Source: Mizuhopecten yessoensis (taxonomy: Eukaryota). From it: a stretch of DNA of 64,000 bases. How positions within the stretch are numbered: position 1 is the first letter of the stretch; each line of letters starts with the position of its first letter. This document shows, piece by piece, positions 1 to 64,000 of the stretch. The notes under the pieces are model-generated. The model ran no database searches. It saw only the letters and a list, made by a program, of their open reading frames with translations, and was not told the DNA's origin. The position numbers and the translations under genes were made by a program. The stretch is taken from contig NW_018408679.1 of NCBI RefSeq assembly GCF_002113885.1, positions 234,324 to 298,323 of the forward strand, given 5' to 3'.

Positions 1-170
1 TATGTGTTGTATACTCTCGTCTGAGTTAACAGCGTTTCTTCACTGGTGTATACTCTCGTCCGAGTTAACAGCGTTTATTCACGTGTTGTATTCTCTATTC
101 CGAGTTTACAGCGTTTCTACACTGTTGGATACTCTCGTCCGAGTTAACAGCGTATTTTCACTGTTGACGA
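1..170. repeat. Minisatellite, about 39-40 bp unit, 4 or more copies (runs off the window start)
   Basis: GAGTT(A/T)ACAGCGT recurs at about 23, 62, 102 and 141. Confidence 0.85.
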
Positions 171-953
171 ACTCACGAGCTGAGCGTTCTTGTCAGACGT
201 TTAAATAGGCATTTGTCATTCAGAACAACGCGCCCAATCGATGGTATAAAGGTTCTGTCATAAATGCCTGATGCTGTTTTCCGATGGTGTTTTTTCGCAG
301 TACCGACTGCTGCCTGGAAATGTTATTGTGCAAATGAATCGTTAATATAGCGATCCAAATCACGCGGATTACGCGACGATGTCGAAAACGAGAAATATCT
401 CTCACACTTTCTAGTTTTTTAAACAGAATTTTAAAACGATACGCTTTGACTTTTGTACATTTCATTACCCTGGCAACGTCGCGTGACTTGATCCTGCCTG
501 TAGCATTTGTATTGTCCCCGTTTCTGTCTTCAAATGTAAGCCGTGCCATCTTTCCTGGACCAGAATCGGTGCACACCTTTCGTCACACTAGCCACCAGTT
601 TCAAAGGCATATATCTACGGGTAGTTGTGTGGCAGTCCAACTGTGAAAAAGAACGTATGCTATACACAACGTTAACCGACAAACATAAATAGTCACTGAA
701 TATGGCCAAACACAATACAACTAGATTCCATGTTTGAGAAGTGTTTACTTGATTCCGTATTGTATCTGAAACATCTTCATTTATATTGCACTCAAACGAT
801 GAAGCACGTATGCAAACGGATTTTCAGTCCTGCCATGTTCCATATGATTATCTAGTGTTGTTTTTTGAAGGGTTTTTTTACGGGCGAGTCCTGAACATCT
901 TTTGAGTCCCATTGCCAAGAGATAGAAAGGGTACTCAAGAAAGTATGAGACCT

Positions 954-3419
954 GGGGTGAGTTTTACTAAGCAACTTAAGTCACGCAAAAAAATCCAACT
1001 TACGAATTTCGTAAGTATAAACTTAAGTTACGAAGTGTCTGTTTTACTAAAGCGTTCGTAAGTTTCGTCGTAAACTTAACTTACGAAGATTTCGTAAGTT
1101 ACGATTTCGGAACTCTCTTGTGTTGAAGGTAGGATTCATCTTAGTAACAAACACCACGCAAGCGCAGTCGCCAGTTTCGCCTTTTTTGCAAGATTGGCAG
1201 CATGCCTACATTTGACGTATACGTAACGGTCACGTCATTGATAAATAGATGTGAAAATAGGGGGTTTGTTTCATACAGTCTACTTCACTTCAACTAGGAT
1301 AAACAACAACAACAAAATCGAAAGAAATGTTTTTGTGAATCCCCCCGCCATACTGGGAAGGGTTAGGGCAGAGAATATCTCGTGGTGAGGTGGGATCTAT
1401 GTAAGAATCGCGGTTCTGTACAATTAAATTGTGTCCAAGCTCATGCTTATGTTAGTGAAGGCAAATTCGTCACATTAATAATGGTTTCAGCTAGTAATTC
1501 GTCCGAATATAGAATGCAAAGTATCAAAATGCCGACGTTCACCAATACAGAAGATTTTACTGAAATGTCTTTGAATAAACATTGTTGTAAACACGCCTGA
1601 ATGACGTCACGCAGCAACATTTGTGACGTCAGTCATTCCGTGGTTTGCTCAATGTTTGATACAAACAACTCCAAATGTGTGTGTTTAACAATGATTAACA
1701 TTGAAATAAATATAACTTTTCTAGGTTGTGATAGTTGAAATGCTGTTTACGTAAGATCGTTATTTTTTTTTTATACAATCAACCAGCAACAACAATTCAC
1801 GGCAGGGTCGGACACTGCTGTTTTATTTGTTTTAAGAACAAAAATAACAAAAAACATTTCCACGCCAGCTTGATTTGCCACTTCTATCATTCAAGCACAA
1901 TTCAGTAAACTACCGTAATAATGTATACAATGTACGTAGTGGAATATACATGCAGTCATTTAAGTCCATGATTAAAATCAAACCATATTTCAACAATATT
2001 GTTTTTTCTTTAAGTCCTTTAAGGTCAACGTTACAGGTACTTTTGCCACGATTAGAAAAGTGCTGATTATACTATTTTTTGCAATGCTTCAATGAACGTG
2101 ACGGTGCACGTGGCATCCTTTGATTAATTGAGAGATGTTCTACGCACAGGATTCTAACCGCGGTTCTTGATTGCTGACCAGTCAGCGGATTCGCACATTG
2201 CTGACATATACTATAGAAAATATCATTTGAAGGAAAGCTAGATAACTGGCGTGATTACTGTCTGAATCATATCAAAGTAAACTAGCTACATTGTATTCTT
2301 GTGTGTTTTTGTAGGTAATTGGATCCAGAAATATAAAAAGTTATTTATCAAAAATGTGTACCGATTTACCATCCTTCTCACGTATGGTTTGTGTACCATA
2401 GCTCCTAAATACTTACACAGTTGTAATATCAACCGTCATAAATATATTCAGATTATTAAAAAAAAAAAAAACATATTATTGTGCCTGCCGTGTAGAAGAT
2501 GTTACTTGAACCTTAACATAATTATGGTCTTTCTTTACTGTACTGCTACAGTATGTCCTTTTATTTATTTATTTATCTATTTATTTATTCATTTCAACAA
2601 AAAAGTATCCCTTGTTTCCTCTCCTCTGTGTAGAGTATGTTACCACAATTTGTACGTGTAAGATTGATCGTATTAGTTGACGAGATGTCCAGCGCACAGA
2701 CCAAATGTTTTAGATCGTCGTCATGTTACAAGCGATTTTATAACTGTTTAAATTAATAATATTGTTTTTTCTTCTTATACCGCTTCTTGTCATATTGTTT
2801 GAAAGCTGTGCCTGTGCTGATGATTACAGTGACGTTATTTACGTCACATCTTCTGTAAATATGACGTGATATGACGTGATATGACACAATTACGTCACCG
2901 GGTTTTATATGATTGGTTTGAACATATTCTCATATGATGATTATCAATATCAGTTTAAAGACCCCCAAAAACAAACACGGAGAACTGTATCTACATTTCC
3001 TTTTCTTTTTACGCCTCGATACATTTACCTATTTTATCTCTAGTATTATTAATTGTTGTAGCAGGAGCTAAGGATTATGGCAACAATTTTTGTTTAAAAA
3101 AAAGAAGACAAAATTAAAATGCAATTGTGTCTGTTTAAAGAAATCATCCAACAACATATGGGCTGGGATGAAGTGAGATCTTTGATGTCGTTCACAAGCC
3201 ACCCGTCAAAGAAACCTGTAGCGCTAAATAAATCCATTTGAGTTAAGAAAGTTCATTACTTAAGACAAAATCGTAAGTTAGGGTAGCCCCTAAGCTGTCG
3301 TAAGTTACGATGGTTTTTTACGCGTAACTTAAGATACGAAGTTTAGTAAGACGGAGATTTAACGTAAGATAAGGTTACGATAAAATCGTAACTTAAGTTG
3401 CTTAGTAAAACTCACCCCC
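954..3419. mobile_element. Non-autonomous TIR DNA transposon, about 2.47 kb, PIF/Harbinger-like
   Basis: TIR GGGGTGAGTTTTACTAAGCAACTTAAGT at 954 and its exact reverse complement ending 3418; both subterminal regions are full of CTTACGA/TCGTAAG motifs; no transposase ORF; TSD not clean, so the superfamily is inferred. Confidence 0.8.
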
Positions 3420-4934
3420 ACGTCGCAAAACTAACTAATATCACATTCTACTTACAGAACACTACATAACGTGTTAAACTTTTAGGCTAAGACTCTGATG
3501 TTTTTTTCTTATATTTTCCTTTTCAATGCAGTTTGAGAAAAACAGGAATAATACAGTAAGTAGTTTAGGATACATTAAAAGCAAAAACTCACCAACGTGT
3601 GTCCATAGTGACTTGAACATTCTTATCTAACATGACGAACAGGATAAACGGATTAATTATTATTAAAGCAAGTTGATATTTTAACGTTTTAGATACCGTT
3701 TCTTCTTCTCAAAGCAGCTCTTAATAGAACAAGGTCGTGCAAGGAAATAAAAGTTGTCCTTCATTTATAACATTTTCTTGTCTTCCTTAACAAAAAGTCC
3801 ACTATTACGTAACGAGTTTCAATGTTACCAAGTTTTAGAATATATGATCTGTGATGTTTTCTGGCCTGTTAATGTTTAGCACCTACTATTCTCGTTTATA
3901 AGACACGCAATTTTAAAAGCGAGTAGGTTTTCAATATAAAATAACTATTTACAAAATAAAAAGTACGTATTCCTGGAATATGGATGTGTACTGTGCCAAT
4001 GTACGTCTGGAGAACGATTGTGTAATTTTATTGCCGAAATATCCTCAACATAAAGGAATCTGTTGGTATAAATGTTGTACTAAACACTGGTTTCTCAGAG
4101 TTTATACAGTTTGTTTGTATTATACTCAAGTTGGTCGTAAACCGTCACCTTCACTATTGGGAATATTGTATTTATAAACAACCGCTCGTTACTTGGCAAT
4201 ATCATCAAAGTCGAATTATTTATATCATTTTGCGTGCATGTGTGTTTTTATCTATAATACATAGTCTTAGTTTTTTTCAAGTCAAATGAATACCGCTCGG
4301 AACAATAGACGTCTCAAGAAGGAAAAGAATAGTATTTAGGGACATGACTAAGAGATCGGAATGGATTAAAGTGGAACATTCCTTGGAAACATACAAGGAA
4401 GTGGCAAGATATTTATTCTCGATAAATGACTTAGAACACTGTACATGTACAGGAAACTTACTTGTTATTTATTATTTGCGTTAGCCGAATTTTCTAATAC
4501 AGTGTTTCATGGAGTTTTAATCAATTTTGTGAATATCAAAAATTCGCTTGCTTCGTCATTTAAGGCAATATAGAGATCCCCTAGAAAGGAATTAATTTCG
4601 GCACATCCGTTTAATATTTACGCAAAAAGCATATAATACTTCACAGGGTTGGTAACTATCAAATAATTGGATTTGGAGTAGCATTCCCTTCCGGAACACG
4701 TGGTCTTCTTTCTTTTGTATATATTTAGTTTTTTCGATTTTGTGTTTGAATTACGGTTTTTTTGACACCTCGGAATTCTTTTGTTGTTTGCTGTACATGA
4801 TCTTGACATAAATATTGCTTTTGCATAATTAAAACATAATGCGAAATTTGGCTTTGCACAGAGAATTGCCAGTTCTAAGGTATGAAAAAAGAGCTGTTAC
4901 GACTGAGTGTTATTGTGATTTATCAATGGAGCAG

Positions 4935-5055
4935 CATTGTGGCCAGTTGTCAGTATAATGTAACCGGGCGGAATGCTGTGCTGGGTGCCTTCGGCATGGT
5001 ATTTCAATAAGATAGCACTATGAAGCCGGCTCAGATCCGCGCTATCACAAGGAGG
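4935..5055 (+). mobile_element. SINE central-domain fragment (mollusc Meta/MESC-like)
   Basis: CAGTATAATGTAACCGGGCGG...CGGCATGGTATTTCAATAAGATAGCACTATGAAG resembles, from memory, the conserved core of molluscan SINEs; tRNA head missing. Confidence 0.5.
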
Positions 5056-5739
5056 CAAATACATATACCCTGTCTCCGGCACACATACACAGGTGCACGC
5101 ACACACTAAACAACACAATGCATTTGGCCTTAGCTGTTGATAGGACGGTTAACAATGTACAACCAACCAACCGATCGACAGAAAATGGCGTGACATACGT
5201 GAACACGGGCGGGATATTTTGAATTTTTATATATCTATAATTAGGGAACAAAGGATTTTCCTGGCGTTTAATTAGAGGAAATTTGATAACTTTATCATTC
5301 GATTGCGATATCTTTTCCTTTCGTGAGATCCAAGGACAGAATTTAGCACAGAGGTTTGGAATCCATGCGTCTAAAGGCTCAGACTAATGAGGATGCTGTT
5401 CGTTCATTCGGAAGACCCATATAGTTTGGTAACCTCGTATATTACGTTGTCTGTCTGTCGCTAGGTATGGCCATGCGGAATATGTAGGCATTTATTAGTC
5501 GTCCGCTAGGAATGGGTCGTGATTTTCGTCGTTATCTTTTGATTTATAGATGTTTAGTTTCGGATGGGGATGTAGGGCAATGCGGGGACTAGAAAATTTA
5601 TTTCAGGTTCTAGCGAACCTCAAAATATCAATCATATTTTTTTTCTGTTTACGTTGTGTGGACATTTCAGTCACGTGCAATTTTTTTTTATATCTGCACG
5701 TGAGATATAATTTGTATTCCACTATAATGTTCCTCATTA

Positions 5740-6345
5740 TTTTACCCCCGCAACGAAGTGAGGTGTTCGTCTGTCTGTCCGTAGAAAAAGTTTGTCCGGA
5801 CAACTCCTTCTAAAGTTGTTCATCCAGGTATATTTTTTTTCATTTTGACCCTTTTTGATGGCGTTATTGCCCTTTGTTGAGACAATTCCTTCAAAACTAT
5901 GGGGCCAATTTCAACGGGTGTTTTCAGAGATGATAACTCCCCCTGATGTTGTGCATCCAGGTATTTCTTTTTCCGGACTTTTTTATGGAGTTATTGCCCT
6001 TTGTTGAAAAAAATCCTTGTCCTGACAATTGCTCCTTATCTACTGGGCCGATTTCAAAGAAAATTTACAAATATGGTAACTCAGCCCTGACGTTGTACGT
6101 CCAAGTAGTATTTTTTCATTCTGACCCTTAAAGAGGGAGTTATGGCCCTTTGTTAAACCTTTGTCTGCCTCTTTACTACTGGGCCGATTTCAATGAAAGT
6201 GTACAGACATTGTAATTACCTCCTGATGCCGTGCATCAGGCTAGTATTTTTTTCATTTCAACCTTTTTTTAGGAATTATGGCCATTCGTTAAAACACTTT
6301 GTCTTGCCAACTCTTCCTTTACTACTAGGACGATTTCAGCAAAAC
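5740..6345 (+). mobile_element. Helentron/HINE-like non-autonomous element with internal 125-150 bp tandem units
   Basis: T-rich start TTTTACCCCCGCAACGAAGT, short GTCT/GTCC microsatellite, then repeated units containing GAGTTATTGCCCTTTGTT (about 5863, 5989, 6137, 6273) and ACTGGGCCGATTTCAA. Confidence 0.65.
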
Positions 6346-6695
6346 GTGTTTGGGCTAACATGATTTGGTATGCAAATATGTTTCAAAAGTCAAAACCCGT
6401 TTTAATTTTTGTGCGATTTTGCCGTTTTCTCACACTATTTGATTTATATTAAGACCCACGAAAAAGCAGATAATATTGAACATTATTATTTTTTCATATA
6501 TGCCCAACAAGTGCATCACGTGTCCACCGATAAAAACCGATATTGATTTCGAGCTCGTGATTTTTGTTGTAAAACTGGGTGTTTCTAAAAATAGAATTAT
6601 GACGTGTCACCAAACAACTCACCGTCCCGCTTCCGAAGCTTTTTTGTTATGGGTTTTTTTCAGATTGCTTACATCACTGTTTTTATATCATAAAA

Positions 6696-6838
6696 CAATT
6701 GTATCCTTTAACTTCGGTCGATACCTGGATTTATCGACCAGAGAAAAGATATATTGACCTCGGACTGCGTCCTCGGTCTATACATTTTTTCTCGGATCGA
6801 TAAATCCAGGTTTCGACCTCAGCTAAAGGCTATAATTG
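6696..6838. repeat. About 140 bp imperfect palindrome (hairpin element)
   Basis: Arms GGTCGATACCTGGATTTATCGA and TCGATAAATCCAGGTTTCGACC around a centre at 6757-6779. Confidence 0.8.
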
Positions 6839-8751
6839 AATATTCTTTTCTATGTTACCAAGAACCAACGAGTATCATTTGTGAGGCAGAATCATAGTGA
6901 AAATATGGATTGTGGGTCATAGAAGGTTTAAAAATAGGACCAAGTCAGTTCTAATGGTGAAAAGTCCTGCAAATTGTAAGCCAACAATTTCTAGTAAGTC
7001 CAAGTGTTATCATACATACTTACCTAGATATAAAGTGCAAACATTCAGCCAGGTATGATTTGTTGCAGGGAATTGCTTACCCACTCAGAACACCGATTGT
7101 TTCTTATGATTTTTTAAGCATGTGCTACCTTTTCTGTCTCCTCGGTTCGTAATGTTGTCTTCTCGGTTTTTGTTTTTGTTTGTTTCATGATTGCTTTATG
7201 TCTCTTCGTTCCTGTTGTTGTCTTCCATTTTTGTTTAAGTCTCCTCGTTTCCTGTTGTCTTTCCGTGATTATATTTTCTTGGTTGCCTATTGTTGTCCAT
7301 TTATCCGGACTTCCTCAATGTGTACTTACATAACCATGCTGCAATATGGGTTTTTTAATCCCAGAACCTGCTTGTCTTTTTATTCATTACTTTCCCATGT
7401 AGATTTCATTGAACAAGAACTATCCAAAAAATAGTGTGGGGCAAATTGCCTTGAATAGACAATTAAAACTGAAAACAAAAACGTTCTACAAAAAAAGGCA
7501 TTCAACAGTCAGCATTTTTTGTTGTTATGATAGACGTAAATATATTTTTTCATTAATTTAACAGCAGAACATATTCTAGATTACAAGATATGCAGAAAAA
7601 TGGCATGAAATATCGTAAAACCGGTAATGGTATTTAAAATGATTGATGTTTTTCACAACAAATAGACGCCTAGGTATTCATTTTGTGTCATTATTGGATC
7701 ATCTTTCTGTAGTAACATAACACTAGATTCCATTATCTAGATGTCAATGATGCGGTTGGTGCTGACAGTTATGAAGAGCTCCAAGAAAATGTCTTCAACA
7801 GAGAACGCTGTCACAATCAATTCCTGAACAACGGCCCACGTATTTTTGATGACATTTTCAATATGCATTGGAGTGGAAAAGACGACACATTATGACGGCA
7901 ATGGAGTCGGGCCTGAATGTTGGTTTCTATATCTCTGACTGTTGCTGGAAGCACAAACTATTTGTACAACCACTAGAATTATGAAGTAAGGAAACACCAA
8001 TACAATAAGTTAGTAAGTCGACTAGAATTCCAAACAAAGTTAAAATGTTTTCAGTACCATATTGCAATTTTGTCGATTCATGACTTATCAGCGGCATGAA
8101 AGGTCAAATGCATTGTAATCCATGTCTAAAGTGTGCAGAATAACAGCAAAAGGGGGAAAGGTGCGTATACAACCCCGTTTAATGTTAAAATTTTACAACG
8201 CTTATCTACAGCAGATAATTAAGTTTAAAACTAGAATTCCTTGCAAACCTTGCCAGAACAGATTTGGGTATCTGTATTATTTGTCTATTAGCGAGTACTT
8301 CTGGTAGATGATTTGCCCTTCAGTGAAATCGTTCAAATCTCCGATTAACACTATGAGCAGGGAAATTATTACCTTCTGTCAAATAAAATTTAATTCAAAT
8401 AGATTTATTACTATAGTAAAATCGATAACACATTAACCAGTAGCATTTGCATTTGATTAAAATTGAGCATTTGACTGGATGAAATAAGGATTCACTCTTT
8501 CTTCAATTTCTGTCATAAAATAAAATAGGTTTGCCATTGTGAGAACAAGAAATACAGGATAATAAATAAGACGTCATGATGACATTACTATTGACCTTGA
8601 GAGAGGTAATGAACAGAACGTTAAAACCAATTTCATTCTGATTAATTATCTTATAAACGTTATTTAATTTACAACAATTCCGAAAGTGTATTGCAACACA
8701 GTTATTACATCTTATATTAATTGCTCTTGTTGGCCAGGATGTTGGCGCGCA

Positions 8752-8875
8752 GGGGGCCTTTATGTGGGAAGAAACCGGAGTACCTTGAGAAAACCCACGT
8801 GGTCGGGCAGGTTATGTCATACCTATTCAAGTCCAATCCCGGCCGCCCTGGAGAAAGGCTAATGCCTTATCCACT
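8752..8875 (-). mobile_element. tRNA-derived SINE (V-SINE-like), degenerate copy
   Basis: GAAACCGGAGTACCTTGAGAAAACCCACGTGGTCGGGCAGGT plus tRNA-like remnant; homologous to copies at 18390 and 42586. Confidence 0.7.
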
Positions 8876-11800
8876 TCTGGTATACGTCACCAAACCAACC
8901 AATCTAAATACAGTTCATACCTCCTGAGCTCCTGACAAAGCTGGACGAATCTGATATAGAGGATCAGCTGGACTACTAAGTATATTCTTACAATAAATGC
9001 ATATCGACACTGTTACTGTTAATTAGTTAATACAGTGAGAACCTATCTGTTTTTGATGAGTAACTGATTCGTTATTTAGATAACACACTAGAGTCTCGGT
9101 AATATTCATTGACCTATGTTAACAAGTGTTCAAACCGGAAACACCTGACTGTTATGGATTTTCGTTTTTCCCACAACCACTATAGGCTTCCTCACTTCCG
9201 ACTCATTGAATAAACCCTTCAAGGAGGTGGTAAACATTTTTCGATACCCACTAGTGGGTACAACCCTGGACGTTATTTCATAGGTCAATCTTTTAATTAT
9301 AACAACAATTAGCATTGCGATCGGAACTGAATGATGCATCTCAATAGGAACTAAGTTGTGCAGATATAATATCTGACAGTTGTTGGAGGAAAAAGTCTAC
9401 AACCTCCTGACGGTTGATTATCATGTTTATCTAACTCCCAGTTGATTTTTACATTGTAAAAGACACTTGGTAAACCTCGTGTCTTTATATAATTTGAAAA
9501 GTTACCTTACTCGAGTAAGATAAATAGGAAAACCAACCATCACTCGTTGGGGAACCTCTGTTTGACTTCTGGTACAACTCCCTCTGCTGAAGACTCCTAT
9601 ACAGACGAAAGACCCTATGCTGTAGTAAATATGTACTTTGATTCTCCAAATCGATATAGTATTCTTTAGGAATAAAGCAAAAGGTTTCATCTCAATCTTC
9701 TTCATATTTATTTCATAAAAGCATCAGAAGTAAAAAGAGTAACAAACTATTGTTTTAAAGAAGATAATATTATCAACATGCTGGCAGATACTATTACAAC
9801 GTGATACAGTGTGCATGAAGAATGGAGAAATAGTCCGAGCTATTTTAACATGATTAGTTCTGTATGAGCTTGCTTATTGTACAAATATATGGAGACCTCC
9901 CCATTCTCAATGATGTCTGACGCCGACTTATTATTTGTGAGTAATCTGCGACTGTATGCAATACCTAATACCAATGGAAAAGATTTTGAAAAAGTTCACA
10001 AGCCATCAATTGCGCAATGACAGATCAATGTTTCATTTAATATTACTAGGGCATTTTAGTTGCATTTTAAATATGGGTTATCATTTTAACCATTGATTAA
10101 AGTTAGCAGCTATTACATCAAAATTACAATTGCAGTTGCAGGACTAATACGTGAACTTGATTTACTGCTGGAATGATTTGTACTTTGCTTTTTCAGTTCA
10201 TCTTCCGACTTTATGTCTTGAAATTTCTTGCCGAATAAATGTCAGAGCTGACGGTGACGACAATAGGCATTAAGATCATATTGTTAGTAGTCATGCAGTA
10301 TGCCACATCGGTGTGAAGACCTGTGAATAACTAGTCCCTTATAGAACTGTCTTGGAATCATTTCACCACAGCAATACGTGTACATCCTTTTACATTATGC
10401 TGGAGGGTGGGTTGTCTCCGGTCTAGTCAGAGAAAACGTTAGTAGTCCGCCTGTATGTACTTTAGTTTGGAAATGTCACCATTGCAAAATAAAGGGTTAA
10501 CATGTATGTGCGCCTTTTCACTATCGTTCCGATCAATGATTACAACGTATGTGGATAGTTATTGTGCAGATGACTGTTAACTTGATTTCGCACTCGGCCT
10601 CTGCATATATTGAAGAACAAGACAGTAAGACAGAAGATATATATTAAGAAGTAAGACATTGACAATATACCAACAAAAATAAAACTTATACCCATTAATA
10701 CATTCATGTAGTACATGGGTATATTATGTGGTTTAGTTACTATATAATGAATATATATAAACTGTATTAAGGATGTGAAGCCGGACGAATCAGGGTCATA
10801 CGGTTCAAAGTAAATCGAGTACACCCACACTAATTGTGTCAAGGCAATCAGCCAATCAGATCTCCAGATTTACAAAAGTTAGTGAAGGATTTGCTAGGAA
10901 TTTTATGTGCCCCCCCCCCCCCCCCCCCCCCCCCATGCAATGTCTGCTTCACATTCTAAGCTGGCATTGTTTGGTAACAGTGATTCAGATATGTTTACCT
11001 TGTAATCGATTTTGTGACAGGTGTATCATTGCGCTCCGCGTTTTTGGTAGATGTATTCAAGATACTGTTTATGTTGTAAATATGTTTATGTAACATGGTG
11101 GACATTTTTGGTACCATGTCTGCCAAGGTGTTCGTCATTTAATGAAGTGACATTTTCAGGACATGTTTTAATCTTTTTTGTTGGTATTTATATCAAAAGG
11201 GCCTGGCTTAAGCCGTGATCTGATGATCGTGATGGAGATTTATAGCATTAACACGTTTACGTTTGTCTTTTTATCCATCTAAAAGTGTTGCTTTTTTGTC
11301 ATTGTTTTTTTGGCGCGAGGGGGGGGGGGGGGGGGGGGAGGGGGGATCTACAAAATGCACAAAGAACATACCAATTGTACCCATGAACTTTGATTAACAA
11401 AGTGCTCTATTAGTTTCTATTTTTCATAATTGTGTTGATATATTGTGTTTTCGAAAACCTAGCACGCAATCACGCAACGGGCGATCGAAGTGAGCGAAAA
11501 CAAGGTTACGCCATCATTTAAAAATCTTCACGTGATCCAAAAATCCCTTCTTCAGTGAGTGCGATTTCTCAGTGTTAGTGTTAGGTCGTGGCGCTGAATT
11601 ATTGACTCAGAGTTAACGCCACAAGGAAATTTGGCTGTAATTTGTTGAGACAACAACCATTAAAATTTCCATCAGAACTAGAGATGTTTGGGAAGCGAAT
11701 TGTCTTTAAGATTTGATCGATGAATAAAAATATAAATAAGGATGAAACTAGAATACCATTTCTCTACAGCTCATTCGTCTGTATGAACAATGACATATTT

Positions 11801-12155
11801 CGTCTTTGTAATGAGGTTGCTATTTAGTGAAACACACACATTTTTGTGACAGAAAAAGGCTTGCTAGGATATTTGAAATATGAAACAATATTATAAGGGC
11901 AAAATCACTTCATAGCACGGCAGTTAAAAAATATAAATATAAATAACTAAATCAAAATATGAACATGCATTTTTTATTCCAGTTTCTCGTAAACATATAT
12001 TGTCTATATTAATAAATATATTAAAATTAGATTGATGATATTACAATTATACAAAATATTAGAAGAGGACATGATTATGGACATGTGACCTAGAGGTGGT
12101 CAGAATGTTTATTGTTAATGAAATACCTGTACAGGCGTCAGAGGCACTACAAGCG

Positions 12156-13280
12156 TCAGTGAAACGTAGACACGCGTCTGTTGTTGAGTACACGTGTTGA
12201 ATAGTAGGATTTACAATTCACAGAGTGAAATCCGTTTTGACTCGGATGATTCACTTCAAAACGAAAAAGTCTTCTTAAATTGTTTCTAAAATGTCTACTG
12301 AGGCAAACATATATCCAGAAATTAATCTGGTATGTTATAAATAAGCAAAAGTTAGATATGACGGCTATAACCAATTTCGCGTCGATTTTAATTATATTTA
12401 TGTCACAGACATCTATGAGAAACACAATACTCACTGGAATTTCTACTAGACAAAAGGTTACAACGATCAGAATCACCATTACCGTGGTTCTACGAATCAA
12501 CCGGAAGTCAGTTCTCTCCACTTCGTTGTCCTCTTCCCGGTGTAAGTCCAGTATCCGGTGGGATTCTACAATAAGTTTCTGGACCAGTGCGATAGTCGCG
12601 CACACTAGTATCACACATGGAAAGAATTGTCCGAAAACGAGGCGGATGAATTTCACAACTTTCTCTATACCGTAACCAAACATGAAGACTTCTTCTTGGT
12701 AACATAAACAATAAGGAATTACCAGACCGCTTTCGTCAATCCGAGTCCTCTCCTCAAAACGGTCTTCTAAAAACCACAAGGAGTAGACACCTAGAACCAA
12801 GATATACACCAGCAGTATTACTAAGATCGAGTTTTTATGTGACCAGAATCGTCTCCCTGGAATCGGAAATGCGACAACAATGAATCTCTGAATACCAAGT
12901 ACAACCGTCAGCCATATTGACACCGCGTGGAAAACGGCGGTAATTTTGTAAGCGATGCTGTGGTATATACACAACGGATACGGAAGTCCGTCTTGGTAGT
13001 TCAACACGTTACCCATACTGTAAAAGTATACATACATTGGCGTAATAACACTTGCCGCCAAAATATCACTGACGGCGAGAGCTGTGAGAAGTATGGTTGT
13101 CGGGGAGCGCATCCGGTTCATGGTAAAGACGATGGTGACAAGAATATTTGTACAAAGGGTTGTACAGGCAAGGAGGGGACAGAGAACACCGTACATAGGG
13201 AACCAATACGGGTACAATATCGGCAGGCAGTTCAACGAATTCTCCAGGAACGTCTCATTTGTAGAATTGATAAACACCAT
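12156..13280 (-). CDS. Intronless class A (rhodopsin-like) peptide GPCR, sex peptide/MIP/FMRFamide receptor-like, 374 aa
   Basis: Single long ORF; first in-frame ATG at 13280 (MVFINSTNETF; the ORF track starts at a GTG at 13322). Seven hydrophobic segments, N-terminal sequons NST and NET, RMRSPTTILLTALAVSD (TM2), SIWLTVVLGIQRFIVVAFP (TM3), TFCLVEIP (TM6), INFWIYVCLSRHFR (TM7/H8), Cys before TM3 and in ECL2. Confidence 0.93.
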   Translation of the reverse strand: MVFINSTNETFLENSLNCLPILYPYWFPMYGVLCPLLACTTLCTNILVTIVFTMNRMRSPTTILLTALAVSDILAASVITPMYVYFYSMGNVLNYQDGLPYPLCIYHSIAYKITAVFHAVSIWLTVVLGIQRFIVVAFPIPGRRFWSHKNSILVILLVYILVLGVYSLWFLEDRFEERTRIDESGLVIPYCLCYQEEVFMFGYGIEKVVKFIRLVFGQFFPCVILVCATIALVQKLIVESHRILDLHREEDNEVERTDFRLIRRTTVMVILIVVTFCLVEIPVSIVFLIDVCDINIIKIDAKLVIAVISNFCLFITYQINFWIYVCLSRHFRNNLRRLFRFEVNHPSQNGFHSVNCKSYYSTRVLNNRRVSTFH

Positions 13281-16200
13281 GGTTGTCTTTTTAGAACAAA
13301 ATGTATCATGTATTACGACCACAAGTTGTTGTCAGACGTTGGCGTAACAAAACGCGACAGAACTGTAAGGATTTTTCCTTCAGGAGAGAGCTAGAATTAA
13401 ACTGGATCGGACGTTGCTGTTGGTTGCATGAGAAGACCCATGCCATACATACGTCCGTTCCCCTCTAGGCATCACATGGGTGTATAATGTAATCAGTCCG
13501 TTATTGTAAGGATTAGTGCCCTCTTACACGGGTACAGCAGTACAATATTCAGATAAGATGGCCGCTGTCCAAAAGGAATACACGCTTTACATGTCCGAAT
13601 TACTCGTATCATCCTCCGTCTCGAGTGGTCATTACAAGTTAGAACAACGAATCCGTTTTATTCAGAATTTTCTTATAAAATCCGACAGCACCTTTGATAT
13701 AAATATAATTGAGTTAGTAGTTATTTGCTCCCCCCCAAAAAAGTGCACGCACAGACAATGGGGAAATGTCCGAGAATTAGCACCTCGCGAACGATGCGCT
13801 TTGCTCGTCTACTACTGCCGATCGCGGTGTCTATATAACCAACTCCATTCTCGTCAATCTTGAGAGGCGATTCGGATAAATCCGTGTTAGTGATAATGAC
13901 TTTATATAATGTGTGTATTGTAGAGGACTGTCAGCCTGGCTCGCAGACACTCCAAAACGTGGGTTTCAATCATACAGTTGCCATGGCTACAACTCACCGG
14001 AAAATTCCGTTGATGAGACAGAGAAACACATAGAATATTTCACCAAGGGCTTCGTTTGCCTTATAAAACGCAGCATGAAATGAAGAGAACAATTTAATGA
14101 AAATTACTGAACGCGGTACCGCGATTTAGGCTTGTTGATGTTTTGTGGCGAAGTCGTAAAGAATAGTACCGCCAATTTGGTATATTAGGCGACTGAACGG
14201 TAAATGACATCGCCTTGAAAATCGGCAACATTACTTTCCCTTATAAACAACAGTGTGATATTGTCAGTCTTTTCTTTGTTGTAGTAGAGAGATTGTATTG
14301 AATTGGATGAAGTCTCTAGATATATATTTTGAAAGTAGCCCATGGTGTAAGAATAATAAAACGCTGCTCCAACATACGATTCAACAGCATCTTCTATAAA
14401 CGTAGAACCGTTAAATGTCGCACCGAGACAGTCCCGGGCGTTATAATGTAGAAGTGTGGAGATTACATGATCTGTCATTTGAGCGATATCATTTACGTTG
14501 TTGATAGTCAAGGCCGCTGTCAAGTAAATTGCTAGAATTACATAAAATACCAGCGAATTATTTCTATCAATACCGATCTGTTATCTCGATATCAATCAAC
14601 TTTGTTTTCCTCTCGATCCGTTCCCCCTCATCTCCATCTTGTGTTATCAACTAGATTAATCTGACGATAGGCATAGCAACACATACTTAGAAACGTAGGA
14701 ACCTGTACGGGGTCAGAGATCTGACATGGAGCAGTCGCTGAAGGCTGCAAACACGGTCTGCCTTGTCCAATGGGTCCAGCTAATATACAGGTATACACAC
14801 TAACCTCGAATACTGACAGTAATAACCCAACAGAACACACAGAACGCCCAACGAGGCAGATTTTGTGAACAATACAATCCTGTGGTTTGTGTGCAAATAC
14901 GACTCTTCAAAGAAGCATGATGCTCTCTTCAATCATCCAGAGTACATAAAGAAGAATACATAAGTACATTACATACCTCCTGAGTGCCTAACTGATGATT
15001 CTTTTCACTAAATCGATTATTGTGTACATTGACATCATAGCGTATACAAATTTCAACCAAATTATGCATTGCATTTCAGAAATCAAATTGCTTATTTCCA
15101 CTGACAAAACAAATGCATATATATACGTGCATTGCGTGTTGCATGAACTAAACTATATACTGTCAAACTTCATTGTCTATGTACGAGCATATTTGTTATG
15201 GGGACTCACAGCCAAAAACAAGCTAATGATAACACACAAATATAATAGATATAAGTCGGCTATACACCTTGAAGAGAACAACCTTTTTGTAATACGTACA
15301 TGTTTGACTCAAAAGAATTTTCTCTCATTCATCATAAAACATTTCAGATTCTTACCATGTGTTGTTTATCTGTTGAAGTAATATTTAATGCAATACATTC
15401 CTGAAAACAAAGCAAGTAGGTTAATGATAGTTTAGAAATCAAAAAAACAAAATTAACATAGGATGTCTTCAAATCCTATTTATTGAATTAGACATTCAAA
15501 CAACGGGATGATCATTTTTTGTTGACTCATTTCAGATAAATAAACAACACGAGGTAGCTTGATATATTGAATAAGGGAACACACATTATTTCTGATTTAT
15601 CCGTCAGTAAAAGACGGTTCATTGATAGCCAAGCCTAGAATGATATGGATACTTAATCAACGTAACATAGGTCGGTCCTAATTAAGTAAATGGTTGAGTC
15701 ACTGATGTATACCCCTCCTTATCTACTCAGAGATCGATTACAAAACATTCTGACATGTTCTATTTATTCAGAAAGATAGAGGGATGAGTTTGTAGTGATA
15801 AATGCCTTGAATTTGTAAACATCTCGCTGAATATACAAGTGGGTTTTTTTTTTGCAGGGGGTGGGTTGGGTTCAGTTCGCGTTCCAAAACAAACATTTGT
15901 ATAATATTAATACAGATTTATGATAACAAATGAAAATGACGACATGTTTTTTTACACTCAATAATATCTCATTGCTTTTCACTAACACAGATATGCAATA
16001 AAACAGAATATCTAATACTATCTAATGTATCTACCGTAATACAAATAGAACAAAAAGCCGCATGTTATACGGCCTAGGGTAGCAGTGTACAGTATCGTAC
16101 GGTGCCCATGGGTGATATTTTTGTACAATGAATAACCCCTGTACTATTACATGTATCAAAACTTTGGAAAAAAATCAGCTTTAAAATTGGCATATACTTA

Positions 16201-18389
16201 ATGAATTGGACTATGTGGGCTTCACATTTAAAAAAACAAAAATTCGCACTTGGCTTGAGACTACATTTTTGGCTATTTACGAATCTGTGTCTACACAACA
16301 AAAGCTAGCTTTTCATGTAGTCTTTTTTTTGTACTCAGCACATGTGTAAATATTGTGAAAAATCCAGTTTAAGGACCTATGCTAAAACGTGAGTTTCTGC
16401 GACCGAGTAGGTGATATTTAATTTAAGACAGGTTTTAAGAAAAACATTACTACTTGCGTGGGTCAAATGTTGGGTAAAAAATCATGATTTTTAACACTTT
16501 TTGGCGTTTTTTGATGTGGTACCGATGGTTTTTACAAGTCCGAAATCTGGGGAAATCACCGTTTGAAAACAAAATCATTCTTCTAAAGAAAACGTATTCA
16601 AAATGTAGTTTATAAATATATATATGTAGGTGTGATGCGCAGGATGAATCCGCTATCCATGTTTATCCGAGACATGCCTTTTATNAAATATCCATCATAC
16701 CGCAACATACGCGGAAAACAATATTAATCTTCCAGTGAATGCAAACAAATTGTTATCCGGTTAATAACCGAAATACCACCTTTCTCTCCAAACAAATTGT
16801 TATCCGGTTAATAACCGAAATACCCCCTTTTTCTCCAAACAAAGCGCGTGTTTTGAAAGTGTGATATCCTTATTACTGTTGGATTGTATTCGTTAAATAA
16901 GACAGACAATATGTTTTATATTTCAAAGCGAAGTATGTGTTTTGTCGCTGATTTGCACTGGTACCTCATCTTTCAGCAGTGTCCATTCTTGTACTGTTTT
17001 AAGATGTTTGTGCAATTAATATGAACGAACATGAGTAGCAGCTCGGTAGGCCAGATGTAGGTTGTAAGAAGCTAGAACACTTCTACCAGAAATCTGTTTA
17101 CAAATGTAAATGCATGTACGGCCTATATAACAAAATGATGCTAATAACGGTAAGCTTATTTGGTTGGACCGATGTCGATTCATCGTATACAATATGCATG
17201 ATCATGACTTTCGGACAGATGAAGAAGAAAATTAAGAGCATTTATAATACCCAGTTGCTATTCGAGATATGCTGAGGGGAGTCCAGAGAAATGATCATTA
17301 GTACTTCTAAACCTCAAACCTATTGTTGTCGCATTTGTGCCATAACAAAATAGAGTGTGAAGATTTAACCTAAATATGTTGACTTAGTACGAAAAAAATT
17401 AAGACAGCCACTAAACAGTGTACCGTGTATCCTTCATCAAATACAAAGGTTAGAGTCGGGGTGATAAAAGTTGAAATTAGTAAAAAAAAGAGATGATTTT
17501 ACTCTTGAAACGAGCTGATATAACGTCACCATTCCAGATAATGTCAGACACCGATCTTATTTTTTTCATTATGATATGATGCTACTCTCTAACACTGTTT
17601 AGTTGTGAGATGAGGCGCTAGTAGCCTCGGAATACCTCAGTGGTTGTCCTTTTGTGGGAGATGATTTGTCATAATACACATTGTTAGGGAAAACCTTTGT
17701 TTCCCTGCTCCATTGTTCGGGATAGGTCAACAAGGTAATGTCTGACGAACGCGGCGCGTTAATATACGTCTGTATTGTAGATTGACGTGATAGACAGAAA
17801 TAGCAACAGCAGGCATGCGGGGGACATAATTATGATATATTAGTATGTACATTTAAGTACGTATGATCATACAATACTCGGCCTGGGAGTGCTGGACAGA
17901 GGCCGAACTCCTGGTTACAATCGATTTCACTGATATTCAAATATAATCCAAAATTACTCCATACATTTGTGTAGGACAAATTCTACCGCAGTAGGATTTT
18001 ACTTAATTGACAATTTATTGTTTTGTTGTTTTGGGTTGTTTTTTTGTTGTTATTTTTTTGTAATTTGGAAACTATTTGATCGATCAAAAGGATACACATT
18101 CTTTTGAATATGGACATTCAATCCGCTAACTCTTCCTGTAACACGTTGCGACCGTACGCAGAACGTTCATACAAGAAAAGAAAATAGGTAATGGTAATTT
18201 AACCTTGACAAAAATACTGAATTGACCGAGAGAAAAAAGTCCGGACGTTATGTCTGCGTCGAAAATATGAAGGCGGATTGTATCAGACGTTCTCTGACTG
18301 TCATTATATCATATTTGCATCCCTTTTTTTCTTAGTTTATGTTAATCACTCTTGTTGACATTGATGAAAGCGGACAGTAAATCTTATTG

Positions 18390-18530
18390 TAGGGGGAAAC
18401 CGGAGTACAATGTAACCGAAAAAAACCAACGTAGTCGGGCAGGTAACTCGATACCTTTCTACGTGAGATTGTGTACTCAAACCCCGTCCGGTTTGGTGAA
18501 AAGCAAGTGCACTAACTACTGCGCAACCCG
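18390..18530 (-). mobile_element. tRNA-derived SINE (V-SINE-like), degenerate copy
   Basis: GGAAACCGGAGTAC...GTCGGGCAGGTAAC...TTGGTGAAAAGCAAGTGCACTAACTACTGCGC; same layout as the 42586 copy. Confidence 0.7.
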
Positions 18531-19497
18531 CATGGTTTTCAGTCATGTGATGCACAAAATCTAGTATGGCCCTTTACCGAAACAAAGTTAAATTTTAGGA
18601 AAAATAACATGGAGAACGTTATAAACGACGTACCTCTCGTTCAGGCCAATACTTGTTTATTTAGTTTAACTGCTTGTGATATGTTTCCATACATTTGTTA
18701 ACGTGTGTACGATGAAGAAAGGTTTAGATGCGGGGCAAAATCGAATACAGTATCTAAGACACATTTCTTAATTAAGTCACCAGCTCTTTATCAAGTATAA
18801 TTGTTGTATACATCAAATTGCATGTTTCATCCTATTACACTTGCCCGTTGTGCAATGGACAAGAACAATGAGGTCTACGGTTTTAACGAGACACATCCTG
18901 CGGCATCTTCTAAATCCAAGGTTAAATCGAGTAGAATTGCATAAATCTTCTCAACAAATCTGCTCGTTGTATGGGATTCTGTTCACAATGTTTTGCACGT
19001 CCGCCCAACTCGACATGCATTTTCAGATGAAATTGTCGTGTCTGCTTAGACAATACATAAATTGGAGCTGGTTCCGTGACTGTGGTGATTAACGCTCTAG
19101 GCTGTAACTTAACTCGTGGTAGCTTCACAAATTACCTCTCTTCTTAACATATCGTAAACTATATTTCATGTCTTATCCCGTCAGTTGTTCGGGGGTATTT
19201 TCTTTGAAAAGTAAGTCTGAGAACGCGATTACACCTAATGAATGTCGGAGTTTCCAATTCACATGCTGATATGAGCCGGCCGGTATTTCATATACCAGAC
19301 ATATGTTGTCTGCCACAGTATTACGTTCGTGAAATTAAGAAGCGATAGCTGTTTAAATTAGTCTCAATCTGCATGCCTGGAATATGAATTTTTGTGATGA
19401 ATCTATCTTATAAAGTAACCCTTGCCATGTGCCATTAATTCTTGAGCTTATAGCGGACACAATGAATAGCGGCCTTCAAGTGCCTTTGTCCCTGCTG

Positions 19498-20165
19498 GGT
19501 AAGTAAATAAGTAACAGACTAAACTCTGGGTTAATAAACGAGTATTATATATGTTAGAATTAGGGTTAATAAACAGACTAAAATCTGGATTAGTAAATAA
19601 GTAAATAGACTGAAATATTGGTTAGCAAATAAGTAGACAGACCTAACTCAGAGTTGGTAAATAAGAAAACAGACTTAAATCTGGTTAAGTAAATAAGAAA
19701 ACGGACTAAGATATGGGTTAGTAAATAAGTAACAGACTAAACTCTGGGTTAATAAATGAGTATTATATATGTTAGGGTTAGGGTTAATAAACAGACTAAA
19801 ATCTGGATTAGTAAATAAGTAAATAGACTGAAATATTGGTTAGCAAATAAGTAGACAGACCTAACTCAGAGTTGGTAAATAAGAAAACAGACTTAAATCT
19901 GGTTAAGTAAATAAGAAAACGGACTAACATCTGGGTTAGTAAATGAGTAAACAGACTAAACTTTGGGTTAGTAAATAAAAACACAGACAAAAATCGGGGT
20001 TACAATGTAGTAAATGAGTAAACGACTCAAATAGGGGTTACAATGTAGTACATAAGTCTGGGTTAATAAATAAGTAACAGACTAAAATCTGTAATAGTCA
20101 ACTAGCAAACAAACCAAAATAGGGGTTAGAAAATAAATAGACCGACTAAAATGTAGGGTTAGTAA
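19498..20165. repeat. About 31 bp satellite with a 218 bp higher-order repeat
   Basis: Monomer like AGTAAATAAGTAAACAGACTAAAATCTGGGTT; a near-identical block starts at 19509 and again at 19727. Confidence 0.88.
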
Positions 20166-22049
20166 GTATTTAAGCAGATGAAAATACTAGGATAGATAAG
20201 CATTTTATGAAACAGCCGCTGAATTATTTGTTTATACACCGTATTATCTAACAACAGATATGAAAAACACTATAGAAGTTAAGTGTGTGGAAAAATACGT
20301 CCTCGATACTCCAGGGGTTACGCTCACTTTCGCTGTCTGCACCCCTGGAACATGTCATCGCAAAATTGAAGGCTCAGTATGCACCACCTTGAGGATGAGA
20401 CGAGGAGACCAGCTTTATAGTTTTATACACATCAAAGCAATCTCGCGGTCACGTAATGGTAAAAATTGACTGGCTTTGAAGTCGGGTGTCGCTTCTCTGT
20501 AACCTTCACATGAAGGGTATCAGCCAAGCGATTGGGCAAGTGGGTTTTTTTCTACCCGAGACCAATCACACAGATATCTTTGTGCCTTCAATTATGCTAT
20601 GACATATTACAGGTGATGCAGAGAGCGAAAGTAAGCGTAGCAGCTGGATTGTCGAGAATGGGGGAAATAGGAGTGTACGGATGAGGAAAAGTGGCTTGTC
20701 ATGAGCAATTGTTAAACATATCCAATGTGTGTCACGGAATTATCAGTTAAAGCCTGGCAACAGCAGTTCAAAATGGGAACAGTAATAATACTATTTAAAC
20801 AAACAATAAAGAGAGACCCGATGTAGTTATAGAGGTATCATTTTCATGTCAATTAAAACCCATATCGCCAGTGTATCAACTTGGAGGATAAGAGTCCTTC
20901 CTTTCCTTATGTTGAGTTGTGAGATCTGGGATATATTTGTGTAAGTCGGCCATAAGTTATATGAATATATATTCCACTGCAAACCTGCACAGACAATGCA
21001 AGGTTTTGATAGACGATGTCGGAAAGATAAACGATCTCATTCTTAAGTTTATTCGAGGTCAAAAGAGAAACTTAATTTACGAAACAAAAGTTGATAATTT
21101 CTATGAAATTAATTAATAGAGAGGGAATAATCCTTTTGAATTAATTATTTTTGGCACGCGTTTTATGCAATACACCAAAACAAAGTCTAGTCACTAGGAT
21201 TCATAACGGACATACGCGAAACAATCACGTTTTATTGCATCAAATATTTCTTCATGACGTTAAATGACGACCTCCCAAATAAGCAATCGTGGGAAGACTT
21301 CGGGGACCGAGTCATTAACACAAGCGAAGAGAAGATCTATCAGAAAAGAAAGGTTCGTTTTTTTTCGAGCGTCAATCCACAACTGTATGTTAACTCCCTA
21401 TCCTGTCGAAACCTGTTGTTATAGAAACACCGGATATATCCAAACTGCTGTATCTTTCCATAGTGACAGAACCTTTTATGGGCGTTGGAAAAACATGTAA
21501 TGAAACACTTGTTGTTATTGCCCACACTTAATTGCAGGGTGCTACATTATATAAAGGATGCCATACCAGAGATTGTGGTTAGAATTGTGAATTAATGACT
21601 GCGTTAAAATTTAAAATTAGAGTGAAAGGGAAAAGGTTGAAGTTATTCATGGTAAAAGTCTGGTCGATAATCATTTATCAAACTAACAGTGGACAGAAAC
21701 GATAAAACACATTGTAATTTGGAATGGATTGATGAAACAAATGCACACATCGACTTACCAAAACATGCCATAGAAGTCCCATTTTTCATTTTACTTATCA
21801 CGTTCACTATGCCTAGAAGATTCATGTAATGTAAAACACTGTAATTTCATGAAAATGGGGGGATATTATCTATTTATTATCATTCAAGTGTTTTAAACAG
21901 TAAAAAAAGACTTGTTTATAATCATTTATTTTAAAGAAACAATCCTGGACATGTCAGTTAAATTGGTAAAGTCAATGCTCAAGAATTTGATACCGTATAG
22001 GTGTACACATGGAATAACTTATACTGAATCTCGTATATCATTTAATAAT

Positions 22050-22670
22050 GCATAATATTTCATCATAATTCCCATACTAGATTTAATGTTTCGTAATATT
22101 TCATCATGATTCACAGACTAGATTAAATGTAACGTAATATTTCCTCATGATTCACAGACTAGATTAAATTTAACGTAACATTTCCTCATGATTCACAGAC
22201 TAGATTAAATGCAACGTAACATGACTAGATTTAATGTAACTTAATATTTCATCATGATTCATAGACTAGATTTAATGTAACGTAATATTTCATCCTGATT
22301 CACAGACTAGATTTCGAGTTACGTAATATTACGACATGATTCCCATACTAAATTTAATGTTACGTAATATTACGTCATGATTCCCATACTAAATTTAATG
22401 TAGTTATGTCACGTCATGGTTCCCATACTATATTTTATGTTACATAATATTACGTCATGATTCCAATGCCAATTTAATGTTACGTTATGTCACGTCATGG
22501 TTCCCATACTATATTTTATGTTGCATAATATTACGTCATGATTCCAATGCCAATTTAATGTTACGTTATGTCACGTCATGGTTCCCAATACTAGATTTAA
22601 TGTAACGTAAGATAACGTTATGATTCCCATACGAATTTAATGTTGTGTAACATTACGTCTTGATTCCCCG
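22050..22670. repeat. About 41 bp minisatellite, about 15 diverging copies
   Basis: Unit ACTAGATTTAATGTAACGTAATATTTCATCATGATTCACAG; CTAG at 22077, 22118, 22159. Confidence 0.88.
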
Positions 22671-24417
22671 ACCTATATATTGTTGCGTTATACTGTATCA
22701 TGTTCCTGCACAAGAACCTGCTAGAGTATTACATGTCCTCTACATGTACTGTACTTACCAGATCAGTCATGTGTCAAGAAACATCACATCATGATTCTTA
22801 TACCAAATTGATTATTTCCTAACTTAGATCACGATTCCCATTTGTCGCCTTTAACGATAGGCAATGGGCTACGACATGTTTTCTCCTTTCCAGAACATGC
22901 AAAGGTTAACTATATCAAAGCAAACAAGGTTATATAAGATGTCCTACCTCGGTGACAAACATGCCGATTATATATTTTTACGATTTTTATTGTTCGTTTC
23001 CTTAGAATCATCACCCTTACCTTCTATAGGATTTGTTTTTCCTCCACCTAATTCAACCACATGTTCTTCTTTCGATGGGTTTGATAAGTTTCCGTTGTTT
23101 TGTGTATTCGCTTCATGTTTTTAAGTTCTGTTTTACTCTGCATTGTTTCAATGAATCAACCAATTCTGAAGATTTTGAAATGTTCATGTTTTCAAATGGG
23201 TTATGCGAATATGTGACTATATTGACTTAACATCCATATTTAATTGCAATAAACGTGAGAATGTACACTGCATTGAAATTAATCAAGATATAAAAGTAAT
23301 TTGATTAAGATTAAAGTCAATACGTTGCGTTGCTGTGAACGTGCGATGGTAAAACCACTTGATATATAACGTTAGAACATTTGTAACCAACACACAGAAC
23401 TCTTTAGTTTGAAGCAGAAGTCTTCCACAGGAGTTTAAAGTTCAGTGCATAACAATAGGTATAGTTTGTCTTTGTCTCTGAACTCGCTAAATGACAACAA
23501 ACATATAGTATGAGGGTATGTTACGATGGTAACAAAAGCTATCCAAACAAGCTGGTAACGTTTTAATATGATAACAAGGAAAGCATTATATACTTATTAC
23601 GATGCTATTGTCATACAGTGGTGTGACTATTCAACTTGACTAGAAAACGTTAACTTGGATATGTTCCTTGATTGACTTTTGCATCCGATATCGAATCTAT
23701 CTATAAAATGCCATGTCTTTATGAAGAGATTTTTAGATACACGACCACAAGACGAAATTTAAGTAAAAGCAAACTAATTATGAAATATAAGTATGATTTT
23801 AGAGCGTACAGTAGCACGTAGCAATCTAGAACAGGAAATAATTAAATGATACACAACAGATATGATTGGTTGACTCATTCATTAGAATATGAGCCCTCTT
23901 ACATAAGAATATTACATTGTAAAGTGAAATACTAGGAAGATGTATATCTCAGTAGTTTATAAGGATTTTTTTCTTTAAAAATAATCAGAATTCGCTTTAA
24001 ACAAACTCCTCCGGCCATGTATTTGAATGATGTTCCTAGCATCACCGATAAGTCCCAGCAGGACGAAACAGGCTGTTTGATGGTGTTATTCATGTTCGGC
24101 TTACTGTATCTATTTCCAAATCTTAAAGTTGCAATCAACAGTGTGTATGCTACGTCCATCTCCCTGTTCCCGTATATACACATTTATATCAGTAAGATAA
24201 GGTCTATAATTTCTTGAATATGGATTTTGATTTGTGATTTTAGTGATATTATAATGTAGTTTGAAAACTAATACACGTTCTAAGTGAATAAAGAAACCAA
24301 ACCAGCGCCTGATACGATACACAGGACAATAACCAATATTACCTGTCATTTTAAACGTTTTAGCGATTAATTAAAATATCATTTCTATGAAAAGCGTGAG
24401 TTTACTACTGTCCTTTT

Positions 24418-25530
24418 TACCTTCATCTTTACACTTTAAACCTGAGTACCAACAGCTATACACTTTAAACCCAGGTACCAACAGCTATACACTTTAAACC
24501 CGAGTACCAACAGCTATACACTTTAAACCCAAGTACCAACAGCTATACACTTTAAACCTGCGTACTAACAGCTACATACTTTAACCTGAGTTCCAACAGC
24601 TATACACTTTAATCATGCGTACCTTCATCTATTCAATATAAACATGCGTACCTTCATCTATACAATATAAACATGCGTACCTTCATCTTTACAATATAAA
24701 CATGCGTACCTTTATCTATATGATATAAACATGCGTACCTTCATCTATACAATATAAAAATGCGTACCTTCATCTCTACAATATAAACCTGCGTACCTTC
24801 ATCTATACAATATAACCATGCGTACCTTTATCTATACAATATAAACCTGAGTACCTTCATCTCTACAATATAAAAATGCGTACCTTCATCTCTACAATAT
24901 AAACCTGCGTACCTTCATCTAAACAATATAAACATGCGTACCTTTATTTATACAATATAACCATGCGTACCTTCATCTATACAATATAAACCTGCGTACC
25001 TTCATCTAAACAATATAAACATGCGTACCTTTATCTATACAATATAACCATGCGTACCTTCATCTCTACAATATAAAAATGCGTACCTTCATCTCTACAA
25101 TATAAACCTGCGTACCTTCATCTATACAATATAAACATGCGTACCTTTATCTATATAATATAAACATGCGTACCTTCATCTAAACAATATAAAAATGCGT
25201 ACCTTCATCTCTACAATATAAACCTGCGACCTTTATCTATACAATATAACCATGCGTACCTTTATCTATACAATATAACCCTGCGTACCTTTATCTATAC
25301 AATATAACCATGCGTACCTTCATCTATACAATATAAACATGCGTACCTTCATTCATCTATACAATATAAACATGCGTACCTTCATCTCTACAATATAAAC
25401 CTGCTTACCTTCATTTATACAATTTAAACCTGCGACCTTTATCTCTACAATATAACCATGCGTACCTTTATCTATACAATATAACCATGCGTACCTTATA
25501 AACCTGAATACCAACAGCTATACAGTTTAA
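24418..25530. repeat. 29 bp minisatellite, about 38 copies, two variant types
   Basis: CAGCTATACACTTTAAACCCGAGTACCAA at the edges and CATCTATACAATATAAACATGCGTACCTT in the core. Confidence 0.92.
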
Positions 25531-25833
25531 ACGTGTCTGTGTGTACTGTAGGCCTTCCAGTTAACAGTTAGGTTGTTGTGGTATTGCATACAATTGAATT
25601 TTGTACATCTAATGAAATGAAATTTAAATAATTAACTTGGCGTCAAAAAGTCTTGAACAAAATCCGCACTCGAATCCAAAACATAGATTTAAAAAATTGT
25701 CTGTAATTTTAAAATACAAAATACAAGTATATCTGTTCCAAAATAGATTTAGTTGGCATGTCAAACTTTTTATAACAAAAATAGAAACAAGATAGGGGAT
25801 TGAATACTTATTCTGCTCCTGTTATACATTAGG

Positions 25834-26004
25834 CAGTTATTTAATGCCATGGAAAATGTCAAAAATATGTGGACCGAAGTAGTCAAAGTTGATCATGTGT
25901 TATATTGCACGTAGAGGTGCGAGTGCAATATTACACTTGGTCATGTACCAGCTTTGAGGGGCTAATATTTTTGACGTTACATCATTGGAATGCAATAATA
26001 ACTG
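25834..26004. repeat. Degenerate, about 170 bp hairpin element
   Basis: CAGTTAT..GTCAAAAATAT..ATATTGCAC paired with GTGCAATAT..ATATTTTTGAC..ATAACTG. Confidence 0.55.
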
Positions 26005-27518
26005 TTTAATGTATTGGAGATAAAGGAGTTTGCTTTACGAAGTAAGTATGAGTTATATCCAACACACTTTTTATAAATGCTATTGACTCACTTGCAATTT
26101 ACTATTACGGGACTTACTGCCTTTCAGGTGATTTTTTGCCGATACGTACCATTACTAAATGGAACGGTAAATGTTCCAAAGCACCCTAGTAATGTTGATA
26201 TCATCTTATCAAACCGACACATTTAAAAAAGCGTGTGTTCCAAACAATTTAGCCCACTTTACGCTATGGTATTGTTAGGTCATAGTTCCGTCCTTGACAT
26301 CATTTGTCTGCAATTGAGATTTGGTGAAGGAGATTTAAACATTATTACTTTGATAATACGGAGTTGTTGTTTGCATCCAATAGAAACTGTATAAACCGAA
26401 CAGTGGTAGATTTGTAATAAAATCAATACCACTCCTATGTTTTCATCTGACATGAATGGCTGTACTCATTTATCGCGCTATTGATAACATAATCATATCA
26501 ATGCACCCGGTGCACTTGTGCAATCTAAGACGTCAGATGAAAAGATTTGTGAAGTGCTGCCTATATATTTTTCGGTCAAATGACTATTTATCTATACAAT
26601 ATAACTTTTTTTCACCGCATGTACCGATTTTGAACGGGATTATGGAAAATAGAGAAAAAAAGTTTATGAAATATACATGTATATACAACAAAAACATTGT
26701 ATATTGTTATATGCATACCAGATATCTTATTCTGATATCTTACAGCTAAATAACACGATAATTTGATAACATAGCAACATGGTTTAATTTTAAAACTTCA
26801 CTAGCATCGCTGAAACACTTTCGCAATATTTGGAAAAATATTGATAACAATAAGATATTTTTTTTAATGAGTTTTCAGACGCACTGTTTATTAAGGAAAT
26901 AGGAAAATTTCATACAAAATGGAAATTCATTTAAGATGCTACACATAGTGATTTCCGATTGACCTATACCAAGTTAGGTAGAGTCTAGGTATGTCCACTG
27001 CATTATAGTACAGTTATTAGATATTGACTTTAAAATGTCTGAAATTGACTGCTATAGTTGTTTTCGCTGATGGTGATTTTGAGGCATCAAACATATTTTT
27101 ATGATTATTTAATCATTTATGAAATTAGCGATACAGCTGTGTAAGATTGATTTCCCTGAACTTCCTTATCTTATCGGCTTAAACGACTAGCTGATGATAT
27201 ACAACCAACCCAGACTCATCTGGTCGTGCATCTTTAAGATATATGCCACGCATTTGCAAATCACTTTGAAGACAGAAAGGCAATAAGATTGTGTCACCAT
27301 TTCTCAGTGGATTTTTTTTAAATTTGTAGTTATATTGCTTTGAAGTAAAGAAACTTTTCTGCCACAAAAAAAAATATAGGTTGTCAGAATTTTAAGGATT
27401 TTAAATGGAAATGTATGTAAAAAGGAGTGAATTTTGAAGAAAAAAATGAAAGACACAATTTTTTGCAAAATAATGTCAATAACAATGATACTGACATAGA
27501 TTAGTATTGCATTAATGT

Positions 27519-28141
27519 ATATAGAGAATACTACATGGTAAAATCCATATCACATGCCATATCAGCACGAGGACCCAATATCAGACCGAGGACTTTAGCC
27601 CGAGGTCTGATATTGGTTGAGGTGTTTTATTCTGTTTATCATATACTTGAACATAAATTTTGGGCGATCAATTATTTTTCAATTATCAATTACGAACTTC
27701 AATTTCAAGCAATTTTTTACCAAAGATCATCGATAGAAAATGTATATTAGAAAAAAAAAGTGAAATAAATGCCAATTTTAGTGTGTCGGTTGGGAAATCG
27801 CACAGAAACAATACAATACAAATTGAATCATAAATAACGCGAATGCGTTTTCTTTTATTGTTATTATCATAGTTAAACACCACATCACCATCCTATTTGC
27901 CAACGAGTTCAAAATCATCTCACCTTGAGCCGAACGCGACATTTTTTCATAGAATCTCGTCTGCTGCGTACGCATAGAAACGGCACGATAACTCCAGATG
28001 TGTTCCGGACCTAATAGTCACGAGGTGTTCCGAAAATCCTGATATGCATTTTCCGACCGGGCCGGTCTGATATGGGTCACGTGATTTTAGTCGTATCACA
28101 TAGGGCGGGAATTGCGTATTTAGTAGTAAGTATGTGATAAA
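27519..28141. mobile_element. Non-autonomous element with terminal hairpin and TAGTAAGTATGTGATAAA end motif (Crypton-like, inferred)
   Basis: Hairpin CCAATATCAGACC...GGTCTGATATTGG at about 27575-27617; ATAGAGAATA..CATG..CCATATCACA is related to the 57344-57490 hairpin; end motif at 28124-28141. Confidence 0.5.
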
Positions 28142-31131
28142 TCAATTTAATAAATGCTGAAATTGTGTAAAATTAATTATCTATAGACGATTAAAGATTG
28201 ACATTTTATAATAAAACCATATACACATAGTAATTGCATGTAAGAGTTATCGTTCTTGAAATACTTCACAGTAGAGAAATAGGTAGCCGGTTTCCTGAAG
28301 TACAGAAAAATGGACACATGTGACTCATTGATAAAAACAACTGAATCAATGCCTGGATTGCTTTGAAATACTTTAATATTGAGAGAACACAATGTTCTGT
28401 CAATAGTAATCATACAATATTCATTAGTTTAATATTAAACATTAGAATATGCGGAAATTGTGATACTGTCTCCCTACATTGGATTTTCAACTAGGGATGT
28501 ACTTCCAATTTCCGTTTATCAATACACTCTTATGACCTTAATCAAAAATTATATCGAAAATATCTAGAAAATATGAATAAGTTCCTGTTGTATTTCAAGG
28601 TTATTATTGAGATAATTAAGAAAATATCATTAATTTAAATAACAATTTAAACATTTTGATTATCAGTTTAGTGAAGATATCCTTCAAGCAATAATGTACC
28701 CTTGATAACAAATAAAGTTCATGTTACTTCAACAAGCTTATATCAAATACAAGGCTATTCGATGTTGTCATTCACTTACAACCATCATCCATTCTTCCAC
28801 ACTTGTTTTTTGTTTACCAACTGCCATCTCATCCATTAAAATATTGGTTGAAGTTCTGAACGTGGCAGTAGAAACAATTAGTGTCCTTTGATTTCATACT
28901 CGTCCATTAAGAATATCCATCCGCAATATAATACCTAACTGATTGCTTTAATTTTACATGCGGCTAGCGTTATCAGTATTCAAACATAGATTGAAATAAA
29001 ACCACTTGAAAATGATTTTAGTGGCGTGAAATGGAGCTGTAAACATGATTGTATGATTTGTTACTTATCAATGATCACCTCAAACTAACTACGGCGTGGT
29101 AAGACTGGTAGTGTGTATAACAACGATGTCAATCTCTCCACAAGGATTTTGTGGTAGAAAAAGTCCCACAAATCGTCACTGTTAAATATCATGTTGATCT
29201 ATCTCTCGTTAGATAACTTACAAGTTTTGAAAAGTAAGACACTTAATTCGCTGGTGATGCACATTATTTTGTACCAAATGGAGAGCTAGCGTGTTAGCAA
29301 CCATCGCTGATCTTTTAGTTTTTTAACCAACTCACCAATTCGTTTTATATTTATACGGAAACTTAAGTACGAAATGATCGATTGTATGTTCACAAGGGAA
29401 AAAAGGGATGTTTTAATAACGATAACTGATGGTTCGTTATGTGAAATGTCAGTTTTTAAATCACTCGTGCATCAACACCATAATGACTTTTATCGTGCCG
29501 TCTGATAACATTTGAATAGATGCCTTATTAGTCCTCATTGTTTACTTCTTTATTAATCATCATTAGGGCAAAGTAAGATATATGATTTTGCTTACAGCTT
29601 CCTGCAGACGAGTCTCTTGATCTAATAATCAATAGTTACTCCTCTAGAAACCGTACATTTAGTACATAATGAACCTGTTATCTATTTCTAAAATGTGCCG
29701 TTCTCTCGATTGGATATTATTGAGTACACAGCGATGGTTTGAGCTATTCCAGATACTGTCATTCTAAGCCGTGTCAGCGGAATGTAGCATGCCCCTTGGA
29801 TAGACTATGGTATGCTGTGTCAGCGGAATGTAGCATGCCCCTTGGATAGACTATGGTAGCCGTTAGTTTTAACAATTAAACATAGAAAAGCGTCCATATA
29901 TCTATCATATTTCGATGTTGTTATTATCATCATCATCTGCTTCAGAGACTGTGCCCTCTTTCTGTGACTCTAATATGGACTTGTAGAGACTGAAATTATA
30001 CTTATTTACCGCTTAATTCACTGCTTAATAGGCAAATACTTGTTAATTCAAGAAATATTATTTAAATGTGTAAAATAAACGATGAATTTGTTTTGTCAGA
30101 AATTACCTCTATTGACTTCTGGTGCACATCGCAAGGGCAATAACCAAGTAAACATACAATGTGCATGTGATATTTTTCACTGTATCATGGCAATATCATC
30201 CGCGCCCCTTAAGACCAATGTTACTTGTTTCCCCGATTGACAACAGGAATCATGCATTTTTAAGAAAGATATTGGTTTTGGATACAATATGAAAGCTTTC
30301 ATAGAGAAAGTTCCCTAACCTCGTGAGTGATGTCTGGCTAGTATAATCCAACTTTCGTTTCAATCGGTTAATTTTCAAATGGCAAAAGGACATTCAGTAA
30401 ATTGTTGTTTTTTTATCCATATAAAAATAAAGTAATCGAGTTTATAGAAAACATGCTAACCAACCACCACTCGCTGGGGAACCTCTGTTTATTTCAGACA
30501 TAATAAGTGTGCTTCATCACACTCAATGTAAACAATGCATTAGACATATTAGTCTTGTGAAAACGAGAACCTGTACACACTGCGATGTGTCGCCATCTTT
30601 AACTGGCTTTCCATTGGTCACTTTTGACCACGGATGCACTGCGAGTCACTTCACGCATTACAATCCTAGAATCAGGTTGTTTTCGGAATCAGTACCAATA
30701 AAAACGGATTACTGCGAAACAATGTTTTACGAAGAAAACTTACTGGTTTTAATTTATTTCTTAATGCAATGTAACTTTTTTACTGGGCGCTGAAAAAAGA
30801 AAAAAAAATCCATGATGGCTCACAGATAAAACGTTAGCAATATGTTTTAAATTTGTTTTAATATTTTGCTATAAAAGCTATGGAATAAAAAAAAAGTTTA
30901 CATCCTTACCATATTTTAAATAACTTCCCAGTGATTTAACTCGATTATTTTACCCAAAAACAGGTAACCTCATCTCATAATAAAAGGGTAAAACTTGATC
31001 ACGTAACCAAGTAATACGACTTGGTCACACACATTACCTAGTTAAAATACTTGCTCGTGTGATGAAGTGATATATACGTGGTAATGTCATCCAACAAAGG
31101 GCTCGAATTACAGGAAATATACTTCCTCACT

Positions 31132-31995
31132 TTACCAACACATTGACCTGATCATGTTACCAACACATTGACCTGATCATTTTACCAACACATTGACCTG
31201 ATCATATTACCAACACATTGACCCGATCATGTTACCAACACATTGACCTGATCATGTTACCAACACATTGACCTGATCATGTTACCAAGACATGGACCTG
31301 ATCATGTTACCAAGACATTAACCTCATCATGTTACCCAGACATTGACCTGACCATGTTACCCAGACATTGACCTCATCATGTTACCCAGACATTGACCTG
31401 ACCATGTTACCCAGACATTGACCTGATCATGTTACCCAGACATTGACATGACCATGTTACCAAGACATTGACCTCATCATGTTACCCAGACATTGACCTG
31501 ACCATGTTACCAAGACATTAACCTCATCATGTTACCAACACATTGACCTCATCATGTTACCCAGACATTGACCTCATCATGTTACCCAGACATTGACCTG
31601 ATCATGTTACCAAGACATTGACCTCATCATGTTACCCAGACATTGACCTGATCATGTTACCAAGACATTGACCTCATCATGTTACCAAGACATTGACCTC
31701 ATCATGTTACCCAGACATTGACCTGACCATGTTACCCAGAATTTGACCTCATCATGTTACCCAGACATTGACCTCATCATGTTACCAAGACATTGACCTC
31801 ATCATGTTACCCAGACATTAACCTCATCATTTTACCCAGACATTGACCTGACCATGTTACCAAGACATTGACCTCATCATGTTACCAAGACATTGACCTG
31901 ATCATGTTACCCAGACATTGACCTGATCATGTTACCCAGACATTGACCTGACCATGTTACCCAGACATTGACCTGACCATGTTACCAAGACATTA
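31132..31995. repeat. 25 bp minisatellite, about 34 copies, with degenerate flanking units
   Basis: Unit ACC(A/C)A(C/G)ACATTGACCT(G/C)ATCATGTT; decayed units extend to about 30995 and about 32240. Confidence 0.93.
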
Positions 31996-33101
31996 CATTT
32001 ATCGCGTTAACTTGACCATGTTACACAGGTATTAACTTAATCACGTTACATAAATATTAAAGTGACCACGTTACCGAGATATTAACTTGACTACAGTATG
32101 TTACACTGAGCTACAACTTGACCACATTATCCAGTGATACCTGACCACATAACACTGTGATACAACTAGAGCTGGTTACTGACCACTATTACTAAGTAAT
32201 ACAACTTGATTATGTCACCCAGTGATAAAAATTGATCCACTTACCTAATGATAAAGCTTTACTATCGCATTCTGTTCAATGAAGAAGCTTACGCCAAACT
32301 GCTTACCACAACTGTTACAGCTGAGTCAACCTTTGGTTAAATCTAAACAGCTGACTAAACATACAACAAAGCCAAAAAAATCGACATGCTATCTCCAGAA
32401 CTGAAAAAATAAAGACTAGCAGTGTTTTCCTACCGAAAATGCCTCATCTACTATCATTGTCTTTGTTAATCAGATTTTCTCTCCATTACAGCAAAGGGCG
32501 GCTACGTGATAAATTCATGACACGTGATGAATCGCTAGTATGTGTGATACATTTGTATGCTCGCGACAGCTCCGTCACAGAGGAACTATACATCAAGTTT
32601 CGTGTGACTGAGTTTACTTTTTATTTCATTCTTGTTCTGAAGTTAAAGTTTAAAACGTTGCAGACGAATCAATCATATTGAAGACACTTATATAGATAGA
32701 CATACAAGCACTGTTTCTGGAAAGCATTCAGACTCATTCTGGGAGAATGCATACAAAGAACTAAGCAATCATACATAAGAAATGTTTCCATTTCGCTAAA
32801 AGGATGATTTCCATTTACAGAAGACATTTCTCTAAAAGAATAATAGCCATGGTGATTCTGAAAGTGGACTACCGAGAGTGAGCAAAGCCATCCCTCATTG
32901 TTTAGGGCATGCCAAAACGCTTGTGTCTTACCCCGATTGACACCACACAGTCATGTGATGAGACAGAAGATTGGCCAACATTTAAAGTTGTATATCGTAT
33001 ACTCGGCAAGCCTCATTTTCGGCATTTTGACCCATGGAAAGAGATTATCTTCTTTTCACCCTGGACAGGTGTATCCTCACTTTTCCCAGTGTGAGATTAA
33101 T

Positions 33102-33264
33102 AGAATCTTTCACCATGTTGGGGGTGAGATAGGGGAATCTCAACCCAAGGGGGAAGACTCTTAAGTTGCCAAACACGAGGCTTTGCCGAGTGTTTGGCAA
33201 CTTAAGAATCTTTCCCCGAGGGTTGTTGTTCCTCTATCTTACCCACAAAGAGGTGAACGATTCT
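33102..33264. repeat. About 160 bp imperfect palindrome (hairpin element)
   Basis: TCTTAAGTTGCCAAACAC paired with GTGTTTGGCAACTTAAGA around GAGGCTTTGCCGA; outer arms AGAATCTTTCACC and GGTGAACGATTCT. Confidence 0.82.
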
Positions 33265-34962
33265 TTTTCTCTTACTCTGTTCTCCCAATGTGTATCATAT
33301 ACACAATGTAATGATAACGTTACATGCTTAATTCAGGGTTGACGTGACGTTGATGGATCCCAAAAGGAAAGTGAAATATTCTATATCTTATCCAGGTGAG
33401 CTTAATATTTTCCATCACTGTCGTAACTCTGACAAGGGAATCAAACATCATGGTTTGTATGTTGAGCTTGTCTCGAACTCAATCAAATGGACGTCAGTTG
33501 CTATTGTGACGTCATAGTGTGGCACTCCAAACCAAAGTAAGGATGATAAGGCACTATTTTGTCTTTACTTTGTTTTGTTTTGATGTCTTCTCATTTCATG
33601 ATGTTGTCTGTCTCTATTGTGCTTTGAATCCCGTATATTTTATCTGTATTTTGAAGCATGTGTTTTTTATATCTTTTACATTTCAGATGATCAAATACAT
33701 GTTAATGGTCGCCACCAGTTCATCTCAGTTTTGGAGTTATATGATGAAACGTCCCCGTCTCGGCTTAGGCCTCGATCAGGATTCAGAATAGCAAATCAGC
33801 CCTTTGCAGATTAATCCAACCTTGCACCCATTTTTTCATTTTTTGTTAACAAAATAAAACCTCCCTGCTAAAACGCTGCCGTTTAAAAAATAACATTTCA
33901 TCGAAAAGCTCAATAGAGTATTAACAAAATTGGCTCTTTGTGTCGCTTTACAATTCAACAGGAAAAACAACTTTTTGATTCTTTTCCAAACCATTGTTTT
34001 GATTTTCGACATGAAGAACTGTCGTTGTGTCACTCTGCCAACGACAGAAATGTTAAACGATGATTAGACAGACAAATATCGGCGGCGTTCTTCACAGAAA
34101 CCGGCTGCTGATACCATCCTCTGGTCATTACAGTCCAGAAGGACACTGCCACATAATTTATGGATCGTCAAGAAGCAGACGACGTTTATCCAATTTTCCC
34201 GCCGTTTTACCGGGGATTATCAATGACCGTAGACTCGTAAGACGGGACTCTCCTCGTCAGACGCCTGATAACATTAGCGAAATGGAAATTTCATTTGTGT
34301 ATATATTTATAATCCAAATGGACAACTCATGGCGCGTATTTCGTTAACAGCAGTATCGTGTTTTAGCTACAAACGTTTCGGGGAGAAGGCCGTTTTCAAT
34401 TACAATTTAAGGATATACGCTACCTTACCCAATATATGAGGATTTGTGTCAGAGTTATCTTCCTTTAAAAGGATAAGCCTTCCGGCAGTTTTAAAAGTGC
34501 ACACTTCCTTATGCGTCTTTTACTTGTGTTATCTTTTGAAATCTAACAACGCAAACAGTATTATTCGTAAAAGGTTATAACATAATTGGAAACTCTTTAA
34601 GAAAATAACAAACATGGCGTCCTTCTTCGACCGATAATGGGCGAGCATTATGGTGTTTGCCTGCAAAGCTGTGCCATTCATATAGAAAGTAAATTCTATA
34701 TCAATAGATTTCAATCCTTGAAGATACCAAAATCAAAAGGTTTGTCAAGTAATGCTAGGAATGCAATAGAATACTGTGTTTAACTCAATCTGATTAAACC
34801 AGATCTTTTATTCCACTCCGATACTCTACGTTCCAGTCAAAGACCTTTGTTAATAAGATTGTTTTTAACTGAAAGTATCGCTCATCGACTATACAGTGGT
34901 ATATATGTTTGGTGAATTCAAGAAAATACGTAAAACCAAAAGCTATTTAAACAATGAACTGA

Positions 34963-35258
34963 GTTCAGTTGGCATTCATAGGCAATATGAATTCCAACTG
35001 GACAAAGGCAAATCCAACATGAAGCGAGCCAACTTAAAGCAGTTCAATACTTATACATCGTATTTTAGACTTTTGGAATCTGTTCATCACATAGAGAATT
35101 CAATTACATATCTAGTTCAAATAATGAATGCACCGTGTATGCTTGTTCGATGAATAGAACAACCATCGCCCAGGGAGGGTCAGTGGTATCCAACGTTACA
35201 AGTATGACGTCAACAATCGGCACATGGCATTCATAGCCTACATGAATGCCAACTGAAT
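34963..35258. mobile_element. About 295 bp MITE-like element
   Basis: TTCAGTTGGCATTCAT at the left and ATGAATGCCAACTGAA at the right; each end also forms a small internal palindrome. Confidence 0.55.
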
Positions 35259-36639
35259 TTGGTAGTTTAATATAGTGGCAATGTCATGAGATGGTAACTA
35301 TTAAGAACAATACCGACACTTCGCTGTTGGCGTGATGAGGCATTGTCGGTATGTTATCTAGATTGAAGTTTATATTTTGTTATAGTATTGCAGCAACGGA
35401 ACGGCCTTTTGCGTTCTACATTGCAAAATATCAGCAGAGTTCACTCCAGAAGCTTCAACAAATTAACGCCACGATCCACACTACAGTAAACGTACTCAAT
35501 GAGGCGTTAAATTCTAAGAGCATCAGTTTGAAGATTTTTTTATCAAAAATATCAGTTACTCTGTAGAGAAAGTATCAGAGAAATCGCATGGACGACAAGA
35601 CGACTGTATAAAATGAATGCTGGATAGTTTCCTCACAAGCAAGCAATGGCGTGTACATTGATCATGCATTTTCACCGTTTAACATCGGGCACCTTTATTG
35701 ATGTTGCTGGATTATAAAGTATCTAGCTACAGTCTATCTTATTGGTCTCTAGAGCTCCAAGACTGCTGACCAATTTTTTTCACAATTTTCGTTCACAATC
35801 TTAAAAATTGAGAAAGCAAATTAAGTGAGAATGACTATAGGCATATATCTGCTTTAAAGCTGGCAGAGATGCAGAGGCGTCAACATGATTTTTTTAAAGC
35901 ATACCGGTTATAAAACAGCTGTCAGCTGCAATGATTTTGAGAAATCTTCGTATAGACGTACGTAGAAATCAATGCTCAGAGCATTGTACGATTAGTTGCG
36001 GGCACGCGTTTGCTCAGTATACATTGTCCAAGTTATCAGGACATTGTCCGGGACTTATCTGTCCTCAGTTTCATTATTGTCCGAAAGCCATTATATTTGT
36101 ACTGACCATTGCAATAACTACGTGAATAATTAGAACCCCTGGTGGAGCTTGTCAGACATTCGGCTTTGCAGCAAATGAATAACAAAATGGATCAGCTAAT
36201 AACAGCTTATCAGGGCATGCGTGCAAAGCCATCCAAACGAACGTTTGCATCCCCTATAGAATCGTCTCAAGCGATTTAATACGTACATAGCAACGGAAGG
36301 TTCTTAAATTGGTCGAAAGGCTTGGAATTTCAAATGCCCATCCGCAATGACCTTCCTTATCTCTGTTAGTCAATGTCTGGCCCCGGTTGTACGCTTAAAT
36401 GGGCCTCAATTCATAGAAAACTTCACAGTTTACAATAACTAAATGTCCTTCTCTTACTATTTCAGGCATGCAGGCGCTAATTGTAGACATAACATCTAAT
36501 GACAGATTTCAGGCAGGCAGGCGCTAATTGTAGACATAACATCTAATGACAGATTTCACAAGGTAAAATCATTGCAAAGGATAAATTACTGGTATTTGGT
36601 TTTTTTAAAAATCAAGACGACTTATAAGCAATAAATGTG

Positions 36640-37915
36640 TCCGTGTCTGTTTAAGGTTTGTAATAACTACGTTCGTGTCTGCGTAAGGTTTGTCATAACT
36701 ACGTTCGTGTCTGTTTAAGGTTAGTAATAGCTATGTCCGTGTCTGTTTAAGGTTTGTAATAACTACGTTCGTGTCTGTTTAAGGTTTGTAATAACTACGT
36801 TCGTGTCTGTTTAAGGTTTGTAATAACTACGTCCGTGTCTGTTTAAGGTTTGTAATAACTACGTTCGTGTCTGTTTAAGGTTTGTAATAACTACGTTCGT
36901 GTCTGTTTAAGGTTNNNNNNNNNNNNNNNNNNNNNNNNNNNNNNNNNNNNNNNNNNNNNNNNNNNNCGTGTCTGTTTAAGGTTAGTAATAACTATGTCCG
37001 TGTCTGTTTAAGGTTAGTAATAGCTATGTCCGTGTCTGTTTAAGGTTTGTAATAACTATGTCCGTGTCTGTTGAAGGTTAGTAATAACTATGTCCGTGTC
37101 TGTTTAACGTAAGTAATAACTACGTCCGTGTCTGTTTAAGGTTAGTAATAACTATGTTCGTGTCTGTTTAAGGTTTGTAATAACTATGTCCGTGTCTGTT
37201 TAAGGTTAGTAATAACTATGTCCGTGTCTGTTTAAGGTTAGTAATAACTATGTCCGTGTCTGTTTAAGGTTATTAATAACTATGTCCGTGTCTGTTTAAG
37301 GTTTGTAATAACTATGTCCGTGTCTGTTTAAGGTTAGTAATAACTATGTCCGTGTCTGTTTAAGGTTAGTAATAACTACGTTCGTGTCTGTTTAAGGTTA
37401 GTAATAACTATGTTCGTGTCTGTTTAGGGTTAGTAATAACTATGTCCGTGTCTGTTTAGGGTTAGTAATAACTATGTCCGTGTCTGTTTAAGGTTAGTAA
37501 TAACTACGTCCGTGTCTGTTTAAGTTTAGTAATAACTATGTCCGTGTCTGTTTAAGGTCGTGTCTGTTTAAGGTTAGTAATAACTATGTCCGTGTCTGTT
37601 TAAGTTTAGTAATAACTATGTCAGTGTCTGTTTAAGGTCGTGTCTGTTTAAGGTTAGTAATAACTATGTCCGTCTCTGTTTAAGGTTAGTAATAACTATG
37701 TCCGTGTCTCTTTAAGGTTAGTAATAACTATGTCCGTGTCTGTGTAAGGTTAGTAATAACTATGTCCGTGTCTGTTTAAGGTTAGTAATAACTATGTCCG
37801 TGTCTGTTTAAGGTTTGTAGTAACTACGTCCGTGTCTGTTTAAGGTTATTAATAACTATGTCCGTGTCTGTTTAAAGTTTAAAGTAATTGTGTCCATGTC
37901 TATTTAAGGTTTGTC
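36640..37915. repeat. 32 bp minisatellite spanning an assembly gap (N run 36915-36966)
   Basis: Unit CGTGTCTGTTTAAGGTT(T/A)GTAATAACTA(C/T)GT(T/C); true length unknown because of the gap. Confidence 0.93.
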
Positions 37916-38830
37916 ATAAATGCGCCGGTCACAGTCAGCCCCAGTCCCAGTGAGGGCACATTCAGTTCGTCCCGGTACAGATATCGCAACAACAAATCCT
38001 TCGTCAACAAGTTTCATTTGTTCTGTGTTAACTTATCTGTAAACAGATATACAAACCTAATTCCGACAACCTGAAAAACATGTAAGGGATTGGTTATTGT
38101 AAGTGTCAGCCGATAATTTCAGTGCTTTGTTGCTGATGATAAATAAGTATTTCGTCCTGTTGTATTTCATTACTAAAAACCGTCTAAAGCGTACGTACCA
38201 CAAATCGTTGCTAATTTGTGTATTGATTGCAAAAATATCCAAAGCTGCATGTCTTCGCCCACCAACTAAAAACCAGAATAAATTGCATCCATAGGGCTAT
38301 GAACGCAATTCGATCTGCGTCATTTGACGCTTCAATTACTTCAAATTACGTGTCACCAACGTAAAAAGCAAACATTAGGACTACGTAAAGCTACCAATAA
38401 CTGTAAATTTAGAATGTCCATTCCCTAAATCAGAATTGTTTTCATTGAACTATTATAAAGCTAGGGGGAAATAAAGACATCACCGAGAAATGCAATTTGT
38501 TTTCTGTATGTTTATTTTAGTTGTGATTTTTAACATATAAATTGTAAAATCAAAAGACTTTTCAAATATTATTTCCATCATTCTGGTTGCTCCTAAGCAT
38601 ACAGAAAATAATAACTGTTATACAAAGTTATAATCACTCTGAAGGATCTTGTTACGTGTTGTCGGTCGATCTCACAACCCCGTCCACGATTATTTAAAAC
38701 TAATGAAAAGTAATTAATAATGATTTTTATTGTGCTCCTTTTCTTCATGCTGATACAAATATTGATTTATAGATCGATATTGGCTATTCCCATGACGTAA
38801 GCCTCCACTGGACAGAGAACTAGTAACACT

Positions 38831-38969
38831 TCAGAAAAACGGTTTATAGCATATCTTCTCGGATCTGTCAGAGCTCTTGATGGCGCTGAACACAGACATG
38901 AAGAGTGTTGGAAATTTGGACAGGAAGTATTTGCAGGGTTCGTCCAGTACGTCTCGCGCTTCTTCAGAC
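38831..38969 (-). CDS. RNase L/IRE1-like gene terminal coding exon (SEEARDVLDEPCKYFLSKFPTLFMSVFSAIKSSDRSEKICYKPFF*)
   Basis: ttttctacttgtcag acceptor, phase 2 matches the previous donor, TGA at 38833-38831; YF..KFP.L motif closes the KEN domain; minus-strand AATAAA about 100 nt downstream (near 38726-38731). Confidence 0.9.
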
Positions 38970-41900
38970 CTGACAAGTAGAAAACAATATCCAGTCACGT
39001 TAACCGGAAAAAGATGTCAACATGAAACTAAACCATGAATACATTTCATCAATCAGCTGTAGCCTGCCATGTCATCCAATGATTTTGTTTTAGTGGAATA
39101 TGATACAAATCACACTGATAAACTCTTGTACATAATGCCTTAAATAATCGTCAACAATCGAGTATTTCTGCGATGCAGTCACAATGCTGGTATATACTAG
39201 TTGGACCACCAAACAATATTTCATCTGAGCTGGTTGGCTTATATGTGCTTTCTTTTGGTCAAGAAGACATGTCAAGTTTGAAGACTTAAAAAATGCTAAA
39301 CTAACAATAATCCTATGTTGATAATGACTCACAAATGTAAAAGTCTTTGACTTGCAAAAGTAAATTTCACACTGGAAAAACTAACGGTAGGTCTGGCTGT
39401 TACATTTATTTGGGCACACTCGCAGTTCTCCATTAGATGTCACTTGATTAGCCAGCTGTCATTTATTTCTACATGAAAGTTAAATAGTTCATGCAGGAAA
39501 ATGGTAAGTGGATTAGGCCGTGAAATTAAATATCTCAACAAATACTTTAATTTACACAATTCCCAACCACTTGGAAAAATAATCGTTTCCTCAACGTCGG
39601 TAAACAGTTCAAATCTGCAAGATACACCATTATACCCATTCCTTACAATTTACCATTATACCCATTCCTTACAATTTTCCATTTATTCACATTGTTTTTT
39701 TCCGAGTCGAACACAACATGAATTCTTTACAATTATGGACTTTTGTGCTCGTGAATATGATGTGATATGAACCTGAACATGTGATATTGACCGAAGCGAA
39801 TATGATGTGATATGAACCTGAAAATGTGACATTCGCCTCGGTTAATATCACGTTTTAAATTTTCATATCACATCATATTTAACAGCACAAAAGCCTATAA
39901 CTGTTTTCTTATATATGCTTCAACAATAAAAGTGTGTATAGTTCACTTCACTGAAACGAGCCTCCGTGTAAAATTTATCCAACAATTCGGCTCGTAGTTT
40001 TCGAAGACATCGTCAATGTTCTTTTCCTTAAGATAAGTATGGAGGACACGCAGTGCGTGTTTGATGGCCTTTTTATTTTAACAGCATCTTTATGTTCGAG
40101 TATCTTCTGTTGTCGTCTGACACATCGCGTTCCGGTCTAACTGCGCATGCGTTACGACTGTTGCGGGGAATATTCATGTAGGTTATTTTTAGAAATCGAT
40201 ATTCACCGGATAACCAGTCTACATGACTTTTTGAGGACTGGTCGCGTGTGTAGGATCCGGCCAATGTGCCAATGTGATTGAAAGAAATGTTCAAGCATAT
40301 AATAAAGTATTTTACGCAACACACATCTTTTCGTATCCTGTGGAATAAATCCTGGACCCGCATTCATGAGAACGGTCTCATGCTCAAACCAAGATTCTGT
40401 TCTCAGAGCCCAATTTCTTTCGGCTCGCCAATGATAATTTATTTTTAAAAAGCCATGTGTTGTCAATGATATTTAAGAAATTTGATAGGACTTAAAGCCG
40501 AATGTAGTGTTTATACTTGACTTTTTGACAGTGTTACATGATTTAAGCGAGTTACAAGAATGTCGGCTTGAGCACAGAAACTATGCTAGGTCATAAGAAC
40601 TGTTTCATGAATACGGGCCCAGATCAAATTCATATACTAAGGCCAACTCGCCGGTTTCACACCAAGCAGTTAGGATGAATTCATGTTTCACAACCGAGTA
40701 AGAGTATTTTATTTGATATTATTTTCTTATCTATACGTTGTTCTTGCGGGTGTTGGTCGATCTGTCAATGGTATTGAGAGATCAAGCTCAGAAAGGTGGG
40801 CAATATCAGTGCTGGAATCCCGGTTCATGTCTTACCAACTGACTGTCATTTGTTGCAACCCTCGTTTTGCATTACAACAAATTCAAAAATAACAAATACA
40901 GTTTCGTGGTTATATTTGTATACTCTATACTAGATTGTCTATTTCTCTTATCAATATATGTGTGTACCATTTATACTTTAAGCAGAGAGCTTTAATAGGC
41001 TTTGCCTGATGCCAATTTCCTATTGTATGTATACATATACAATAACATATTCAGAAATCAAATATAAAGTTAGAAGTATTTATGATTTACAACCAACGGA
41101 TAGGATCTATCCCTGTTTCAAATCGATATGGAAATGTTTTCCCGTGAAACGGATCGCTAAGTTGTCTACTGATCTTATGTCTAAAAGCGGCAATGGCTTA
41201 GACCAAGAATTGATGGACGGAACCAAAAACTGTGATGGCCTTTAGGGCTACATCATCACGGAGAAATGGACCATAAAACGTGATACCAGTTTGAGTAGAT
41301 CTTAGACCGCGCAACAATACAACAATAAGGAAACTATTGCCATTTTAGATTTCATTGTTTGTTACAGAGAATAAGGCACTCAATAAATCTGGACTGGAAA
41401 TTTAAAAATCTTCCCCCGATGGTTGTGTCTTACTCCCAAAGTCGGGAGTGATTGTTTCTCCAATCACTAACAGGAAGTTGTGGCGAAAAGCAATACTTTC
41501 TATGTCAATGGCCCGAAGCAAAATATGACGTCATCTGCCGTCAGTATTTTTTTTCTTTTTTGTGACGTCGTTTACCGTATTTTCACGTTAGATATTGACA
41601 GAGAACTCACCAAGTGCTAAAACGGGAACACAATCAGAATGTTCTTGTGTCAATTATTAGACTATTCAGCAAATAATTACAGAATATAGCGTTACTACTG
41701 AGAAAAAGAAAAAGGAGTTGAGCCGCCGGCTGCGATTAGGGTCCTTAAGCAGTAAAAAATCAATATTGTGATTTTTATGATTTCGAAATCTAGAGACATT
41801 TCTGATCACAATGATATAAAAAAAAATATGTCAGTCCGTCAATATTTGATGATTTGACGCCACTTTAAAGATACGTCATACATAGAAGTATGCTATACGA

Positions 41901-44900
41901 CTTTTGACGTCGCTTGCAACGTCATAATTTCTAACGTTACTTTTAAGATTGATACCGGCGGGTAACATATGTATATTAATTTTAACTGCTTATTTCTGGC
42001 TTCACTCCAGAAGTTAGGGTTAGGGTTTGAGCATGAGTGTAAAGGGTTAAGTCATACACAAATACTGAAATGTAAAACAAATAGGGTTCCATATGACCAT
42101 GGTACAAATAATACTTCTGTACTTTTGAACTTTGAAGACTAACATCTCTACAGTTTTCTACCGGTTATAGCTGTGACAAAAATATGTTTACGACAAAATC
42201 TTGAATCAGTATTCACAAATCTATACCACTTTGTAATGACCATGACATACATGAAATAAAATAGAGATTTGACGTTGCAAGCGTGGTCACTGTCTTTTAC
42301 GTCGCAACTTTGAATGTCAGTCATGCCCAGCTCAACGAGTTTTTAATGTATTGAAGAGATAATATCTAAAAAATGCAACGAAGAAAACAAATCAAGAAAA
42401 TCATGGCTTTCTGTGTTACGGATTAATTGCAATTTTTATTTCTCTTTAGCGTATATATTCTTACGACACTTTGGTCAAAACTCGTACAGGAATTAAAGAT
42501 AAACTTTATTTATTTTACAACAATATGAAACAACATATTTCAGCTTATATATTATTTTAAATTTTTTTTGGGGGGGGGGGTTATTGGAGGAAACTGGGTA
42601 CCCAGAGAAAACCAACGGGATCGGGCAGGTGACCCTATATCTGTTCCCGTCTGGTTGGGGAATTGAACCCCGGCCGCCTTGGTGAAAGGCAAGTGCGCTA
42701 TCCACTTCACCATCCAACCACTCAGTACAGTATAATCATGTGTAATAAGTATTTGACCATTCTATTTTAGTTGAATATGCTGGTATACTTAGCCTCAGAC
42801 TTTCCCCATGTAAATATTGGAGGTTGATGAGGTCACTTGTTCCAACAGTACCATTTTTCATTTGAATGAAAAAGTTAAAAATCTTGCTGTTTTAATTTAG
42901 TGATTGTTTTTCTCAAAAATTTGTTAAACATCATTTTCAGAAAACAAAACAGTCAGTTTAGTTAAGGCACAGAATATGTTTTTCCTGTATTCAATACTGG
43001 TTTTTTTTTGTAGATAATAAATAACTGTTCATTTCTCATCAATTTATTGGCCAAGGAAAATTTCAATACTCAAATCACATCACTGCACATTTTGGCCTCA
43101 CCTTCTACCTCCAGTAAACACTTTGACATGATGAAAACCCTAGAAAACTTGTACATCCACAGAAAGACCGTCCTTAGGCCAGTACAAATGGACTGAATAT
43201 ATAGTCACTTAAATGCACTATTAGTCTAAAAAGTAGATTTTAAACACAGTATGTCATCATTCCTTTGTTTGGATAGATCACCAATATGCGCTTAATTACA
43301 TCTAGTGTAGGCAGAGAAGGTCCCTGGCCTTTATCACCACTTTCTAGAAAACCTTCAGGAATGGCTTTGCCTATCATAACTGGTCTCACATCAGTCTCCT
43401 CCCCGCCAAGTGCAGGTTTCACTTTTAGTTCCCCTAAAATGAACATTTAATATACATATCAACAGAAAGTATATGCATTAAAAACCAATTTATATATACC
43501 TGGTATATAAATATCAGTTTGAAGTGCGCTCCGGGCGCGGGTCGCATATTTCCCGCATATTATAGAGGGCCGGAGTTCTGACGTTAATCGACGACAGACC
43601 GATATTAAAAAAGTCGATAAAACGTCAGAATAATTCGGACTAGATTTCAGGGGGCTAAATTACCGAGTTACCGTGGGGTATTTAAGTTTTATGAGCATGA
43701 ACCTCTCGGCGTGTCACATATGTCTACATGTAAGTAGGACTTCGACCGTATAGCTGAATACGACCAGCCCGGATCATATTGCTGCATAAACATTGATTCA
43801 CTGACATGCTGTTGTGCATGTGATGGTATAATCAATTACGTTAACAATGAGACCTCTATATTACTTTATATTAAACAAGATGGTGCCCCTAAAAAGTTCA
43901 GTTTATGCATAATCTATGGCAAAATAACAAAAGAAAAGTTTGATGAATTGATATTTGATATGAAATCCATTACTATCTCGCTAAAGATTGATGAGTCGTA
44001 TAGAACACGTATAGAGACATATTGGTCAGAAAAGATTTTACCAACGATCAAGCGCGAGGGTGTTTTACAAAAAAGATTGAAAAACAACAATTGCAAATCA
44101 ATGAATCACATGCTCAAGTTTCAAACTTATGAAATTCCCGATCGAATTCAGGGTTTATGTACTTTATACTATTCATCAGTCTCAATACTATGATTTACCA
44201 CGTAATAAAAATTAAGTCTAAGCTCGTGCATGGTGTACGTAGAAAAATGAGTTCCCGAGCTTTTTCAGCATGCAACAATCGCAATACCTTTGATGGTCGT
44301 TGGTACCAGTGCCTATGAACTGGCCGCGCACGCGCAAAATTTCCAGCTTAGTTGTCTTGCGGGAATTGTCAACATTTGATAAAGCTCTAAAAGTTAAAAG
44401 TTCCCAAAACATGTGTGCTAGAAAACCGACTTTTGTTTTTACTTCTACGAATGATATGTTAACAATACCGCAGGAATCGCTAAAAATATGAAAAAACAGA
44501 CGGTATTAAGCATTAAGCTTTATTAAAAGTTATTTTTTATCTTATTTTTATTTATAAGTCTACAAATAAAAACGCAGTTTTTATATGTTTTAAAACACAT
44601 TACATATATATAGTCACACGAACATATATTACGGACAAAGAGTCCGTAGCGGTCTGATAACTTCTACAAAGAATGGAACTGGAAAAAAATCATCCATGGA
44701 ACTGAAATAAAATCATCCATTATGATGAGGAAAACAACAAATAATAAAACAAACAAAATGCTAAACCAGTGTTTACACACCAATATAATCCGGAGTGGCC
44801 GTGTTCAGCTATGCGAAGTCCTTATATATGTGTGCACACATGTGTGTAGTCCGAATTATTCTGACGTTTTATCGACTTTTTTAATATCGGTCTGTTGTCG

Positions 44901-47900
44901 ATTAACGTCAGAACTCCGGCCCTCTATAATATGCGGGAAATATGCGACCCGCGCCCGGAGCGCACTTCAAACTGATACTTTAGAAACAAATCGTCACTTT
45001 CATACACATGTCCCACATGGATCGAAAGATCTATTCTTTATACACTAGGTGGTATCAATAACATGTTTCAAAAAACATTACGAAAAGTATTTTCCAACGT
45101 TTTCTATACCAACCCATTTTTTTAATGGAAATTAGGCCATGAGCAATGTCACATGACTTGACGAGATCTCGAAATACCAACATTATGACGTAGGCCGGCG
45201 AGATTTTAGTCATGTGACATTAGAAGGCGGGGCTACCAAAAAACTAGAGTAAAACAGAGTAAGTTTGAAGAAATATGTTTTTAGTGATTGTATTGGTTGA
45301 GGCATGCTATGTATGTTCATCTTGTACATAAAGAACAGAGCTTTCGATCCATGTGCGACATGTGTGTGAAAGTGACGATTTGTTTCTAAAATATCAGTTT
45401 GAAGTGCGCTCCGGGCGCGGGTCGCATATTTACCGCATATTATAGAGGGCCGGAGTTCTGACGTTAATCGACGACAGACCGGTATGAAAAAAGTCGATAA
45501 AACTTCAGAATAATTCGGATTAACATGTGTGATACGCTGTAAATTTTCATACTTTTACATGTACATCGTAAAATTTATCTCACGATAACTCTGTCAATGT
45601 TTTCAAATATCAAACTGAAATTTGGTATAAAAGTGTGTTATAGCACGGAATTATCTAAGTCCGTGGTTATAGTCATATGAATAACATATCGTCTGATGTT
45701 GCTTACTTTTATAAAAAAAAAAATAGGGATATAGTTTGAAGACGCTTCACGATCTGCGGAGTTCAATTCGCACACGTGTTCCACGACGCCAATCGTAAAA
45801 AATAAATTCACCATAACTCGGTCGTTTTTTCATATATCTACCTAAAATTTGGAGTATATATCAATAAAAGTCTTATTCATAACATATCCTCTGATGTCGC
45901 TTACTTTAGTAAGAGTTTTTAAAGATATTGTCTAGTGACGCTTTCTTAACTTTACAGGTTATTACACACACTTGCCACGCCGCAGATCGTAAAATTCAAT
46001 TCATCATAACTCGGTCAATTTTTTAAATATCAAATTGAAATTTGATATAAAGGTGTATTATAGTCATATTAACAACAAATCTTCTGATGTCGCTTACTTT
46101 ATTCGGTATTTTTATAGTTTTTGTCTGGCGACATTTGTCGCTTTCTATTCATTAAAAGCATTTGGTCATTTATCTCATTATACAATAAAAAATACACATA
46201 TTTTTCTTAATGTTTACATACCTCATATTTTACAGCATGTTTTTCTTTCTTCTGGGTGTTCCCTAGCTGCGGTAACGTAGCTTTCTGACGACGACATTTT
46301 TTTAATCGGGGCAGAGGAGGCCGGGTATTAATATTAGTATTAAGTGTTCCCATGCATCCGAAGAACTGCATCAAAAATGCGTCCTTACATCCTCGACATG
46401 ACTTGTCGATTGACTTATTTGTGTTTTGAAACTGCAAGTCACATTGTATAAATGTAGACGTGCAAGTTAGCCTGCACCCCCTTGTCCCACACGCCAGAAC
46501 TTGGCCAACATTTAGCACGATTACTAGCCGAAGAAACGGGAAAGAAGTGACTGAACAGATCGTCTAGCTCTGCAGCGATCACACTATCACATAAATTCAT
46601 ATACTTTAAATTGGGTGGAAGATAGGCTGCTACATCTCACAAGTTTAAACGCAGCCACTGTGTCTGTCATCTTCCATAGCGAATGTAAACAATCTACCGG
46701 AAGTGTGAGCACCAGAAAACGGAAATCCCTGTCGCTTGGATATTTAAGTCAATTTGATTAATTATTGATATCTAAAGTGTATGATATTGTTTGAATAATT
46801 AAGAGATAGCTTTCTAGTTTCAGTAGTTACATTATATGTATATGTTTTGTGAATAATACAAGTTATATAGTACATTTTTGTAAAACAAGTGAGATTTCCG
46901 TTTCCGCGCGAAACAGAAATAGAATAGAAATATGACGTCTGTCGGAATTCCCGTTTTTCTCCCTTTTCATTAGCTAGAAGTTAAGGACCCAAATCCCAGC
47001 CGGCGGCTCAATTATATATTTTCCAGTTTTGTCTTCGTTTCATTTGCCACACTGACACGTATCAAAATGGAAATATTTCATTATTAACAAAGCCGTCTAT
47101 GTAAAAACGTTAAGTTGGTTCAGTTTTATAGCGGTCTTAATACAAAATTGAATCATTATCTGTAACTACAGAATTACGCCGGTATATAATAACCGGTGTA
47201 AAGTTGTGTGGATTAACCACACTTGACACAGTTCGGTATAAAACACAGGTTAATACACGGCCTACAGACACAGCTGATTGGGTTAAATGCTCACCTAACA
47301 CGATATGCGCATTTTGATTATACTTATAATAGACTGCATACACTGCCGAGCACGTCCTCTCCAAACAGTAGGCACAATCGTCTGGCTGTATCATTATCTT
47401 GTCAGGATCTATATTGGATTTAATTATGTACGAGCTAAAAGTTCCAATTTTTAGTAGCGACAAATCGATATCACCAAGGTTTTTATTAAAACGTGACAAC
47501 CACATTTATTAGCTCTCCAGTCGTTGCCAACTTGATTGAAAATAGAGACATTTTATCTACAGTGACAAACACATGAAAGGTTATAAAAGAATGAGTTCTG
47601 GCAACTTTAATTTCGTATCTTTTCCTGTCGATATTACGTATTAATACCATGCCTATATGGTATGTGAATGGCTAATGTTAAATTTTTGCACGATCAAGTT
47701 TTGTCAGGTCCTGAGCGTAAACTATTAGTTTTCTTTGTTTTAACATGTAAAACCACATCAAAGTTACTATGATATTATCTTTAAACTTTGAAGATATGTT
47801 CTACTGAAAGCCTTTTGTCTGTTTTAGCGAAGCAAATCTTTTGAATCTTACTTTTAGAATATCAATACACAGAAATATAACAGGGGGTGTTCTAGGAAGT

Positions 47901-50900
47901 TTGGTTATGTACTGTTTTTATGTAAAAAATAAAATAAAAAACGTTTCCTCTGAAAATTAACAACGTTTATACCTATGTATGTACAAACAACTCATTGAAT
48001 ACATTTTACTCGATCTAAAACTGATTTAATGACACTGGCAGGTAATATTGTCGCCATAAGCCCAGTTTATAAAACTCGTAGCTCTAAAATAAGGCGTTTG
48101 TTATTTGTATAGAACCCCATGTATTATTTCAGTGTACATCTTACACTGTACTTATAATCACATGAAGCTGTAAGTTTATATATGTACCTACCAAATTTAT
48201 TAAAACCACGCTGAAATGAGTCTTAAAATTTATAATAAATTTATAATAAATGAAAAACATTTAACGTTGGCAATGTATGGGCATGGCATAAAATACTGCA
48301 TAGTGGCTTTTTTGGAGCATCTACATAAAGCTTATTCAAGTACAAAACGAGAAAGATAAACTATCCCCTGTATCATCCATGCGTGTGAAATTAGGTAATT
48401 CCTTTAGATGTGTCAAGATCTGGTTATATTTGGAGAGATGCTGTTTCAGCTGGTTAAACTTAAACGCATCGAATGTGTGTTCTTTTGGTGGTTCTTAACT
48501 TTTAATTTCATCATCAACCAGCATTACAACAGTATTACTTGTCATACTTGCCGTTGCTGCCCAGTACCATACTGTGTAGGAAATATTAACGTTGTCTGGC
48601 TTTCTGCGTTGAGGTACTCAACATTTTACCACCACCACCACCACCACCATTAAGTAGAATTAAAACAGGGAAATTTGTCAATATTACAATCCAGTCTCAT
48701 TAAAACGAACTGAAATATCTCGATTAATATTGGTTGTGTGGCACTTCATTGTCATATACTCATCATCTCGACCTTGACGTACAGTTCAATGTTAATTATT
48801 TGACTAGAATATGTGGGAAATCCGGCTCATCCTGACCACGACACAGAGGCAATCGCAACGTATCCTTAACAGAATAGATTTTGTTCATCTTGACTTCAAA
48901 ATAAAAAAAAAGCTATATTTTTATAAACCAGAATATGTGGAACTTCGACATCACGAGGCTTAAATATACTTACATTTTTTCGAAGTGGAGACAGCAGTTG
49001 TAAACGAAAAGGACCAGCTCCACTAGAGTGTTCTTGTACTGACGGAACGACCGCATCTCCTTCATGATTACTGGGTCAACCTGTGACATCTACAGAGAAA
49101 CAGGCGTTCAGCATCTACACATTGCAATAGTAGTAGTTACAATATTTGTAAAGCACCCTTCCAGTTGATAGATACAAAAGAACATCTTAAAGTGCAACAT
49201 TTATTGAGATAAAAATATGACCACATAAAAACAGCACACGATCCTCATGCTGATTTGCCCGAAACGTTCCGTAGGCGATGATGCATCTTTTCAAAACAGA
49301 CGGTAAGGCGACAGACTGCGACCCAAGTGTTTTTGTTGTATGTGCTCCCCTATCCTTCACTATCACGGTACACAACACCGAAACAGAACGTTTGAGGCGT
49401 CAAATAACAAGTACATCATCAAATACAAACGATACCATCACATTCACATACAGCAGCTATTTACACATGAAATCCCCTACTAAAGTACATATAATGCTAA
49501 AGGGCAGATCCCTTACAAGAACAGTTATTTCAAATTAAATCTGTGTTGTTTCATCGTCATCGATATGAAATTTTGAACATTTCGGGCCTGCAATTAAATG
49601 TTACTAGCGTTCGGTCGCAGAACATTTCTACAGACTGTATAACACAAAACAAGCATGCGTACACTCTAGCACGAATTTCTGTTTCTATATACTACCCTAT
49701 ACAAATATACGGTGTATATATAGTGGATAGTTCATACATTATAATATTATCTCCTCCTGTTTCACCTCAACCACGAAAACCACCAATGCACATTCCCATG
49801 AAGGTGTTATAGAATATTTTGTGCTGATAATAAGAAGGGCCAAAACCCGCAGTTTTAAGAATGTTTTTGGCAGTACTGTATTTGCGTTTCGGATTTCTGT
49901 GAAAGTAATACAAATTGATCACATTTATCGTGACTAAAAGGTTAATTGATGATACTACTGCAAAAACACAATATGTAAAATATGATTCCTATCAATATTT
50001 AATATCAAAATGTAAGTACATAAGATCATGTTTACATGCTTACCCAATCGTTTGCGTCACAGCCGACTGCATTGATGATGTCGATCATGGTGCCGCCCGT
50101 ACCACCGAAGGTTGGAACTCTGAAATAAAGAAAAAAAAACACTCGTTATGCCTACTGATACAAAACATAACGACATCATTTTAATCCGGGGAAATTATAT
50201 CATGTTTTCAGTTTATTTGAAATATTGGAAAAAAAATACTTGAATGCGTCATTAAGGAAATGACGTCTAATACATAATGAGACCAGAAGAAAATCACTGT
50301 ATATCACACGATTTGTTCATTGATGGAATTCAAAGTAAAACATTTTGGATTTTTTGGAATTTCAGTTTTTCTCCTAAATAGGAAAAACATTTGTTGGCTT
50401 GTTCAAATACAACGATTTCCTAAATACGAAAATAGCGAAATGACGAGATAATTAAACCCAATTTGAGTTGTTACCTTAATTAGAACAATGAATTTCCGAT
50501 AACAAGGAAGCCCACTGTTCGATAAATGATATCACTAGCACTTTTCACCGTTATCAACCGTAAGAATCTCATAAGAGGATATTATAACATAGCTAATTGC
50601 AGAGTTTTATGCTATCGGTACACTTACCCCAGTTTCATGTCCCGGAGAACGTCCGAGCCAGCGATAAGAACAAACCGAAGGCGCTTCTCGTTCGCCCAGA
50701 AATAAGGATGTCTGTAACCAATGTTAAAGCCAGGAGTTATATCTAAAACCTTATCCAACCATGAATGTTATAAGTTTGTTTCAGGTTCACACACTCCAAC
50801 GCTCTCGATACGTTTTCAACACTTACCTGAAGTATACCAATATTACGATGTTGTGTTTTGTTTTGACCTTTACGTAAGCATTGAAACTACATAATCATGT

Positions 50901-53900
50901 TGTCAGTAACTCCATATTTTCTATTCTATAACATTTTCCGTTATGTTATCACGTTTCTTTAGGGGCAACAGTAAACATGTAGCGTCCAAAAGTCGTTGCT
51001 TGCATTGTTTTCTTTAGACTTATACATTCATCTTATTTATTTGCTAGTTATCAAACAAAACTTGTGATTCTTTCTTTTGTATCTTGTGCTTAAAATATAT
51101 TGAATAGACCAACACTGGTATGTTGACGCCTTTGTAAAACTTGTGATATTTCCTTTCTCCGTATGCATTAGCTTTCTGATGAGTCTCTTGTTATATGACA
51201 TGATGTGTCAAACTAATATCTTTTTAAGGTGACTTACTTGAGCAGATCCCCTACGCAAGATCGGTTTTGCGGTGGCATACAAAGCATGTTAGACAGCAAA
51301 TCGTGGATCTCGTCGCCGAGGTATTTGATGTCCGGCCAGTTTTGGTGGATGCCGACCTGAATCGCGAGGTTGTTTTCTCCATACGGGTGGTTCCCTCCGG
51401 TCATGATGTAGTACGACAACATACCAGTCACCTGCAATGAGACACAAACGCACAGCAGACGCACCACCGCGCCAACGTACGAGGACATTTATTATAAGGT
51501 GTTTGCAAGCAAGTATTTTAAACTCGAAAAGATCAAGGAATCAGAATGAAATACCGGGACAATACCGTACTATCTATACTTTATACTCAGCAATCAATCA
51601 GTTTATATATACAGTCTGTAACAAACACCTGATTAACATTTAACAAGATACTATTTGTTTAATCTATGATATTATTTGGTGAACCATGATCGTGTATGTG
51701 TTATGAAATAGTTTTTAATTGCTTATCATTTACCAACATCAAAGCTGCAGAAAAATTTCCAAATCAAGTTTCAATTGGCATATATTTTAAAATGACACAT
51801 TGAGAGCAGCTTCATGTGTGAAAAGATTGACAGTATTAACTCAGTTATTTTGCTGTTGTTGTGGTTGCCATGGATATAGATGTCCGGAACTAAGACGTCC
51901 ATACACCTGCGATCCAGTTGTTCCCCGAATCCACAGCACAACTGCAACGAAATCAACTCGGAAGAGAAGACAATCAGAAACGACAAAACAAATGTGTACT
52001 CTAATTTAATTATTATTCGGGCTGTCTGATAAATGAAGATGAGGCGGTAGCCACATTGATTCGGCATTTTATTGGATTATAGGTACAACACCATGTCAGT
52101 CTGTTAATACACAGTAGGAAGCATTCAAACACAAACAAACAAAATATGTTAAATAGAGTTTTTCTTTTTAAAGACCTCGCTTTTTGTGAAAGTATCACAT
52201 ATCATGAAATATTTTATTTCAAAGTGTTGTAACAGTGGTTTATCTTGTAGATTAACAAATCAACAAACGCTGACGAAAGTCCCGATTTATTTCATTGTTC
52301 ATGCTCTGTCACTTCAAGAACATAGTATGTGAAAACAGCCTATTTGTGGAACTGGTCATACTGATAGTTCATGGGTAATATCCTTACAGTGTATTATTAC
52401 TATGAATAAACTCTTAGCTGCGTCCAGCATTTATGAAAATTACACTTATTTTGATGAACATCTTCTTGTAGTTCAAACAAGAACAACACAATGCTTCCTG
52501 ATAGATATTTCAAAGGCTTATCCCTAACCTACTTTGGTGGTTTCCGCCTCTACCATTAGCTAGCAAAAAGCTATACGCTAATTGTTCTGAAGCATGAGAA
52601 GCATACAGATACACATTACCAGTGTGTGAGATTGGATGACAACAACAATAATTGAATTTAGATCGCGTGATAAGTAAGACCATAAATGTACGTAATGGAT
52701 GCCGTGTAGATTGTATAACCAGGTTACCGTTGTGATGGACAAACTTTGCCCGACGTACCGTACCTATTGGATCGCATCGCTTTGTTCGTGAAGATGACAT
52801 TCATCAGCATTAGTTTAATGCCAATTACGAAAGTGTTAATAAGTGAATTTGACTATCAACTAGCCTAGGTGATAACAATAAAACTTGTTAGATACTTTAT
52901 CTTTACTTGGAATACAGAAGTATCAAATATTGATTATGTAAGGTGTTTCAAACAATAAACAGTAATTGAGTACATAACCAAACATCATTTGATTGTCGTT
53001 CTACTGTTCCCTATCAATTGCTCCCATATGTATAGGTTGGGATCATGCAAATCGTTCTTAACGAAAGAGGAATTGTAGACATAAATGTTTCAAATTGAAG
53101 CAGACCGCTATTTTACCTTGGAATGAAGACCACACCTAGTGTGAGACGTCAGACGATCATGGTATACCCTGGGTAAAGATGTGCTGGTAGATTTAACATG
53201 TACAAAGTAATCATATCCTGTGAAAGGATATATTGGTAAGTCTAAAGTGTAGGACATATTTGTCAGTTCAGCCTAAGATGTATGGCCATACGACTTTTTC
53301 ATATGCAGAGGCTAAAGATAAAAAAAAGTCTACCTGTGGGGTTTTCAAATTGAGCTAAACACGAAATTTGACAAGATTTTTTGCCCCATTTTTGAAATCC
53401 CTACACTACAACCGAAGAGTATTTTTCTATAATTCTTGTCGCTAGAATTACCTCTGAAACCTTGATAAGGTGTTTGGATCTGTTCATATTTGTAAAATAT
53501 TAACCATTGCTTTATGCTTTTTGAACAAAACGAAATGGTCAGCGAGATTTAGTATACGGCATTCCACCAAAAGTTCCACCTTTTTTCTAACTACTCCGAT
53601 TAATAAATTATTTTAGTTTTGGATTTCATTACGGAGGCAGTTTCCACATCGCTGCATCAGAGTTTCCAAATTTTGTGGCGTCCACCTGTGTCATCACGCA
53701 CATAAAAAAGACGTTACAAAATGTCCTACACATCTTTATTGCCCAGAACTATTCTATCATACACGCAAAGGAATGAGAGAAATATATGCATACCTAAGAA
53801 ACGTAAAACATCGTTTAAACATGTAGAAGTCGGGTACGTCATACATGTCAGGCAATTACATTACGTAAGGAAATATCTATAAGTCGAGTTAAGAAGCTAG

Positions 53901-56900
53901 ACATGTGTATATGTCGGGTTAAGTGTAAGGTGTAAGACAGAGGATAAAGAAACAGTAATACGTAGGAGACGTAACACAATACCTGTATGTCAGACTGTTT
54001 GCTGTAGTTTCCGGATTCAGTCACGATTTCTGTTGGTATCCAGCAGTATCGGTCAGCTGGAATAAAAACTCCAAAGTCATTTCGACAAATAAAACAAGGC
54101 AAATACAGAAAAGTAAACTAAGCCGTGATTTGAACTCAAAATATATGAAATTAGGGCAAATTATGGACAAAAGAGGTATATTAAAAAGTAAAAGAATGAT
54201 AACATAATGTGTTCCAGAAGTAAAAGAGTCTTTTGCATCATCGAAAACACCCAGCATGTAAATCTAGATAAAATCCAAGACATGTCATGCCCTCAAAAGG
54301 AGAACCAGGGAAGTGACAACAAAAGTTCACGGCACAATACCGGCATGATCAAAAATATCGATTTTCATATAGCACATCGAATCATGATGCCGACCAAAGG
54401 CCCCATAGTCAACCTGCATATCTCTAAACCGTGTGTTATTACTTTGTCCGTCAGCATTTGACACCTATCCAAGAAATTGTGATATTCGGAGCAAGCCCGT
54501 GGATATCGAATCAAACTTCACCATGCACACATATAAGTTGGGGAAGAAGAATTGATACTATCATGAAAGAAAAGGTTCCCGGTATCAACATCAAACTTTC
54601 CACTACTATCATATAGCTTGTAAACCATCACTGCTGGTCATGTAAAGATCCACGTATGCGGATGATGCTGAATAGTTTGTAGGGTCAGTGATTTCAAGTT
54701 CAAGAAGGTCAATATTTTAACGTGGTCACTGCATTCCTGGAAGATTATTATAATTTTTAAGGAATGTCTGCTACGATTTTCATATTATATAAATACTACT
54801 GATATTAATTTTGAAGGAATATAATAATTTATTAAAAAAAAAATCATTGGTCAATTGATAAGCGTCCGGAATAAGTTTTGGAAAAGCCTTGGAACTTTCT
54901 TCATATGTAAATATACTGCGCTAAAAAAACGTATCTTGTAGTTGCGACCAGTGCCTCTAAAAGATAACCATAACACAATGACATTCTGTCTAATGAAAAC
55001 ATCTTAAGTTGGTATGGCTCTTCAGTCAAGAAAATCACCAGCATGCAACTTCATTTTTATTTGAATATTACCTGAGGGTAAGACCCAATATGTCACTTGA
55101 GAAATTGCTGCGAGTCTCTAACTTGGAAGTTTTCCAAAATTTTACATTTTTTGCGTTGGCCCGAAAAATACTAATGGCAATTAATATGGGGAAAATAGCC
55201 TCAATATCATTTAACAATCACGAAATGACAATGATGGAAATATCACCTAAGTTATAGGCGTTTTCCTCGTTGAAAAAAATAATATCAATAAAATTCGTTA
55301 AAATTGTCGTGTTTTGCCCCGTATTTTAATTTGATCCCTGAGCGATAAACACTGATGCTTTATGGTACTAAACAGGCATGTCACTGAGAACCGTAAGTTC
55401 TGATTATTTCATTTTTCAGCATTACAGTGCAATAACAACAAGATTTTACTGATGTACTAATTTGGCCACGAACAGGCAGTTAAACAAAATATATTATATT
55501 TTTACTGGTGAAATATCGGGAAATGTTTTCAGTAGAGTGAGAAAATTATAAGATTTTTTATTGGTAACTTTCTCCGATTTAAACCGATGAAAAAGAAGAA
55601 CACAAAAATAATTAATATAACCGTATAGCTTAAAATGTTCTTGTTCGGCATTGGTATTGTGACGTCATCACAGGTCGACGTCATAAAAAAAAACTTTCAG
55701 GAAACAGAATATTTAATGATCTTGCGTTATAACTATTTACATTTCTCGGGTGCGGAAGAATACTTCAATCAATATGTTTTTGTGCTGGTGCAAAATATTA
55801 AAACAGTCTGCCATACACGTGAAATATGTATGGTATTCAAAGAGAAACGTTATCAAATATCCTCTTTTATATTTTATCCTGATCCATGAACTGGTTGTAT
55901 TGACTCCCAACGCGCTACCAGCAAAATCATAACCTTTTAGGTTCAGTATTTGTGTGATAACACGATGACCTAAATTATTCGTAAATGTTTAAAATCATGC
56001 AAAAGTACACATTCAATCTGTATCACTTGTGAAAACCTAAAAACTAGTTTACTAGGATTCAACCGTTCACTGATATTTACAATTTAATTACACCAAATAC
56101 AAATATTTGATTTATTAATTGAAATATAAATATGCAAGACCACACACTTGTGTTTTTCTAACGAATCAGAAAGCACGAGTGTATTGCGCGGACGAATATA
56201 TTCATGAGTGCGCGGAGCTTTTATCACATACCTTCCGTATAAGGTAGAAATCGATACAAAGATTTTATAACTTTGATATTTTTTGCAAATACCGGGAACT
56301 TTTCAGTTCTCCATGACAAGGAGATTCTCATAAAAAGTAGGTCCGGCTAGTAGGTAAATACAACATTCCGTATTCCGTCTTTGGGTATTGCGGAGTTATC
56401 TTCTCTTGTGAGCAGGGATTGATTGTTACGTCATTGGTTTGTGTGAGAAAATTATGTCGTTTTCTCAAAATTTGATGACGTAACTCTCACAAACCAATGA
56501 TGTAACAATCAATACCTGCTCACAAGAGAAGATAACTCTGCAATACGCAAAGACGGAATAGCACATGTGCAATACAGAACGTTGTATTTCATGGTCTGAA
56601 AATTGCTTGTATTACATACTTACTAATAAATACGGTTTTTTTTGTATATGCGATACGACACAATATTAGTTACACGGATTTTTGGCAGGGTATACGGGAT
56701 GGTATGACCATAAAGGGTTTCGTATTTCCTGAGGCCGATAGGCCGAAAGAAATACGAAATCCTGTAGGGTCATACCATCCCGTATACCCTGCCAAAAATC
56801 CGTGTAACTAATATTGTGTCGTATCGCATATACAAAAAAAACCGTATTTATTAGTAAGTATGTAATACAAGCAATTTTCAGACCATGAAATACAACGTTC

Positions 56901-59900
56901 TGTATTGCACATGTGCTANACAGTATGCGAAGCGAAACGTTTTGCCATTTTGTAAACTTGCCCCGCCGCAAGATACAAAGACAGGTGATTGTAAAATCAC
57001 GTGATTCCACCGTATTACTGCTGAGAATCACGTGACATGACCGTATACCCCCTGAGATTGTCGTTTAACCCCTGAGATTTACGAATGCGGGTTGGTACAC
57101 TGTAGTTTTTAACCAATCAGATTCCTAGATTTTTCTCAAAGGGGTAATAATTGCTCTTACCCATATCAGCCTTCGCCGTATCACACCCCAACAGCCGTAT
57201 CAGCCCCCGCCGTATCACACCCAAAAACCCGTATCAGCCCGCAAAACCCGTATCACACCCCTTTTGGATTTTTTTTTCGTTTTTCAATATTTCAAAAGAA
57301 AAAAAATATCAAAAGATAGTAGCTTTTAGTAAGTATGTAATAAACAGAATAAAACATGACTTTTTCCATATCACACCCAGAATCAACCCTCGACTAATAT
57401 CAGCCCTAGGGCCTTCGGCCCTTGGGCTGATATTGCAGTCTCGGGTTGATACTGGGTGTGATATGGAAAAAGGCATGTATTATTCTCTATGTATTACTAT
57501 AACAAGATTCAACAGGTATGTGGTAAATGGTAGTACTACATAGTATATAAAAGCTGACTGCTTGGCTCTTGTTTCTGTAGAGAGGAGGGAGGGATCGGTT
57601 AAAGGAAGTAAGCTATAAGTGATACGTTAAATGAGGTGTTTTAACACGTAAATATTATATCCTGAAAAATAACTAGGCGGACATCATAATAAACAAACAC
57701 AAATGAGGTAAGTAGGATGGAAATAATAAGAACATACATTGATAGCCTGTCATACTATTGCCAGTAATTCTTTTTCGTTTTTGACGAGCAAACACATTGA
57801 CACTTTGGCCAGAGGTTTACCGCCTAAATACCTGCATTAACATTTGCAGGTGCATCAAGTAAGGACACTTAAAACATAACATGGTATATGTGTTGAAAGC
57901 ACGTCATTAACTAAGTATTGTTATTTGAAGCGTTTGGATGAATTTGATGTATGGAATAAGATATAAGAGTGATCTTATAAAGCAACTGGTTCAGATTCCA
58001 GTCACATGTGATGATGACACTGCTAGAAAACACACGGCTAGCTTGATAACAGTTTTTTTTATGCGTAACTGAAATTAATCGTTCTAACGCTTACGTCGTC
58101 TCTGAGAAATGTGACGGCGAAAACTAATTGACTAGTCGTACAGACGAGATTAAAATCATCCATATAAAGGGCAATAACTCTGCAAAAAAACACACAGGAC
58201 AAGTATTTCTGATATGAAGTGTACACAAGTAAAACATAAAATCGTTAGAGAAAGCAATAAGCATCGCAATAATTTTACCTGACATTGGAGAGGTTGGGAA
58301 TAAGGCGCGAGCAGTGCCACCTAGTGTGGGAAGGGAGTACTCGCTCAAACACAGCTTCTCCTCGACATCCACAAGAACGTTACTTGGCTGTACAGATAAA
58401 ACAAACCAAACGGATTTAAAATGTCTGTTTAGTATGAATAATTTAACTTACACACAGTAAATATTTACAAACTAAGACATACGGCTTCTTAGACAAAATA
58501 CGTGGCATATTCCACCTCCATCAGTTCAGGCATAACTTAAAGGGAACATCAACGTTGATCAAAGTATCTGGGATGTTATCCTAATATTTCGGTCCGTGTT
58601 ATAAGGTGCTATATAGCCTCACTTTCAGCTGTTTCCAAATGTCATTTAAACAAATTATGTCAGTATATTATCGGTAGAAAACCACTTAGGGCGCATAAGA
58701 TCAAGAGAGGTCTCACGACGATCGTTCGGGAACAACAGAAATAGAAACCTGATTCAGAAACATTCGTTTATAATCATAACACGACACACATATACAGGAC
58801 CTCGCCTCACCATTATGTTTCCATGTATCATGTCAAAGCTGTCGTGTAGAGACGCCATGCCCTTGAGTATCTGCCAGGTCATCTTGTTGATGGTTAATGG
58901 GTCAAGGTTGATGTCCATCTGTTGCAGGGCCAAATACTCGGACAAGTTGTACTCGTGCAGGTCCATGGCCAGGTAGCACGTGCCTGACTCGATAATGAAG
59001 GCCTACAATGATACAAGCAAATGGCATGTGATCATAATCCTAAATGTGTACCAAGTGGCTAATACATTATGATCACCGTGTCTAACTAGCGGCGTCCACA
59101 TACCATATCACTGTCTCTTTTAACACAAGTAAGTACGTTCTTAGAATTTTTCACGGTAACTTTATTTAAACCTGTCATGTCGGTTTTACAAAGCTGGTAT
59201 ATCAGTAAAGCGAAGAATAAAATCGAGAGAAAAAAAGGTAGAAAAAGTTCCTTTCCACAACATGAAACACTGCCTTTTGGTAGGACAGTTTCTATACACT
59301 GTATATGTATATAATGAAAATTTCTTAAACAAAAATGAGTTTATTCATTTGAGACATTTCAACACGGTTATTTCACCTTACTCAGAAAAACATAACAGCA
59401 TTGAAAGGTCAAGCATGCCTTGCCCATGAAAAAAGAAAGGTAATAAATAATTCAAAGAATATATAGAAAACAAGACATAATATTTCCCTGTGATATGTTT
59501 TGCAATGTTCTGACGTGCCCGTGTCACAAATCGCCGCAGGAAAATGTTTGTGAGATAACCGAAAAGAAACAAAAAGTCAAAGTCAACACATATACAAAGT
59601 CTGAAAGGAAACGTTAGGAAACCCAGGTTAATTAATGAATTGTCTATTCCGTCTTTGCGTATTGCAGAGTTATCTTCTATTGGGAGCAGGTATTGATTGT
59701 TACGTCCTTGGTTTGTGTGGGAAAATTACGTCGTTTTCTCAAAAATTGATGACGTTACTCTCACAAGCAAATGACGTTACAATCAATACCTGCTCACAAG
59801 AGCAGATAACTCTGCAATACGAAAAGACGGAATTGCAAACCTAGTAACAATAAACAGCTAGTAAAAGACACGGACAACGTGGTGATTAGGAAAGATCTCA

Positions 59901-62634
59901 ACAGGTAATACACCAAGAAAGTCATCTGTATAGACAATTGTGTGTCCTTTTTTGTAACACACGATTCGGAGGCCCTTGTGTCGCCAGTCTAATATGACCT
60001 GTTAATACTCACTTGGTTTGTTTTGTTTTACGTCCTATCTATCAGTGATCGTTGACGGCCAGACGCTATAACGACTCAGCTACCGCGGCCTGCGTTTTTA
60101 CTCAAACCGGCACCAACTTCACCATATTAATCGGTCAAATGACCTCCATCATAGATACACCGCGTATACTTAGTTTTGTGGTAACCATCGTAAGTTACGC
60201 ACAAATAACTAAAAAAAAGGACGGCGATCATTTTCGTCCATCATATTGTTTTCAACCAAAACTGAACTGACATAAATCCTAAAAGTTTGATTTGAAATTT
60301 AACATCTTCCGACAAAAGGTGATTGGGACGTCATAATTTCTTGTTACCATGACGACATCGTTTTGATTCTGTCTGGGTGTAAACTGACATACTCTATGGA
60401 AAGACAGAGAACTTATTTTTGAAGAGGTAAATTGGGAGACAGTTCAGTGAAAGGAGGGAGAGATCGTGACTCCCAAGGGGAGTGTATACATGTATGTACC
60501 AGGAGACAGCATGAACACACAAGGGGAGTGTATACATGTATGTACCAGGAGAAATCGTTACCACCCAAGGGGAGTGTATACATGTGAGTACCAGGAGAAA
60601 TCGTGACCACCCAAGGGGAGTGTATACATGTATGTACCAGGAGAAATCGTCACCACCCAAGGGGAGTGTATACATGTATATACCAGGAGAAATCGTGACC
60701 CCCAAGGGGAGTGTATACATGTATGTACCAGGAGAAATCGTTACCACCCAAGGGGAGTGTATACATGTATGTACCAGGAGACAGCATGGCCACCCAAGGG
60801 GAGTGTACACATGTATGTACTAGTAGAAATCGTGACCACCCAAGGGGAGTGTATACAAGTATGTACCAGGAGAAATCGTTACCACCCAAGGGGAGGGTAT
60901 ACATGTATGTACCAGGAGACAGCATGGCCACCCAAGGGGAGTGTACACATGTATGTACTAGGAGAAATCGTGACCACCCAAGGGGAGGGTATACATGTAT
61001 GTACTAGGAGAAATCGTGACCACCCAAGGGGAGTGTATACATGTATGTACCAGGAAAGATCGTGACCACCCAAGGGGAGTGTATACATGTATGTACTAGT
61101 AGAAATCGTGGCCACCCAAGGGGAGTGTATACATGTATGTACCAGGAGAGATCGTGACCACCCAAGGGGAGTGTATACATGTATGTACTAGTAGAAGTCG
61201 TGGCCACCCAAGGGGAGTGTATACATGTATGTACCAGGAAAAATCGTGACCACCCAAGGGGAGTGTATCATGTATGTACTAGTAGAAATCGTGACCACCC
61301 AAGGGGAGTGTATACATGTATGTACCAGGAGAGATCGTGACCCCCAAGGGGAGTGTATACATGTATGTACCAGGATAAATCGTCACCACCCAAGGGGAGT
61401 GTATACATGTATGTACCAGGAGACAGCATGAACATTCGAGGATGTAAGTGTTTATTCATGAGAAATACTTTTTGTTGCATCGGTGACGATGTTATAAAAA
61501 TGGTTAAATTACACTGACTTTAATTTGAAATTTGCTTTGCTTGCTAATGTCACCATTAAAAACTTAAAACGCCGTTTTTCGACTTCTTGAAGAAGTTTTT
61601 GTTCATCTATGTTGGCTTCTTAAAGGAGAAGTAGGATGACAATGAGGCCTAGATCGAGTTAGTTATAGAGTCGTAACAACACTTAAGCAATCCAACCAGT
61701 TATTCTGATAATCATTCTTCTTACTTATCTTAATGAGTTCCAATAGACAGGTATTCGTGATTTTGTATGCGTAAGACAGAGTGAAATTGGAGGATATATT
61801 TGTGTGTTTGGGGTCTTGGCATGCACGGCTAAATGACACCCTATAAAAGGGAGCGCTAAGCACATAACGATGAGTTTGCATCATTGAAGAATGCCAGACA
61901 CGCTAATGAGGCTATGATCGCGATTCGAGTCTCCAAATCAATACCAGCACAATTAAAAGGTAAAAATATTGACGAATCTCTTAACGACAAAATGAAGGGG
62001 AAATCAATGTACTCCTTCAATGGTGCTACGAGGCGGTGGCCATGTGACATGGAGACTAAAATCGTGTACCGGAACTCGCGCTCTTCTCACGCTATCGAAA
62101 AGCTACATTTGTATTAGATATGACAGAGAGCAGCAGGCTGTAGTGAGGTTCACGAAAACATATGTATTACACAGAGATGTAATCTGGATTCTCCAATATT
62201 AATGAAAATATGAAAGAAGACAAAAATAGTTGCCAAATGGACGGCCTTCGCTTTATGGTCAGATGATAATAAATGCTAACAAAGCTAAAATGCAGTTGAT
62301 ATTCTTGCTTATTTGTTTTATTTTCTTCTATTTCACAAAAGAAAATAAGAATTACTCGGGAAATAGGATAAATTTACAGGAAACAAACATCCATGTTTCC
62401 CTCGTGCATAATGAAAACATGTGTAATATCACCTGTATAGATCTACTGACAGCACCCACAAACCTCACACCGCAACAGGTACTTACCCGGTACTTCACAA
62501 GGAAATAATGACAGAAGTCCGGTGATGTCAGTTTCTGTAACATGGACTCTGTGACTGGTCGACTAGACAGCTCAATGACGTGAACCGCCACCTCCGTTCC
62601 GTCCATCAGAAGCCCCAGTACCGCCGGGCTGTCC
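38831..62634 (-). CDS. RNase L/IRE1-like pseudokinase-KEN ribonuclease domain protein, 3' part (9 exons in window, 5'-incomplete)
   Basis: Manually spliced minus-strand exons 62487-62634, 58811-59002, 58279-58387, 53983-54056, 51238-51431, 50628-50711, 50044-50119, 48974-49089, 38831-38969. All have AG acceptors; the eight non-terminal exons have GT donors with matching phases (0,0,1,0,2,2,0,2). Joined frame is open: ...LGLLMDGTEVAVH...YLAMDLHEYNLSEY...QILKGMASLH...IHGNIMPSNVLVD...CWIPTE...SDIQVTGMLSYYIMTGGNHPYG...HPYFWANEKRLRF...DWMSQVD...RQYKNTLVELVLFVYNCCLHF...KYFLSKFPTLFMSVF...YKPFF*. Kinase-fold subdomains followed by HPxFW and YF..xFP.L motifs are the IRE1/RNase L architecture. Confidence 0.9.
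39730..39903. repeat. Hairpin element with an internal duplication
   Basis: CTTTTGTGCT..AATATGATGTGATATGAA paired with TTCATATCACATCATATT..AGCACAAAAG; GAATATGATGTGATATGAACCTGAA occurs twice (39753, 39798). Confidence 0.75.
40354..40620. mobile_element. Harbinger-like MITE, about 265 bp
   Basis: Imperfect TIRs GGACCCGCATTCATGA and TCATGAATACGGGCCC in a CTG...CAG context. Confidence 0.62.
42586..42720 (-). mobile_element. tRNA-derived SINE (V-SINE-like), best-preserved copy
   Basis: Minus strand shows A-box-like TGGTGAAGTGG, anticodon-like GCCTTTCACC, B-box GGTTCAATTCC, then GGTTTTCTCTGGGTACCCAGTTTCCTCC. Confidence 0.78.
43510..43642. mobile_element. Solo terminal inverted repeat of the Mutator-like foldback element at 44847-45522
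   Basis: About 130 bp near-identical to 45390-45522 and to the reverse complement of 44847-44978; ends in the same terminus AATAATTCGGACTA. Confidence 0.85.
43915..44130 (+). pseudogene. Mutator-like (MULE) DDE transposase remnant
   Basis: YWSEKILPTIKREGVLQKRLKNNNCKSMNHMLK resembles the MULE motif TNNxxESxNxxLK that carries the catalytic Glu (here Lys); surrounding frames are broken. Confidence 0.55.
44847..45522. mobile_element. Mutator-like foldback MITE, 676 bp, with perfect 9 bp TSD
   Basis: About 200 bp high-identity inverted arms starting TAGTCCGAATTATTCTGACG, weaker symmetry inside; ACATGTGTG duplicated at 44838-44846 and 45523-45531. Confidence 0.9.
45560..46330 (+). mobile_element. 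HINE-like element with three degenerate units of about 200-230 bp
   Basis: ATAACTC(G/T)GTC...ATATC...AAATTTG...CTGATGT(C/T)GCTTACTTT recurs at about 45585, 45813 and 46007. Confidence 0.55.
48974..49089 (-). CDS. RNase L/IRE1-like gene exon: KEN active-site helix (MSQVDPVIMKEMRSFRQYKNTLVELVLFVYNCCLHFEK)
   Basis: tttctctgtag acceptor, AT|gtaagt donor, 116 nt; aligns by eye with RNase L YQNTVGDLLKFIRNLGEH and IRE1 [25 protein letters not shown]. Confidence 0.9.
50044..50119 (-). CDS. RNase L/IRE1-like gene exon: GVPTFGGTGGTMIDIINAVGCDANDW
   Basis: Strong polypyrimidine tttttttttctttatttcag acceptor, TGG|gtaagc donor, 76 nt, phase 2 to 0; ends on the conserved KEN 'DW'. Confidence 0.85.
50628..50711 (-). 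CDS. RNase L/IRE1-like gene exon: HPYFWANEKRLRFVLIAGSDVLRDMKL (kinase/KEN junction)
   Basis: ttacag acceptor, GG|gtaagt donor, 84 nt, phase 2/2; HPxFW motif marks the start of the KEN domain. Confidence 0.92.
51238..51431 (-). CDS. RNase L/IRE1-like gene exon: VTGMLSYYIMTGGNHPYGE...DLLK
   Basis: ttgcag acceptor, AA|gtaagt donor, 194 nt; YY.xTGG.HP.G is characteristic of the IRE1/RNase L C-lobe. Confidence 0.92.
53244..53737. mobile_element. About 490 bp MITE (Kolobok-like, inferred)
   Basis: TAAAGTGTAGGACAT at the left and ATGTCCTACACATCTTTA at the right. Confidence 0.5.
53983..54056 (-). CDS. RNase L/IRE1-like gene exon: DRYCWIPTEIVTESGNYSKQSDIQ
   Basis: tttttattccag acceptor, CAG|gtattg donor, 74 nt, phase 1 to 0; APE-equivalent (W-I-P-T-E) and start of helix F (SDI). 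Confidence 0.88.
54370..54715 (-). pseudogene. Penelope-like retroelement reverse transcriptase C-terminal fossil
   Basis: Minus-strand translation with one frameshift and a stop: LELEITDPTNYSASSAYVDL / KLYDSSGKFD...SSPTY..*SLIRYPRACSEYHNFLDRCQMLTDKVITHG. This parallels the Penelope-like consensus ELEIKDTT..SASYLDL..LYDKRDDF..SPAYGVYISQLIRYARACS..DFL.R...LT.KL..QG. Confidence 0.75.
56371..56560. mobile_element. 190 bp foldback MITE, copy 1 (TA termini)
   Basis: TATTCCGTCTTTG..TATTGC.GAGTTATCTTCTCTTGTGAGCAGG paired with CCTGCTCACAAGAGAAGATAACTCTGCAATACGCAAAGACGGAATA; second copy at 59645. Confidence 0.88.
56559..56918. repeat. 360 bp palindrome with perfect outer arms, ending at an N
   Basis: 56559 to about 56709 is the exact reverse complement of about 56768-56918; mismatches occur only in the central 60 bp or so. 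Confidence 0.9.
57160..57490. mobile_element. Hairpin element with CCGTATCA(C/G) short repeats, TAGTAAGTATGTAATAAA motif and a terminal hairpin of about 145 bp
   Basis: CCGTATCACACCC/CCGTATCAGCCC repeats at 57176-57260; motif at 57327-57344; TTTTTCCATATCACACCCAG pairs with CTGGGTGTGATATGGAAAAA around GGCCTTCGGCC. Confidence 0.7.
58279..58387 (-). CDS. RNase L/IRE1-like gene exon: PSNVLVDVEEKLCLSEYSLPTLGG...PMS
   Basis: gtacag acceptor, G|gtaaaa donor, 109 nt; completes the catalytic loop (HGNIMPSNVL); the DFG position reads EYS. Confidence 0.88.
58811..59002 (-). CDS. RNase L/IRE1-like gene exon: hinge, helix E, start of catalytic loop (AFIIESGTCYLAMDLHEYNL...IHGNIM)
   Basis: cattgtag acceptor, gtgagg donor, 192 nt, phase 0/0; YLAMDLHEYNL resembles YIALELCxxTL; QILKGMASLH is helix E. 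Confidence 0.9.
59645..59834. mobile_element. 190 bp foldback MITE, copy 2
   Basis: Highly similar over its full length to 56371-56560, same long TIRs. Confidence 0.88.
60460..61432. repeat. 46 bp intronic minisatellite, about 21 copies
   Basis: Unit CCAAGGGGAGTGTATACATGTATGTACCAGGAGAAATCGTGACCAC; explains the many overlapping repetitive ORFs here. Confidence 0.95.
62487..62634 (-). CDS. RNase L/IRE1-like gene exon: kinase N-lobe (DSPAVLGLLMDGTEVAVHVIELSS...HYFLVKYR)
   Basis: Donor CGG|gtaagt at 62487. Acceptor tttgttacag at 62635 chosen; alternative acceptors in the same open frame would start the exon at 62668 or 62717, so the 5' boundary is uncertain. DGTEVAV matches the beta3 region of RNase L/IRE1-like kinases. 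Confidence 0.75.
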
Positions 62635-62871
62635 CTGTAACAAATGACATGGGGTTGCACCTCTATATCTGTACAAGTCCCTTTAGTACGTGACATGTCA
62701 TAAATATGAACAGATGTCTGTAAAAGTACCCGTAATACAACTATTGACAAATGAATTAATCATCATCTGTACAAAATAAAACTTGTGACATAACTATGTA
62801 TCCGTCTTTCCCAAACGGCGTACCGAGGGCGAATATTAGTAAACAGCATATTAAACACAGCAATCACATGT

Positions 62872-63266
62872 AAACCAACACTGGGCGAATGAAGATTTTA
62901 CCAGCGTAGGTTTAAACCAACACTCGGCGAATACAGATTTTACAAGCGTAGAGTTAAAGTTTGACAGGGCGAATACAGATTTTACCAGCGTAGGGTTAAA
63001 GTTTGACAGGGCGAATACAGATTTTACCAGCGTAGAGTTAAAGTTTGACAGGGCGAATACAGATTTTACCAGCGAAGAGTTAAAGTTTGACAGGGCGAAT
63101 ACAGATTTTACCAGCTTAGGGTTAAAATTTGACAGGGCGAATACAGATTTTACCAGCGTAGAGTTAAAGTTTGACAGGGCGAATACAGATTTTACCAGCG
63201 TAGGGTTAAAGTTTGACAGGGCGAATACAGATTTTACCAGCGTAGGGTTAAAGTTTGACAGGGCGT
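62872..63266. repeat. 42 bp minisatellite, about 9 copies
   Basis: Unit GGGCGAATACAGATTTTACCAGCGTAG(G/A)GTTAAAGTTTGACA. Confidence 0.95.
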
Positions 63267-63604
63267 AAGATTCCCGGTAAACAGTATCACATAACATGGA
63301 TATGAGTACAGTTGCTTACAACCATATATACGAACGTTGCCTGTACTTTACGAGGTAAATATGGCCACACATATATGCAGAACACCTAATATCATGAAAT
63401 CTAATTAAAGTGCAATCCTATTTCTACGAGTATGGGAGAGGAGTGGATGATTGGGTAGCATAAAGAATATATACAGTCATCTCGTGTCTGATGTATTAAA
63501 TTCTACACATAATGCAGCAGAAATAAACAATCACATTTATTGTTCTTGTGGCATATGCCATGCTGGTCCACTCGTTAAGTAAACAAACTGAACATACAGA
63601 AAGC

Positions 63605-64000
63605 TTTATTAACGTATAGACATCTCTAAACCTTTATCAACGTACAGACATCTCTTAAACTGTATCAACGTACAGACATCACTAAAACTGTATCAACGTA
63701 TAGACATCTCTAAACCTTTATCAACGTACAGACATCTCTTAAACTGTATCAACGTACAGACATCTCTAAACCTGTATCAACGTATAGACATCTCTTAAAC
63801 TGTATCAACGTACAGACATCTCTAAACCTGTATCAACGTATAGACATCTCTTAAATGTATCAACGTATAGACATCTCTAAAACTGTATCAACGTATAGAC
63901 ACCTCTAAAACTGTATCAACGTATAGACATCTCTAAACCTTTATCAACGTATAGACATCTCTTAAACTGTATCAACGTATAGACATCTCTAAACCTGTAT
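63605..64000. repeat. About 28 bp minisatellite (runs off the window end)
   Basis: Unit TATCAACGTA(T/C)AGACATCTCTAAACCTG. Confidence 0.93.

What the first reader, a model, noticed from the sequence alone, without database searches (positions are those of the whole stretch)
38831..62634. Hidden RNase L-like pseudokinase-KEN gene in an apparent invertebrate (bivalve-like) genome: candidate effector for an invertebrate 2-5A/OAS-type or other RNA-targeting defence system
Seen in sequence: nine small exons over 24 kb splice in phase into a kinase-fold domain followed by a complete KEN domain with a stop codon, with no internal stops or frameshifts. The KEN active-site segment YKNTLVELVLFVYNCCLH has Y, +12, N+13, H+17 spacing and a YxNT start. 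Established knowledge: human RNase L has Y655/R667/N668/H672 (spacing 12/13/17) and a pseudokinase, while IRE1alpha has Y892/R905/N906/H910 (13/14/18) and an active kinase with HRD and DFG. Canonical RNase L is described from jawed vertebrates, whereas OAS genes occur in several invertebrate phyla including molluscs with no established RNase L partner. Inference: this is not the housekeeping IRE1 orthologue but an RNase L-like paralogue that could be an innate-immune effector or regulator; its unseen N-terminus would define the sensor. The taxon is itself inferred from repeat content.
Basis: partly seen in the sequence, partly recalled or inferred. Interest (0 to 1): 0.85.

Follow-up and report, generated by a model that had tools for sequence, protein, structure and literature searches.

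The report
Mollusc ribosome-docking RNase L relative
This scallop gene is a real, mollusc-wide distant relative of the vertebrate antiviral enzyme RNase L whose RNA-cutting site has been altered and which carries three short ribosome-docking motifs like those of the human ribosome-collision sensor ZAK, so it more likely works on stalled ribosomes than as a classic 2-5A antiviral nuclease.

Summary
The nine exons are real and in phase. They encode residues 1414-1789 of the annotated but uncharacterised Yesso scallop protein LOC110461892. The full protein has about six ankyrin repeats, a helical domain, a coiled coil, an ~860-aa disordered linker, a pseudokinase and a KEN domain, with no signal peptide or membrane helix. 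It is an apparently single-copy gene in bivalves and gastropods, and it is not IRE1. A pre-kinase helix and the KEN profile both hit RNase L first in the PDB, so the lineage is RNase L-like. However, the catalytic Arg (RNase L R667) is Tyr in every molluscan KEN core, the 2-5A pocket geometry is missing, and KEN is the most conserved domain. That does not fit a fast-evolving 2-5A effector. New here: the poorly conserved linker keeps, in order, motifs matching ZAK-alpha's eS27 pin, RACK1 helix and FPxL motif (16 of 19 sampled lineages; none in shuffles). Best reading: a 40S-docked, dimerisation-gated RNA effector. Whether it still cuts RNA is about even. Nothing is tested at the bench. The scan had noted the Arg-to-Tyr change on this same window only.

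The parts
62487..62634 (-). Exon 1 in window: kinase N-lobe; no Gly-rich loop, beta-3 Lys replaced by His (protein residues ~1414-1462)
58811..59002 (-). Exon 2: hinge, helices D-E, catalytic loop HGN in place of HRD
58279..58387 (-). Exon 3: catalytic-loop Asn and EYS in place of DFG; low-confidence activation segment
53983..54056 (-). Exon 4: APE-equivalent and start of helix F
51238..51431 (-). Exon 5: kinase C-lobe; used alone as the database query
50628..50711 (-). Exon 6: kinase-KEN junction (HPYFW) and first KEN helix
50044..50119 (-). Exon 7: KEN helix 2 region
48974..49089 (-). Exon 8: KEN active site. Tyr1723 (codon 49038-49036), Tyr1735 in place of the catalytic Arg (49002-49000), Asn1736 (48999-48997), His1740 (48987-48985), plus the invariant F-R-x-Y RNA-binding segment
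38831..38969 (-). Exon 9: last KEN helices and stop codon; AATAAA at 38731 and 38516 downstream
48495..48603 (-). Alternative last exon of RefSeq isoform X2, which truncates KEN just after the catalytic His

Best explanation
The window holds the 3' end of a conserved mollusc gene for a cytosolic, ribosome-docked member of the RNase L lineage. Shown by sequence: ankyrin repeats, helical domain, coiled coil, long disordered linker, pseudokinase, and a KEN domain with Tyr in place of Arg. Inferred step 1 (about 0.75): three conserved linker motifs tie it to the 40S subunit, W668-x-x-V plus a basic patch on eS27 and nearby rRNA, and W734-A-D-x-V-K and F771-P-x-L on RACK1, as in ZAK-alpha. Inferred step 2 (about 0.5): neighbouring or collided ribosomes bring two copies together and the pseudokinase forms the back-to-back dimer that KEN domains need, so the ribosome replaces 2-5A or unfolded protein as the trigger. 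Inferred step 3: the KEN dimer then engages RNA at the ribosome. It keeps the His/Tyr acid-base pair, the Asn and the RNA-binding Arg segment but lacks the phosphate-stabilising Arg, so it is either a slow, retuned nuclease or a non-cutting RNA clamp (about even). The likely role is translation surveillance or stress response.
For: Pin-like motif in 19 of 19 sampled lineages, RIH-like in 18, FPxL in 17; all three in fixed order within 250 aa in 16. Shuffles expect 0.28, 0.79, 0.59 and 0.0, and 0 of 145 non-molluscan proteins held (mostly kinase-KEN) have all three. W668 and V671 are invariant in 23 of 23 sequences in a linker only 9-16% identical outside scallops. Oysters have WTKV, identical to ZAK W768-V771. 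ZAK's motifs are defined by cryo-EM and mutagenesis (PMC12823453), and the RIH and RIM consensus is given in bioRxiv 2026.08.26.747346. KEN is the most conserved domain (51-96% identity against 27-81% for the kinase, leaving out one gapped Pomacea model), with rough dN/dS 0.015 against 0.11. The gene tree broadly follows the species tree. The model folds as a kinase-KEN unit (pLDDT 88; Z 34.8 to IRE1, Z 27 to RNase L).
Against: No binding or activity data exist. The motif patterns were fixed after I saw the alignment, and the sequences are related, so the shuffle counts are not p-values. Most members have Arg, not Ser, before the RIH aromatic. Biomphalaria and Elysia lack FPxL and Solemya lacks the RIH. 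FPxL/F occurs in about 6% of ribosome-fraction proteins anyway. The motifs lie ~600 aa from the kinase, unlike ZAK's RIM, which abuts its dimerising SAM domain. Acidic-W-x-x-V also fits an ATG8-binding motif. Expression was very low in the four runs tested.
Confidence: 0.55

Rival explanations
1. It is the invertebrate 2-5A-activated RNase, the effector of molluscan OAS.
For: Same domain order as RNase L. The pre-kinase helix and the KEN profile both hit RNase L first. OAS is reported in Crassostrea and Lottia with no RNase L partner (PMC6307210).
Against: Arg is Tyr in 22 of 22 KEN cores, and R667A is nuclease-dead. About six ankyrin repeats lie ~1,100 aa from the kinase, so the composite pocket cannot form as in RNase L. 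No repeat has a conserved aromatic or Glu at the positions I recall for W60/F126/E131 (the mapping is from memory). RNase L is not among the top 60 PDB sequence hits of the ankyrin region. OASb is not coupled to RNase L.
Confidence: 0.08
2. It is an innate-immune RNA effector or regulator triggered through its ankyrin/helical N-terminus by some other ligand; any ribosome docking is secondary.
For: Its relatives look immune-type: more than 100 Xenia kinase-KEN paralogues with TPR and other swapped domains, a carp CARD-kinase protein, and coral and fish ankyrin-kinase-KEN proteins. A gene called RNase L is induced by poly(I:C) in Nematostella.
Against: The molluscan clade shows no expansion or domain swapping among the hits and is under strong purifying selection.
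Confidence: 0.17
3. It is a doubly dead enzyme (pseudokinase plus pseudo-RNase) acting as a scaffold for autophagy or RNA granules, with W-x-x-V as an ATG8-binding motif.
For: Both catalytic centres are degraded. Acidic residues precede the Trp in most members. HEPN domains lacking the motif are thought to act as RNA binders (PMC3710099).
Against: Val is invariant and followed by KK/RR, which fits the ZAK pin plus ES7 patch better than a LIR. Two RACK1-type motifs co-occur. The catalytic His, Tyr and Asn are kept in every member.
Confidence: 0.12
4. It is an IRE1/IRE2-type unfolded-protein-response sensor, as the GenBank name of one model (OWF41823) implies.
For: The kinase-KEN unit as a whole is closer to IRE1 than to RNase L in sequence score and fold.
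Against: No signal peptide, luminal domain or conserved membrane helix. The kinase motifs are lost. The primers for the scallop IRE1 used in stress studies (XM_021515702.1) match neither the window nor this protein.
Confidence: 0.02

Closest known systems
Vertebrate RNase L (PDB 4o1o, 4oau)
   Same: Ankyrin-pseudokinase-KEN order; W-x3-S-x2-W-x3-L helix before the kinase (profile built without RNase L: E 2e-6 pig, 1.2e-3 human, IRE1 absent); ungapped Y/+12/N/H spacing and P-x-x-Y-F.
   Different: Arg667 is Tyr; about six ankyrin repeats instead of nine; ~1,100-aa insert with helical domain, coiled coil and ribosome-type motifs; strongly conserved rather than under positive selection.
IRE1 (PDB 6xdb, 4pl4)
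   Same: Kinase-KEN fold (Z 34.8, 24% identity); F-R-x-Y-K RNA-binding segment; catalytic His, Tyr and Asn.
   Different: No luminal or membrane domain; dead kinase motifs; Arg905 equivalent lost; one-residue shorter active-site spacing.
ZAK-alpha ribosome-collision sensor (PMC12823453)
   Same: Works-like comparison only: eS27-pin-like, RIH-like and FPxL motifs in a disordered region, joined to a domain that needs dimerisation.
   Different: Not homologous; no SAM domain, no active MAP3K; motif order is pin-RIH-RIM, the reverse of ZAK.
Other animal cytosolic kinase-KEN proteins (teleost ankyrin-helical-kinase-KEN, stony-coral ankyrin-kinase-KEN, Xenia TPR/other-kinase-KEN expansion, scorpion ankyrin-pseudokinase-KEN)
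   Same: The fish and cnidarian proteins share the pre-kinase helix; scorpion and fish proteins are nearest in my tree, with weak support for the fish link. Such ankyrin-bearing outliers were noted in general terms by Chu et al. 2023 (PMC10400998).
   Different: Most keep the Arg (124 of 136 motif matches; none has Tyr), the fish proteins keep HRD and DFG, and none has the three-motif set.

Membership tests
RNase L | N-terminal ankyrin repeats | tested here: met
   About six repeats at residues ~70-250 of XP_021371290.1; RNase L has nine
RNase L | Pseudokinase followed by KEN, with the RNase L-type pre-kinase helix | tested here: met
RNase L | Intact Y-R-N-H catalytic set | tested here: not met
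   Arg is Tyr in 22 of 22 molluscan KEN cores; aligned to RNase L FIRN
RNase L | Composite 2-5A pocket (ANK R2, R4, R9 and kinase N-lobe) | tested here: not met
   No ninth repeat and the kinase is ~1,100 aa away. The residue-level check relied on my memory of the RNase L repeat register and is only a lead.
RNase L | Falls inside the jawed-vertebrate RNase L clade | tested here: inconclusive
   No RNase L or IRE1 sequence could be fetched with an id, so the tree lacks both; profiles show shared lineage only
RNase L | Activation by 2-5A | not testable with these tools
   bench assay needed
IRE1 | Signal peptide, luminal domain and membrane helix | tested here: not met
   one hydrophobic helix near residue 339 lies inside the folded helical domain and is not conserved as a membrane span
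IRE1 | Active kinase (beta-3 Lys, HRD, DFG) | tested here: not met
   His, HGN, EYS here; no molluscan member has R in HRD or D in DFG
HEPN/KEN nuclease | KEN fold | tested here: met
HEPN/KEN nuclease | R-x4-6-H motif | tested here: not met
   Y-N-C-C-L-H
ZAK-type 40S-docking proteins (works-like, not homology) | eS27 pin: W-x-x-V followed by a basic patch | tested here: met
   19 of 19 sampled lineages by sequence
ZAK-type 40S-docking proteins (works-like, not homology) | RACK1-interacting helix S-aromatic-A-x-hydrophobic | tested here: inconclusive
   Core present in 18 of 19; the strict Ser only in Patella, Lottia and Sinanodonta
ZAK-type 40S-docking proteins (works-like, not homology) | RACK1-interacting motif FPxL | tested here: met
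   17 of 19 sampled lineages by sequence
ZAK-type 40S-docking proteins (works-like, not homology) | Actual ribosome binding and collision dependence | not testable with these tools
   no complex prediction or bench data available

The most novel reading that the evidence does not exclude
Molluscs have a ribosome-collision-activated endoribonuclease: two copies dock on RACK1 and eS27 of neighbouring ribosomes, dimerise through the pseudokinase, and cut mRNA or rRNA with a KEN site rewired to use Tyr instead of Arg. Together with the fish, coral and scorpion proteins, this would make RNase L one branch of an old animal family of cytosolic ankyrin-kinase-KEN proteins with interchangeable triggers.
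Probability: 0.25. Interest if true: 0.9.

Novelty: new variant of a known kind. Interest (0 to 1): 0.72.

Why it matters
KEN nucleases have two characterised triggers: unfolded protein (IRE1) and 2-5A (RNase L). A conserved RNase L-lineage protein with ZAK-type 40S-docking motifs would add the ribosome itself as a third trigger, and link the ribotoxic-stress and RNase L fields. The invariant Arg-to-Tyr change in an otherwise frozen active site is a direct test of KEN chemistry. The shared pre-kinase helix offers a marker for re-examining where RNase L came from; the current view (PMC10400998) is that ankyrin gains outside jawed vertebrates were independent. It also removes this gene as an easy answer to what invertebrate OAS activates.

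Tried and rejected
Searches used single exons by reference, then database proteins by id. The join was made only inside local scripts, to check phase and compare with proteins already fetched. 2) Two profile searches meant to fetch IRE1 and RNase L sequences failed: one filled with Xenia paralogues, one gave 7 hits. The tree therefore cannot test clade membership. 3) Single-sequence PDB searches of the pre-kinase segment and of exon 8 found nothing useful; only profiles did. 4) ESM Atlas gave no hit for the helical domain or the conserved linker block. Fold searches of the N-terminus returned generic ankyrin proteins; the RNase L sensor domain was rank 11 (Z 24.5, top 27.5), so not diagnostic. 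5) No sequence homology between the molluscan and fish helical domains beyond the ankyrin repeats. 6) RNA reads: three runs gave none and one gave two. 7) Paper searches found no study of this family; the library omits most subscription journals, and Chu et al.'s figures and supplement were not readable, so molluscan members may sit unnamed in their tree.

Full report
Observation. A splice-site scan of the minus strand recovered nine exons between 62634 and 38831. All introns are GT-AG, phases match, and the join reads 376 codons to a stop. Pfam on single exons gave weak kinase hits and Ribonuc_2-5A hits for exons 8 and 9. The joined protein was never sent to a search tool; it was built only in local scripts.

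Identity. Exon 5 alone retrieved 1,600-2,000-aa relatives named from scallop, mussel, oyster, limpet, abalone and snail genomes. The window translation is 100% identical to residues 1414-1789 of Mizuhopecten yessoensis LOC110461892. The gene is therefore annotated but uncharacterised; one GenBank model calls it IRE2. All nine exons abut on an intron-free contig of the Argopecten-type orthologue, which supports every junction in a close relative. In this species only one read pair mapped, in one of four RNA runs.

Architecture. The full protein has about six ankyrin repeats (~70-250), a helical domain (~255-455), a basic coiled coil (~456-500), an ~860-aa poorly conserved linker, a pre-kinase helix, a pseudokinase and KEN. 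There is no signal peptide or conserved membrane helix. The kinase lacks the Gly loop, HRD and DFG across the family; the beta-3 Lys survives in only 5 of 23 members. The scallop IRE1 used in stress papers appears to be a different gene.

Lineage. The whole kinase-KEN unit is closer to IRE1 by score and fold (88 against 55 bits; Z 34.8 against 27), which fast evolution of RNase L could explain (inference). Two local features point to RNase L. The KEN profile ranks pig RNase L first (57.9 bits; human RNase L 49.4; IRE1 49) and aligns its active site without a gap. A W-x3-S-x2-W-x3-L helix before the kinase is conserved in molluscs. A profile of it from mollusc, fish and cnidarian proteins, containing no RNase L, finds pig RNase L at E 2e-6 and human RNase L second over the full element, with IRE1 absent at E 10. 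I could not fetch RNase L or IRE1 sequences, so my tree omits them. It shows one molluscan clade that broadly follows the species tree, with a long-branch scorpion protein as sister and fish ankyrin-kinase-KEN proteins next at weak support, rooted only by CDKs. Chu et al. 2023 noted ankyrin-bearing homologues outside RNase L and read them as independent gains.

Active site. In Ire1, His and Tyr are the acid-base pair and Asn and Arg hold the scissile phosphate (PMC3149027). RNase L R667A is inactive. Here Tyr1723, Asn1736 and His1740 are invariant, but the Arg is Tyr1735 in all 22 molluscan KEN cores; 124 of 136 matches in non-molluscan relatives keep Arg and none has Tyr. KEN is nonetheless the most conserved domain, with rough dN/dS 0.015 between two scallops; dS is near saturation, so this is approximate. 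The site is kept for something. RNase T1 uses a Tyr to hold the phosphate, so a retuned nuclease is possible; an RNA clamp is equally possible.

The linker. In a region 9-16% identical outside scallops, three motifs are fixed: W668-x-x-V followed by KK/RR, W734-A-D-x-V/A-K, and acidic-F771-P-x-L. ZAK-alpha binds the 40S through a pin (W768-T-K-V771 on eS27, then a basic ES7 patch), an RIH (Y611, V615, R616 on RACK1) and an FPxL motif on RACK1 that confers collision sensitivity (PMC12823453). SERBP1, LARP4 and RNF10 share the FPxL-type motif, and LARP4, RNF10 and USP10 share the RIH. Among 19 sampled lineages (18 named genera and one unnamed contig) the motifs occur in 19, 18 and 17, and all three occur in order within 250 aa in 16; shuffles give 0.28, 0.79, 0.59 and 0.0, and no non-molluscan relative held has all three. 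The patterns were set after seeing the data and the sequences are related, so this shows conservation, not binding. These motifs lie upstream of the window and come from the database protein.

Mechanism. Most likely the protein rides on 40S subunits through these motifs, dimerises through its pseudokinase when ribosomes stack up, and engages RNA with the KEN dimer (0.55 overall; cutting about even). Domains, motifs and conservation are shown; docking, dimerisation and output are inferred. A 2-5A effector role is unlikely (0.08): the Arg is lost, the pocket geometry is absent, and OASb is not coupled to RNase L. Another immune trigger (0.17) or a dead scaffold role (0.12) remain open.

Verdict. 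A real, annotated, unstudied mollusc gene. It is not a member of RNase L or IRE1 by their defining tests, but it belongs to the RNase L lineage and has an unreported combination of an altered KEN site and ribosome-docking motifs. New variant of a known kind; interest 0.72.

Noticed in passing
window 12156-13322 (-): Intronless 388-aa rhodopsin-family GPCR, best Pfam match 7TM_GPCR_Srw (E 2e-21), probably a peptide receptor.
   Followed up: partly
window 48603-48495 (-): RefSeq isoform X2 ends in an alternative exon that cuts KEN after the catalytic His; it could act as a non-functional or dominant-negative form.
   Followed up: partly
window ~51869-51841 (-): Depth bins of the single read pair fit a read joining a weak donor at 51841 to the exon 5 acceptor, i.e. 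a cryptic exon. Inferred from one read only.
   Followed up: partly
window 34263-34222 and 29850-29767 (-): GenBank model OWF41823 replaces the conserved C-terminal FF-stop with two extra exons, one in a tandem repeat; probably a prediction artefact.
   Followed up: partly
P0040 residues ~1120-1235 (outside window): A further conserved block in the linker (including an invariant F-P-x-F-H-D core) with no Pfam or Atlas match.
   Followed up: partly
P0097-P0212 (Xenia and other contigs): More than 100 soft-coral kinase-KEN paralogues, some tandem, with TPR, death, SH2 or zinc-finger domains and mostly intact active sites: an immune-type expansion.
   Followed up: no
P0213-P0216 (Channa, Cebidichthys, Gadus, grass carp): Teleost ankyrin- or CARD-kinase-KEN proteins with intact kinase and KEN motifs; three carry the second Trp of the RNase L-type pre-kinase helix, in a group said to have lost RNase L.
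   Followed up: partly
P0059-P0063, P0129 (stony corals); P0030 (scorpion): Coral ankyrin-kinase-KEN proteins keep F-I-R-N and His; the scorpion protein has a degraded kinase and KEN site.
   Followed up: partly
window 56559-56918, 44835-45531, 43508-43642, 56371-56563 and 59645-59837: Intronic palindromes and repeated inverted elements, MITE-like; several minisatellite arrays, e.g. 60457-61423.
   Followed up: no
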